The notes under the pieces: generated by a model
Database searches by the model: none
Told to the model about the DNA's origin: nothing
The model's input: only the letters and a program-made list of their open reading frames with translations
Part shown: piece after piece, positions 1 to 59,930 of the stretch
Position numbering within the stretch: position 1 is the first letter of the stretch
Layout of the letters: every line of letters starts with the position of its first letter
Source: Mustelus asterias
Lineage: Eukaryota
NCBI RefSeq assembly: GCF_964213995.1
Contig: NW_027590468.1
Location: 190,071 to 250,000, forward strand
Direction: 5' to 3'
Length of the DNA: 59,930 nucleotides
Program-made: the position numbers and the translations under genes

Positions 1-66
1 GGCAGTCGGGGGGCGGGCAGTCGGGGGGCGGGCAGTCGGGGGGGCGGGCAGTCGGGGGGGCGGGCA
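1..66 (+). repeat. G-rich tandem repeat (GGCAGTCGGGGG(G)CG)n, about 4 copies
   Basis: Directly visible unit GGCAGTC-G5-7-CG repeated at the window start. Confidence 0.85.
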
Positions 67-88
67 ATGCTGAGACTGGGAGAAGTGA

Positions 89-480
89 CCACCAGGGGGC
101 AGCATTGCAGCTTCTGTCCCCCTATTGAAACTGGGATTGTTGCTCCATCTGCTGCACAATCCCAACCCCATCCACTGGGGGCAACCTGGACAATGGCTGC
201 AGACAGACCTCACTGCGCACGCGCCGCAATGACACCCACCGCCGGCGGCCATCTTGCGTTGCCAAGGGAGACGGCCAGCGGCCATATTCCGTTGCCAAGG
301 GAGACGGCGGCGGCGACCATCTTGCGTTGCCAGGGGAGACGGCATCAATGCGGCGGCGTCCCGCGCGCTGACCTCTGGGAGCATTCCCGTCCCGCACATG
401 CGCACAGGCCGCCCCGCCCCCTCGACAGACCCCCCTGTTGTCCCGCCAACGAGCATGGGGCCGGGCCGGAGTGGGCAAGA
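89..480. promoter_or_regulatory. CpG-rich promoter-like island with CTCF-like, NRF1-like, YY1-like and 3x RFX X-box-like motifs
   Basis: CCACCAGGGGGCAG at 89-102; TGCGCACGCGC and GCACATGCGCA; three ~33-bp units containing CCAT(C/A)TT plus GTTGCCA(A/G)GGGAGAC at ~245-340; high CpG density. Confidence 0.5.
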
Positions 481-1789
481 GGTGACACTGGGGAGGAGCA
501 GCCCCCGGGAGCGTTACAGCGACGCCTGGTGGCCAGGAAGGGCAATAGCAGCAGCACAGTCTCTGCCCAAAGGCTTCCCCAGTTCAGCTGCTCAGAGACA
601 CTGGGAATGTCTTCAAGTGGAAACTTCAGCTTCTCACATTCACCCCCTGTGTTCAGTCATTGTTTCCTAGACAAAGTAGTGAAGAACATTGGGAGAACAT
701 GCTTCCAGCTTAAGAATTCCACAAAATCAGCAGAATTGTAAAATTATGTCAACTCTTGTACTCTGATGTGAAGAAGTAATTTTATATCATGGGCAGTCCT
801 CATTTATTGGGAGACTAAGAGGCGTTACCCAATGACAGGATTGGCTTGTTGCTCAGTGTTGTCAAGAATTGGCCACCGAACAACATTGGTTGTAGCCCAA
901 TAACTTTACCTGCTCCTGCCTGTCTTTCTCTGCGCCTCTGGGTCTCTGTTCACCTCGGTGTCCATCCTGCACTCTCAATATTTTGGCGGCTAATGTCTGT
1001 CTCCTCTCTCTGTGTCTCAAAGCCCCTCTCTCCCTCAACCGTTTTCCAGCAACGTGCAGAATTTAGAACATGCAATTTCTCCCAGTCTCCTATTTCAATA
1101 AATTCCCCAAGCCCCATTAGGGGACAGCTGATGTGTTAGCCAAAATATCATCATGACAACTCTGAGGAAAGTTTAAACTTGAAGCAGGTGCACTGAAATC
1201 CGACAATCTGTCAGATAAATGTGAGGTTGGAGTCAAATTTACATCCTTTCGATGTGTGGAGAGAACTTTAATAAGAGATCGAATCTTAGCAGTATTGCTG
1301 TGGTTTCAAATGTTGTAACACGAGTATAGTTTAACAGAAAGGCCTGGAACACTCAAAACAGATAAAGCAATTAATTGATGAGGATTCAGACTGAAGTTCG
1401 TATTAGTTCCGTGCATGGTTCCACCTGAATTTAAGTGTATTATAACAAGAATCATGAGAACAAGAAAAAATACAGCAGCAAAATCCTGCAACAAGATCCT
1501 TCAGTAATCTGAGAATTCACTGATCTCCCATTTACCTCACATCACCACCAGAGGGCGATCCCTCACCGTGTTTTTGTGTTCACTGTTTCAGGAGCGGGTT
1601 CCATAACACATGGATATGTTGGGGAGCCACAATCCAAGAGAACAGGATGAATTATTCAATTACACGGTTAAAGGATAGAGAGCAGTAATGCAGGAGAACT
1701 CTGCTTTAATTGTTGGAATACACGATGATATGTAGCAGAGCAGTAATCAAGGAGAACTGCATTAATTGTTAGAATACACTGTAATATTT

Positions 1790-2430
1790 ACAGAGCAGAT
1801 ATGGATGCTAAATTTGCAGACAACACAAAGATAGGTAGGACGATAAATGATGAAGTGCGTGTGAAGATACGATAAAGAAACATAAGTAGGTTAAGTGAAT
1901 TGGCAAAGCTCCGCCAAATTGAGTATAATGTGGTCAAATGTGAAAATGTCCATATTGGCAGGATGAATATAAAATACACTTAATATTTAAACGGTGAAAG
2001 ATTACAAAATTCTGAGGTACAGAGGGATTGGGCTGTCCTAGGGCACGAATCGAAAGGGGCTAAGGTACAGGTATAGTAATTAATTAAAAACGTCATAAAA
2101 TATGATCATTCACTACGAGGGAATCTATTATAAAATAGGAAGGGTATGTTTCCGTTGTACGGGGCATTGGTGAGACCACACCTGGAGTATTGCGGACAAT
2201 ACGTATCTCCTTATCTAAAGAAAGATGGTAATGCGTTAAAAAACGTTCAGAGAAGGTTTGCTGTAATAGTATCCAGGTCCGTGCGGGTTATCTGTATCCG
2301 CGGTAAGAATATTGATGTTGGGTTTGTATCCACTTGAGTTTCGAAGACTCAGAGATAACTTCATTGAAACCTTTAAAGCCATAAGGGGTATTAACGGTGT
2401 GGATGTGGAGCGAATTGTTCCTCGTGTCCG
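1790..2430 (+). mobile_element. CR1-type LINE fragment (degenerate RT C-terminus)
   Basis: Remnant peptides [23 protein letters not shown] and FRRLRDNFIETFK. Confidence 0.8.
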
Positions 2431-2743
2431 TGTTGTAGCTGCACTGGGTATTTCTGGGTCTTTATATTTCTCGGCGTGTGTATATCTGGGCTCTTGTTTC
2501 TGCGTCTGTTCCCAATGCGGTTGTAATGTCCACGGGAGGGCGCTCTCTGATCACTTACCGAACATCACAGTTGCCTTCTGCAGGGAGTGACTATTTGCAG
2601 ATATAAAAATGGGTGGGGAAATAAACCCCAGCCAATCGCACCACACCTTGTTGACTCTTTCAACTTCTCACATTCCAGGTCCGGTACAGAGAGAGATCAT
2701 TGTTTCCGTTTCTGGAGCTCAGACTGGAACGCTGGGGGTGAAA

Positions 2744-3214
2744 ATGTTCCTGATTCTAGTTATTGCACTGATCACAGGTCAGTGATTCTGGTCACAGATT
2801 GTAAAGTATATCGCAAACCTTGTGCAATTTCCCTTTCCCAGCGCTGTGTGACTATCGTCTTCCTCTGACTCCTAACCCGCTGTGCGTCCGCTGTTTATTT
2901 TCAGAGATGAGTAATGGAGACTCAGTGTTCCAGTCAGAACCAGGAGTTGAAGCAGCAGAGGGTGAAGATTCAGCAATACCCTGCAGTTACTCTGTGCCGA
3001 GTTCAGCTATACAACATGACCTGTTCTGGTATCGCCAGTATCCACACCGAGCTCCTCAGTATCTGCTCAGAGCCAATAGTTATGGGTTTACCGATACGGC
3101 TCCCGGCTTTGGACACTTCAGCGGGAATCTCAACCAGACACAAAGCACTTTTCACTTGTCCATGAAAGATTTGAAGATGAGAGACAGCGCCGTGTGTTAC
3201 TGTGCACTGAGACC
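2744..3214 (+). CDS. TCR alpha/delta V segment, family A (leader exon 2744-2777, V exon 2905-3214), apparently intact
   Basis: Leader MFLILVIALIT|gt; ag acceptor at 2904; PCSYS..LFWYRQYP..DSAVCYCALRP; followed by a 23-RSS. Confidence 0.9.
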
Positions 3215-3253
3215 CACAGTGAGTGAGGCTCCCGCGGGCCTCAGACAAAAAGT
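3215..3253 (+). other. 23-bp spacer recombination signal sequence
   Basis: CACAGTG-23 nt-ACAAAAAGT. Confidence 0.95.
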
Positions 3254-3639
3254 GACGCAGACGTTTCAGGGTCAGAGAAAAAGAGTCGGATCTCAACGAA
3301 AATGCGCAGAAAATGAAGGCCACAATACAGCCCCAGCTGAATAATATTCCCCCACTGAGCTCAGCCATTGTCAGTGTTGTGAAATGTCACATTTGCCGTC
3401 CTATTATTCCCGGATCAAATCCAACCATTCTCCGACCCCATCCGCACAAAATCTGCAGATTATCCCGGGTGAATAACTTCCTTAATCTGTACTTAGAAAG
3501 ATTCTGGATTCGGTGCCTATCTGCCCGGCCACACATTTTAAAAGTGATCTATTGTCAAATGCAGCCTCAGAATTGTCCCATTTTCAAGTCCGTGGAGCAG
3601 AAATAATGACTGCTTGAAATCAGAGCTTTTCTATTTGGG

Positions 3640-4110
3640 GAATAGAGGGGTACAGTGAAGATTTACCATGCTGATTCCTGGGATGGCAGGTCTGTCATAT
3701 GACGAGAGATTAAATCCGTTAGGATTATATTCACTGGGGTTTCGAAGAGTGAGGGGATCTCATAGAAACTTATAAAATTCTAACAGGGTTAGACAGGGTG
3801 GATTCAGGAGACTGTTCCCAATGCTGGAATCCAGAACTAGGCGTCATCTTTTGAAAGTAAGGGATAAACTGAGGTGAAGGGAAATCCCTTCATCCAGAGA
3901 GTGTTGAATGCATGGAATTCAGTACCACCGAATGTAGTTGAGGCCAAAACGTTGTCTGATTTCAAGAAGAAATTTGATATAGCTCTTGGGGCTAAAGGGG
4001 TCGAGGGATATGGGCGAGGGGGAAGGGGGATCAGGATATTGAACTCCATGATCAGCTATGATTACGATTAATGGCGGAGAAGGCTCCTGCTTCTAGTTTC
4101 TATGTTATGA
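3640..4110 (+). mobile_element. CR1-type LINE 3' fragment
   Basis: Remnants RFTMLIPGMAGLSY, FIQRVLNAWNSVP, FKKKFD, and a CR1-like 3' tail ending ttctatgtt. Confidence 0.75.
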
Positions 4111-4214
4111 GTCCGTGAAATATTTCCTGGTGCAGAGTTGAGTGACGACTTATCCCCGGTACACTTACAGCACTAACTATTAATTATGTTGAGTCATGGC
4201 CATTAGTCTCAACG

Positions 4215-4488
4215 AGCCTGTCCCGACAACAATCCCACCCAGGCCCTATCCCCGTAACCCACATATTTAACCTGCTATCCCCTGACACTAAAGGTAATCT
4301 TGCGTGGCCAATCCAGCAAACCTGCACAGTTTAGGAATGTGGAAGGAAACTGGAGCACCTGAGGAAACCCACGCAGACACGGGGAGAAAGTGCAAACTCC
4401 ACAGAGACAGTGACCCGAGGCTGGAATCGAACCCCTGTCCCTGGGGCTGTGAGGCAGCAATGCTAACCACTGCGCCACCGTGTCGCCC
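4215..4488 (-). mobile_element. HE1-type tRNA-derived SINE
   Basis: Reverse complement begins GGGCGACACGGTGGCGCAGTGGTTAGCATTGCTGCCTCACAGC...GGTTCGATTCC (A/B boxes); matches many other copies in the window. Confidence 0.85.
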
Positions 4489-4736
4489 ATAAATGATTAA
4501 ATTAGTTTCACTTTTCACCTGAATTAGAAAAAAAGGATCTGCCTTCAGAAAGATTGATGGACTGAGTTCTGAGGAAAGCGAGTTCACCAGTTAATGAGAC
4601 AGAATAACTGGTTATGTGGGAGAGAGCAGAGACAGAACAAGGAACTTAGAAATACGTTTACGGCCAGGGAAGGAATGTGATTGGAAAGTGCCAGCTATAT
4701 TAAATCATTAACTAACAGTGTTTGCTTCACTGGTTA

Positions 4737-5060
4737 CGGGGCGGCATGATGCCACAAGGGTTAGCGCTGCTGTCTCACAGTGTCAGGGACCCGGGTTCAA
4801 TTCCGGCTTCGGATCACTTTCTGTATGAAGTTTGCATGTTCTCCCCGTGTCTACGTGGGTCCCCTTCGGCTGCTGCTGATTCCTCCCACAGTCCAAAGAT
4901 GTGCAGGTTGGGTTGATTGGCCATGCTAAATTGACCCGAGTCTCAGGGGATACGCAGGGTAAATACACGGAGTTGCGGGAGTGGGGCCTGGGTGGGATTG
5001 TGACCGGTACAGACTCGATGGGGCGAATGGCCTCCTTCTGCACTGTAGGGATTTTATGAT
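4737..5060 (+). mobile_element. HE1-type SINE
   Basis: GGGGCGGCATGATG...GGACCCGGGTTCAATTCC head and CR1-like tail ...CTGCACTGTAGGGATTTTATGATT. Confidence 0.85.
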
Positions 5061-5064
5061 TCGC

Positions 5065-5228
5065 AGCTGACGTCAGCTCAGGGAGATGAGCCAATCGCAG
5101 CACTGAGAAACGCCTCCCAGTTTCCTAATAATAGAAGCTGCCTCTGATCTGAGTTGACTCTGTGATATAAGACTAGAGGCAGCAACTTATTGTAAACATT
5201 GTCGCTGCTTACTGTCCTATCAGGAACC
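5065..5228 (+). promoter_or_regulatory. V promoter, family B (CRE + CCAAT)
   Basis: TGACGTCA at 5068-5075 and GCCAATC ~5090, about 150 bp upstream of the leader ATG; paralogous sequence at ~8020-8190. Confidence 0.6.
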
Positions 5229-5666
5229 ATGTGTTCCCTGTGTGCTTTACTGATAATAATGGTCACGCTGCCCGGTGAGTCTGAGTTCAAATCCTCAGTG
5301 TGTGTTTCATGGGTTATATTTGTTCACAGATTTCTCACACATTCTACATTTTGTTGCAGGAATCAATGGCCAAGATTCAGTTTCCCAGGACCCGGCTGAA
5401 TTAACGGTTCAGGAAGGATTGAACGTAACAGTGAATTGTAATTACACAACAAAAAATGCTTTTCCAAATCTCTTCTGGTACATCCAGTATCCCGGGGAAG
5501 CTCCGAGATATTTACTGCAGAAATATGGCACGGGTGGCGGAGAAAAGTCTCCAGATTTCCCTGACCGGTTTTCTGCTGATTTGGACAAGGACAAGAAAAC
5601 GGTTCTTTTAAATATCGCCGGTGTCCATGTCTCTGACTGTGCCGTGTATCACTGTGCGCTGAGCCC
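5229..5666 (+). CDS. TCR alpha/delta V segment, family B (leader 5229-5274, V exon 5360-5666), intact
   Basis: MCSLCALLIIMVTLP|gtgagt; QDSVSQDP..VNCNY..LFWYIQYPGEAP..DCAVYHCALSP; RSS CACACTG-23-ACAAAAACC at 5667-5705. Confidence 0.92.
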
Positions 5667-6059
5667 CACACTGTTACAGAGACACAGTCAGCCCGTACAA
5701 AAACCTGCAAAGGCACTCTCACCTCCTCTCACTGAATCAGATCTGTGACCTGGATTGTAAACTGTTAATATAAACAAGACAATAGCATAACGAAGAGTTA
5801 GCCCGAATGCTCTCTTTCCATGGTGCTGAATGTGCCATTCTATATAAATTCCATTTTTATAGCTGTTTGGAGCAACTCTTCCAATGGAAAACTCTGCCGC
5901 TGTTGCCACAACGTTAACCAAGATCCATCTGCGTCCTATCTCAAAGATGAACTCCGGAAAATGACCAATATTCGTTTCCATGCCCTCACTTTGTCAAAGA
6001 GCGACATCACCATTCGGTCGTTTCGCTTCTTCGAGTCCAGTTCATTGTCTGAGAACAGA

Positions 6060-6480
6060 TTCTAATGGTTCCGGCTCCTCGCTCTGACGTCATGCATTGG
6101 AGAACAAAGACTCTCTGAGCTGATTGGATGAAACGTAGGACAGAGAAGCTGTGAGCTGATTGGGTGCCTCCTGCTGGCTCTTTGTCAGGAATGAACCAAT
6201 CGCCAGTGAGGCCGGATATTACTCACCATCTTCTGAACTCTGAACTAAAACAGTTTGAACTCACTGAGTTCAGATCCAGCACCAGCTCGGCGAGACTGCT
6301 GTCTGTTAGTTTTTACACATTCATCATAGCGGCAACTTTCTTAACTGGTAACTTCCCAAGTTGCACAATGCCCAGCATGCTCGAGATACTGAGATAAAAC
6401 ATCTTCCCTTTTAATTGTTTTTCCTCGATTGGTAATGTATTCAGTTACCCTGATCACATTTATTCCCCAACAAAGGCGAT
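6060..6480 (+). pseudogene. Orphan V promoter + leader exon, family C, with no V exon
   Basis: TGACGTCA at 6085 and CCAAT boxes; 52-nt leader-like exon 6296-6347 starting CTG, donor gtaact; paralogous to 9600-9990. Confidence 0.6.
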
Positions 6481-6813
6481 GATAAAACGCTGGGCCGAAT
6501 GGCTTCCTTCTGTAGGGGTTCTATGATTCTATGATTCTCTGATCTCTATATATGTAAATCTTTGCCGTTGGCCTTGTGTGAACCTGCTTCCGATATGCGG
6601 CTGTGCTGTCCACAGGAGGGCGCTCTCTGATCACTTATAAAAAGATCACCATACTCTTCAAAAGGAAGTATCTGTTTGAAGATGTAAAAATGGACGGAGA
6701 GAGGGAGTCACCTTCGACCTCATAACATCCCCCTGATTGTTTCAACTTCTCCAATTGCAGGTCTGATGCAGACAGACATCAGTCTCTCCGTTTCTGGTGT
6801 TCAGACTCGAACC

Positions 6814-7306
6814 ATGGGGTGAAACTCTGTGACTCCGGTTATTGTCCTGATTACAGGTCTGTCATTTTGAACTTCTGCGTGAAATCCTCAATCACCATAT
6901 TCATTCCTCATTTCCATCTGGAGGCGTTACTCCTTCAAACCCGCTGCGTGTCTGTTTTCTATTTTCAGAGATGAGTAACGGAGACTCAGTGCCCCCAGTC
7001 AGAACCAGGAGAGGGTGAAGATTCAGCAATGCCCTGCAGTTACTCGGTATCGAGTTCAGCTATACAACATCACCTGTTCTGGTATCGCCAGTATACACTC
7101 CGAGCTCCTCAGTATCTGCTCAGAGCCGCGAGTTATTTGTTTACCGAGACGGCTCCTGGACTTGAACACTTGAACGGGAATCTCAACCTGAAACAAAGCA
7201 CTTTTCACTTGTCTATGAAAGATTAGAAGGTGACAGACAGCGCCGTGTATTACTGTGCACTGAGACCCAGAGTGAATGAGGCTCCCGCTGGCCTCATATA
7301 AAAACT
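6814..7306 (+). pseudogene. TCR V pseudogene, family A
   Basis: Paralog of 2744-3214; leader ATG-GGG-TGA, FR1 indels, in-frame TAG at 7224, broken heptamer CAGAGTG-23-ATAAAAACT. Confidence 0.9.
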
Positions 7307-8189
7307 GGCGCAGGTCGAAAATCAATGGTTCATTGTCAGGACAACACATGGGGTTAAAAATCAGAGAAAATGTACCCATAGTACGTGACAATACAGCCCC
7401 ATCTGAGTGTTTTCGCTCACTGAGGTAAATGATTGTCACTGTTGGAAAATTTGGCATATATTTACTTGTTTATACCAGATCAATTCCAATCATTCCTCGA
7501 TACCATTCACACAAATCCGCAGATCTACCAGGTGAACAACGTCATCAATCTATCCTTTAAATGTTCCAGATCAGTTAACTGTCTGCACCTTTCAAAAGTG
7601 ATCAAATATCTAAAGGCAGGTTTAGAGTTGTCACATGTTGAAGTTGCTGGGTTAAAAATATTGACTGACTGAAATCAGTGCTTTCCCAGTGGAACCGCAT
7701 CTCAATGCAGAGTTGGGTAATTACGTTTTCCCGGTGTACTTAGAACGGTGTCTATTAATTATCCTCATACCCTGGACACTAATTACCTGTGCATCAGACA
7801 GATTTCAAATTATCTGTTCCATTTTTCACCTTGATTGAAAAGATCTGCCTAAAGAAATATACCGACATTGAGTTGGAAAGAAAGCTAGTTAAACAGAGAA
7901 AGAGACAGAATGACTGAGAATGTGACCGAGAGCAAGAGGGTGGGGAAGACGCACTCAGCCTGGGCTACAATTTGATTGGAGAAAGCCAGCTGCACTTCGT
8001 CGTCAGCAAACAGTGATTGGTCCAAAGCTAACGTCATCTCAGGGAGGCTCGCCAATCACAAAACTGAGAAACGCCCCCCAGTTTCCCAATAATTGCAGTT
8101 GCCTCTGATCTGAGTTGACTCTGTGACACAAGACTGGAAACAACAACATATTTCAAACAGTGTCGCTGCTAACTTTCCAATCAGGAACC

Positions 8190-8625
8190 ATGTGTTCCCT
8201 GTGTGCTTTACTGATAATAATGGTCATGCTGCCCGGTGAGTCTGAGCTCAAATCCCCAGTGTGCATGGGTGATATTTACTCACAGATTTCTCACACATTC
8301 TATATGTTGTTACAGGAACCAATGGCCAAGATTCAGTTTTCCAGGACCTGCTCGAATTAACGGCCCAGGAAGGGCAGACGGTAATATTGAACTGCAACTA
8401 CACAACAAAATACACGACTGGCGAGACTCTCTTCTGGTACATTCAATATCCCGGGGAAGCTCCGAGATATTTACTGAAAAAATACAGCACGGGGAAGGGA
8501 GAAAGGTCTGCAGATTTCCCTGACAAGTTCTCTGCTGATTTAGATCAAGACAAGAAAGCAGTTCCTTTAACAATCACCAGTGTCCGTGTCTCTGACTGTG
8601 CCGTGTGTCACTGTGCGCTGAGCCC
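8190..8625 (+). CDS. TCR alpha/delta V segment, family B (leader 8190-8235, V exon 8316-8625), open frame
   Basis: QDSVFQD..LNCNY..LFWYIQYPGEAP..DCAVCHCALSP; RSS CACACTG-23-ACAAAAATC at 8626-8664. Confidence 0.88.
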
Positions 8626-8829
8626 CACACTGTTACAGAGGCACAGTCAACCCGTACAAAAATCAGCAAAGGCACTCTCACCTCCTATTACTGAATCAGG
8701 TCTGTGACCTGGATTGTGAACTCTTAATATAAACAAAACAACATTATAAAGAACAGTTAATGCGAACGCTCTCTTTCTGTGGCGCTGAACGTATGCTATT
8801 TGATGGGAAAGTCCTCTTGACAGAAGTTT

Positions 8830-9242
8830 TCACAGTGCAGAAGGAGGCCATTCGGCCCATCGAGTCTGCACAGACCACAATCCCACCCAGACCCTATCCC
8901 CATAATTCCATGCATTTACCCTACCCCACCCCCCTGACAATAAGAGGCAATTTATCATGGCCAATCATGGTCAATCATGGCCTGGGTGGGATTGTGGTCG
9001 GTGCAGACTCGATGGGCCGAACGGCCTCCTTCTGCACTGTAGGGTTTCTATGATTCTATGAATCCACCTAACCCGCACATCTTTGGACTGTGGGAGGAAA
9101 CCGGAGCACCCGGAGTACACCCACGCAGACACGGAGAATATGTGCAAACTCCACACTGACAGTGACCCAAGCCACGAATCGATCCCGGGTCCTTGGCACT
9201 GTGAGGTAGCAGCGCTAACCACTGTGCCACAGTGCCTCCCCG
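8830..9242 (-). mobile_element. HE1-type SINE with an internally inverted tail fragment
   Basis: SINE tail at 8831-8895 is the reverse complement of 8978-9042; SINE body at 9060-9240. Confidence 0.75.
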
Positions 9243-9839
9243 TTTACGCGCAATTCCCTAAGTGGAAAAATCAGGGTCTGGTATCAAAGTTTTGACCAAT
9301 ATCCATCATTGTTCTATCTCAAAGATTAACTCCTTAAAAGCACCAACATTCGTTTTAACGCACTCTCTGCGCCATGGAGAGCGGTCGTTATTCGGTCGTT
9401 GAATTTCTTCGAGGCAGTTGATGGATGCATGGATATTCAGGGAAATAAGGGATATGAGGTTGTGCAGGAAGCTGGTTGTGAAGTAAATCAACAATGGTCT
9501 TACTGAACGGCGGTAGCGGGCACTAATGAAGGATCAAATGGTCCACTCCAGCTCCGGGTTCCCTCTTCTCTGATGTCCTTCTGTCCAGTTCATAGTTCTG
9601 AAAACAGACTCAAATGGTTCCGTGCTCCTCCCCATGACGTCATGGATTGGAGAACAACGTCACTCTGAGCTGATTGGATTAAATATAGGACAATGGATGA
9701 TTGGGTGTCTCCTGCTGGCTCTGTCAGGAATGAGCCAATCACCAGTGTGGCCGGATATTACTCAAAATCTTCTGAACTTTGAACTGAAACAATTGAGCTT
9801 GAACTCGCTGAGTTCAGATCCAGCACCAGCTCTGTGAAC

Positions 9840-10128
9840 ATTGCGGCTTTGCTTCTTTACTCATTCCTCACAACTGCAGGTCTCTCAACTGGTAAGCCCC
9901 GAAGTTGCACAGTTCGCGGGCGATACTGACACAGCGATCTTCCCTTTAACATTGTTTCCTTTATTTGCAATTATTTAATTACCCTGATCACATTGTTTCT
10001 AGTAAAGTGCAAAGGACAAAGCGAAAGCTCTTATTTCTATTTTTGCAGGTATCAGTGGTGCAGTTTCTATCTCTCATGAGACGGTTGTTGCAACAAGGAT
10101 TGAAGCAGGATCGCTGACGATTAATTAA
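9840..10128 (+). pseudogene. Truncated V pseudogene, family C (leader 9840-9891 with ATT start, FR1 only)
   Basis: IAALLLYSFLTTAGLST|gtaagc; acceptor at 10048; GISGAVSISHETVVATRIEAGSLTIN* stops at the position of the first Cys. Confidence 0.7.
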
Positions 10129-10144
10129 AATTTAATTAAGTGAT

Positions 10145-10483
10145 ATGATAGTCCTCCGGGTTTATAGATTCTCTTTGCTGTTTCTCACTCTGATCTGCAC
10201 CGCGATGACTGTTGAACAAGAGTTGCTGCAGCTCCCTCAGTGGATGGAAGTTAGTGAAGAGGGAATCGTAACCATGAATTGTACCAGCGCCAGTGTGATG
10301 AACATGGTGCATTGGTACAGACAGTTCCCAAATCAACCACCTCAACATCTGGTGATGGCCATAAGAGAAACCAATCAACACGAGAGGATCACTGCCACAG
10401 TCGGGGGAGACAACAAACTCAGTGTCCTGACTGTGAGAGACACGCAGCTGACAGACACTGCCGCCTATTCCTGCGCCGTGAGG
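10145..10483 (+). CDS. TCR alpha-type V segment with leader and V apparently in one exon
   Basis: MIVLRVYRFSLLFLTLICTAMT continuous with ..TMNC..VHWYRQFPNQPPQHLV..DTAAYSCAVR; RSS CACAGTG-23-ACAGAAACC at 10484-10522. Confidence 0.85.
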
Positions 10484-11249
10484 CACAGTGTAACAAATAC
10501 ATGGAGAGCTCGTACAGAAACCTACACCGAGTAGCAACTGAGCTCTACTGTGTTTGGGGAATCGGGTTTTAAGTGGCGTGGTAATAATAAGGGCTGGGGG
10601 ATTGTGCACGAAAGCAAGTGCATCTCACAGAGGAAGAACTAAAGCGGAACAGAAATGAAGAAATGTGGAAACAAACACAGAGAAATAAAAAGCAAACAGA
10701 TAAAGGCACAGAGGGAAAATGCAATAATGATAACGAGCAAAGAACAAAACATTCGTGAACGATGGAAAAAGAAATGAAATAAAGTGTAAAATAACCAGCG
10801 TCAGACACAGAGGTTAAAAATTAGGGCAAGTTATAAATGAAAATAATCCCAAATAAAGTTGTATTTAATTGTTTTATCAAAATTCATACTTCGTTTATAG
10901 TTAGGCAGTTAAATTTTCTGATAAAGTTTCCTAAGAACTGGTTCTTGGATATTGCTGCATTGAAAAATTAACAATTTCCTCAACGTTCTGATGCTGCAAA
11001 ATTCTTTAAAATTCCTAGATGCTGGAATGTTCTTGCCTGCTACTTGGGAAATGTGTTCATTTTCGGCAAACTGTGTCTAAACCAGCAACATACCGTGACC
11101 ATATCAACTGGGGCCCAGAAGCGGAGAGTGGAGATGAAGGGAGGGTTATACATTAATTCAGGGTTTTCACAGTAACATCATTGCAGTGTTAACGTAAGCC
11201 TACTTGTGACACTGATAAATCAACTTTAAACATAAACTTCTATTTGATA

Positions 11250-11730
11250 GCGCTGGAAAGAGTGCAGAGGAGATTTACCAGGATGCTGCCTGGTTTGGAG
11301 GGTAGTCTTATGAGGAAAGGTTGAGGGAGCTCGGGCTGTTCTCTCTGGAGCGGAGGAGGCTGAGGGGAGACTTAATAGAGGTTTATAAAATGATGAAGGG
11401 GATAGACAGAGTGAACGTTCAAAGACTATTTCCTCGGGTGGATGGAGCTATTACAAGGGGGCATAACTATAGGGTTAGTGGTGGGAGATATAGGAAGGAT
11501 ATCAGAGGTAGGTTCTTTACGCAGAGAGTGGTTGGGGTGTGGAATGGACTGCCTGCTGTGATAGTGGAGTCAGACACTTTAGGAACATTTAAGCGGTTAT
11601 TGGATAGGCACATGGAGCACACCAGGATGGTAGGGAGTGGGATAGCTTGATCTTGGTTTCAGATAAAGCTCGGCACAACATCGTGGGCCGAAGGGCCTAT
11701 TCTGTGCTGTACTGTTCTATGTTCTATGAT
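11250..11730 (+). mobile_element. CR1-type LINE 3' end (young)
   Basis: LERVQRRFTRMLPG..LGLFSLERRRLRGDLIEVYK..FFTQRVVGVWN; tail (GTTCTAT)n. Confidence 0.9.
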
Positions 11731-12245
11731 AGATATGTGGAAATATCATGAAAAGACAAAATGGGAGTGAGCCCATCATACAATGATTTCTGAAATTGAT
11801 TTTCAATGTAGATGTTACTTTTCATTGTTAATCAGTCACAGGTAAGGCACTGCAATGATGTTACTGCGCAATTGCCTTAGTCGCCACATTCCGGTGCCTG
11901 TGCGGGTCAATGTACCTAACAGCATGTCGTTCAGAATGTGGGACGAAACCCACGCAGACACGGGAAGAATGTGGAAACTCCACACAGACAGTGAACCAAA
12001 CCTGGGCCCCTGGCACTACGAGGCAGCAGTGCCACCCACCGTGCCGCCGTGCCACCCACGTGCTAGTTATGTTAGTTAGAAACAACTAACATAATTCCTC
12101 AGTTGCTGCTCCTCCTCCTGTTGGTGTTGTGTTTTGTGTTGGTATTTTATTGATGGCTCTGTGACCCTCACGGGATGAGTAATTGTTCCTGATTAGCACA
12201 GGAAGCGCGCCCTCCGCTGGTCACTAACTGGAACTCCCAGTCTGC

Positions 12246-12700
12246 AGTTCTTGTCCGGAATCCGCTCGATCTCTGCAGCAGAGTGTGGGCGGCAGAGCAG
12301 ATAAATGCGGGGCGCTCTCGGAGAAAAGCACCCCAGCGATATTTAAAGGAACCATTTTGCTTTTGTTCAAACCAACAGGGAATCAGTCCAGAAAACTTGA
12401 GAAGTGCGTTTCCGTGCTGTATAACGTCAACAGACACTTTGAGCCTTCCCCGGCAGACTGGGGTGTACCAGAACCGTGTTCGACCAGCTGTCGAGTAACT
12501 GCAATCCAGTGTTACTGTCTGTCCTTCCTGAACCCTAAATTCAGAAGTACCTGGGGTAGTTTATCTTTGCTATTGTTTCCTGCAACAAAATATAGTATTG
12601 ATTAAATGTCTGGTAGAGAACGCTGGGAACGGGCAGTGGCGATTTAAACACAGAATCATTGGACAGCAAGATGAACAGTATTAGTAAAGAACACCGGGAC
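12246..12700 (-). pseudogene. Inverted TCR V pseudogene, family B-like
   Basis: Minus-strand acceptor ttgcag with exon from 12579; VQEGQTVTLDCSYS, FWY and VPLNIAG remnants with frameshifts; degenerate RSS with nonamer ACAAGAACT; leader relic ~12660-12700; promoter-like relic ~13020-13120. Confidence 0.75.
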
Positions 12701-13699
12701 AACTTGCTTCCTATTGTAGAGATAGTTACACTTCTCGGGGCTAAATGGGTCAAATGATATCGTGGAAAAGAAAGAACATAATGAACATAATGAGGATGGA
12801 GTAGGTTCAAAGGGCTGAAAGACCTCCTCATGCTCCTATTTTCTATGTTTCTATTGGACACTGAATCATAGTCATTCATTCCTGTAACACAAATACGGAA
12901 TGCTTCAGGGACTAGATGTAACCCCTGGATGTCACACTGACCAGTTAAAAATATACTTGCAGCGAGAAAATGCTGCCTGCTTTCGTATTGGACAGAAAGT
13001 AATAAAACGCTCCAATTGTGTTGAATGCTGCTGTCTGACAGAGTCCCACCCACTTTGCAATCTGGCTTCACTTATTGAGAACTGGCGTTTTATCCAGGAA
13101 CAGGATTGGCTTCTCTGCTCGAACTGCTGATTATTACCCACCAATAAACGAGAGCTGCAGACATTTTTTTCTGATTCGTGATCTTTCTCTCGGTGACTTT
13201 TCTGCTCTCTCGTTCTCGTTGTCACGGTCTCTGTCTTTATGACGAGACAGCCATTCATTTAGGAAATTTCCTCACCGCTTTCAAATGGTTGGCAGCGAAT
13301 ACAAATAATTCAGAGCGGCGAATATATTTTTACCAATTCAAAAAACATGCCGTTACTCGAAACCGCCACCAGGCGGCGTGACCATTATTGCGGTGTTTTC
13401 ACATTGACGCCCAACAGTCAATAAATATCCTTTCTGTTTCATTCAACAAACCGTGGTGACCAGAGACCATGAGGATGACACGGCACATATAAATTGACGA
13501 GTAAGGTATAGAAAGAGAAACTGAATAAGCGTTTAAAGATGAAGGAGCAAGAGGATGTGTAGGTTGCTGTGCAGAGAATGAGGATGGAGATCAATGATGT
13601 TAATCTGCACCTACAACCCCGTTAAATTCTGTTGTAGACGGAACAAAGTGGCAATATGTGCACGTTGTCAAAATAGAAACGCTTCCTTCCTGTCAGTGC

Positions 13700-15999
13700 G
13701 TCAAAAAGCTAACCTTCCATTAATAAGTACTCTTACATCATCGAAAGTTAAATAACGCAGTTGTCCAGCTCCATCCATGTGTTCCCAAAAAGCAGAATTT
13801 TTATGGTTTCTTTTCAAGGGTCCCGAAGCTTCTGTAATAATTTGTTAATCAGAGGGCGACAAGTGAACTTCCTCAGTTACAAAAGTGGGTCTTACTCTTC
13901 CTCCTCAACAACGATGCACGTTTGTCCTGATGGGAGTCGTGAATTTAGTTTCAACGGAAGATGGTGTTAATATCTTTTTTTCATGCTTTTTTTTCTTTAG
14001 TGTATCCCCCCTGTCACCACTAGATGGAGCTTTGCTCTTAAAAAATGTCATCTTCTCAAACCGACTGCTAATCTCAGACTTTTCTGATCCTGAGGTCTCA
14101 TTTGATTCTGATGATGAGTTTATTTCGTCAGAATTAATTTCAGTTTCAGAATTTTAAGCTTCCTTTTTAGTTTTATGTTGAATTGTTCTCTGTTTGTTGT
14201 TTTCCTGATCTGTATTTTGAAGATCCTATTCTTTTTCCCCAGCCTCTTTTACTAATCGATTCCTTGACGAAGCGGCCAAAATGATTCCAGCCATCGCTGA
14301 TTTTTGTTTAATTTGCTGATTCCACCAATCTTTTTGAATCTCATCTGATGCACCAGGGTTATAGCCCTGGCTAATCATTTTCTTGATTAATTTACCGTTT
14401 TCATTGGCAAAGGTTTTAATTATGAAACCAGCAATTCCCCATTCCGGATTATTCCCTTCTGCCATTTTATATATGAAAATTGCTTTATTTTTTAAAAGAA
14501 AAATTATTTAAGAGAACTGACTTATTTTCTGCTGTAACTTTTTACAGTTTCTCCAATGTTAAACTACCGTATAACTCTTAATCTCTATTTCTTTTTAAGT
14601 TGTATCTTCTACATTCTTCAAATTATTCGTCTTTTGACGACCATTTATTTCTCCAACATTTTTAAATGGTCTTTTTTAACTAATAAGAGCGCGGTTTTTA
14701 TTACACTGCTGTCTCAACGAAACTAACTCCCTTTACCTTAGTTTCCTATTTTATGCGCCCTTCACTATTTCTATACTATCGGCGCGCCCTTTTCTGAACC
14801 TGCTGTAGGTGGGTAAATTGCTATCCCTCTCCCCACTTTTGCGCCGATACTCTTTAATAACTCTATACAATCAGCGCGCCCTTTTCGGAACCTGCTGTAG
14901 GTGGGTAAGTTGCTATTCCTCCCCCCACTTTTGCGCCAATAAACCTCTTTTAAAAAATGCCTTTGTGACCCACAAGGGGTCCGGATGTCTAACGGATCCG
15001 GTGACTCAGAGTGCCTCCCCTCTACTAAAAAAGGTGAGCAATATAATGTGTGTACTCACCGTTCCAGGGAAATTTTTCATTCTATCATCGGCTCCAAGAT
15101 CATCCCGTATCGTTGCCAAATTGATGTGGGAAATTCTTCCAAGGTGGCCTGATTGATTTAAAGACTCGACCTTTTTACTAATATTTTACTTTCACAAAGG
15201 CAATGAAAAATGTATTCAATTCAAGGAAAATCTTCAATTTAACAATTTTTATTAAGACATTGAAATGTCTGAATAACAAGTTAATGTTAAGAAATGAATA
15301 CAAACATACAATTAAAACAAGACAAAGAAGAACAACTTAACATTAAGAAATTAATACAAACATACAATTGAAATAAGACAAATCTCATTTTGGCCCAAAA
15401 TGGGAGTCCTAGGTTCCACCTACACAGCTAATGCGCCAGCAGGCTTTTCACAAAGATCTCAAATTTCATGCCAAAAAAGTAGAAGAGTTATACGTTTTTA
15501 TCAGATTAATCTGCCAACACTTAATTAACAGTAAATTTATTCATTCACTGAGCTGTCAATCTACTGATGACATGTCTTTCAATCAATAATTCTCTGACAC
15601 CTTCCAATATCACTTCAGTTATTAGTCAGTCTGTTTTTACAGACGTTCCCTCCCAAAAAATAGCTCCTTATGATTCATCATTTTCTCTCAATTTAAACCG
15701 GTTCTATTGAAGGCACCTTTAACTATTGGATTTATTTTCCCCGGTTTGGATATGCATTGGTAATTTTCATTGTTGCATTATTTGTGCCTGACTTGTGTTG
15801 ATATTTTTCATGAATACATCTTCTATTTTATTGGTATTTTACAAATTCATTTCTCAACAAGCCGAATCTCATTTCTTAGAGAACATTATTAATATATTAC
15901 TTAAATATTTCGCATTATTTCTCAAGCCATATATTAATACATTGGCTGCTAATTATCTTTAAATTGGGGGTATAAAATTAAACAGAATTCTCAACTACA
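13700..15999 (-). mobile_element. Truncated LTR retroelement/ERV: 5' LTR (~15122-15999), PBS, leader, degenerate gag-like region
   Basis: Minus strand TGTAGTTG...CACATCA bounded by TG..CA with AATAAA (~15250); TGGCAACGA PBS-like at ~15119-15105; CGGTGAGT splice donor ~15060; interrupted ORF from 14465 (MAEGNNPEWG...). Confidence 0.6.
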
Positions 16000-16183
16000 A
16001 ATTCAGTTCTTCTAACTTTTTTTTCCTCTCTGATGTTGACCTGCTGTCTGACTTCATAGAATCATAGAATCCCTACAGTGCAGAAGGAGGCCATTTGGCC
16101 CATCGAGCCTCCACCGACCATAATCCCACCCAGGTCCTGTCCTATCACCGTAACCCCACATATTTAATCTCCTAATCCCCCTA

Positions 16184-18645
16184 CATGTGTCCCTCCATTC
16201 ACACAACAAGAACTATTCAGTCTGCACAGCAGCTTCAGTCTCATTCCCCCAGTTTGTTTTCCACCTTTTATCACTCCAATTCTTCTCCCACATACTTCAC
16301 ATCCTAACATTACAATACAAACTTGATAATCTCTCCAATTTGACATTTGTTCAGGGGTACAGACAGCAGATAAATTATCAATTACACTCCCAACCTGGGC
16401 TATGGTGATACATTTACACATGATCTCATTTCACAATAAAACCCACACACCGGTTTTAAGTTTGCTTCCGTTATTGCTGTTGTGCCCCGCAGGTTGATTA
16501 AAGTGACATTGACATCAACACTTTATGGTCTCTGTCTCTCTCTGCGTTNNNNNNNNNNNNNNNNNNNNNNNNNNNNNNNNNNNNNNNNNNNNNNNNNNNN
16601 NNNNNNNNNNNNNNNNNNNNNNNNNNNNNNNNNNNNNNNNNNNNNNNNNNNNNNNNNNNNNNNNNNNNNNNNNNNNNNNNNNNNNNNNNNNNNNNNNNNN
16701 NNNNNNNNNNNNNNNNNNNNNNNNNNNNNNNNNNNATGTTTTTAGTTTTATTTTATTTGATTTATTATTGTCACATGTATTAGTATACAAAGAAAAGTAT
16801 CGTTTCTTGCGCGCTATACAGAGAAAGCATACATTTCATAGAGAACAGTAAGAAGTCTCACAACGCCAGTTTCAAGTCGAACATGTTTATTTGGAATCAC
16901 GAGCTTTCGGAGCGCTGCTCCTTCATTAGGTGAGTGGAGAGGTAGGTTTTACAAACACAGCATTACACGTACATGGAGAAGGAAAGGAGCGAGTGCAGAA
17001 TGTAATGATACAGTCATAGCTAGGATGGAGAGAAATTTCAATTTAATTAAAACATTGTTATAGAGTTCAAAAGAGTTAGAATATCGTTTTAAAAGCATAG
17101 ACCAAGAGTAAAAGATAGCATTAGAGAGATGATGGGCACAGCTTGCAACAAGGTCCGACGCCATCTTGATTTTTTTGGTTTGTCTCTGTGTTTATCTGAG
17201 GGTGTGTGTGTGTGTGTTTGTTGTCTGAGTGTTTATGTCTATGTCTCTGTGTGTGCGACTTTGCTTGTGTCTATTTGTCTGCAATCGTGTGACTGTTTCT
17301 GCCTGAGGCTGTGTGTGTGTGGGTGTGTGCCTGTGTATGTTTGCTTGTCTGGTCATGTGTGTATATGTGTGTGTGTGTTATGCTGAAAGTGTGTGTCTGT
17401 GAGTTTGCGAGTTTGCCTATGTTGTTTGACTGAGATCATGTGTGTGCCCATATTTGACTGTGTGCATGTGTTGCTGTGTGCGTGACTGTGTTTGCCTGAG
17501 TGTTTGTGTGTGTGTGTTTGTGCGTGTGTGTTTTTCTGTGATTGTATGTATGTCTGAGTGTTTGACTGAGACTTGTGTCTAAATGTGTGTGTTTTGTCTG
17601 AGAGTTTGTGCTCATCTGTGTGCTTGCATCAGAGTGAATTTGTATGCATATGCGTGTTCGTTTGATAGGACATCTGTGTGTGGGTCTGTTTCTGTATGTT
17701 TGTCAGCGTGTGTGTGTGTGTCTGTGTGCATGCATGTCTGAGAGCATATGTTTTCTTTGTGTGTTTGTCTGAGTTTTTCTCTCTATATGTCTATGTTCAC
17801 GAGTTTGCTTGTGTGTTTGCCTGAGTGTGTGCTTATGACTGTGTGTTTGTCTGTGAGTGCATGTGTATGCCTGTGTTTTTCTGAGAGTGTGTGTCTGTGT
17901 GTTTGCAAGATTTCCTGTGTCTGTTCGTCTGAGAAATGTGTGCCTGTATTTGCCTGACTGTGTTTGCGTGTGTGTTTGTCTGTATTTGTCTGAATGCGTG
18001 TGTGTGTTTGTGTCTGTGTGGTTGTCTGTATGTGTGTGTGTGCTTGTCTGACAGCCTGTCTGTGTGTCAGAAAGAGAGATAAAGTATGGGTGCGTGTGTG
18101 TGTGTGTGTCTGAGCGTGTATATCCATGTATGTGCCTATGCGTGCGAGTTTGCCTGTATCGGTTTTTCTGAGATCCTGTGTGTGTGCGTGCTCGTGACTG
18201 TTTGTTTGTCTGTGTGTGTGTTTGCGTGTGTGTTTTTCAGAGGTGCATTTGGCTGTGTGTGTGTATGTGTTTGCGAGTTTGCTTCTCTCTGCTTGTTTCA
18301 GAACTTGTGTGTTGGTCTGAATGTGCGTGTGTGTATGTTTGGGTATGTGAGTTGGTCTCGGATTGTGTGTGTGTGAACATTTAAAATATAAATGGATGAT
18401 AGAAAAGCTACAGCACAAACAGGCCCTTCGGCCCACAAGTTGCGCCAAACATGTCCCTACCTACTAGGCTTACCTATAACCCTCTATCTTACTAACTTCC
18501 ATGAACATATCCAAAAGTGTCTTAAAAGAACCTATAGAATCCGCCTCCACCACCACTACCGGCAGCCGATTCCACGCACCCACCACCCTCTGAGTGAAAA
18601 ACTTACTCCGAACATCTCCTCTGTACCTACTCCCCAGCACCCTAA
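16184..18645 (+). repeat. Left arm of ~2.5 kb inverted segmental repeat (includes 187-N gap and TG-rich degenerate satellite)
   Basis: Near-identical reverse complement at 53903-56668; ORF translations 17129..17386(+) and 55182..55439(-) differ by one residue. Confidence 0.92.
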
Positions 18646-19480
18646 TCTCAAACCATCAAGTCCTGGTAGCATCCTAGTAAATCTTTTCTGCACTCTTTCT
18701 AGTTTAATAATATCCTTTCTATAATAGTTTGACAAGAACTGTACACAGTATTCCAAATGTGGCCTTACCAATGTCTTGTAGAACTTCAACAAGACGTCCC
18801 AACTCCTGTATTCAATGTTCTCACCGATGAAACCAAGCATGCCGAATGCCTTCTTCACCACTCTGTCCACCTGAGACTCCACTTTCAAGGAGCTATGAAC
18901 CTGTACCCTTGGATCTTTTTGTTCTATAGCTCTCCATAACACCCTCCCATTAAATGAGTAAGTCCTGTTCTGGTTCGATCGACGAAAATGGATCACTTCG
19001 CATTCATCTAAATAAAACTCCATCTTCCATTCACCAGCCCACTGGCCCAATTGATTAAGATCCCATTGATTGCAATCCTTGATAACCTTCTTCACTGTCC
19101 ACTATGCCACCAATCTTGGTGTCATCTGCAAACTTACTAACCACGCCTCCTAAATTCTCATCCAAATCATTAATATAAATGACAAATAACAGTGGACCCA
19201 GCACTCATTCCCGGAGGCACACTGCTGGCCATAGGCCTCTAGTTTGAAAGACAACCCTCTACAACCACCCTCTGTCTTCTGTCATCAAGCCAATTTTGTA
19301 TCCATTTAGCAACCTCAACCTGGATCCCGTGAGAGTGTTTCCAGCTTCTGCTCCAACCGAACCATGCGGTCTGTGAGGAGCTGCAGCTGGTCACACATCC
19401 CGCAAACATAGCCGCCAGGGACACTAGAAAGTTCGCTGATCTCCCACATCTTGCAGGAGGAACATATCACGGCCCTAACT
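18400..19480 (-). mobile_element. CR1-type LINE fragments (RT and ORF1-like remnants)
   Basis: ORF 18556..19095 contains [14 protein letters not shown] and [14 protein letters not shown]; SKFADDTKIGG upstream. Confidence 0.85.
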
Positions 19481-19836
19481 GCCATCTCTGCACTTGGACA
19501 CTGAAAAAAAATAAAAGAATAAGAATCTTACTTGCTTTTGACAAAGAGGGACATTCCCAAACTCTGGGTGGCAACAGCCAGAGGGGTCGCGGACCGAGAT
19601 TCTCGGGTCGGGAGCTCCGAGGCTGCGATAACTGTGGAACCTCGACTGAATGTTCATAGCTTCCCGCCACCTTCAGATTCTCGAGATTTATTTTAAACAA
19701 TGGGCGTGGCCTAAATTGACGACGTTCGGGCCTGATGTCTTTCAGTTCAGCTCTGAGATCCAGTGTCCCAGAGCAGTCCAGCTCTGCAGTCTCCAGCTCC
19801 CCGTCATATAAACCATCAGCTACGGGCAGCAGAGCG

Positions 19837-20316
19837 ATGGGAATCCTTCTTGTTTTCAGCCTGTGTGTCTGTTTACCCCGTGAGTACTGGTCACACTAAA
19901 CTACATTGTGTGGATTGAATATAAAGCTGCCCCAGTCCATCCCAATTACAGACATTGTCTGGAGTTTTAGCCCCGTTGTGTGGTTCAGCTCTGATGGGCC
20001 TTTAAACTCTCTGTGTTTAATTTCCAGGATCTTTCAGTCAGTCAGTGGTACAGAGCCCGGAAGCGGTGACCAGGAAGGAATGTCAGTCCCTCACCATCAC
20101 CTGTGTTTTCTATGGTGGATTCTTTGCTCGTGCTTTGGAGAGGGCGGAATTCTTCAGACAAACACAGGCTGGGACAGAGTGGGAGCGGGTCTCCGGCGGA
20201 GGGAGATTTGTTGTGTCGGTGAATAAAGCAACAAAGACATTTTCGTTGGAAATTCGGGATGTGAGAGTTGAAGACGCCGCCACCTATTACTGTAAAGCTC
20301 ATTACGAAGGCTACGA
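19837..20316 (+). CDS. NAR-TCR variable segment, IgNAR-like (leader 19837-19879, V exon 20028-20316)
   Basis: MGILLVFSLCVCLP|gtgagt; VVQSPEAVTRKECQSLTITC..WERVSGGGRFVVSVNKATKTFSLEIRDVRVEDAATYYCKA. It has the NAR-like CDR2 deletion and extra FR1 Cys; RSS CACCGTG-22-ACTAAAACT at 20317-20354; TATAAA at 19807. Confidence 0.9.
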
Positions 20317-20680
20317 CACCGTGATGGGTCTCGGCTTCCCGCCATACTAAAACTCTCACTGAAGATTTTCACATAAACAAATGAAAAAGCGGAGTTAATC
20401 TTCCCTGACACCCGCACAGTCCCATCGCACACCGTCAATCCCACAGTCAAGTTTATAATGAGGATTTGATTATTACCGTTAACATTCTGAGTGTTAGAAA
20501 CATGGAGTGTGTGCGGAAGCTGATATCGTTCCCGGGATTGGCGTTGATGAATAAAGAATGGAAATGACTGATCCCAGTTACAAACCCAAACAAAAGATGG
20601 GATCATCGTCTCTCAGCTGGAACTGGGAACCGCAGTCCCCGCTATTTAATTAATGTCCCTACATCTCACACAGTATCTGG

Positions 20681-20753
20681 GGTTTTGATGCTGAATTATA
20701 ACACTGTGTAGTGGTTGGGACCACTCACAGTGAAAAGGAGCTGAGCAAATACC
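20681..20753 (+). other. NAR-TCR D segment (coding 20709-20725) flanked by 12/12 RSS
   Basis: GGTTTTGAT-12-CACTGTG [TAGTGGTTGGGACCACT] CACAGTG-12-GCAAATACC. Confidence 0.92.
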
Positions 20754-21101
20754 TGTGCACAATTACCTTATACATTCGCAGGGCCCAGAGAGAGAATTAT
20801 GGGTTGATGTTATTAGCGCTGCAATCTGGATTAATTACATTGCACTTTCCATCACTCACATCTTTCTTTGATATTTTTCTCAGTTAATATGAAGCTACTA
20901 TCTCCTACCTGGGGATATTTACTGAGAACACGGGGCCTCAAAAAGAACAGTTTGAACTGACAGAGACTTCAAAACATTGAAAAATATTTATTGATTTAAA
21001 TCCCCCGAATAATGGGAACTTCCAAATGACTGTGATGATTTCCCGTCAAGTTGAGTAGTCGGTAGTTCTTGTACGGGGAGACTGAGATCGGTATCAGTGT
21101 G

Positions 21102-21153
21102 TACGACTGGTATGATGTCGATGGATCAGGGACGGTGGTGACTGTCACAGCCG
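21102..21153 (+). CDS. NAR-TCR J segment (YDWYDVDGSGTVVTVTA)
   Basis: RSS AGTTCTTGT-22-CAGTGTG at 21064-21101; NAR-like xGxGTVVTV motif; phase-1 donor gtaagt at 21154. Confidence 0.92.
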
Positions 21154-23344
21154 GTAAGTGACTCCAAACCCCGCCGTGTTGCAAAATGTCTCGTTTAACG
21201 TTCACCGTCATTTTATTATCGTGATCTGTATCGTTTCAGTCCAATTGATACGGATAAGGATCTGTTTACAGATCCGTTACAGATTTTGATTTGGGAGCAG
21301 GACGTGATTTAGGAGTCGATCCAGGTCAGCCCTGGGGAAAGCGAGTGTGAGACCTGATGCAGAAGGCGGTCAGCGCTGTAGGGATAGTGGTGGTTGTAGG
21401 GATGGAAGTGGAGGGGTGGGGATTGGATGGGCTGTGATGTGAGGGTTGACAGTATTTGGGTCATTATTAGTTTAACGGGCACATCGGGGTTAACATCCAT
21501 ATCAAGGGCTTTCACAATCCTGATATTTTATAACAAATTATCGGCACTCTGGAATCCACCTTCGGTGTTAATTGTGACCGAGGGAGATCTGCCTGTCTCG
21601 AACAGCCCGGCAGTGGGATCGCAGAGCTCTATCCTGGGCAGTAGACTGCAGTCCCTGCCGTGTAATGTGAAGAAGCTACCGGTTGAATGAGATCAGTGCC
21701 ACTGCGGACAGTTCATTTAACAGTTCATCCAATACCTGTCCCGGGAGACAAATAGAATAAAAGAGACAACAGACTTCAGACATTAGAGACCCTGGTTAGT
21801 TCTAGATTGAATTTTTCAATAGAGAAATCAGTTACTGAAATTAGTGAAATTGTACCTGACATTCCTCTAAACATCCTCCATATAACCAATCACTTTCCTC
21901 ATTTTCCACCGTCAAAAGAGGCATAATTTAAAATGAAACCAAATCCCCCACACATGAAAACACTTTTGTTCGAAATGAATATAACTGGAGTTTTACCATT
22001 TTTATACTGAAATATTAAACTAAACTGACTTAAACCTATACTTTATTTCTAATGTCCAAAAACACTGAAGAGATTAGTTAAACTATCTTTGTTTCCTGAC
22101 AGTTGTCATTTACAGAAGACAATAAATACATAAATTCGAATAAATTCAAACAGGGAGAGCCAGAATGTGGATCTCGCTGTCACATTGAATGTTTGGAGCA
22201 GAGGCGAGTGGTACATTTATGGGAAGACTCGAAAATACTGAAAGGAGAACAGAATAGACCGACAGAGTGAGCTGGATTGAAATGATCAATTAGATTTCTG
22301 ACGGGTGAGGCTGGTCGGGTGTTTCTATGCAGACATCAGTGAGTTAGACCGAATTGCCTGTTCCTCTTCTGCAGTTTCCACACAATGTAAAACTTAGAGA
22401 AAATTCCGCCCAGAGAGAGCAGAAGAGAATCAGTTAAAGAGCAAAAAAAGAATTGAAATTGTCAGAGAGCCAGAAGAGGCAGTTCCCAGTGAGTAACTGT
22501 AAAACCACTGCAGAAACTGAACAGAATAAACCCAACTGACAACTGAGAGACTTTGGGAGAACTTTCCACGATTGCAACGAACCCAAACAGCGCAAAATAA
22601 ATGTTGAAACAAAATAAAACTGACTGTAAATATTTCCAAGTAAAGAGAAAAGGAGAAAAGATGTTCCTGATAGTTAGATAGCAGAAGAAAACCAAATAGA
22701 TGAACAAACAGAGATTCCCGGGAAGTGTTAAACAGATATAAAGGAATGACATTTGAGCACCGATGTTCAACATCATTCCATCCCCATTGGAGCTGATGAA
22801 TCACAGTCATTCCCTGTTGGATCTTGCTGTGCGCTGTGACGTAACGCAGCTGGGTTAGTCACTTGGAACGGATTGCCTCACTGATAATAAAATGTTCCCT
22901 CGTGTTTGTCTCTTAGGAAGGGAAATAGAAAGTGAAATGTAACATACATCATTGAATCATAGAGTGCAAAAGGGTGACATTCGGCCCCTCGAGTAGATGC
23001 AGCCCTTTATAAGTGAAATCCAGTTCTTCCCCTCAGTCATGAATTTTCCCCATAACCCTATTTTATTCCTGTTCCGGCGCTTGACTATTCCTGTGTGTTT
23101 GTCACTGTTGATTCAGCTCCCACCATCATTCTGACATTGCATTCCAGACCGTTGGATCTTGTTGTGTAAAGAAAACCTCATTTTCCACTGGTTTACAATA
23201 ATAATAACAGTGAATACAGTTCCATCAGATTTAAAATAATAATAACACCGGATAAAACTGAGCTACTCCCGCAATTGACACATTCCCCTGGTAAACAGTG
23301 ACTGAACCACAGAAGAAAACGCTGTTTCTTTTTTTATCCTCCAG

Positions 23345-23657
23345 ATTCTAGTTCCCTGGTGTCTAAGAATCCGCCTCTCCAAACCTCTGCTGCTGGTGAC
23401 ACGGTTGCTTTAAGCTGTGAATATTCAGGTCTCTGTCAGTACACAGTACACTGGTACAGTCAGTCCGCGGGGAAGGCTCTGAAATACCTGCTTCAGACAC
23501 ACACTTCAGGAGAGGAGAATAAAAAAACTGCTGCCGGGGGGAGAATTTCTGCTTCTATCGATTCTGCCGAGAAAATCAGCTGGTTAAAGATCTCCAAACT
23601 GAAACTGAGCGATTCCGCTGTGTATTACTGTGCACTGAGTCGGAGCACATCTGGGAC
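23345..23657 (+). CDS. Leaderless supporting TCR delta V of NAR-TCR
   Basis: Acceptor ttttatcctccag in frame with the NAR J; ..ALSCEYSGLCQYTVHWYSQ..DSAVYYCALSRSTSG; extra CDR1 Cys; no leader exon recognised upstream; RSS CACAGTA-23-ACAATAACC at 23658-23696. Confidence 0.9.
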
Positions 23658-23954
23658 CACAGTAGTTGAATCTCTCTTAACGCCCGTACAATAACCTCCC
23701 AGCACCACGGGAGAAAACCAAACTCTCTCAATAGCACCCTCCCAACACCACTCCCCACCACCGCCTTCCATCCCCACCGAGCGTACACCATTACTGACCC
23801 ACCCCCACTGGGACACGGCAGAAGTTGTGTGGCTTTTGCTACCAAATAAACCTGTTGGACTTTAGCCTGGTGTTGTTAAACTTCTTACACGGCAGAAGGA
23901 CAGAGAAAGGTGGACGAGACCACAATGGATCTTGTTATGGAATCAAACGGTGTG

Positions 23955-24015
23955 TAACATGGAGAGACTAGAAAGCTCATCTTTGGCAATGGAAGCAGGC
24001 TGATTGTGAAACCCA
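23955..24015 (+). CDS. TCR J segment 1 (*HGETRKLIFGNGSRLIVKP)
   Basis: RSS GGATCTTGT-12-CGGTGTG at 23927-23954; FGxG motif; donor gtaagt at 24016; first germline codon is TAA. Confidence 0.85.
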
Positions 24016-24379
24016 GTAAGTAGCTAATCCTGGATAATGATTACTCAACATGTTATTTTCCCTCCATGACATCATTGAGACATACAATCGCTGTGTTATT
24101 TCAATTATCACTGTTGTTGTATGGAACGGGTCAGCAGTTCTCATTGGGAATCCAAAGAGCAGCTTCACTGGGCATTGAGATAGAGCAATGAGAACTTTAT
24201 TGTTTCCACAATTCAGGATTGTTTCCTTAAAACATTTAACTGGCCTTTATCATGAAAACCCACCTGGGTAGCTGGCAAGGAGATGTATTGCTGAAATGAT
24301 TGTGTGTAATGCAATTAAATGATACATTGATAGATAGTTAAAAGAGGAACATCCCGATAGGGTCATAGAGCCATAGAGA

Positions 24380-25062
24380 TAGACAGCACTGTAAAAGTTG
24401 CTTCAGCCTAATGAGGGGCAGAGATAGAGTAGACAGGAAGACACTTATCCCCATAATAGAGGGATCAATGAGCAGTGCTTTTTGGGGGCGATGCATTGAG
24501 TTAAAGTGCGGGGTAGGAGAGTTAGAGAGAATGTGAAGAGAACTTTTCCCCCAAAGGGCGATAGGAGCCTGGGACTCAGTGCCTGAAAGGCCGGTGTTGA
24601 CAGAAACCCACACAACATTTAAGGTGTATTTGGATATGCACTTGAAATGCCATATCACAAACGGCAATGGGCCAAGTGCTGGAAAATAGGATTAGAAAAG
24701 TCAGCTGGTTTACCTTTGGTGGGGCAGACATGATGGGCCGCAGGACCTTTGATGTGCTGTAGACTTCTATTTTATTCCCTGGTGGGAGAGTCAAGGACCA
24801 GAGGCATAATCCTAGAGTAAGGGGTTGTCCATTTAAAGAAAGAGATGATGAAGAATTTCTTCTTTCGGATGGTTCCTAATCTGTGGACATCTTTACCGCA
24901 GAGGGCTGTCGTTAATAATGTTCAGTCCTGGGATAGACAGATTTTAAATCCACAAGGAAATTGAGGGTTATGGGCATACGGTGGGAAAATGGAGTTGAGG
25001 ATTATCACATCAGATCAGCCATGATCTCATTGAATGGTGAACCGAATAGCCGACTTCTGCTC
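24380..25062 (+). mobile_element. Two degenerate CR1 3' fragments
   Basis: Remnants of the FFxQRxVxxWNxLP region and CR1-like tails. Confidence 0.6.
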
Positions 25063-25156
25063 AGGGAGAGATATCAGGGGAGATGGAAAATATGAAGCAC
25101 AGTCGATTTATTGATCCAATAATGTGCCTTTTAAAATTGTGAAAATCGTAGTAACT

Positions 25157-25225
25157 AAGTGTGAGGGAGCGGGAAGGAGGAAACTGTTACATTTGGTTCG
25201 GGAGAGAAGCTAATTAAGACGAGTA
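25157..25225 (+). pseudogene. Degenerate J relic (ETVTFGSGEKLIKT)
   Basis: FGSG motif, AAGTGTG heptamer-like sequence and gtaac donor; no recognisable nonamer at 12 bp. Confidence 0.45.
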
Positions 25226-25305
25226 ACATTAACTTAAACTGAATGTAAGCTAGCCCTGTGTTCATGTGGCTGGTTCTATGTTTTGTGGTAGCCGTTAACA
25301 CTGTT

Positions 25306-25365
25306 CTATCTACCAAACTGAGAAGCTTGTCTTGGGCAAAGGGACAAAACTCACTGTGAAGCCCA
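25306..25365 (+). CDS. TCR J segment 2 (IYQTEKLVLGKGTKLTVKP), non-canonical
   Basis: RSS ATGTTTTGT-12-CACTGTT at 25278-25305 (the coding-proximal heptamer base is altered); LGKG replaces FGxG; donor gtaagt. Confidence 0.8.
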
Positions 25366-26801
25366 GTAAGTCCTCAACTATTTTCCATCCTGATCTATTT
25401 ACAGTAGGGGGATAATTGAAAGTTACAGTTCGAATATATAAGTCACGATATCGTGTTTTTTTTTCAATCAGTATCGACTTTTGGGGAGGAGGGGTAATAT
25501 AATGGCCATTAATAATTTGGGGAGGTCTTGTGGCGTAGTGTGTTAAAGTCTCTGCCTCTGAGCCAGAAACGTCGGGTTCGAGTTCTAATCAATGTACTTG
25601 ATGGCCAAGGAAGCTGAGTTCATAACGCGGCCCAACACTGGTGGTAAGAGTGGGAGCGATTCCTGCTCAGCCACGTTTGATATGGAGCGTGGCTTCCTAA
25701 ATCTCTAAGCCCCTGGCAACAGTATAGCGAACTGTTCCAAAAATAGCTAGCTCTGGAAGCAGATTATATATCCTTCCCTGACTCCTTACATAAGTTCCCA
25801 ACCACCTGGCATATTCGTTTCATTGGGTGACCTTGCATTATTGTGAGGTGGTGGAACTGGGTCGCGGCGGTGGCCTAGTGGTATTATCGCTAGATTATTA
25901 ATCCAGGAACTCAATAGTTTTCTGGCGACCCGCGTTCAAATCTCGCCACGGCAGATGGTGGAATTTGAATTCAATAATCTGCAATTAAGAATCTACAGTT
26001 GATAATGAAAGCCATTGTTGGAAAAACCCACCTGGTTGAGTAATGTCCTTCAGAGAAAGAAATCTGCCATCCTTATCTGACCTGGCCTACATATGCAATT
26101 TGGTTGACTCTCAAGGGCAATTGGGAATGAATAATAAATGCTGGTCAGCCACCGGTTGCCCATGTCCCATGAATGAATACAAAATATCTCACTTTTGGAA
26201 AATGAGCCCAAGTTGATTCAACTAAACGTAAACGCATCTTTCAGACTCAACTGACTTACCTCTTCGAAATCTAACAGGATTGTGACAATAAGAACAGATA
26301 ATGTTGGGAAAACCCCCAGCAGGTCAGGCAGCATCTGTAAGGAGAGAAAGCTTAGTTAACAAATTAAATACTATCCTTTGAATCGTATTTCTTTTCTGCC
26401 AGGGGTTGAGGCGTCACTGGCTAGGCCATGTTGCAAATTTCTGTTAAGGCATTTCAGAGATTGGCAGAGCAGGCGCTAAGGGCTGAATAGCCTTCCCTTG
26501 TTCCTATGTTTCCTAACCTATGTTCAGAGGCTAAATATATTTGTTGCAGGGGGAGGATGTGGATGCTATATTTGACTAGTGGCTACCTTGGCTCAGAAAT
26601 TCTTCACGTTGATAGAATCTTAGAGCATCCAAGGAGGGTATTCGGCCAATTTAGCCTTTGATGGTGCGAAGGGGAAGATATGCAATATCTGTTGCCTGCA
26701 GCGAATCAGTGACTATTCCAGCTTTGCCTTTGCCGTGAACTGCCTGAAATCTGAAACAGCTATCTCAATAGAAGGTTTCTGTCTGAGCAATTGTTACTGT
26801 G

Positions 26802-26851
26802 CTACGATAAGCTAACGTTCGGCAGCGGCACCCAGGTGACAGTTGTACCAA
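26802..26851 (+). CDS. TCR J segment 3 (YDKLTFGSGTQVTVVP)
   Basis: RSS GGTTTCTGT-12-TACTGTG at 26774-26801; donor gtgagt at 26852. Confidence 0.93.
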
Positions 26852-27174
26852 GTGAGTGTAAAGTCAGTGTTTCTTTTTCTTTCATTCCACATCTCCTCTG
26901 TGATCTAGTTTTCTGTTGTAAGTGTTCTAGTCAAGTTAGGCAGAGTGCCAATATAATATGTGGCATGCAGACGAAGAGATTGCACGGTTTTGAGTCAGTT
27001 TTGATCAAGCTCAGCTTACCCAGGCATTAGAGGGCCCCAGTATTATGGTATTGAACTGAGAAGCAGAATTGTGTCCTGTTAACGGGATAGGAAGATTCCA
27101 TCCAGAGAGTTAACCCAAAAGAAAGGGGGGAGACGAGCAAGCATCATTGTTCTGTTTAAACTCCAAAATCAAAT

Positions 27175-28000
27175 CTCTTACAGCAGAGATGGGGCCCTTC
27201 AGCCCGTCGAATCTCCACCAATAAAACGACACAAAATCTACACTAATCCCACTTTCTGGCACTTGGCCCATAACCTTGAATGTTACAACATTTGAACTGT
27301 TCATCCACCTACTGCTTAAATATTGAGAGTTTCCTCGCCTCTGTTACCCTCCCAGGCAGTGCATTCGAGACATCCACCACACTCAGGGTCAAAAACAAAT
27401 TTCTCAAATCCTCAGATCCCGCCTAAACGTCCTGCTACTCATCTTAAAATTATATCCCTCGTTATTGACCGGTTAACTAAGGGGAACAGCTGTTCCCACT
27501 TCCAGGCAATGCATTGCATGACAGAACCAATCGTTCTGTAAAAAAGTTATTTTCTCATTTCACTTTTTCCTCTGTTGGAAATCATTTTAAATCTCTGCCC
27601 TCTCGTTCTCCATCCTCTTGCGAGAGGGAACATCTCCTCCCTCTCTATTGTAACCAGCCCCCTCGTGATTTTGAACAGCTCGAATAAATCTCCTCTTAAC
27701 CTTCCCTCCAAGGGAACAGTTCCAATCTTTCCAACCTATTCTCATACCTCATAACTCATATTCTCATAACATTTCCAAGTTATTCTCAAACTGAAGTTGC
27801 TCATCCCTGCAACCGTCCTGTCAACCTTTTTACTTCACTCCCTCCAACGCATTCCCATCCTTCCTATAGTGGGGTTCCCAGAACTTTTCACAATATTCCA
27901 ATTGAGGTTTAATTGGATGTCTTGTATAAGTTCACCATAACCTCTTTGCTCTTGTACTCGATGCCTCGATCAATAAAGCCCAGAATGCTTCATTAGCCGC
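27175..28000 (-). mobile_element. Degenerate CR1 fragments
   Basis: Reverse-complement CR1 3' tail and RT C-terminal remnants. Confidence 0.55.
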
Positions 28001-29052
28001 TCTGGCAAAAAATACATAGAGGGTCTTAGAGTTACGATAGAACAACTGTACTGATAGGCAAACTGATGGCTTCGGTGGATAATTCCAACAGAAATAGGGT
28101 TCTCATAGCTGTTTAAAGAAAAATAATCCTGAGGGATGGAAAGTGCCCTGATGTGCCTTTGATGCCTCTTTCGAATGCTGTGTTAGCATTTACACTTTCA
28201 TAGGATATGAGCGTCACTGGAAAGGCGAACATTTGTTATTCATCCCTAATTGCCCTTTGAAATGAGTGACTTTCTCAGTTTTAGAGGGACAGTTGCGAGC
28301 CAACCACATTGCTCTTGGTCTGGAGTCACAAGTAGAACAGGACATATGAGATTTCCTTCCCTGAAGGACATTAGTGATTCTGTCGAGTCCTGAAGCGAAT
28401 CAAAAATTGTTTCATGGTCCCATTCCTGAGACTAGATTTCAACTCCAGATTTTATTAATCAAATTGAAGTTCCACCAGATGCCATGATGGGATTTATACG
28501 CACGTAGCCAAGTGTGTTGTCGTGACCTCTGTAATACTTTTTCAGTGGCATTATCATCCCGCCACTCATGGGCTTTTGAAACATTCGAGCAAAGGAACCT
28601 AAGTTTAATGGGAGAGTGGAAATAGAAACATAGGAAGTTGGAGCAGGAGTAAGCCATTCGGCCCTTCCAGCCTCCTCCACCATTCATTATGACCAAGGTT
28701 GGTCATCCAACTCAATAGCCTGTTCCTGCTTTCCCCCCATATCCTTCTATCCTTTTAGCCCAAGAGCCATATTTAATTCTTTCTTGGAAGCATAATGCTT
28801 TGGCTTCAACTGCTTTGTAATTGTGAATTGCACGGGATTTTCATTCTCTTGGTGAAAAAGAAATTCTCCTCATGTCAGTCCCATATCCTTTGGCAATGAA
28901 CCCCGGTTCTCGATCCTGCCGCCATCCTGCATCAACCCAGATGAACCGGCTGTGGAAGCAAATCGAATTTCAAAAACCTCGTCATGAAAAACAATCCTAA
29001 CATTGCTATTCATGTGGGTTATGTCAATTTTGTACCATCTGGTGTCACTATG

Positions 29053-29112
29053 CACACTTTGCAATCAGAAAGCTTATCTTTGGCAGTGGAACAAAACTCA
29101 CTGTCGAACCTA
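29053..29112 (+). CDS. TCR J segment 4 (HFAIRKLIFGSGTKLTVEP)
   Basis: RSS CAATTTTGT-12-CACTATG at 29025-29052; donor gtaagt at 29113. Confidence 0.88.
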
Positions 29113-30609
29113 GTAAGTGAATCTATTCTCTGCATTTATGTCTGGTTATAGTTTAAGAAAGTGTTGTCCGATTCTAATACACCTGTAAAGAATCTTCGTC
29201 CAGTAATAGCTGCTGTTTTTGTATTTAAAGGTCCAGTCTTTTCAAACAAAGAACAATACAGCACAGGAACAGGCCCTTCGGCCCTCCAAGCCCGCGCCGC
29301 TCCCCGGTCCAGGATTGAATCCTGAATCCAGGATCCCCGCCCAATTTTCCAGCCTATCTACATACCAATATCCTATCCACCGAGCTGTCCCCCACAGCTA
29401 CGATGCTTTGTTCATTACAACCTATTAACTCACCCCCACCCCCCCATTCCAGACCATGTGATCTCCAGGGAGAGGCGAAAACCCAGAGTGAAAAACCCCA
29501 GGGCCAATATGGGGAAAAAATGGGGCCAATATGGGTTGTATTGGTTGGGAGAGCCAGGGGGCGGGGGCGGGGGGCGGGGGGCGGAGAGCGTGGGGAGGGG
29601 GGGATTGGGATGGGAAGTGGTGTGGGTTAAGGAGTGAAAAATTAAAATGTCCTCTGACAACTCTGGGTCAGAATTTACAAACAGCAGATTATTAGAATCC
29701 TACAACAATGGAGGAGACCATTAGGCCCATAGCTCTTGCTTTGGGAACAGTAGAGTCATAGTCATTGAGTTTTACAGAACAGGAAGAGGCCCTGCGGCCC
29801 ATTGTGCCTGCTCTAGCCATTTAGCCCCTCTCTATTCCAGTTTCATTTTTCAGCACTTGGTTATCGCCTTATATATTACGGCATAAATGATCTTTGGTCT
29901 TGCGTGCCAAGGTCCCTCTAGTCCTCTGCACTTTCTAGCATCCTCCGGTTCATTATGCATTCCCGTGCCTTGCTACTCCTCGCAAAATGCATCACCTCAC
30001 ACTTTTCAGGATTAAATTCCATTTGCCACTGCTCTGCCTATCTGACCAGCCTGCCTATGTCGTCCTGTAATCTTTGCAAGTCAGTGACACTTCACTTCAT
30101 ACGAAAAAGATGTGTGCATTCTTGGCTTGACTTCGTGTGAACTTTGTATACAGCGCTCCCGAAATAATGCAAATTAAATGTTTTTCTTCTGTCCTCTGTG
30201 AGGTAAATATGATTCAACTGCTGCAATGCGAAATTTCTGTCTTGGAAATTGTTCCTGTACATTTACTAATTACTACACTGAGACATCCACATTCAGCGGT
30301 GAAGGTCGTGATCAGTAAGGATAAGCTTACTTAATATCATTATCTGCTGTGTGATGGACAGGGAACCAGCATCATGTGGGAAGGCAATTGAGGACATTGC
30401 ACCGATATAATGAACTTACATGGCTGAATATCCAGTTCAGCTGCTCCTAAACTTGCAGTGTCCAACCTTTGTAGATCCAATGTCATATTGTCATATTTGT
30501 AATGTCATATTGGACTAAAGAAACTTTATTTTTATTCCTTGGATGTGGGCATTCCTAATTTCCCACTGGACAATTTCAGGGCCCACTACATTGCTTCTTG
30601 AATCCAAAG

Positions 30610-30890
30610 TCAAAGTTCAAAGTTTATTTATTAGTCGCAAGTAAAACTTACATTAACACTGTAATTAAGTTATTGTGAAATTCCCCTAATCGCCACAGTC
30701 CGGCGCTTGTTCGGGTCAATGCACCTTAACCAGAACGTCTTTCAAAATGTGGGAGGAAACCGGAGGAAACCCACGCAGACACGGGGAGAACGTGCAAACT
30801 CCAGACAGACAGTGACCCAATTTGGGAATCGAACCCGGGTCCCTGGCGCTGTGTAGCAGTGCTAGCCACTGTGCTACCACGCCGCTCCCG
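30610..30890 (-). mobile_element. tRNA-derived SINE (HE1-related head)
   Basis: Same head/body as other SINE copies, with an alternative tail (aaagttcaaagttttatttattag). Confidence 0.75.
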
Positions 30891-33800
30891 CTAGCTGGCA
30901 TATTTCCTTCTCCAAAGGACATTGTTGAACTAAATGCACATTTGCTACCATACGCACCTAGTCTACTCTCAGCCGCCATCTTGGCAATAGCACATTCACT
31001 TCCCTCGTCCAAGTCACTAATGTATATTGTAAACAATTGTGTCCGGAGCATTGATCCCTGTGGCACTCCATCCTGAAAATACTCCTCTTTTCCCAACTCG
31101 CTGTCTCCTATCGATTAGGCAATTCTCTATCCATGCTAATATATTACCCCGAAAAGCACAGGCTCCTAAGTAATCTTTCGTCTGAGACCATGTCCAATTT
31201 TATTTTGCTGCAATGATAAGATGCAAACCATCGAACGACAAGGCTTTCTTAACGGCAATCGACGATGGTTGCCATAGTTTTTACTAGAGGCTAGATTTCG
31301 ATTAATTGAATTGAAATTGCATCAAGTGCTGGGGTGGGCATTGAATTCATTTCTTTAAGGGAATTAGCCTTGGTTTCTGCGTTGCTAATCCAGTGACATC
31401 GTCACTTCGCTACCACCATCCCATAATGTTGAATGAAGACTATTTAAGGATAGTTTCAATCATAAGCATGTTACAGAGCCAGAAATCAATGAGATTCATT
31501 TCGTTTTGTGGGCTTTATGAAATAATTAATATTCAGTGGCATTACCCAGCACTTTCCCGCACGGACATATAAAATATAGAGAAAGTTAGAAAATAAGAGC
31601 AGGAGTAGACCATTCGGCCTTTCGACCCTGCTCTGCCATTCGACACGACCGTAGCTGACCCTGTAACTCGACACCATACTCGCCCTCTCCCCATAATTTT
31701 TGACGCCTTAAGAGTATAGTAATATATTTCCATTTAAAATATATTCACTGATTTCGCATCCACAAACTTCTGCGGTAGATAACTACAGTTTTACCAGCCT
31801 CTGAGTGAGGGCATTTTTCCTCATCTCAGACCTAAATATCCAACCCGGTACACTGAAACTTTGACCCCTTGTTCTAGACCCCACCAAAGGAAACACCATC
31901 CCTGCACCCAGTCTGTCCGTGCCTGCTAGAATTCTGTATATTTCAATGACACCGCCTTTCATTGTTCGAACCTCCAGTGAATACAGATGCAGTCGCCCAA
32001 TCTCCCCTAAAAGGACAATCATGCCATTCCATTCTGGTGTGCTTTTTCTGCACTCTTTTTATTGCAAGTGTATTCTTTCTTCGATAAGGAGACCAAAACT
32101 GCACACAATATTAGATTTCGTCAAAAAAGGGTTGGATTTAGGAAATGTCTTAATGGAGGAAAGTGGCAAAATGCTTCCTGGTTTCGCTCCTGAAAGTCTT
32201 AAACATTAAACATCGTCTAAAATCCTGTTTGATTAAATCTTGGACTCCCCAACCAGCAGCAACTGTTCCTGTTTATCAACCCTCTCCTTTTGGGTATGAT
32301 TAAGTCACTCCTTAACTAAATTCCAGCGTTTTAGATTTAAACATCATTTACACTGTTAATCGAGTACTCTCAACATACATACTGCTTACAGAGTAAAGTT
32401 TCTTCTGCTTCTCTATTCAAGGAATTTTTAAATGCTGACTTGTAATTTTATGAAAAACGGAACATAAATGTTGCCGGTTCTGATTGCGGACTCTTTATTT
32501 CAATCATGATCTCAGATCTTCACATTCAAACATGAATATTAAGCTTCGAATATATTTTTCGGTCTCTCAGTGTTTGTGCTTTCTGTCTTCTTCACCTGTC
32601 TAAAGAATTTGAATAAAGACATTCGTTGATCAATCCTTACTCTTAGCATATAGACATTTATAAACAACATGGTTCTTTGATTTTGAATTCTAAATCTTAC
32701 ATTCAATTCTAACTTACATTTCCCTGCACTGAAAACATCCACTAGTTTTATCCATTCACAAACTATTAATATTTCTTTGCAAATCGGTGCTTCCAGCTAC
32801 GCTAATTACAATGCTGTTTGTGCGTCATTTGCAAACTAGCATATTCAGCATTCTATCATATTCTATCGCATTGTCTTAATAAATACAACTAAGCTGCATA
32901 TCATTCTGTATAGGTATATGTGTGTGTGTATGTGCGTTTGAGTGTGTGTGTGTGTTTATGTGTGTGTGTTTGTACTCCTCCATGTCTGTATGTCCATACC
33001 TGTCTGTGTAAGTGTCTGCGGCGTATTTAAGTATTCAAGCCTCGAAGCAACATAAGATCAGGCATTTGGCCCATCGATACTGATCGAACATTCAAACTGA
33101 TTATGGCACACTCACACACGTACCCACCCACACAAAAGCACACACACAAACACTCACACAGACGCACACAAGCACACACACACACGCACACACACATTCA
33201 TATTTGGTGACATACAAACGTACCATTTGCCTTCCTCACTGTTTGCTGTACCTGCACGCTAGCTTTTAGTGACCAGGTCTCTCTGGAAGTCAACTCTTTT
33301 CAACCTCGCACCATGTAGAAAATATTCTGTATTTCTGTTTTTTCCCCCCAACCATAGTGGATAACTTCATACTTAGTCACTTTTTAATCCCATCTGCCAT
33401 GTCTTTGCGCATTCACTCAGCCTGTCCAAATCTCCTTGAAGCCCCCGTTGCATCCTCCTCTCCATTATGTCTGTGCCATCAACAAGGTTTGAATTATTTT
33501 ATTTGGTCCCCACATCAAGTTTCTGCTTGTGTTCCAATCTCTGTGTTTGTTTCTGGGCATGTCTGCCTCTCAATACCTCAGTCTGAGTGTCTCTCGATTT
33601 GTGTGTGTGTTTGTGCGTGTGTGTGTACGCCTGTGTGCCTGTACGTCCATGCTTGTCTGTGTGAGTGTCTGCGGCGTGCAAATGTATTTCAATCTCAAAG
33701 GAGCATGAGTAGGCCATTTGGCCCAAAAATAATGCTCCAACTTTCAAACAGATCATGGTACACACACACACACACACACACACACACCCGCTCTCTCGCG

Positions 33801-34271
33801 CTCCTATTTGATTAGACAAATATGTATCATTTGCCTTCCACGTGTCTTGCTGTGCCGACATGCTAGTTTTTCGTGACCCATGAACAAGGACATCCAGCTC
33901 TCTCTGGCAACAACCCTGTCCGATCTCGCTCTGTTTAGGAAATACTCTGCCTTTCTGATGTCTTTTTTTTTCTGCCAGAATGGATAACTTCACACATATT
34001 CAGTTTTATTCCATCTGCCATGTTCTTGCCCATTGACTCAGCCTGTCCCAATTCCCTTCAAGTCCTCCTTGTATCCTCCTCACCATTAGTTGTGCTCATC
34101 AGCAAGATTGGAAATATTTTATTTGGTCCCCAAATCCAGTCTGTCTGTGTTTGTGTGTGGTTCTGGGTGTGTGTGTCTTTCAATGTCTCAGTGTGTGTCT
34201 GTGTATGTGTGCGTGTAGGGGGGGAGGGGGCGGTATGCCTGCCTCGAGATGCATGTGTCTGTCATAGTGTC

Positions 34272-35980
34272 ATAGAATCATAGAGGTTTACAACATGGAA
34301 ACAGGCCTTTTGGCCCAACTTTTTCATGGCGTCCTTTTTTTAAGCCCTAAGCTAGCCCCAATTGCCTGCATTTGGCCCATATCCCTCTATATCCATCTTA
34401 CCCCCATGTAACTATCCAAATGCTTTTTAAAACACAAAATTGTACCTGCCTCTACTACTACCTCTGGCAGCTTGTTCCGGACACTCACCACCCTCTGTGT
34501 GAGCAAAGTGCCCCTGTGGACACTTTTGTATCTCTCCCCTCTCACCTTAAACCCATGCCCTCTAGTTTCAGATTCCCCTACCTTTGGAAAAGGATATTGA
34601 CTATCTAGCTGATCTGTGCCCCTCATTATTTTATAAAGCTCTATGAGATCACCCCTCAGCTTTCTGCACTCCAGGGAAAAAAGACCCAATCTATCCAGCC
34701 TCTCCTTATAACTCAAACCACCAAGTCCCGTTAGCATCCTAGAAAATCTTTTCTGCACTCTTTCTAGTTTAATAATATCCTTTCTATAATAGGGTGACCA
34801 GAACTGTACACAGTATTCCAAGTGTGGCCTTACCAATGTCTTGTACAACTTCAACAAGACGTCGCAACTCCGATATTCAATGTTCTGCCCAATGAAACCA
34901 AGCATGCTGAATGCCGTCTTCAGCACTCTGCCCACCTGTGACTCCACTTTCAAGGAGTTATGAACCTGTACCCCTAGATCTCTTTGTTCTGTAACTCTTC
35001 CCAACGCCCTACCAGTAACTGAGTAAGTCCTGCCCTGGTTCAATCTACCAAAATGCCTCACCTCGCATTTGTCTAAATTAAACTCCATCGGCCATTCGTC
35101 AGCCCACTGGCCCAATTGATCAAGATCCCGTTGCAATCCGAAATAACCTTCTGCACTGTCCACTATGCCACAAATCTTGGTGTCACCTGCAAACTTACCA
35201 ACCATGCCTCCTATATTTTCATCCAAATCATTAATATAGATGACAAATAACCTTGGACCCAACACTGATCCCTGAGGTACACCGCTGGTCGCAGGCCTCC
35301 AGTTTGAATAACAACCTCTACAACCACCCTCTGGCTTCTGTCAAGCCAATTTTGTATCCATTTACCTTCCTCACCCTGGATCCCGTGAGATTTAACCTTA
35401 CGAACAACCTACCATGTGGAAACTTGTCAAAGGCCTTGCTAAATTCCATGTGGACAACATCAACTGCACTGCCCTCATCTACCTTCTTGGCTATCCCTTC
35501 AAAAACTCAATCAAATTTGTGACGCATGATTTTCCACTCACAAAGCCATGCTGACTGTCCCTAACCAGTCCTTGCGTCTCTAAATGCCTGGAGATCCTGT
35601 CTCTCAAAATACGTTCCAACAACTTACCCACCACGGATATGAGGCTCACTGGTCTATAGTTCCCAGGCTTTTCCCTGCAGCCCTTTTTAAACAAAGGCAC
35701 AACATTTGCCACCCTCCAATCTTCAGCACCTCACTTGTGACTAACGATGATTCAAATATCTCTGCTCGGGGTCCCGCAAATTCCTCCCTAGCCTCCCACA
35801 ATATCCAGCAATGCACATCATCAGGTCGCGGGAATTTATGTACCTCGATGCGCTTTAAGACTTCCAGCATCTCCTTCTCTGTAATACGTACATCACTATT
35901 TATTTCCCCAAGTTCCCTCACATCCATGCTTTTCTCAATAGTAAATACTGATGAGAAATCTTCATTTAGGATCTCACCCA
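34272..35980 (-). mobile_element. CR1-type LINE, ~1.7 kb RT region
   Basis: ORFs 34387..35265 and 35491..35712: ANVVPLFKKG..PGNYRPVSL, QHGF, IYINDLD, KFAGDTK, RPHLEYCVQFWSP. Confidence 0.92.
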
Positions 35981-36314
35981 TGTGTGTGTGTGTGTGTGTG
36001 TGTTTGGTGTGTGTTTGTGTGCATATGTGTCTGTGCATGTATGTGTGTCTGCTGATGTGCCTGGGCATGTGTGCGTGTGAATGTGTATGTGTGCATGTGT
36101 GTGTGAGAGAGAGAGAGAGGCGTCACTCCTTAGCCTTCTCTGTGCGAAGGCAAAAAGCCCTAGCTTATCCAGTCTCAGCATTCGGTAAATTAATGGAGAA
36201 ACTTATATAGGGTTAAGACACAGAAAAAATGCGGTCTAATCGAATGGCGCGGCAGGTTGGAGGAGGTCATCCTGTTGGATTCTGATTCTTTCCTTTTATT
36301 TCATAAATTTCCAG

Positions 36315-36626
36315 AGGCGAAAGACCCGAAAATCCCAAAATTGAGCGTCTTTTACCCGCCAGTGCCACCGGGAACAACCGACATCGACACAGCTGCAGTT
36401 TGCTTGGCCTCGGATTTCTCCCCCAAGACAATCAAGCTCTCCCTGTACACGGGATCCGGTCAGGAGGTCAATGTGACAAGATCCAGTGTCCTATTGGAGA
36501 GCGGGTATTACAGGAGCTCGGGTTTCCTCGCTTTCGCCCAATCCGGGAAATCGCCAAACATCACGTGCAAGGCATTTCACGATAAACAAAATTACTCAGT
36601 AAACATCCCGCCCACAGCTGAAATTG
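36315..36626 (+). CDS. TRDC: TCR constant region exon 1 (C1-set Ig domain), delta-like
   Basis: Phase-1 acceptor compatible with all Js; PKLSVFYP..AAVCLASDFSPK..NVTRSSVLL..SSGFL..NITCKAFH. A full two-Cys domain with a C-x-x-x-H F-strand fits C-delta better than the reduced C-alpha fold; donor gtaagt at 36627. Confidence 0.85.
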
Positions 36627-37089
36627 GTAAGTTTATTTTATTTTCGTTCACGTGATGTGGGTGCCGTTGGCTTGGCCAGCATTTATCGCCCGTCCAAAGC
36701 TGCCCTTCAGCAGAGGGCATTTAAGAGTCACTTGCCGGCCAGACAATGCAAGGACGGCAGATTTCCCTCTCTAAAGGATATTACTGAACCAGATGAGTTT
36801 TAACGATAATCGACAATGATTTCATGGTCATCATTAGACTTCTAATTCCATTTTTAAAAAAATAATCAAATTTCGCATCTGTCATGGCGGATTTCGAACA
36901 CGCATCCCCAGATCAATATTCTGGGTCGTTGGAGTACTAGCCCAGTGACAATGCCACTGCGCCACTGCCTCCTCTGAGAGTGTTTTATGATAGGAAGAAC
37001 GTCCACTAAATATTATCCATCCTCTTAACGACCGAAGGACTCTCGGTGTCATCGTCACCCAAAATGTAGTCTTTTTGAAAGATTAGCTG

Positions 37090-38645
37090 ACTAATGATTG
37101 AAGGTCAATTATTCTAGCCTGGGGACTTCACTGCAGGAGTTCCTCAGTGTCTCAGGCCCAACCAGCTTCAGTTGCTTCACCAATCACCTTCACTCCATTA
37201 TAAGGTCAGAATTTGGGATGTTCGCTGATGACTGAACAATGTTCAGCACCATTCATGACACCTCAGACCTTGAAGTAGTGCATTACAAATGCAGCAAGAG
37301 CTGGACAGTATCTCGGCTTTGACTGAGAAACTGCAAATAACATTTGCGCCACATATGTTTTTTTAATAACAGATTTTTAAAAAATATACTTTTCCAATTC
37401 AATCAAATCAAATCCAATTCAGAGTCTCAACAAGTTGAGACATTTCAGATCCAGGCTGACAAGACAGGGCGAGCGACCAAACCACCCTGTCCTGGGCCTG
37501 ATCTACATGAGCCAAGCTGGTTGGAGAAGGGGGAGGTTCCTCCTCCAAGACTTGAGCTCATTTGCATCTTAGCCAAAAGGCCGATGTTCCAGGCAATGAC
37601 CACCTTCAACAGGAAAGGAGCTAACAATCGGCTCTTGGCATTTACTGGCTGAATCCCCCCATCAACATCCTGAGGGTTAACATTGCCCAGAAACTGGACT
37701 GGACTATCCATGTAAGTGCTGTAGCTGCAAGAGCATGTCAGAGGTTGGGAATCCTGTGGTGAATAACGTATCTCCTGAACCCCCAAATCCTCTGCACCAT
37801 CCACAAGACATAGTCATGATTGTGGTAGTGTATTCGCCACTTGCCTGGATGGGTGCAACTCAAACAACACTTAGAAATTTGACAAGATCCAGGACGAAGC
37901 AGCTCCGCTTGATTCAACGTTTATTTATTAGTGTCGCAAGTAGGCTTACATTAAAGCTGCAATGAAGTTACTTTGAAAAGCCCCTCGTCGCCACACTCCG
38001 GCGCCTGTTCGGGTGCATTGATGAAAAAGTTTGCATGGCCAATGCACCGAACCAGCACATCTTTCAGACTGTGGGAGGAAATTGCAGTACCCAGAGCAAA
38101 CCTCGCTGACACGGGGAAAACATGCAGACTCTGCACAGTCACCCAATCCGGGAATTGAACCCAGGTCCCTGCCGCTGTGGGGAGGGGTGGGGGCAGCAGT
38201 ACTAACCACTGTGCCGCTTTAGCATTAAGTACTCCATTCACAAACATCCACTTCTTCCACCACCGATGCACAGTGGCAGCAGTGTGGACCATCCACAAGA
38301 TACACAGCAGTAACTCTCCAAGTCTCCTTCGGCTGAATCTTCCAAACTCACGACCGCTATCATTTCGGAGGACAAGGGCAGCAGATACCTGGGAACACCA
38401 TCATCTGGACGTTCCCCTCCAAGTCACTCAGCATCCTGACTTGGAAATGTATCGGCAGTTCCTTCACTGTGGCTGGGTCAAAATAGTGGAACTTCTTCCC
38501 TAACAGCACTGCGTGTGTGCCTACACCTCACAGACTGCAGAGGTTCAAGCAGGAGACTCACAACCATCTTCTGAAGTGGGCAATTAGGGATTGGCAATAA
38601 ATGCTGGCCTGCCAGCGATGTCCACATTCCGTAAATGAATAAAAA
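37090..38645. mobile_element. Nested LINE/SINE fragments in constant-gene intron 1
   Basis: RT remnants GVPQ and GMFADD at ~37130-37240; SINE (-) at ~37915-38220; SINE/LINE tail ending aaatgaataaaaa at ~38640. Confidence 0.6.
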
Positions 38646-39133
38646 TAATAATAGCTAACTATTATAATTCAGGGCAGTGTCCAGGAGCCGCAGCTGCTGG
38701 TGCACCACCGAGTTTAGGAAATTATTAAATACTAACCAGGGCACTGGAGAACCCCGCTCCTCTGGAGAAATGCCCTGATACCATTTAATCCACTGCAGAG
38801 CTGAAATCAGGCCTCGGATTCACGACTTCTTCGGAAGACGGTGAAATACTGCACCGATGGATCGGCCCTGGATCCTGGGTTTTAATCCCTGATGGGGAAT
38901 CGACCCTGCACTCATTGAACTCAGATTTGGGCCGAACTAAATGGCAGAGCTACCAATGTTTCTCCGTTGTGAATAATCAAGTGAACAAGTCCAATCGTGC
39001 TATTTGATTCTTACTTACTTCGTGGTTATTGGTTATGACAACAACATTATTCAAAGTGATCCTGAGACCAAACATGGTTACAGTAATGTCACTTGCTCAC
39101 TTAATAAGTCAAATGTCTTTTTTGCCCTTCCAG

Positions 39134-39190
39134 ATAAACCTAAATGCCCTACAAATGATTCCTCGACAGAATCAAGTGACACGGAAAACG
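39134..39190 (+). CDS. TRDC: TCR constant exon 2 (connecting peptide with interchain Cys)
   Basis: cttccag|DKPKCPTNDSSTESSDTEN|gtatgt; phase 1/1. Confidence 0.85.
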
Positions 39191-39604
39191 GTATGTGCTT
39201 TCTTCAACATTTATCAAAGTAAAATACTTGCAAATAGACAGATTGATAAGTGGACAAACAGGCACGGATACAGACCCGGAGATCGAGTGATAAACATATA
39301 GTGAGATGGGGAGAAAGATAGATTGTCACACAGAGTGAGGGAGAGAGATATATAAATCGAGGGGGAAAGCGAGAGAAGAGGAGAGGCGGGGAGAGAGAGA
39401 GAGAAATTCAGAGTGAAAGAGAGATAAAGATAGATAGACAGGCAGGCAGACGGGCGGACGGACGGACAGAGATGGACAGACGGACGAAAGTCAAGCAGTT
39501 AGATAATGGAAAAAATATCACATTAGTGGTATACAGTTGTTTTTCAATACCAAATGATATATCCATTAAACCAGATCTATCATTTGTTTGTCTTATTTTG
39601 GCAG

Positions 39605-39714
39605 ATCGACTGAGGGTGAACTTTTTGTCTTTGACGGTGATGGGGCTCAGAATTTTGTTTTTCAAGAGCATTGTCTTCAATGTCATGATGACGGCCAGGG
39701 TGTGGCTATTTTGA
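39605..39714 (+). CDS. TRDC: TCR constant exon 3 (transmembrane)
   Basis: DRLRVNFLSLTVMGLRILFFKSIVFNVMMTARVWLF*; alpha/delta-type TM with R and K for CD3 assembly; TGAG|gtaag donor immediately after the stop. Confidence 0.92.
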
Positions 39715-40261
39715 GGTAAGGTCGGTCACCTGAATGCGTGCCAAGAAAGACAAACTGTGATGAACAGTGTCCATTGACGGGATCTCGCGAGGCCACTGTT
39801 AAGACAGACGCTGAAACTAACCCGTGGAGTGAGCATTAACTTGGATGCATTTAGACAAACGAACTCTTACTCCAGTGCCCCATCCTCATCGCTTTTCATC
39901 CCTCCCTTGCCACCGCACCACCCCCCCCCCCCTCCCCCGACCCCGCCCCCCTACCCCCGCTCCCAATCGCAGCCTTGACTTCTTAAACCTCTCCAGAGTT
40001 TTGTTTAATTATGCGTGTCACTGACTAGCCTAAGTTTTTACTCCCATCCCTTGGTCATGAGCTGTGTGGCTCTTTCGGAGAGTCGGTGCAGACTCTATGG
40101 GCCAAATCGCATCCTTCTGCACTGTAAGGGTTCTTGTGCACTTGCATTGGCTTCTGAGAATATTATTGGAGAACGTTAATGGAGACCCTAAAGATACAAT
40201 GTGTTCTTTGCTTGCTGACTCTTTGATGTGCTATTACTGTTGCTCCTTCCATTCCAAACAG

Positions 40262-40490
40262 AACTGCATTGGACAATGAAATGGATTCAGGTGTGAACTC
40301 ATTGACTGGGGCATCAACATCCAGAGGCTTCCTGATCAGAGGTTCCGCTTCAAGCAATTCAATCTCGCTTGTTTTAAATGACGACTTAACTTTTAAAGAT
40401 CCTCATTTCGGTAACTTTTTTCCACTGTTATTTTGATTTGAAACTCGTGGTTCTGCATGAATTCTGCTGCTTATGCTACATAAACTTTTC
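40262..40490 (+). other. Probable constant exon 4 (3' UTR); 3' end uncertain
   Basis: First strong acceptor (ctccttccattccaaacag) downstream of the post-stop donor; candidate polyA signals CATAAA ~40479, ATTAAA ~40799 and AATAAA 41558. Confidence 0.55.
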
Positions 40491-41819
40491 AATTATGCAT
40501 TTCAGCAACAGCGAGGAGCTAACATTTATATGGTTTCTGCCTGCATTAGTGTCGGAGACATTTTTGAAAACAGCATTTTCAATTTTAGGACATATAGAAC
40601 TTCGATTTTTATATTCTTTGCTGAGAATAGTAGAATCCTATTCAAGAGAAAGCAGCCACTCAGCGCACAGTGACAATGGCAGCCCCTTTACAGGGCAATC
40701 TAGCTAATGGCACCTCACATGTTCCTTTTGGTTGTTTTACTCTGGTAGTTATTTTAAACATTGCATTTTAATGCATGCAATTTAAGAGCGTAAGGTACAT
40801 TAAATCAGCAAGGGTCTGATCGGATTTTCATCAAACTCGATAACTCAGCAGTTAGATTTGAATGGCGAACAGGTAAGCTGGTTTTGAAATGACCCCTACC
40901 TGATCCGCTCAGTTTTAATCAGTCTCTGTGTTTCTTTCTGAGTATTTCAAGAGCTAGTGGAGGGAAGGGTGAGTTTGACAGCCTGGAGTTACTCCTTTGA
41001 ATCAAAGGAAGTCGATCAGAGCGAATATCAGGCGGTTAGTGGGATGCCATCCGCTTTTAGGTTGTTGCCAAGGAGATATTCTCTCTCCCGTACTTAATCT
41101 TGAACTCCAGATTTTCCTCCCAGTGCCACGGAGGCACCAAACCCCAGCCTGTACATCTGGACCCTTAGAGATAATCGAGCCACCACTTGCCACCGTGCAG
41201 AGCTTTATCATTACACGGCATTTCACAAGTAAGATGAGCAAGAGTTTTTGAACATCTCGCCATCAGCTTAGCCTAAAATCAGGTTATTGCTCTCAGGTTA
41301 TTTCACAGATGGGGCGTTCATACACATTTAAGATCATCCGGTTAGTCAGGGGAAGCGAGAGTTATGGGGCTAAGGTGGTAAAGTGGAGTTGAGGATAATA
41401 TCAAACGAGCCATGATTTCATTGAAAGGCGAAGAAGCTCCGGTGGGCCGAATGGTCTACTTCTGCTCCTCCGTCTTATGCTCTTCTGGTTCGTTAACTAC
41501 ACCTTTGTGCCTATCTGTCACCTTGTTATTTTGTCATATGCATCGCTTATAATATTGAATAAATTTGCAGTCTTTAATGAAAGGTGTCTTCCGTCTCTTT
41601 GTTAACGGGATGGCAAGACATGCATTTGGTTTGGTTGACAGAGAGCTCTTGTAGTCGCGCAGCACAAATGGAGGCCACTCAGCCCATCATGAGGATACCG
41701 GCTCCTCATGGCGGATCCTGCCAATTGGAGCCAATTTATTTTTTGAACTCCAACAATTGAAAGTCCACAGGTTTGAAGCCCCTGGTCTCAGGGCTGAGGT
41801 TCATTCGCTCGACGGCCAT

Positions 41820-44075
41820 TCCAATACAAAGAACAAGGAACAAAAAAAATTACAGCACAGAAACAGGGCCTTTGCCCCACCTCCCCCCCCCCCCCACCCC
41901 CCGCCCCCGCCTCCCCAAAAAGCCTGCACCGACCATGCTGCCCGACTGAACTAAAACCCCCTATCCTTCCGGGAACCATATCCCTCTATTCCCATCCTAT
42001 TCATGTATTTGTCCAGACGCCCTTTAAAACTAACAATTGTATCTGCTTCCATTACCTTCCCCAGCAGCGGGTTCCAGACACCCACCGCCTTCTGTGTAAA
42101 AAACTTGCCTCGTACATCTCTTTTGAAACGTGCCCATTGCACCTTAAACCTGTGCCCCCTAGTAATTGACTCTTCCACTCTGGAAAAAAGCTTCTGACTA
42201 TCCACTCTGTCAATGCCCCTACTAATCTTGTACATTTTTATCAGGTCACCCCTCAACCTCCGTCATTCCAGTGAGAACAACCCAAGTTTCTCCAACCTCT
42301 CCTCATAGCTAATGCCCTCCATACCAAGCAACATCCCGGTAAATCTTTTCTGTACCCTCTCCAAAGCCTCCACATCTTTCTGGTGGTGTGGCGACCAGAA
42401 TTGAACACTATATTCCAAGTGCGGCCTAACTAACGTTCTATAAAGCTGCAACATGAACAAAGAACAACAAAGAACAAAGAACAATACAGCACAGGAACAG
42501 GCCCTTCGGCCCTCCAAGCCTGCGCCGCTCCCTGGTCCCAACTGGACCATTCTTTTGTATCCCTCCATTCCCACTCCATTCATGTGGCTATCTAGATAAG
42601 TCTTAAACGTTCCCAGTGTGTCTGCCTCCACCACCTTGCCCGGCAGCGCATTCCAGGCCCCCACCACCCTCTGTGTAAAATACGTCCTTCTGATATCCGT
42701 ATTAAACCTCCCCCTCCCCCCCTCACCTTGAACCTATGACCCCTCGTGAACGTCACCACCGACCTGGGAAAAAGCTTCCCACCATTCACCCTATCTATGC
42801 CTTTCATAATTTTATGCACCTCTATTAGGTCACCCCTCATCCTCCATCTTTCCAGTGAGAACAACCCCAGTTTACCCAATCTCTCCTCATAACTAAGCCC
42901 TTCCATACCAGGCAACATCCTGGTAAACCTCCTCTGCACTCTCTCTAAAGCCTCCACGTCCTTCTGGTAGTGTGGCGACCAGAACTGGGCGCAGTATTCC
43001 AAATGCGGCCGAACCAACGTTCTATACAACTGCAACATCAGACCCCAACTTTTATACTCTATGCCCCGTCCTATAAAGGCAAGCATGTCATATGCCTTCT
43101 TCACTACCTTCTCTACCTGTGACGTCACCTTCAAGGACCTGTGGACTTGCACACCCAGGTCCCTCTGCGTATCTACACCCTTTATGGTTCTGCCATTTAT
43201 CGTATAGCTCCCCCCTACGTTAGTTCTACCAAAATGCATCACTTCGCATTTATCTGGATTGAACTCCATCTGCCATTTCTTTGCCCAAATTTCCAGCCTA
43301 TCTATATCCTGCTGTAGCCTCTGACAATGTTCCTCACTATCTACAAGTCCAGCCATTTTTGTGTCGTCCGCAAACTTACTGATCACCCCAGTTACACCTT
43401 CTTCCAGATCGTTTATATAAATCACGAACAGCAGAGGTCCCAATACAGAGCCCTGCGGAACACCACTAGTCACAGGCATCCAGCCGGAAAAAGACCCTTC
43501 CACTGCCACCCTTTGTCTCCTGTGACCAAGCCAGTTCTCCACCCATCTAGCCACCTCCCCCTTTATCCCATGAGATCCAACCTTTTGCACCAACCTACCA
43601 TGAGGGACTTGCCAATTTTTGACTTGCCAATTTTTAAATTCAATGCCCCGGCCGATGAAGGCAAGCATGCCGTATGCCTTCTTGACTACCTTTTCCACCT
43701 GCGTTGCCACTTTCAATGACCTGTACACCAGATCCCTGTGCTATCAATACTCTTAAGGGTTCTGCCATTTACTGTATATTTCCTATCTGCATTAGACCTT
43801 CCAAAATGCATTACCTCACATTTGTCCGGATTAAACTCCATCTGCCATCTCTCCACCCAAGTCTCTAACCGATCTATATCCTGCTGCATCCTCTGATGGT
43901 CCTCATCGCTATCCGCAAATCTACCAATCCGCAAATCTACCAACCTTTGTTTCGTCTGCAAACTTACTAATCAATCCAGTTACATTTTCCTCCAAATCAT
44001 TTATATATATTACAAACAGCAAAGATCCCAGCACTGATCCCTGAGGAACGCCACTTGTCACAGTCCTCCATTCAG
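41820..44075 (-). mobile_element. Three nested/tandem CR1-type LINE RT fragments
   Basis: ORF 42592..43728 has [31 protein letters not shown]..; additional fragments at 41951..42450 and 43620..44070. Confidence 0.92.
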
Positions 44076-45424
44076 ACACGTTTTTATTTTGGTGGTCTTA
44101 CCATTATTCTGCCGCCCCCCCCCTCCCACTCCCACCCTAACCCCCGCCCCACCCCTCTACCCAACCCGCCGAAAAATATAACAACGAAAAGCAATAGGAG
44201 TTAAGGTAATTCCTGATAGGAATGACGAATTGAAGAGTTAACCCCCGCAGGCTGGGAAAGCGAAAAGAATCCCAAAATGTTCCCAATACCCAAAGAGAAA
44301 CGCTGCTCCTGTGCCTGGTTTAGCTACATCGGCTGCAGCAGTAATTAGGGCCATTTGGATTGGGCTATAAATGTTAGCCAGGCCAGCGACTCCCACACAC
44401 AATATATTTGTTGCTTCACCCAGCGGTACGTGCATTTCCGGCAGGGCCAGAATGTATTTCCCATCCCGAATCACCATTGAACCGGGTGGGTTGCATTGAC
44501 CATGGTGTTGTACTTGAAGTCTCAGGCAGTGAACCAGATGGGTTTTAACAACAATTGACTCATGGTTCGCTTGTTGAATTCCAGGTTGCTTTTATTGAAT
44601 TCAGATTTCTCCAACTGCCATGGCAGGAATTCAATCCTCATGTGTGTCCAAAGCTTTCGCCCTGGCTTTCTGGATTAATCGTCATGCCGTTACAACACCC
44701 CTGAAGGGGGGGGGGGGAGGAACAATTGATCATGATGGGTTTTGTGCCCGTGTTCACAATGGAATATAATAATAGAATCGTAAAAGCCATACACTGCAGA
44801 AAGAGGCCGTTCGGCCCATCGAGTCTGCACTGATTCTCCGAAAGAGAAATCAACCCAGACCCTCCCCTCTGCCCACGGTCAATCCACCTAACCTGCACAT
44901 CTGTGGGACACAAAGGTGCATTTTGCCATGGCCAATCTACCCAATCTGCACATCCTTGGACTGAGGGAGACCAGAGCACCGGATGAAACCCACGCAGACA
45001 CGCGGGAACGTGCAAACTCAACACAGGCAGCCACCCAAGGCTGGAATCGAACCCGTGTCTCTGGCACTGCAGAGCTAACCACTGTGCCGAGGACTCTGGA
45101 TGACTTGCCCAGAGACCGCTCCCCCTAGCAACAAACCCATAAAACTTTAGTGTGACTTCTCAACCTGTACTTGATATTTTAAGAGGAATGATCCAGCTCT
45201 CTAACAGGGATGGCACAAATTATACTTCTCAGTCTTGATGTTCATGCTCTGAATTTCCTCTCAGGTGTTGATTTTCTTTTGCTTGTTGGCAGTAGGGGGG
45301 TTAATCGACTTTGGCTTGCTTATTTTGATAGAAACTGTTGAGATATAATGATACATGCGTTTACTGCTGATTGGGGGAACCAGGGTCTGGGGGAACCAGG
45401 GTCTGGTTGACAAGGCGACCAACG

Positions 45425-45560
45425 GCAGCAGGAAGTGGGCCGAGTGTGCGGTTTCAGTCAAGAGGTCGCTGAGCCTCTCAGTTTACTCAAAGACCAGAAC
45501 GTGTGGTTTAATCACCCGGGACTGGAAACTCCAGCAGCGAGGTGGCAGTTAGGCAGTGCG
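45425..45560. promoter_or_regulatory. Candidate T-cell 3' enhancer with adjacent CTCF-like site
   Basis: CAGGAAGTG (ETS, 45429), TGCGGTTT (RUNX, 45447), TCAAAG (TCF/LEF, 45487), TGTGGTTT (RUNX, 45502), CAGCGAGGTGGCAG (CTCF-like, 45535). Confidence 0.45.
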
Positions 45561-48500
45561 GGGGGAGGGGTGAGAGGCCAGATGTTGCCAATTGTCGACA
45601 AGCATGAATCTTTTCAGAGACTTTCCCAGCGACTGAAGCTGCAGGAGATTTCTGCATAAGACAGTTCCAAAAGCACACAGGCATCTGAGAGAAGAAACAA
45701 TTCCTCTCTTCTTCGCCCTCTTTCCTATCTGTCCCGCAAAGGTTAAACATTCTGTCAACTTCCACCCTCACACCGCTGTCCCCATCACCCCTCCGACCCT
45801 CCCCCCACCTCCCCCCGCCCCCCCCCCCCCCCAAAGGATCATATATGTTTCAAAAAATCATCACTCAATCTTCTGTACTCCAATGGACTCTGTCTGATCT
45901 TTCCTCGTATCACCCCGTCCCAACTCCTCAATCCAATCGAGCGAAATCACTTGCTTCCCCGCCTTAAGAAAGAAAATCTGCGGTCTTTACACCGTCTGGC
46001 TTTCATGTGACTCCTGACACACAGTATTTTTTATTCATTCATGGAACATGGGCGTTTATTGCCCATCTCCAGTTGCCCTTGGAGGGCAGTTGACAGTCAA
46101 CCACATTGATGTGGCTCTCGACTCACGTGTTGGCCAAACCAGGTAAGCACGGCAGATTTCCTTCCCCAAAGGACATAGTGACCCAAATGTTTTTTCTGAC
46201 AATTGGCAATGATTTCACTGTCATCAGTAGATTCGAAATTTCAGATATTTTTATTGAATTGTGTTTCAAACATGGGACCCCAGAACATTAGCTGAGTTTT
46301 TGGATTGATACTCTCGCGATAATATCACTAGCCATTCCCTCCCCTGGGTTGACTGTGAACTATCATCTGAGATGGCCATTAGCAAACTGTACTGTTCAAG
46401 GGCAATTAGCAAGAGCAACACAAAACCAGAAAATGCTGGAAAAGCTCTGCAGTTCTGACATCATCTGTGAAGAGAGAATAGTGTTAGCGTTTCGAGTCCG
46501 GATAGCCCTGATGAATCGTCATCGAGACTCGAAACTTTGGCTCTATTCTCTCTCCACAGATGCTGTCAGACCCACTGAGATATTCCAGAATGTTTTGTTT
46601 TTGTTTTGGATTATAGAATCCGCAGTAATTTGCGTTTCGGACTCGCAACAATTTTTGGCCTTGCGAACAATACTGATAGCCCAATGAATGAAAATTATTG
46701 AGAAAGGATCCAAGAATTAACAAGTATCTGTTTAACCGATTCTTCAGGCAGCAACCATTAATGAATCAAATGAAAGTGTTGCACTCCAGTCAATCCTGTC
46801 ACTCATCCGGTTCATACATTAAAGAACGAGGTAATTCGGCCTAACGAGCGCATGCTTCCTATCTCAATGAGCTAAAAAAAAACCCATTGCATTTGCCGTT
46901 GGCACATGTCCCTCGACATGTTATACTTTCGATTTTGTAATCATTCTCTTTTGAAAATCACCACCGAAAATGTTTACTCTGGTCTTTGAGACAATGAATC
47001 CCAACCCCTAACAATTGGCAATGTAAACCCGACTTGCTCATCTTCGATTCCAGGAACAGTTCTTGCTGCGTCTCTTACACGTGCGCCTTTACCAAGCCAC
47101 CGTGAAATTTTAATATGTATACAGTAACACACAGGCTACTGAGAAGCAGGAGTTGGTCACTTCCGGCCTGCTCTGCCAGTAAATAAGATTATGGCTGATC
47201 TTATTATAAGCTTCTGCCAACACTGATCACCTTTCACCCTCCTTGTTTACCAAGAATCTAGCTCCTTCTGCCTTTAAAAATATTGAAAGACTGCTTCCAC
47301 TGCCTTCTGAGGAAGGGACTTCCAGGGACACATCACCCTCTGAGAGGAAAACCTCCCCACTCTTCCTCTCCTATACGTGCGACCCCTCATTTTTAAAGAG
47401 TGCCCTTGGGGCTTCGCTGGAGCATTGCAGCAGGCGCAGGAGGGACCCGTAGGCAGGGAGAATGAGGATGAAAACAGGCTGTGCGTTGGAATTCTCGAAA
47501 TGAGCCACACATTTCTTTTCAGCGAAGAAACCAGCGTGAACGTAAGAGGCCAAAGTGCAGCATTTCAGACAAAAACAGGAAACGCTGCTTGCATCATGCC
47601 AGCCAGTAACTGTGCAAGTGAGAAACCGAGTTAAGGCTCCACATTGATGTCTTTGCATGAGGGCTGGAAGATGTAAGAGATGACGAGTTATTTTTATTCT
47701 TCCGCCCCATGTGGTTGCTGCAGCCTCTCTCGCCTCTTGTCTCACTAAACATTTCAGAAGATAGCTAAATGTCGGCCACATTTCTCTAGGTCTTGTCTCA
47801 CACATAGTCCAGGTTGTAGGCAGATTTCCTTTCTGAAAGAACATAAAAACTAGAAGCAGGAATAGGCCATCTGGCCCTCCGAGCCTGCTCCGCCATTCAA
47901 TAAGATCATGGCTGATGTTTTCATGGGCTCACCTCCACTTACCCGCCCGCTCACCATAACCCTGAATTCCTTTACTGCTCAAAAATCTATCTTTGCCTTA
48001 AAAACGTTTAACGATGTAGCCTCAACTGTTTCACTGAGCAGGGATTTATACAGATTCACAGCCATTTAGGTGAAGAGGTTCCTCCTCAACACAGTCCAAA
48101 CTCTCCTCACCATTATTTTGAGGTCTTGTCCCCTGGTTCTGATTTCATCTGCCAGTGGAAACAACCTCCTTGCTTCTATCTTATCTATTCCCTTCATAAT
48201 TGTGTACGTTTCTATAAGAACCCCCTTTTCTTCCAAACTCCAATGAGCATTGGTACAGCATTGGTGCGCAGAATGTGCTTTTGCAACAACGGATGACAGT
48301 TTTCTTAGGTTCTCTATTATTCAGCCGAATTTTCAATTCTACATTTTTTAATTAATTAAATTTAAATTCCACCTGTCACCGTTGGTGAGATTTGAACTCG
48401 TGGTTCCAGAGCACCAGACAATACTTTCCCAAGCCACAACCACTACCACGATAGAATCACAAGGGCAGTAGATAGCTGGGAACACCATCAAAAGGAGATT

Positions 48501-49129
48501 CACCCTCCAAGTCACTCACCATCCCGTCTTGGAAATATATCGGCCGTTCCTTCAGTACTGCTGGATCAAAATCCTGGAATTGTCAGAATTTTATATCTTT
48601 CAATGAGGTCTCCCATTTTCAAAATTTAATTGAATGCACGCCTCAATCTCTCCTCAAAGGACAATGCTAACATCCCAAGGAGCAGTCTGGTGAACCTTTG
48701 GTGCACCCCACCTATAACAAGTATGTTCTTTCTCGCCTTCCTATCTGTACCCAGATTGGCGGCAGACTGACATAGTGGTTAGCACGGCTGCCTCAAAGCA
48801 GCAGGGACCCGGGTTCGATTCCTGGCTTGGGTCACTGTCTGTGCGGAGTCTGCGCAGAAAATAATACAACTCAAACAGTCGGCTGCAAACAGCAAGAACC
48901 AAAAATACAACTACAGAGTCCAAAAGCAGAGAGAAAGGCGCATCCTGGGCTGTTTCGACGGTTTCAGGACAGTGAAATCAATCTGTTCTCATGTGTGGTG
49001 TAGATTTGAACCGAACGGCTCAGCGCTGAAAGGGTTAATGGAAAAGTGAGCGTGCAGTGAGCAGGAGTTACTGTAAGTGTTTCATCAGTAAGACCAGAAC
49101 CTTGCAGTCATGGAGTACAGTGAGGAATC

Positions 49130-49132
49130 TCA

Positions 49133-49165
<33 letters not shown>

Positions 49166-49830
49166 ACACACACTCAAACAAACACGCACACAGAAAAACG
49201 CACACTCAGACATGGCCACACACTCAGGCAAACACGCACACACACTCAATCAAACACAAACACACATACAAACACGCACACACACTCAATCAAACACAAA
49301 CACACATACAAACACGCACACACACTCAATCAAACACAAACACACATACAAACACGCACACAAACGCTGAGGCAAACACACACAAATACACACCCATAGG
49401 CATACACACACTCAGACAAAAATGCAAAGACACACAGATTATCTCAGGCAAAATGACACACAAACATAAACGCACGCACGCACACACACAGACACACACA
49501 CACATAGATACACACGCTGTCAGACAAACACACACATTGGCGCACGCGCGCACACAATGACAAACACAGGCACGCACACTCACAGACAACACATATAAAC
49601 ACACTCAAACAAGCACGCAGAAACACACACACTCACAGAGCAGCCACAAATGCTCAGACAAACTCGGACACAGACACACACGAAGAGAGTTTCAGAAATC
49701 ATTCGGACGGGTGCACCCACACAGAGCCAAAGAGAGACACAAATGCAATATCAGAAGAACATGCAGAGAAAGACACACACTGTTGCTCAGGGAGAAAAGA
49801 AGCACGCAGACACAGACCCACACACATAGT
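49130..49830 (+). repeat. CA-rich degenerate satellite including 3 copies of a 38-bp unit
   Basis: AAACACGCACACACACTCAATCAAACACAAACACACATAC-like unit repeated at ~49230-49360. Confidence 0.8.
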
Positions 49831-49839
49831 AACAGATAA

Positions 49840-51300
49840 AATAGAAACAGGAATAGGCCATTCGGCCTTCCGAGCCTTCTCCGCCACTCATTATGATCAT
49901 GGATGATCATCAAATTCAATATCCTGATCGTGTCTTCCCTCTATATCCCTTGATCCCTTTAGCCCCAAGAGCTATATCTAATTTCTTCTTGAAATCCCGC
50001 AACGTTTTGACAATAAACGCTTCTGTGGTAATGAGTTCCACAGATTCACAACTGTCAGGATGAAGAAGTTTCTCTTCGTCTCAGTTCTAAAAGTTTTACC
50101 CATTATCCTCAAACTATGACTCCCCAACCGTCCGGAATATTCTTTCTGAATTTACTCTGCATAATAATTTTAGAATTTTATCAGTTTCTATGAGATCCCC
50201 TCTCACACTTCTAAACTCTAAATAATATAATCCGAACCGATTTTGTCTCTCCTCACACGACAGACCAGGAATCAGCCTGGTAAACCTTCGCTGCCCTCGC
50301 TCTGCGGTAAGGACATCCTTCCTCAGATATGGACACAATACTCCAGGTGTGGCCTCACCAACGGCCTATAAAATTGCAGTAAAATATCCCTATCCTTCTA
50401 CTCAAATCCTGTCGTTATGAAGGTCAGCATACCATTTGCCTTCCTTCCTGCCCAGTGGTATACCTGCGTGCTTTCTTTCAGCGCCAATACACTTGGATGC
50501 GAAGCTCTCGCTGAGTATTCACCTCTCAATTTAAACCCATTCAAATAATAATCTGCCATCCTATTGTTGCGACTGAAGTGGATAATCTCGCATTTCACCA
50601 TATTATACTGCATCTGCCATGCATATGCCCACTCACTCTGCCTTTTTAAATCTTGCTGAAGCATCGCTGCATCCTCCTCCGAGCTCACCCTTTCACCTGA
50701 CGTTGCGTCATCTGCAACTTGGAGATAATACATTTAGTTCCCTCCTCCAAATCAATTATATATATAAATGAACAGTTGGGCTCCTAGCACAGATCCCTGC
50801 AGTACCCCACTGGTCACTGCCAGCCAACTGGAAAATAGACCCATTTCTGCCAACTCTTTGCTTCCCATCTGCTAAGCAGCTTTCTATCCATCTCAAGACG
50901 CTATCCTATCGACCTTTTACGGTCGTATGCTATATGAGACCTTGTCGAAAGCCTTCTAAAGTCGAAAAAAACATACCTACCCCAGTTTTCCTTGGTCACC
51001 TCTACTAGTTGCATTCTCGCACAATTACACTAGGTTTGCCAAGGATGATTTTCCCTTTGCAAATCCATGTTGACTTCGTCTGATTATACCACTGCCTTCC
51101 AAATGCTGAGTTATGAAATCCTTGATAATAGACTCTAGCAACTTCCCAGTTCTGATGTTTGGTGCAATGGTTTATGCTTCACCCTTTTCCTCTCTACCTG
51201 CGTTTTTGAATGGCAGGCATATATTAGCTACCCTCCAATCTATAGGGACCAGTTTGGAGTCCAAATAATTTTTCGAAAATGACAAAAATGGATCGATTGT
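49840..51300 (-). mobile_element. Degenerate CR1-type LINE
   Basis: ORFs 50114..50338 and 50398..50733 with VADDA, WQMQYNMVKCEIIHF and RRFTRLIPGL. Confidence 0.8.
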
Positions 51301-51999
51301 TTGTTACGTTTCCCGCCTTCTTACATTCATATTCTATTTTCCACTTCCTAATCAATTCCTGTGTCCTTTTTTGCTGAATTTTAAACTACTCCAAATCCTC
51401 AGGTCTATAGATTTATTTGCCAATTTGAATGTTTCTTCTTCCCTTATAAGCGATGACTTGGCCACAGTTCCCTTACCACCCATCCACTTCGTCTGTGCTA
51501 ATATCTTTCTTCAATATCACATAGAATCCCTGCAGTGCAGAAGGCGGCCTTTCGACCTATCGAGTCTGCACCTACCACGATGCCACCCAGGCCCTATTTC
51601 CGTAACCCCACATATTTATCCTGCTAATCCCCTGACACGAGGGTCAATTTCGCATTGGCCAATCATTCTAACCCGCACATCTTTGGACTGTGGGAGAAAA
51701 CCGGGGCACTCGGAGGAAGCCCATGCAGACACGGCGAGAACGTGCCAACTCCACACAGACAATGATCTGAGGTCAGAATTGAGCCCGGGTCCCTGTCACT
51801 GTGAGGCAACAGTGCTAACCATTGTGCCACCGTGCCGCCCTGCTTTACGAAACAATGAACTCCACCATTTTTTTGATCCTTTCTGTCTTTGCTAAACATC
51901 GAATAGCCCTCAATGTTTATTTCCCATCCTTGGTTACCTTGGAGCCATGTCTCCATAATGCCAAATATATCATACATTTTGATATCTTTCTGCGCAGAA

Positions 52000-54170
52000 C
52001 ATCATCCCAGATGGGATGTATCCCAGGTTACTGTGGGAGGCGAGGGAAGAAATTGCAGAGCCTCTGGCGATGATATTTGCGTCATCAATGGAGACGGGAG
52101 AGGTTCCGGAGGATTGGAAGATTGCGGATGTGGTTCCGTTATTCAAGAAAGGGAGAAGAGATTGCCCAGGAAATTATAGACCAGTGAGTCTAATCTCAGT
52201 GGTTGGTAAGTTGATGGGGAAGATCCTGAGAGGCAGGATTTATGAACATCTGGAGAGGAATAGTATGATCAGAAATAGCCAGCACGGCTTTGTCCAAGGC
52301 AGATCATGCCTTACGAGCCTAATTGAATTTTTTGAAGATGTAACTAGACACATAGACGAGGGAAGAGCGGTAGATGGAGTTTATATGGATTTCAGCAAGG
52401 CGTTTGATAGGGTGCCCCATGCAAGGCTCATTGAGAAAGTGAAGGGGCATGGGATACAAGGGGACATTGCCTTGTGGATTCTGAACTGGCTTGCCCACAG
52501 AAGGCAAAGAGTGGTTGTAGATGGGTCTTTTTCAGCATGGAGGTCGGTCACCAGTGGAGTGCCCCAGGGATCTGTTCTGGGACCCTTGTGATTTTTATAA
52601 ATGACCTGGGTGAGGAAGTGGAAGGATGGGTTGGCAAGTTTGCTGATGACACAAAGGTTGGTGGGGTTGTGGATAGTGTAGAGGGATGTCAACAGTTGCA
52701 ACGAGACATAGGTAAGATGCAAGACTGGGCGGAGAAGTGGCAGATGGACTTCAACCCAGATAAGTGTGTGGTGGTTCATTTTGGCAGGTCGAATAGGATG
52801 AAAGAATAGATATTAAGGGTAAGACGCTTGGCAGTGTGGAAGATCAGAAGGATCTAGGGGTCCGGGTTCATAGGACGCTCAAAGCAGCGTCGCAGGTAGA
52901 GGCTGTGGTTAAGAAGGCGTATGGAATACTGGCCTTCATCAATAAAGGAATTGAGTTTAGAAATCGGGAGATAATGCTGCAGTTGTATAGGACCCTGGTC
53001 AGACACCACCTGGAGTACTCATAGAATCATAGAATCCCTACAGTACAGAAAGAGGCCATTCTGCCCATCGAGTCTGCACCGACCACAATCCCACCCAGGC
53101 CCTACCCCCACATCCCTACATATTTACCCACTAATCCCTCTAATCTACGCATCTCAGGACACTGTGCCCAGTTCTGGTCGCCTCATTACAGAAAGTGCGT
53201 GTGCGTGCTCGTGACTGTTTGTTTGTCTGTGTGTGTGTGTGTGTGTGCGTGTGTGTTTTTCAGAGGTGCATTTGTCTGTGTGTATGTGTTTGCGAGTTTG
53301 CTTGTGTCTGCTTGTTTCAGAACTTGCGTGTTTGTCTGAATGTGCGTGTGTGTATGTTTGTGTATGTGTGTTGGTCTTGGATTGTGCGTGTGTGAACATT
53401 TAAAATAAAAATGGATGATAGAAAAGCTACAGCACAAACAGGCCCTTCGGCCCACAAGTTGTGCCAAACATGCCCCTACCTACTAGGCTTACCTATAACC
53501 CTCTATCTTACTAACTTCCATGAACTTATCCAAAGGTCTCTTAAAAGACCCTATAGAATCCGCCTCCACCACCACTACCGGCAGCCGATTCCACGCACCC
53601 ACCACCCTCTGAGTGAAAAACTTACCCCTAACATCTCCTCTGTAACTACTCCCCAGCACCCTAAACCTGTGACCTCTTGTGGAAGCCATAGAAAGGGTGC
53701 AGAGGAGATTTACAAGGATGTTGACTGATTAGGTGGCATGCCTTTGGAGGATAGGTTGAGAGAGCACGGTCTTTTCTCTTTGGAGAGGCAAAGGATGAGA
53801 GGTGACCTGATAGAGGTGTGTAAGATGTTGAGGGGCATTGATAGAGTGGATTCTCAGAGGCTTTTATCCAGGGCTGAAATGGTTGCCACAAGAGGTCACA
53901 GGCTTAGGGTGCTGGGGAGTAGGTACAGAGGAGATGTTAGGGGTGAGATTTTCACTCAGAGGGTGGTGGGTGCGTGGAATCGGTTGCCGGTAGTTGTGGT
54001 GGAGGCGGATTCTACAGGGTCTTTTAAGAGACCTTTGGATAAGTTCATGGAAGTTAGTAAGATAGAGGGTGATATGTAAGCCTAGTAGGTGGGACATATT
54101 TGGCGCAACTTGTGGGCCGAAAGGCCTGTTTGTGCTGTAGCTTTTCTATCATCCATTTATATTTTAAATG
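52000..54170 (+). mobile_element. CR1-type LINE interrupted by a SINE tail and an inverted self-duplication
   Basis: ORFs 52016..52591, 52474..52809 and 53738..54079 carry RT motifs; the element resumes after inserts at 53019-53159 and 53195-53680. Confidence 0.88.
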
Positions 54171-56668
54171 TTCACACACACACAATCCGAGACCAACTCA
54201 CATACCCAAACATACACACGCGCACATTCAGACAAACACACAAGTTCTGAAACAAGCAGACAGAAGCAAACTCGCAAACACACACACACACAGCCAAATG
54301 CACCTCTGAAAAACACACACGCACACACACACACACACACAGACAAACAAAAAGTCACGAGCATGCACACACACAGGATCTCAGAAAAACCGATACAGGC
54401 AAACTCGCACGCATAGGCACATACATGGATATACACGCTCAGACACACACACACACACACACAGACACACAGACACACACATACTTTCTCTCTCTTTCTG
54501 ACACACAGACAGGCTGTCAGACAAGAACACACACATACAGACAACCACACAGACACAAACACACACACGCATTCAGACAAGTACAGACAAACACACACGC
54601 AAACACAGTCAGGCAAATACAGGCACACATTTCTCAGACGAACAGACACAGGAAATCTTGCAAACACACAGACACACACTCTCAGAAAAACACAGGCATA
54701 CACATGCACTCACAGACAAACACACAGTCACAAGCACACACTCAGACAAACACACACAAGCAAACTCGTGAACATAGACATATAGAGAGAAAAACTCAGA
54801 CAAACACACAAAGAAAATATATGCTCTCAGACATGCATGCACACAGACAGACACACACACACACACGCTGACAAACATACAGAAACAGACCCACACACAG
54901 ATGTCCTATCAAACGAACACGCATATGCATACAAATTCACTCTGATGCAAGCACACAGATAAGCACAAACTCTCAGACAAAACACACACATTTAGACACA
55001 AGTCTCAGTCAAACATTCAGACATACATACAATCACAGAAAAACACACACGCACAAACACACACACAAACACTCAGGCAAACACAGTCACGCACACAGCA
55101 ACACATGCACACAGTCAAACGTTGGCACACACATGATCTCAAACAACATAGGCAAACTCGCAAACACACAGACACACACTTTCAGCATAACACACACACA
55201 TATATACACACATGACCAGACAAGCAAACATACACAGGCACACACCCACACACACACAGCCTCAGGCAGAAACAGTCACACGATTGCAGACAAATAGACA
55301 CAAGCAAAGTCGCACACACAGAGACATAGACATAAACACTCAGACAACAAACACACACACACACACCCTCAGATAAACACAGAGACAAACCAAAAAAATC
55401 AAGATGGCGTCGGACCTTGTTGCAAGCTGTGCCCATCATCTCTCTAATGCTATCTTTTACTCTTGGTCTATGCTTTTAAAACGATATTCCAACTCTTTTG
55501 AACTCTATAACAATGTTTTAATTAAATTGATCTTTCTCTACATCCTAGCTATGACTGTGCACTCCTAGCTATGAGTGCACTTATGCACTCGCTCCTTTCT
55601 TTCTCCATGTACGTGTAATGCTGTGTTTGTAAAACCTACCTCTCCACTCACCTAATGAAGGAGCAGCGCTCCGAAAGCTCGTGATTCCAAAGAAACATGT
55701 TCGACTTGAAACTGGCGTTGTGAGACTTCTTACTGTTCTCTATGAAATGTATGCTTTCTCTGTATAGCGCGCAAGAAACAATACTTTTCTTTGTATACTA
55801 ATACATGTGACAATAATAAATCAAATAAAATAAAACCAAAAACATATACTTTCAGAAGAACGCACACACGCACACACACACACACACACACACAGCCACA
55901 CACACACACACAGCCACACACACACACACACACACTATTACGGGCAGTCTCACAAACGCAGAGAGAGACAGAGACCATAAAGTGTTGATGTCAATTTCAC
56001 TTTAATCAACCTGCGGGGCACAACAGCAATAACGGAAGCAAACTTAAAACCGGTGTGTGGGTTTTATTGTGAAATGAGATCATGTGTAAATGTATCACCA
56101 TAGCCCAGGTTGGGAGTGTAATTGATAATTTATCTGCTGTCTGTACCCCTGAACAAATGTCAAATTGGAGAGATTATCAAGTTTGTCATAGAAATCATAG
56201 GAACCCTCCAGTGCAGAAGAAGGCCATTCGGCCCATCGAGTCTGCACCGACCACAATCCCACCCAGGCCCTACCCCCACATATTTTACCCGCTAATCCCT
56301 CTAACCTACGCATCCCAGGACTCTAAGGGGCAATTCTTTTAACCTGGCCAATCAACCTAACCCGCACATCTTTGGACTGTGGGAGGAAACCGGAGCACCC
56401 GGAGGAAACCCACGCAGACACGAGGAGAATGTGCAAACTCCACACAGACAGTGACCCGAGCCGGGAATCGAACCCGGGACCCTGCAGCTGTGAAGCAGCA
56501 GTGCTAACCACTGTGCTACCGTGCCGCCAATACATTTGTATTGTAATGTTAGGATGTGAAGTATGTGGGAGAAGAATTGGAGTGATAAAGGGTGGAAAAC
56601 AAACTGGGGGAATGAGACTGAAGCTGCTGTGCAGACTGAATAGTTCTTGTGTGAATGGAGGGACACAT
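53903..56668 (-). repeat. Right arm of inverted segmental repeat (with a private SINE insertion at ~56186-56534)
   Basis: Reverse complement of 16184-18645. Confidence 0.92.
56186..56530 (-). mobile_element. Full-length young HE1-type SINE
   Basis: GGCGGCACGGTAGCACAGTGGTTAGCACTGCTGCTTCACAGC head; absent at the equivalent position of the left repeat arm; short TTTGT duplication. Confidence 0.9.
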
Positions 56669-58344
56669 ATAGGGATGGATGGAGGGAGGAAGGGATGGAC
56701 GGATGGCTGAATCGAGAGACCGATCGAGGGAAGGAGTGATGGATGGAGGGATGAATCTGAGAAGTAGAAGATTAGATTTGAAGAGCTTCCCAGTGTCACT
56801 GAACAACTGAACTTGGGGAAGTCATTGGGTAGAGACTCTGCTTGCTGCTGTTTCCCCTCCGGGCGCCAGGGGCCACTTGACCACTCCCTGCAGCTGCTGC
56901 TGCTGCTCCTCACAGTGTCACATCTTGGCCGCACCCTGGACTAGGTGCAGCTCTTTGGCGGAACATCAGGAGCCAGAGGCGGGGAAGGACGGGCCTTCCT
57001 ATTTCGGTGACGTCACCACCAGCCCCTACCCCCACCGTTTATTTTAAAGAAAGAAAACACTGTTCAGAAATGGAGAAGGTGACTGAAATTCTGACCCAGA
57101 CACGCCGCCGGGAGGTGATTTATATGTAAATAAAAATACAATTGTTAATTTAATATAAAAGATGCCGAAGGCGAAACTGCACATGCGCCTTATGTTCTCT
57201 GCGAGAAGATGGACACAGAACTGGGGCTTGGCCATAGAAGACAGAGGGTAGCGGTAGAGGGGTGATTTTCTGACTGGAAGGCTGTGACTAGCCATGATCG
57301 TCATGATGTGGAGATGCCGGCGTTGGACTGGGGTGAACACAGTAAGAGTTTTAACCTGGTGTTGTTAAAACTCTTACTAGCCATGATCCACAGGGATCAG
57401 TTCTGGGACCTTTGTTGTTCGTAGTATATATAAATGATTTGGGGGAAACTGTAGCTGGTATGATTGGTACGTCCACAGACCACACAAAAACTGGTGGAGT
57501 TGCGGAGAGTGAAGAGGATTGTCAGAGGATACAGCGACAGCAAAATATAGACCGGTTCGAGACTTGAGCGGGAAAATGGCAGATGGAGTTTAATCTGGAC
57601 AAGTGTGAGATAATGCATTTTGGAAGGTCCAATGCATGTCGGAATTATACAGGAAAGGTAGAACCCTTAGGAATATTGACAGGCAGAGAGATCTGGGCGT
57701 ACATATCCACCGATCACTGATAACATCGAAGGACAGTCGCTGAGTGACAGAATCTCCAAGATTCAAACCCCAAAAAAAGAAATAAGACGGTAGTGAGTTT
57801 AAATTTGTGATTCAATCCATGCTTGCGAGCTAAGAGAAAACGTGCGACATGTTTTGTCCACGATTCCCTGTCTGGTGAGGTGACTGCGAGTTAATGGAAG
57901 AACATTGAACTGGGATATAATTAATCTCCTTATAAGGGCAAGGTGTCCTTTGGCGTTGATCACATCAGAAGAAAATCCTGATCTAGTTGTGGTAAGGCAG
58001 AGATTCTGGTCCGTAAAAAGTGGCAGGAAACAACAAAGCTCGAAAATTACGCTCGAAATGACAGTGGCACTGCGGGGAAATTCAGTAATATTCGCAAAAA
58101 AGCATTCTGATCACACACACGCTGTGTACCGACTGTGAACAAATGGACCGAGAAACGGAAGGGAAAGGGCTGGCCAATAATTGATACAGACGAGGAAATA
58201 ACACCAGAGACAAACTGTCAGCTGACGAACCACTAACTCACTTTGGTGAGTGCCTTGGCTCGGAATTATAATACATTTCTGTTACTCTCACTTCTTATTT
58301 CTGCTTTTCGGTGTGAGCGCGCCCTCTGCTGATCACTAACTGGA

Positions 58345-58635
58345 ACTATCAGTGCGGTGATCCGCTCTATCTCTGCACCAGAAACATAAGGGGGTATCGG
58401 AGAGAAGCGTCCTGGTGACATTTGAGGAACAGTGTTCCTTTGTACAAAGTGGACAATATTGTTTCACATCCTCCGAGCTATAAATCCTCATTAAATATCT
58501 CGGAGTTTCGCCCGGATACCAGAACAGAATAGGGAGAATAGCTGTCCGAGTATTTACAATCCAACATTATGCTCTGTACTTGGAGAACCCTTAATTCAGA
58601 TTGATCCTTGGACACAGAATCATCACTATTGCTTT
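58345..58635 (-). pseudogene. Inverted TCR V pseudogene downstream of C
   Basis: Acceptor ttgttgcag; SNSDDSVSKDQSELRV..MLDCKYS and FWYPGETPRYLMRIYS remnants with deletions; 3' flank homologous to that of the 12.2-12.6 kb pseudogene. Confidence 0.75.
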
Positions 58636-59509
58636 CTGCAACAAAACACAGAATGTATCAAATATCTGAGAGTGAAAATAACACTTGGAACAAATATTCC
58701 CCATGTTTTAGTTCGTATTTGTCTGTTTTGCTGCAGCTGTTTCTCTGATTATAACTTCCTCTCAATCTATTCCTGTCTCATTCATTTATATCACCAGTTC
58801 TTGCTCTGCTTCACTCCAGGTCTCGCCTCCATTTCCAATTATTCAATACCTCTTGTTTTCTTCCCATATCTCCACCTACATTTCTCCCTTGTCTCTCCCT
58901 TACAGGTTTCAATAACAAATATCCCGCAGTGTTGCTCAGAACTCATTCTGAGCCCCTCTTGCTGTAGGACTCACACTGACTGAATGCAGTGAATATTACA
59001 CGTCTCGCAATTCTAGTGAAGCACCTCAGAGTGCACATTGTTCAACGTAGACAACCTAAATGACAACGTCCTTCCTGTATTGACGATCTTAAAATATGTA
59101 TTATGTTCCATTGATTGTACTGAACATCTTCAATGCGCAACAATACCTTTGCAGAAATCTTCAGTATCACTGCACTTTCTGAAATAACCATTTTGCAAAG
59201 TTTTGTAATGTTTCAATGAATGTGTTGAAGCACGTCAGCGTGCAAAATTATCTGTGTACGAAACTTAAACGTCAATGCACTTTCTGTAAAGACTATTCTG
59301 AAACGTTCTGTAATGTTCCTTTAATTGTACACAGAGTGCAACAGCTTCATTGTCGAAAACTTGAATGTTATTGCACTTGCTGTTATGGCCATTTTGAAAT
59401 ATTGTGTAATGTACTTTCAGATATTTTATGAATAAGGTTTTTTTTGCAAAAAACCAGTACATTGCGAGTGCACAATCCCCACCGCTGCCGCTGCTGCCGT
59501 CAATATGTT

Positions 59510-59930
59510 GTGAACTACTGGTGAATACAAAGAGCTTCTACAAATACATAAAGAGCAAAAGAGTGACAAGGGAGAAAGTAGGGCCAGTTAAGGATCAACA
59601 AGGTCATCGATGTGCGGATCCACAAAATATGGGTGAGATCCTAAATGAATATTTCTCGTCAGTATTTATTGTTGAGAAAAGCATGGATGTTAGGGAACTT
59701 GGGGAAATAAATAGTGCTGTCTTGAGGAGTGTACATATTACAGAGAAGGAGGTGTTGGAAGTCTTAAAGCGTATCAAGGTAGATAAATTCCCGGGACGTG
59801 ATGAAGTGTATCCCAGAACATTGTGGGAGGCTAGGGAGGAAATAGCAGAGATATTTCAATCATCGATAGTCACAGGTGAGGTGCCTGAAGATTTGAGGGT
59901 ATGGCTTTGTTTAAAAAAGGCTGACGGGAA
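59510..59930 (+). mobile_element. CR1-type LINE fragment
   Basis: FYKYIKSKRVTREKVGP..MGEILNEYFSSVF..DKFPGRDEVYPRTLWEAREEIA. Confidence 0.85.

What the first reader, a model, noticed from the sequence alone, without database searches (positions are those of the whole stretch)
2744..29112. RSS wiring permits non-canonical chimeric joins across the NAR cassette
Seen spacers: TCR Vs 23; NAR V 22; D 12/12; NAR J 22; supporting V 23; TCR Js 12. By the 12/23 rule, (a) upstream TCR Vs can join the NAR D and then the NAR J, giving a TCR-V/TCR-V two-domain chain; (b) NAR V can join TCR Js directly, giving a single NAR V on C-delta; (c) upstream V-to-J joining deletes the whole NAR cassette, making NAR-TCR and conventional chains mutually exclusive per allele. 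The NAR D is the only D seen and cannot join the TCR Js (12/12). Whether these joins occur is inference.
Basis: partly seen in the sequence, partly recalled or inferred. Interest (0 to 1): 0.7.

Follow-up and report, generated by a model that had tools for sequence, protein, structure and literature searches.

The report
Pre-joined supporting V in shark NAR-TCR

Summary
The 'supporting V 23-RSS' is D-delta's 3' RSS. The V is fused to the last 6 bases of D-delta at 23649/23652, a coding-joint-like junction shared by three diverged copies. The window is one of 19 C-delta clusters; 11 keep a free supporting V, IgH Vs and a free 12/23 D-delta. So D-delta is consumed here, and per-allele exclusivity cannot decide a cell's receptor. 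Joins (a), (b) and (c) obey 12/23 but left no coding joint: 0 of 18 NAR D and 0 of 19 J1 copies. No RNA run was listed. Two exact signal joints in sister clusters (NAR D x supporting V; D-delta x NAR V) do show RAG pairing NAR-type with TCR-type signals; their germline or somatic origin is open. J2 and J4 have lost the CAC heptamer. Earlier notes of this scan reported the C-delta miniclusters and NAR V-D fusions on other DNA; my three look-ups did not list the supporting V/D-delta fusion. Verdict: new variant of NAR-TCR, resembling TCR-mu. The key shark papers were not held.

The parts
2744..3253 (+). TCR alpha/delta V1: leader 2744, V exon 2904-3214, 23-RSS 3215-3253; open frame
   Evidence: 98%-identical inverted copy downstream of C-delta at G000:C436:293827-294132
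5229..5705 (+). TCR V2: leader, V exon 5361-5666, 23-RSS; open frame
6813..7266 (+). V3 pseudogene (V1 family): stop, frameshift, no CAC heptamer
8190..8664 (+). TCR V4 (V2 family), 23-RSS; open frame
10145..10522 (+). TCR V5 with a leader-like stretch contiguous with the V exon, 23-RSS
16302..18645 (.). 2.3-kb segment (N at 16549-16735) repeated inverted at 53904-56202, 95-97.6%; left of it the window stops matching the upstream flank of sister clusters
19837..20354 (+). NAR-TCR V: leader 19837, exon 20028-20316 (a-b loop Cys, no Trp in the WYRK motif), 22-RSS
   Evidence: features as in PMC1845163
20681..20753 (+). NAR D (20709-20725) with 12/12 RSS
21064..21153 (+). NAR J with 22-RSS and splice donor
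23345..23649 (+). Leaderless supporting V-delta with CDR1 Cys, trimmed by one base at its coding end; its own RSS is gone
   Evidence: 96-97% identity to unjoined supporting Vs ends exactly at 23649
23650..23696 (+). Junction (2 extra bases), D-delta remnant 23652-23657 and D-delta 3' 23-RSS 23658-23696
   Evidence: matches free D-delta, its RSS and flank in sister clusters at 89-93%; loose ends of public contigs break at the same place
23927..24016 (+). J-delta 1, 12-RSS with weak heptamer CACACCG
25279..25365 (+). J-delta 2: heptamer AACAGTG, LGKG motif; likely poor or dead
26774..26850 (+). J-delta 3, good 12-RSS
29025..29112 (+). J-delta 4: heptamer CATAGTG; likely poor
36314..39714 (+). 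C-delta: Ig exon 36314-36626, connecting exon 39134-39190, TM/cytoplasmic exon 39605-39714; open frame
   Evidence: 19 copies in G000

Best explanation
The window is one TCR-delta/NAR-TCR minicluster in which the supporting V is fused to D-delta, likely by a RAG cut-and-join in an ancestor's germ line, after which the cluster was likely copied at least twice. In a T cell the cluster would then need NAR V-D-J plus a single VD-to-J join (mainly J1 or J3) to give a two-V delta chain whose supporting domain has limited diversity, as in TCR-mu. Shown: the anatomy, the fusion point and the three copies that share it. Inferred: germ-cell RAG origin, expression and functional bias. They are not shown to make receptors.
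For: The breakpoint sits at the V coding end (one base trimmed) and inside D-delta, with D-delta's RSS and flank continuing. The same junction is in C436 (window), C119 and C96, which differ 1.3-1.6% around it, while the window differs from each by 18 of 309 nt in the C exon. The three share decayed J2 and J4 heptamers. J4 is intact in the 16 other copies; J2 is intact in the 4 others aligned over its RSS. 12 of 19 D-delta 3' RSS hits have a free D, and 7 are joined in five different ways. Public DNA contigs show both unjoined forms breaking at 23649/23652, and run X1 holds a piece across the junction with 1 difference at depth 70; neighbouring pieces of X1 are at 49-73. Junctions are mostly free of N bases, some with P-like bases, the pattern reported for germ-cell joins in shark Ig (PMC2193156).
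Against: No germ-cell or erythrocyte DNA and no RNA was examined. The X1 piece has only 30 bases on the V side, under the tool's 31-base bar, and X1 may be the assembly's own sample. The two extra bases could be N bases or a later one-base deletion. The D-J side is only 88-93% identical to the best unjoined copies, so the exact parent is not in hand. NCBI's automatic name for the protein is 'TCR alpha chain-like'; the delta assignment rests on architecture and one weak PDB hit. Upstream V1, V2, V4 and V5 look intact, so the cluster is not exclusively NAR-TCR.
Confidence: 0.82

Rival explanations
1. One reading: RSS wiring lets upstream TCR Vs use the NAR D-J (TCR-V/TCR-V chain) and lets NAR V join TCR Js (single NAR V on C-delta), and such chains are a real part of the repertoire.
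For: All pairs are 12/23-legal. Exact signal joints NAR D 12 x supporting V 23 (C122, 5.77-kb inversion) and D-delta 12 x NAR V 22 (C110:113696) show NAR-type and TCR-type signals being paired. Sharks tolerate IgH V to TCR-delta joins (PMC12227049, PMC5931798 passages). Intact Vs lie 10-17 kb upstream of the NAR D.
Against: 0 of 18 NAR D 3' RSS carry a TCR V; 19 of 19 J1 keep their RSS. The cross-cassette joints seen are non-productive. NAR V lies 393 bp from its D, against 10-17 kb for the TCR Vs. A lone NAR V would leave its a-b loop Cys without the supporting V's CDR1 Cys (inference from PMC1845163).
Confidence: 0.25
2. The fusion is a somatic lymphocyte rearrangement, or a chimera that the assembler built from such reads in a tangled, duplicated region.
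For: Many single-copy joints of different kinds lie on unplaced contigs, 99.3-99.96% identical to unjoined copies (C850, C122, C110). The C90 NAR D-J joint has a GC-rich insert typical of TdT. C436 holds a 99.4-99.99% direct repeat of window 46391-58928.
Against: The window's junction is identical in three contigs that diverge 1.3-1.6% locally and share derived J lesions. It appears at depth 70 in X1, and the same V-side junction appears in X5 under another organism label. This rival is much more plausible for the singleton joints than for the window's.
Confidence: 0.06
3. A RAG-independent deletion (microhomology repair or unequal crossing-over) removed the interval between supporting V and D-delta.
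For: The V end and the D share at most one base, so the junction can also be read as a one-base overlap plus a later one-base deletion. The region is rich in duplications.
Against: The break falls within one base of the V coding end and inside a 15-base D, across an interval of roughly 19-38 kb in sister clusters. Four other independent fusions end in the same D, one with P-like bases (C401). Three exact 12/23 signal joints lie in the same gene family.
Confidence: 0.05

Closest known systems
NAR-TCR of cartilaginous fish (Criscitiello et al. 2006; not held, known here from passages of PMC1845163, PMC5931798, PMC12227049)
   Same: NAR-like V with leader, a-b loop Cys and no WYRK Trp, its own D and J, then a leaderless supporting V-delta with CDR1 Cys, J-delta and C-delta.
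   Different: Described as two independent V(D)J rearrangements within a translocon TCR alpha/delta locus. Here the supporting V is already fused to D-delta, and the unit is one of 19 clusters, each with its own C-delta.
Mammalian TCR-mu (PMC7615758, PMC3457774 passages)
   Same: Repeated clusters [V-D-J]-[supporting V]-C, with a diverse outer domain and a supporting V of restricted diversity (germline-joined in marsupials, D-less V-to-J in platypus).
   Different: Not orthologous: the outer V is NAR-like, not VH-like. The supporting V is joined V-D only, still rearranges to J, keeps its intron acceptor and sits in place; marsupial Vmu-j is attributed to retrotransposition.
Germline-joined shark Ig genes (Lee et al. 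2000, PMC2193156 passages)
   Same: Joined and split versions coexist with high identity; junctions show trimming, P-like bases and little N addition; VD-only joins occur.
   Different: Those are Ig light and heavy chain clusters; this is a TCR-delta supporting domain.
Germline-rearranged TCR alpha/beta sequences of channel catfish (PMC6170632 passages)
   Same: Rearranged TCR segments reported in germline DNA.
   Different: Reported as complete V(D)J with N additions, proposed to be transposed copies away from C. Here it is a partial in-place join next to its J and C.

Membership tests
NAR-TCR | N-terminal NAR-like V with leader, a-b loop Cys, no Trp in WYRK | tested here: met
   translation; features from PMC1845163
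NAR-TCR | Own D and J for the NAR V, with RSS | tested here: met
   22 / 12-12 / 22 RSS
NAR-TCR | Leaderless supporting V-delta with CDR1 Cys | tested here: met
   splice acceptor before 23345, no leader seen between NAR J and the exon, Cys in CDR1
NAR-TCR | Constant region is C-delta | tested here: met
   sister copies carry a 12/23 D and 4-5 Js; a different C (31% identity) follows 18 Js in 12 kb on C546, read as C-alpha; the only TCR among 60 PDB hits is a delta chain, E 0.003, weak. No named shark C-delta was available for direct alignment.
NAR-TCR | Both V domains made by separate somatic V(D)J rearrangement | tested here: inconclusive
   NAR V-D-J is unrearranged and the supporting VD still needs a J join, but its V-D step is pre-done; no somatic data
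NAR-TCR | Expressed as a three-domain delta chain | not testable with these tools
   no RNA holder listed
TCR-mu | Outer V related to antibody VH; mammalian TRM orthologue | tested here: not met
   outer V has NAR-TCR hallmarks; resemblance is in organisation only
TCR-mu | Cluster organisation with own C per cluster | tested here: met
   19 C copies; three on one contig (C71) differ by 8-13 of 309 nt
TCR-mu | Supporting V germline-joined (VDJ) or D-less | tested here: inconclusive
   V-D joined in 5 of 19 clusters; a full V-D-J1 join seen in one contig of run X5 only
Germline RAG-joined antigen receptor genes | Junction at coding ends with trimming, little N, joined and split relatives closely alike | tested here: met
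   criteria from PMC2193156
Germline RAG-joined antigen receptor genes | Present in germ-cell or non-lymphoid DNA of several individuals | tested here: inconclusive
   three diverged copies and public DNA contigs point that way; tissue unknown

The most novel reading that the evidence does not exclude
In this shark lineage TCR-delta has become an Ig-like cluster family on which RAG acts in the germ line, promiscuously and across cassette and cluster borders. Repeated independent joins are fixing the NAR-TCR supporting domain step by step (free V, then V-D, then in a relative an in-frame V-D-J), retracing by in-place RAG joining the path that gave mammalian TCR-mu its invariant supporting V.
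Probability: 0.4. Interest if true: 0.82.

Novelty: new variant of a known kind. Interest (0 to 1): 0.62.

Why it matters
[quoted passage not shown] A clustered shark TCR-delta whose supporting V was pre-joined at least three times independently would show two unrelated double-V receptors converging on a fixed supporting domain. Joined and unjoined sisters in one genome make this testable. The retained signal joints also give a natural record of which RSS pairs shark RAG accepts, which bears on how NAR and IgH V domains entered TCR loci.

Tried and rejected
RNA test of the chimeric joins: no RNA holder listed, so both read-layings were of DNA-type contigs; one search was swamped by repeats and showed no V(D)J joint among the 15 rows printed (156 not shown). 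C-alpha reading of the window's C: rejected on architecture; the nurse shark C-alpha primer peptide in PMC5931798 matched neither C by eye or by a motif search of four stretches, so it did not help. A second free D in the window: none found in 10523-19800, 21160-23340, 23697-36313 or 39720-59930. Idea that the NAR-to-C block was flipped between the inverted repeats: not needed, since C119 and C96 also have inverted V arrays on both sides. Idea that the C71 14.38 Mb signal joint is the reciprocal of the C71 11.02 Mb V-D joint: rejected, the V families differ. Papers not held: PMC1458790, PMC7909615, PMC3222143, PMC7039070, PMC12010099. No structure or complex job was run; none would change the reading.
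Full report
What is in the window. The heptamer and nonamer consensus used for scanning is recalled, not taken from a call. The protein database lists the identical C-containing protein under Mustelus asterias with an automatic 'TCR alpha-like' name. The window is G000:C436:190071-250000.

The C is one of many. Its Ig exon has 19 matches at 82-100% amino acid identity, each with a TM exon. Among the 18 exons compared there are 13 distinct sequences. Some are identical and may be haplotype or very recent duplicates, but three on contig C71 differ by 8-13 of 309 nt. I fetched the DNA upstream of all 18 other copies. Eleven read NAR V-D-J, supporting V with its own 23-RSS, usually a TCR V, one or two IgH Vs, a free 12/23 D, 4-5 Js, C; one contig (C3311) ends too early to tell. 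A D with 12/23 signals and few Js marks these as delta. A different C (31% identity) behind 18 Js in 12 kb on C546 is read as alpha. The only TCR among the top 60 PDB hits is a delta chain, at a weak E of 0.003.

The missed feature. Window 23301-23649 matches an unjoined supporting V at 96.8% and stops one base short of its coding end. From 23649 on, the window matches D-delta, its 3' 23-RSS and its flank at 89%. The junction is V, two extra bases, then the last six bases of D-delta. So the '23-RSS of the supporting V' belongs to D-delta, and the window does hold a second D. Of 19 genome-wide hits to the D-delta 3' RSS, 12 have a free D. Three carry this same junction (window, C119, C96), two carry other supporting-V junctions (C850, C401), one a broken TCR V (C71 11.02 Mb) and one a D with an IgH-side 5' RSS (C138). 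The three same-junction copies differ by 1.3-1.6% around the junction, and the window differs from each of the other two by 18 of 309 nt in the C exon. They share broken J2 and J4 heptamers. J4 is intact in the 16 other copies; J2 is intact in the 4 other copies that aligned over its RSS, and 11 more aligned only over the coding part. A somatic event cannot give one junction on three diverged backgrounds, so I infer a germline join followed by duplication. Passages of PMC2193156 describe germ-cell joins in shark Ig as trimmed, P-bearing and poor in N bases. Most junctions here fit that by eye; the C90 NAR D-J joint, with a GC-rich insert, does not.

Public DNA contigs. 21 runs were listed, none on record as RNA. 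I laid six of them, in two calls. On 23540-23800, loose ends in all four runs show the unjoined supporting-V RSS behind 23649, and three (X1, X6, X11) show the D-delta 5' side before 23649-23657. X1 has a piece over 23620-23800 with one difference at depth 70; it has only 30 bases on the V side and X1 may be the assembly's own sample. X5, under another organism label, has one contig (depth 5.4, like its neighbours at 3.9-8.1) that follows the window's junction to 23654 and continues in J1 coding sequence. 29 of the 30 letters shown match 23963-23992, in frame by my reading, through a three-base overlap. It may be a fully pre-joined supporting V or a somatic join; one contig is weak evidence.

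(a) TCR V to NAR D: legal, but 0 of 18 NAR D 3' RSS hits have a TCR V upstream; 16 are free Ds, one is a NAR V-D fusion and one a signal joint. (b) and (c), any V to J: legal, but 19 of 19 J1 copies keep their RSS, as did the other Js annotated, and only J1 and J3 keep CAC in this copy. A genome assembly is a poor place to see somatic joins, so these zeros are weak. NAR D 3' 12-RSS x supporting V 23-RSS on C122 comes with a 5.77-kb inversion against a 99.5% identical copy and the matching D-to-V coding joint. D-delta 5' 12-RSS x NAR V 22-RSS lies at C110:113696, with the NAR V coding end left on a trimmed NAR J RSS, which I read as two successive 12/22 events. D-delta 5' 12-RSS x a TCR V 23-RSS at C71:14376803 is a canonical pair. 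These are 2 of 14 D-delta 5' RSS hits and 1 of 18 NAR D 3' hits. C850 joins a supporting V 99.3% like C154 to a J region 99.96% like C71 12.25 Mb, which suggests an inter-cluster join. Whether these singletons are germline or somatic reads caught by the assembler is open. Either way RAG is the likely cause, and no strict barrier separates NAR-type from TCR-type signals. None of the cross-cassette joints makes a receptor.

Exclusivity and flanks. Deleting the cassette by V-to-J joining is geometrically true for this copy, and it would give a D-less delta chain because D-delta's 5' RSS is gone. With 19 C copies it does not settle what a cell expresses. The V1-V5 array is not what lies upstream of C119 or C96; their upstream flank matches window 53904-59930 inverted, though they too have TCR Vs upstream, several broken. 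V1-V3 recur inverted downstream of C-delta at C436:289-297 kb.

Mechanism, with status. Shown: anatomy, fusion point, shared junction, J decay, signal joints. Inferred: one germline RAG join removed the competing TCR V and IgH Vs and left a two-step NAR V-D-J plus one-step VD-to-J programme, limiting diversity in the supporting domain. Untested: expression, pairing with gamma, and use of chimeric joins.

Literature seen. Passages by term search: PMC12227049 (also section 6 in full), PMC5931798, PMC1845163, PMC3457774, PMC6795676, PMC2193156, PMC3964593, PMC6170632, PMC7615758. Seven searches, seen as listings, showed no title or abstract start on a germline-joined supporting V or on C-delta clusters in sharks. 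The five most relevant shark papers were not held, and table S1 of PMC12227049 was not opened, so absence from print is not established. Earlier scan notes (none near this window) already describe C-delta miniclusters, NAR V-D fusions in another family and a kappa signal joint. They are unchecked AI notes, seen after my own results.

Verdict. Observation partly confirmed, interpretation partly supported. The stronger result is a pre-joined supporting V in a clustered TCR-delta family: new variant of a known kind, interest 0.62.

Noticed in passing
G000:C138:217702-218460: An IgH V lies about 435 bp from a 27-base D whose 5' RSS and first part are not D-delta type and whose 3' part and RSS are D-delta: likely a fixed IgH-D to D-delta trans-join feeding an IgH V into a C-delta cluster.
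   Followed up: partly
G000:C110:84774-85097; C90:1134083-1134180; C173:95046-95126: Pre-joined NAR V-D (C110) and NAR D-J (C90, C173) in this NAR family; C90's joint has a GC-rich insert.
   Followed up: partly
G000:C71:14376779-14376842: Exact signal joint of D-delta 5' RSS with a TCR V 23-RSS, which may be why the NAR cassette at C71:14.35 Mb has no C-delta hit nearby.
   Followed up: partly
window 46391-58928 and G000:C436:113197-125836: About 12.5 kb direct repeat at 99.4-99.99% identity on the same contig: very recent duplication or assembly artefact.
   Followed up: no
window 12293-12542 (-) and 58474-58630 (-): Reverse-strand TCR V pseudogene fragments.
   Followed up: no
window 10145-10483: V5 appears to have its leader contiguous with the V exon (no intron), behind a truncated leader and V start at about 9840-10130.
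   Followed up: no
G000:C71:18431812-18431904: A C-alpha-like TM exon with no J or C Ig exon detected in the 17 kb upstream; the fuller C-alpha candidate is on C546.
   Followed up: partly
P0009, P0012, P0010: Heptranchias perlo models list two similar C-delta-like chains with the same longest-contig length, one with NAR J and supporting V; a catshark model joins an IgH V to this C. Several C-delta genes may be wider than this genome.
   Followed up: no
G000: Dozens of further NAR V and supporting V copies, many supporting Vs in tail-to-tail pairs, lie away from any C-delta hit.
   Followed up: no

What the first reader, a model, noticed from the sequence alone, without database searches (positions are those of the whole stretch)
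19837..39714. D-delta-less NAR-TCR locus: supporting V faces J segments directly, feeding a delta-like C
Seen: NAR V(22)-D(12/12)-J(22), then a leaderless supporting V(23) whose RSS ends ~230 bp before the first 12-RSS J. I found no heptamer-flanked D between 23697 and 23926 or among the later Js. Four Js follow, three of them ~60 nt with alpha-like R/EKL(I/V)xG cores, then a delta-like C. I recognised no J-alpha array or C-alpha in the next 20 kb. Established: described shark NAR-TCR has a VDJ-rearranged NAR domain on a V-D-J rearranged TCR delta domain, and TRD normally sits upstream of J-alpha/C-alpha. Inference: this may be a separate or derived mini-locus encoding a VDJ(NAR)+VJ+C-delta-like chain, i.e. 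an alpha-style VJ chain using a delta-type constant region.
Basis: partly seen in the sequence, partly recalled or inferred. Interest (0 to 1): 0.9.

Follow-up and report, generated by a model that had tools for sequence, protein, structure and literature searches.

The report
D-less shark NAR-TCR delta mini-locus
This is one of many self-contained copies of a shark three-domain T-cell receptor gene in which the second variable domain seems to be built by joining V straight to J, without the usual D piece, much as in the platypus TCR-mu gene.

Summary
The window is Mustelus asterias DNA: all five exons of NCBI model P0028 match it exactly. It carries, in order:
- four intact TRAV/DV-like Vs and one pseudogene V;
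- a NAR-type V(22-RSS)-D(12/12)-J(22-RSS);
- a leaderless supporting V (23-RSS);
- four 12-RSS J segments;
- a three-exon delta-type C.

Two RSS-pair scans found no credible D between the supporting V and C. No J, V or C-like sequence follows C in the last 20 kb.

The mini-locus reading is supported. Ten M. asterias gene models on nine contigs carry this C type, and their C regions form one clade.

"Alpha-style" is not needed: the Js are the type joined to delta-type C in other elasmobranchs.

New here:
- The supporting V tail runs 26 nt past the Cys codon, against 19-23 nt inferred for 36 of 37 other shark models. It ends in a D-like CTGGGAC.
- A decayed D-like core with a 23-RSS-like element abuts the J1 RSS.

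D-lessness therefore looks derived, possibly through a germline V-D join.

No RNA runs were found, so expression and junction content are untested. The scan's earlier notes, unchecked, report many NAR-TCR cassettes on other pieces of this genome, and D-delta segments on some pieces.

Closest analogue: platypus TCR-mu clusters.

The parts
2910..3253 (+). Conventional TRAV/DV-like V1 with 23-RSS (heptamer 3215-3221, nonamer 3245-3253)
   Evidence: (V-set E=5e-11)
5341..5705 (+). Conventional V2 with 23-RSS (heptamer 5667, nonamer 5697-5705, 9/9)
   Evidence: (V-set E=1.5e-16)
6975..7290 (+). V3, pseudogene (in-frame stops); 89% copy of V1
   Evidence: (D5)
8290..8664 (+). V4 with 23-RSS (heptamer 8626); 88% copy of V2
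   Evidence: (D6)
10145..10522 (+). V5 with 23-RSS (heptamer 10484). One open frame runs from an ATG through the V region, so there is no leader intron.
   Evidence: V-set E=4.7e-10
12286..12570 (-). Inverted, frameshifted V pseudogene. Its 24-spacer RSS lies at 12246-12285.
13456..13483 (+). Weak D candidate: 28 nt, 11-nt spacer on the 5' side, RSS scores 17 and 16 of 22. It lies upstream of the NAR cassette, so the supporting V could not use it by deletion.
   Evidence: 5 of 40 shuffles give at least one such pair
19837..19879 (+). NAR-TCR V leader exon
   Evidence: P0003 residues 1-17
20028..20354 (+). NAR-type V exon (20028-20316) plus 22-spacer RSS
   Evidence: VNAR structures, best E=3e-20
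20681..20753 (+). NAR D (20709-20725) with a 12-RSS on both sides
21064..21153 (+). NAR J (21102-21153) behind a 22-spacer RSS; donor GT at 21154, phase 1
22763..22852 (+). Alternative 5' exon used by NCBI model P0028, inside the NAR J to supporting V intron. It does not look like a signal peptide by eye.
23345..23657 (+). Leaderless supporting V-delta exon with a CDR1 Cys. The tail after the Cys codon is 26 nt and ends TCTGGGAC.
   Evidence: (V-set E=9.6e-14)
23658..23696 (+). 23-RSS of the supporting V (CACAGTA, 23-nt spacer, ACAATAACC)
   Evidence: 19 of 22
23807..23824 (+). D-like core ACTGGGA (23807-23813), then the first copy of the 11-bp target-site duplication CACGGCAGAAG (23814-23824)
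   Evidence: read directly; inference
23825..23887 (+). Tail of a high-copy repeat, inserted between the two duplication copies
   Evidence: depth bin 23694-23890 is 1,000-fold or more above neighbouring bins; loose ends at 23825 and 23888
23888..23926 (+). Decayed 23-RSS-like element (CACGGCA, 23-nt spacer, GACCACAAT) that directly abuts the J1 nonamer
   Evidence: read directly. The homologous in-frame stretches in P0029 and P0004 read like a 23-RSS in P0004.
23927..24015 (+). J1: 12-RSS 23927-23954, coding 23955-24015
   Evidence: 16 of 22
25278..25365 (+). J2: 12-RSS with weak heptamer CACTGTT (25299-25305), coding 25306-25365. The motif is LGKG, not FGKG, so J2 may be defective.
26774..26851 (+). 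J3: 12-RSS 26774-26801, coding 26802-26851
   Evidence: 20 of 22
29025..29112 (+). J4: 12-RSS with heptamer CACTATG (29046-29052), coding 29053-29112
36315..36626 (+). C-delta-type exon 1 (Ig C1-set domain)
39134..39190 (+). C exon 2 (connecting peptide with Cys)
39605..39714 (+). C exon 3 (transmembrane segment with R and K, then the stop codon)
16317..18645 (.). Left arm of a large inverted repeat. It contains the 187-N stretch at 16549-16735.
   Evidence: I1-I5, I7, I9
53904..56186 (.). Right arm of the inverted repeat, 93-100% complementary to the left arm. The two arms bracket the whole block from the NAR V to C.

Best explanation
The window holds one self-contained NAR-TCR / TCR-delta cluster of Mustelus asterias, one of at least ten paralogous units that each carry their own delta-type C.

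Inferred working:
1. RAG assembles the N-terminal NAR domain from V(22/23-RSS), D(12/12) and J(22/23-RSS).
2. Separately, RAG joins the leaderless supporting V (23-RSS) directly to J1, J3 or J4 (12-RSS). This obeys the 12/23 rule and needs no D.
3. The transcript is spliced leader > NAR VDJ exon > supporting VJ exon > C exons 1-3. The splice phases fit.
4. The product is a three-domain chain whose transmembrane segment carries R and K.

The upstream conventional Vs also carry 23-RSSs, so they could join the same Js to make two-domain V-J-C-delta chains.

The D-less state looks derived rather than primitive. The supporting V tail carries 7 extra nucleotides that end in a D-like CTGGGAC. A decayed D-like core with a 23-RSS-like element sits directly against the J1 RSS. 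I give about 0.35 to the extra nucleotides being a germline V-D coding joint.

Because both the V tail and the Js are long, direct joins would still give a CDR3 of roughly 12-17 residues.

Shown: the anatomy, the absence of a recognisable D, the multi-copy C and the exon phases. Inferred: that rearrangement and expression happen at this unit.
For: Anatomy and RSS spacers.

No credible D between 23697 and 36314:
- Strict pair scan.
- Weighted scan: the only pair with both RSSs at 16 or more of 22 is J2's own RSS plus a chance site. At 14 or more there are 22 pairs, against a shuffle mean of 14.

Species and exon structure: five of five exons of NCBI model P0028 are identical to the window.

C is delta-type:
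- phmmer found 23 proteins at E<=0.001.
- Of the ten hits whose names I looked up, the two named for their constant region are 'T cell receptor delta constant', from Hypanus sabinus and Leucoraja erinacea.
- In the PDB list, the only TCR chain among the 60 rows shown is a TCR delta, at E=0.0032. The rows above it are immunoglobulin constant regions and antibody Fab chains.

Multi-copy C: ten M. asterias C-bearing models lie on nine contigs. Their C regions form one clade (support 89/93) with two subgroups. Five of the ten models join NAR V, supporting V and C.

The Js are the delta-linked type.

NAR-TcR hallmarks met: VNAR-like V; a-b loop Cys, no Trp in the WYRK position, a leaderless supporting V and a CDR1 Cys (set against passages of PMC1845163).

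V tail: 26 nt here. By my reading of 37 read-through models, 29 have 19 nt, one has 20 nt, six have 21-23 nt and one is unreadable.

One of three cDNA-like NAR-TcR sequences (P0066) has a supporting-domain junction short enough for a D-less join.
Against: - No RNA evidence. None of the four runs found is on record as RNA. The contigs laid were DNA-like, mostly 95-99% alike, and no listed piece bridges the supporting V RSS to J1. Expression, junction content and local assembly continuity are therefore all unconfirmed.
- The scan requires recognisable RSSs. J2 and J4 were missed by the first scan, so a D with decayed signals could be missed too.
- J2 looks defective, the J1 heptamer is weak, and a repeat has inserted between V and J1. 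These are possible signs of a decaying unit.
- Two of three cDNA-like NAR-TcR sequences from another shark have 6-12 extra residues in the supporting-domain junction. This fits D use there.
- Unchecked scan notes say other pieces of this genome have D-delta. The supporting V could in principle reach a D in a downstream unit.
- The tail lengths of the other sharks are back-inferred from protein read-throughs, not from DNA.
- Some of the ten C models may be haplotigs.
Confidence: 0.55

Rival explanations
1. The supporting V is a germline V-D join. RAG activity in the germ line fused a D-delta onto the V, leaving the D's 3' 23-RSS. The domain is then V(D)J in content, although only one somatic join (VD to J) is needed. 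This overlaps with the best explanation rather than excluding it.
For: - The tail is 7 nt longer than the 19-nt class and longer than any of the 36 other supporting V ends I could read.
- The extra letters end in a G-rich CTGGGAC.
- The same core, CTGGGA followed by CAC, recurs 150 nt downstream in front of a decayed 23-RSS-like element beside J1.
- A V-D join would keep a 23-RSS, as is seen here.
- A scan note made the same suggestion (s1-893121).
Against: - Seven nucleotides could be an ordinary indel.
- Paralogue P0051, with a normal-length tail, reads the same heptamer (CACAGTA, by back-translation). That hints that the signal is of V type.
- The D-like relic is still present downstream, so a second D would have to be assumed.
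Confidence: 0.35
2. The unit is a decaying duplicate that is not used. The D was lost because nothing selects for it, and the layout says nothing about how working NAR-TCR chains are made.
For: - J2 has LGKG and a weak heptamer, and the J1 and J4 heptamers are imperfect.
- A repeat has inserted between the V RSS and J1.
- One of the five conventional Vs is a pseudogene, and an inverted V pseudogene is also present.
- The unit lies on a 318-kb contig, among many paralogues.
- No RNA run was found.
Against: - The NAR leader and V, D, J, supporting V and all three C exons are open, with intact splice sites and matching phases.
- The RSSs of NAR V, NAR D, NAR J, supporting V and J3 score 18-20 of 22.
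- The C branch in the tree is short, at 0.019.
Confidence: 0.2
3. A working D exists but was missed. It could have degenerate signals inside the interval, it could be the weak candidate at 13456-13483, or it could be a D in a neighbouring unit reached by long-range joining.
For: - The first scan missed two of the four real Js.
- One pair upstream scores 17 and 16 of 22.
- Unchecked notes report D-delta elsewhere in this genome.
- V segments resume beyond the end of the window.
Against: - Inside 23697-36314 nothing beats chance.
- The 13456 candidate lies upstream of the supporting V, has an 11-nt spacer and a 28-nt core, and 5 of 40 shuffles do as well.
Confidence: 0.12
4. Assembly artefact: a D-bearing stretch was dropped, or the block was mis-joined.
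For: - No listed contig bridges 23696 to 23927, because a high-copy repeat breaks the contigs there.
- A 187-N stretch sits inside the left arm of a 2.3-kb inverted repeat. The link and orientation between the upstream Vs and the block from NAR to C are therefore less certain.
Against: - The stretch from the supporting V to C lies on uninterrupted sequence, 16736-59930.
- The repeat insertion has a clean 11-bp target-site duplication, which fits real DNA.
- The Js and their RSS flank are shared with paralogous models.
Confidence: 0.05

Closest known systems
Shark NAR-TcR (doubly rearranging TCR delta; Criscitiello et al. 2006, known to me only through citing passages in PMC1845163, PMC5931798 and PMC12227049)
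   Same: - A NAR-type V with a leader, an a-b loop Cys and no Trp in the WYRK position.
- Its own D and J.
- A leaderless supporting V-delta with a CDR1 Cys, spliced behind the NAR J.
- A delta-type C.
   Different: - The citing passages describe two separate VDJ rearrangements and a place inside the TCR delta locus. One review calls cartilaginous-fish TCR loci translocon-type (PMC6795676).
- Here no D serves the second domain.
- The unit has its own Js and C, and it is one of at least ten C-bearing units.
Platypus TCR-mu clusters (V-mu1, D, J, V-mu2, J, C), from passages of PMC3457774 and PMC7615758
   Same: - A three-domain chain.
- Tandem or multiple clusters, each with its own C.
- The first V is built with D, while the supporting V is built by direct V-J joining because the Ds are missing.
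   Different: - Not homologous. The N-terminal V here is NAR-type, not VH-type, and the C is shark delta-type.
- This is convergence, not membership.
- Expression is shown in platypus but not here.
Marsupial TCR-mu germline-joined V-mu-j, from passages of PMC7615758
   Same: If the extra tail is a germline V-D joint, this is a partly pre-joined supporting V. That would be a step in the same direction.
   Different: - The marsupial exon is fully joined and invariant, and is thought to have arisen by retrotransposition.
- Here an RSS remains, and a somatic join to J is still required.
Shark Ig heavy-chain clusters with germline-joined segments, as cited in passages of PMC7615758 and PMC1845163
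   Same: - Many small V-(D)-J-C units instead of one translocon.
- Germline RAG footprints.
   Different: Those are Ig loci. This is a TCR delta-type unit.

Membership tests
NAR-TcR | N-terminal V of the IgNAR type, with its own leader | tested here: met
   The best solved-structure matches are VNAR domains (E=3e-20). Leader exon 19837-19879.
NAR-TcR | Cys in the a-b loop and no canonical Trp in the WYRK motif (PMC1845163 passages) | tested here: met
   The translation reads ...TRKECQSLTITC... and ...FFRQ....
NAR-TcR | The NAR V rearranges with its own D and J | tested here: met
   V 22-RSS, D 12/12, J 22-RSS. Actual rearrangement was not observed.
NAR-TcR | The supporting V-delta lacks a leader, has a splice acceptor and has a Cys in CDR1 | tested here: met
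   Acceptor at 23343-23344. There is no ATG or leader. CDR1 reads SGLCQYT. The phase fits the NAR J donor.
NAR-TcR | The second domain is also made by V-D-J rearrangement ('separate VDJ rearrangements') | tested here: not met
   No RSS-flanked D lies between 23697 and 36314.
NAR-TcR | The constant region is TCR delta | tested here: met
   The two looked-up relatives that are named for their constant region are TRDC of stingray and skate. The window's C falls among the shark C sequences of this type, in a tree that also holds the two batoid rows labelled TRDC. No TRAC sequence was available as an outgroup.
NAR-TcR | Expressed as a three-domain chain in T cells | not testable with these tools
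   No RNA run was found. The laid contigs are DNA-like.
Canonical TRA/TRD translocon | A single TRDC lying between the V array and a J-alpha array plus C-alpha | tested here: not met
   There is no J, V or C-like sequence in 39715-59930. Ten C-bearing models lie on nine contigs.
Canonical TRA/TRD translocon | D-delta segments with a 12-RSS and a 23-RSS upstream of J-delta | tested here: not met
   Only a decayed D-like relic is present at 23807-23926.
TCR-mu (mammalian) | Homology: VH-related V-mu and the mammalian C-mu lineage | tested here: not met
   The V is NAR-type and the C is shark delta-type. The resemblance is in layout only.
TCR-mu (mammalian) | Cluster layout V-D-J, supporting V(-J), C, repeated in the genome | tested here: met
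   The window's layout. Five other M. asterias models join NAR V, supporting V and C. Whether the units lie in tandem was not seen.

The most novel reading that the evidence does not exclude
In Mustelus, NAR-TCR has left the single TCR alpha/delta translocon and become a family of TCR-mu-like clusters, each with its own Vs, NAR V-D-J, supporting V, J-delta set and C-delta. In this cluster, a germline RAG event fused the D onto the supporting V. The second domain is then made by a single VD-to-J join and has restricted diversity. This would be a shark caught part-way along the path that mammals took from the platypus state (D-less V-J) to the marsupial state (pre-joined V) in TCR-mu. It would also be the first partly germline-joined TCR V outside marsupials.
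Probability: 0.3. Interest if true: 0.8.

Novelty: new variant of a known kind. Interest (0 to 1): 0.6.

Why it matters
NAR-TCR and mammalian TCR-mu are the two known three-domain T-cell receptor chains. They are held to be convergent.

In mammals, the supporting domain lost its D segments (platypus) and was then frozen in the germ line (marsupials). This is read as evidence that the supporting domain is a structural pedestal rather than an antigen-binding site.

A shark unit whose supporting V faces its Js with no D, and which is repeated as a cluster with its own C, would extend the convergence from protein architecture to gene organisation and diversification rules. It would also challenge the statement that cartilaginous-fish TCR loci are simple translocons. 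And it would add a TCR example to the germline RAG footprints known from shark Ig clusters.

The idea is directly testable by junction sequencing from smooth-hound thymus or spleen.

Tried and rejected
- **Comparative loci.** All statements about other units rest on protein models.
- **Gene models as junction evidence: rejected.** The NCBI models read through RSSs or use cryptic splice sites. For example, 'DTVM' is the translated NAR V heptamer, and 'SCYGIK[RLP]C' is the translated J1 12-RSS. They say nothing about somatic joints.
- **RNA evidence.** One run search listed four runs, and none is on record as RNA. One read-laying run gave short DNA-like contigs, no V-J joints, and no piece bridging V to J1.
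- **'The long V tail is itself proof of a V-D join': weakened.** A long tail (19-23 nt after the Cys codon) is the norm for supporting Vs in nine shark species. Only the extra 7 nt are special to this unit.
- **'Long Js are germline D-J joins or J-alpha': rejected.** J1 orthologues of similar length occur in Scyliorhinus and in another Mustelus unit.
- **Site at 19195-19217 as a D: rejected.** It lies inside transposon-like sequence and has weak signals.
- **Tandem 23-RSS arrays behind the supporting V.** Scan notes report these in other units. None is present here.
- **Literature.** Six searches found no paper describing multiple TRDC units or a D-less NAR-TCR in sharks. Four key papers are not held: PMC1458790, PMC7909615, PMC7039070 and PMC3222143. 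Supplements, for example table S1 of PMC12227049 with locus coordinates, were not opened. The claim 'not in print' is therefore limited to this library.

Full report
**What is there.**
The window is shark antigen-receptor DNA. Reading it, scanning for recombination signals and translating give this order on the + strand:
- Five TRAV/DV-like Vs with 23-RSSs, ending at 3214, 5666, about 7290 (a pseudogene), 8625 and 10483.
- An inverted V pseudogene near 12.3 kb.
- A 187-N stretch at 16549-16735.
- A NAR-type V: leader 19837-19879, V exon 20028-20316, 22-spacer RSS.
- A D with 12-RSSs on both sides (20709-20725).
- A J behind a 22-spacer RSS (21102-21153, donor at 21154).
- A leaderless V (23345-23657) with a 23-RSS (23658-23696).
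- Four Js with 12-RSSs: 23955-24015, 25306-25365, 26802-26851 and 29053-29112.
- Three C exons: 36315-36626, 39134-39190 and 39605-39714.

Pfam places the Vs in V-set and C exon 1 in C1-set. The N-terminal V matches solved VNAR domains at E=3e-20.

**Source.**
NCBI model P0028 from Mustelus asterias lies on a 317,896-bp contig. It is built from five exons that are each identical to the window. The window is therefore part of that contig.

**The C.**
- phmmer of C exon 1 against 1.84 billion representatives gave 23 proteins at E<=0.001.
- I looked up names for ten of them. The two named for their constant region are 'T cell receptor delta constant', from a stingray (40% identity) and a skate (34%). 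Four carry automatic gene-model names such as 'T cell receptor alpha chain MC.7.G5-like' or 'Ig heavy chain Mem5-like', two are 'uncharacterized' or 'hypothetical', and two are unnamed.
- Among solved structures the matches are weak. The top rows are immunoglobulin constant regions and antibody Fab chains. The only TCR chain among the 60 rows shown is a TCR delta, at E=0.0032.
- I had no shark TRAC sequence to use as an outgroup.

**Is a D missing?**
- The strict pair scan required CAC and GTG next to the coding flank. In it, the NAR D (both RSSs 14 of 16, as 12-D-12) is the only pair in the whole window in which both RSSs score that high.
- My first single-RSS scan missed J2 and J4, so I built a weighted score with a maximum of 22. 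On it every real RSS in the window scores 16-21.
- Between 23697 and 36314, on both strands, one 12-D-23 pair has both signals at 16 or more. It is J2's own RSS plus a chance site inside J2. The shuffle mean is 0.075 pairs, and 2 of 40 shuffles have at least one.
- At 14 or more there are 22 pairs on the + strand, against a shuffle mean of 14 with range 5-31.
- Upstream, in 10523-19837, one pair at 13456-13483 reaches 17 and 16. It has an 11-nt spacer and a 28-nt core, and 5 of 40 shuffles do as well. It also lies upstream of the supporting V.
The caveat is that a D with decayed signals cannot be excluded.

**Nothing follows C.**
The J-motif scan on both strands found only J1-J4; its pattern does not match the NAR J. 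tblastn with 11 shark TCR proteins found no hit beyond 39711. Scan notes, unchecked, place further V segments 5-34 kb beyond the end of the window.

**A family of such units.**
- Searches with the C domain found ten M. asterias gene models with this C type on nine contigs. C-domain identity to P0003 is 82-99% for the seven other models listed. Five of the ten models join NAR V, NAR J, supporting V and C.
- A further six M. asterias models hold a NAR V plus a supporting V without a C.
- In a maximum-likelihood tree of 21 C regions, the ten Mustelus rows form one clade (support 89/93) with two subgroups. The window groups with P0003 and P0027.
- Heptranchias perlo has two C models on one contig.
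- Some of these models may be haplotigs, and I could not see their DNA.
- A review in the library says cartilaginous-fish TCR genes are in translocon arrangement (PMC6795676, passages). Six searches found no paper on multiple TRDC units in sharks.

**The Js are not alpha-like in any special sense.**
J1, J3 and J4 fit the pattern xKLxFGxGTxLxVxP. This is the J type seen joined to delta-type C in eight other elasmobranch sequences: P0004, P0005, P0006, P0007, P0010, P0013, P0034 and P0075. J1-like segments of similar length, with the same translated 12-RSS ('SCYGIK.C'), occur in Scyliorhinus and in another Mustelus unit.

**The V tail.**
- Thirty-seven gene models from nine shark species read through the germline end of a supporting V.
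- I back-read the translated heptamer in each. It starts 19 nt after the Cys codon in 29 models (the '...TAQ*' type), at 20 nt in one, at 21-23 nt in six (Hemiscyllium and Stegostoma), and is unreadable in one.
- In the window it starts after 26 nt. The extra letters replace a single G with TCTGGGAC. A scan note had flagged this tail (s1-893121).
- These tail lengths are inferred from proteins, not from DNA.

**A relic beside J1.**
- Directly upstream of the J1 nonamer lies a 39-nt element (23888-23926) with the shape heptamer, 23-nt spacer, nonamer (CACGGCA ... GACCACAAT). It is too decayed to work.
- The homologous in-frame stretch in Scyliorhinus model P0004 reads like a good 23-RSS.
- In the window, a high-copy repeat tail (23825-23887) has inserted there, with an 11-bp target-site duplication. 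The original 5' flank is ...ACTGGGA (23807-23813). That is the same core as the V-tail extension.
- No 5' 12-RSS is recognisable.
- I read this as a dead D or its signal. That is inference.

**How it would work.**
The 12/23 rule lets the supporting V join J1-J4 directly. The splice phases fit: NAR J ends in phase 1 and the supporting V supplies the other two bases of a D codon; each J ends in phase 1 and C exon 1 completes a K codon. With a 26-nt tail and 16-27 nt of J before the FG motif, untrimmed D-less joins give a CDR3 of 14-17 residues. CDR3 length alone would therefore not reveal the lack of a D.

**Against my reading.**
- There is no RNA. The run search listed four runs, none on record as RNA.
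- The contigs laid on 23300-29200 were DNA-like, mostly 95-99% alike, and broke at the repeat. They confirm neither expression nor V-to-J1 continuity.
- J2 looks defective, and J1 and J4 have imperfect heptamers.
- Three cDNA-like NAR-TcR sequences share one C (P0017, P0052, P0066; the tool gives no species). Two of them have 6-12 extra residues at the supporting-domain junction, and one has about two.
- Scan notes report D-delta on other pieces of this genome (unchecked).

**Comparison.**
Passages of PMC3457774 and PMC7615758 describe platypus TCR-mu clusters in which the second V lacks D segments and joins J directly. [quoted passage not shown] The window's layout matches the platypus one in form but not by descent.

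**Verdict.**
The mini-locus and D-less readings are supported at the level of sequence. 'Alpha-style' is unnecessary. D-lessness looks derived, and function is untested. This is a new variant of a known kind.

Noticed in passing
window 16317-18645 and 53904-56186: A 2.3-kb inverted repeat, 93-100% complementary, brackets the whole block from the NAR V to C, with about 35 kb between the arms. The 187-N stretch lies inside the left arm. The repeat could mediate inversion of the unit, or it could mark an uncertain scaffold join.
   Followed up: partly
window 23814-23898: A 63-bp tail of a very high-copy repeat has inserted between the supporting V RSS and J1. It is flanked by an 11-bp target-site duplication, CACGGCAGAAG.
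   Followed up: yes
window 12246-12570 (- strand): A frameshifted V pseudogene lies in the opposite orientation to all other segments. Its 24-spacer RSS points left.
   Followed up: partly
window 10145-10522: V5 has a continuous open frame from an ATG through the V region, with no leader intron. It ends YSCAVR instead of YYC.
   Followed up: no
window 22763-22852: NCBI model P0028 starts at an exon inside the NAR J to supporting V intron. By eye, its 30 residues do not look like a signal peptide. It may be a sterile transcript or a prediction artefact.
   Followed up: no
protein P0004 (Scyliorhinus canicula) and P0009 (Cetorhinus maximus): In P0004, a VH-like V end runs in frame through a translated 23-RSS directly into the translated J1 12-RSS (about 63 nt in all). 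The V and J may therefore be separated only by back-to-back signals. In P0009, the supporting V reads straight into a J. Either could be a germline oddity or a cryptic-splice artefact.
   Followed up: no
proteins P0071 and P0054/P0058 (other sharks): Read-throughs behind the supporting Vs translate as repeated 23-RSS units. This agrees with scan notes of tandem 23-RSS arrays in other units of this genome. No such array is present in this window.
   Followed up: partly
window 2949-3248 vs 7002-7301; 5065-5768 vs 8026-8727: The upstream Vs form a tandem duplication of a V1-V2 pair, with copies 87-89% identical and a 3-4 kb period.
   Followed up: no
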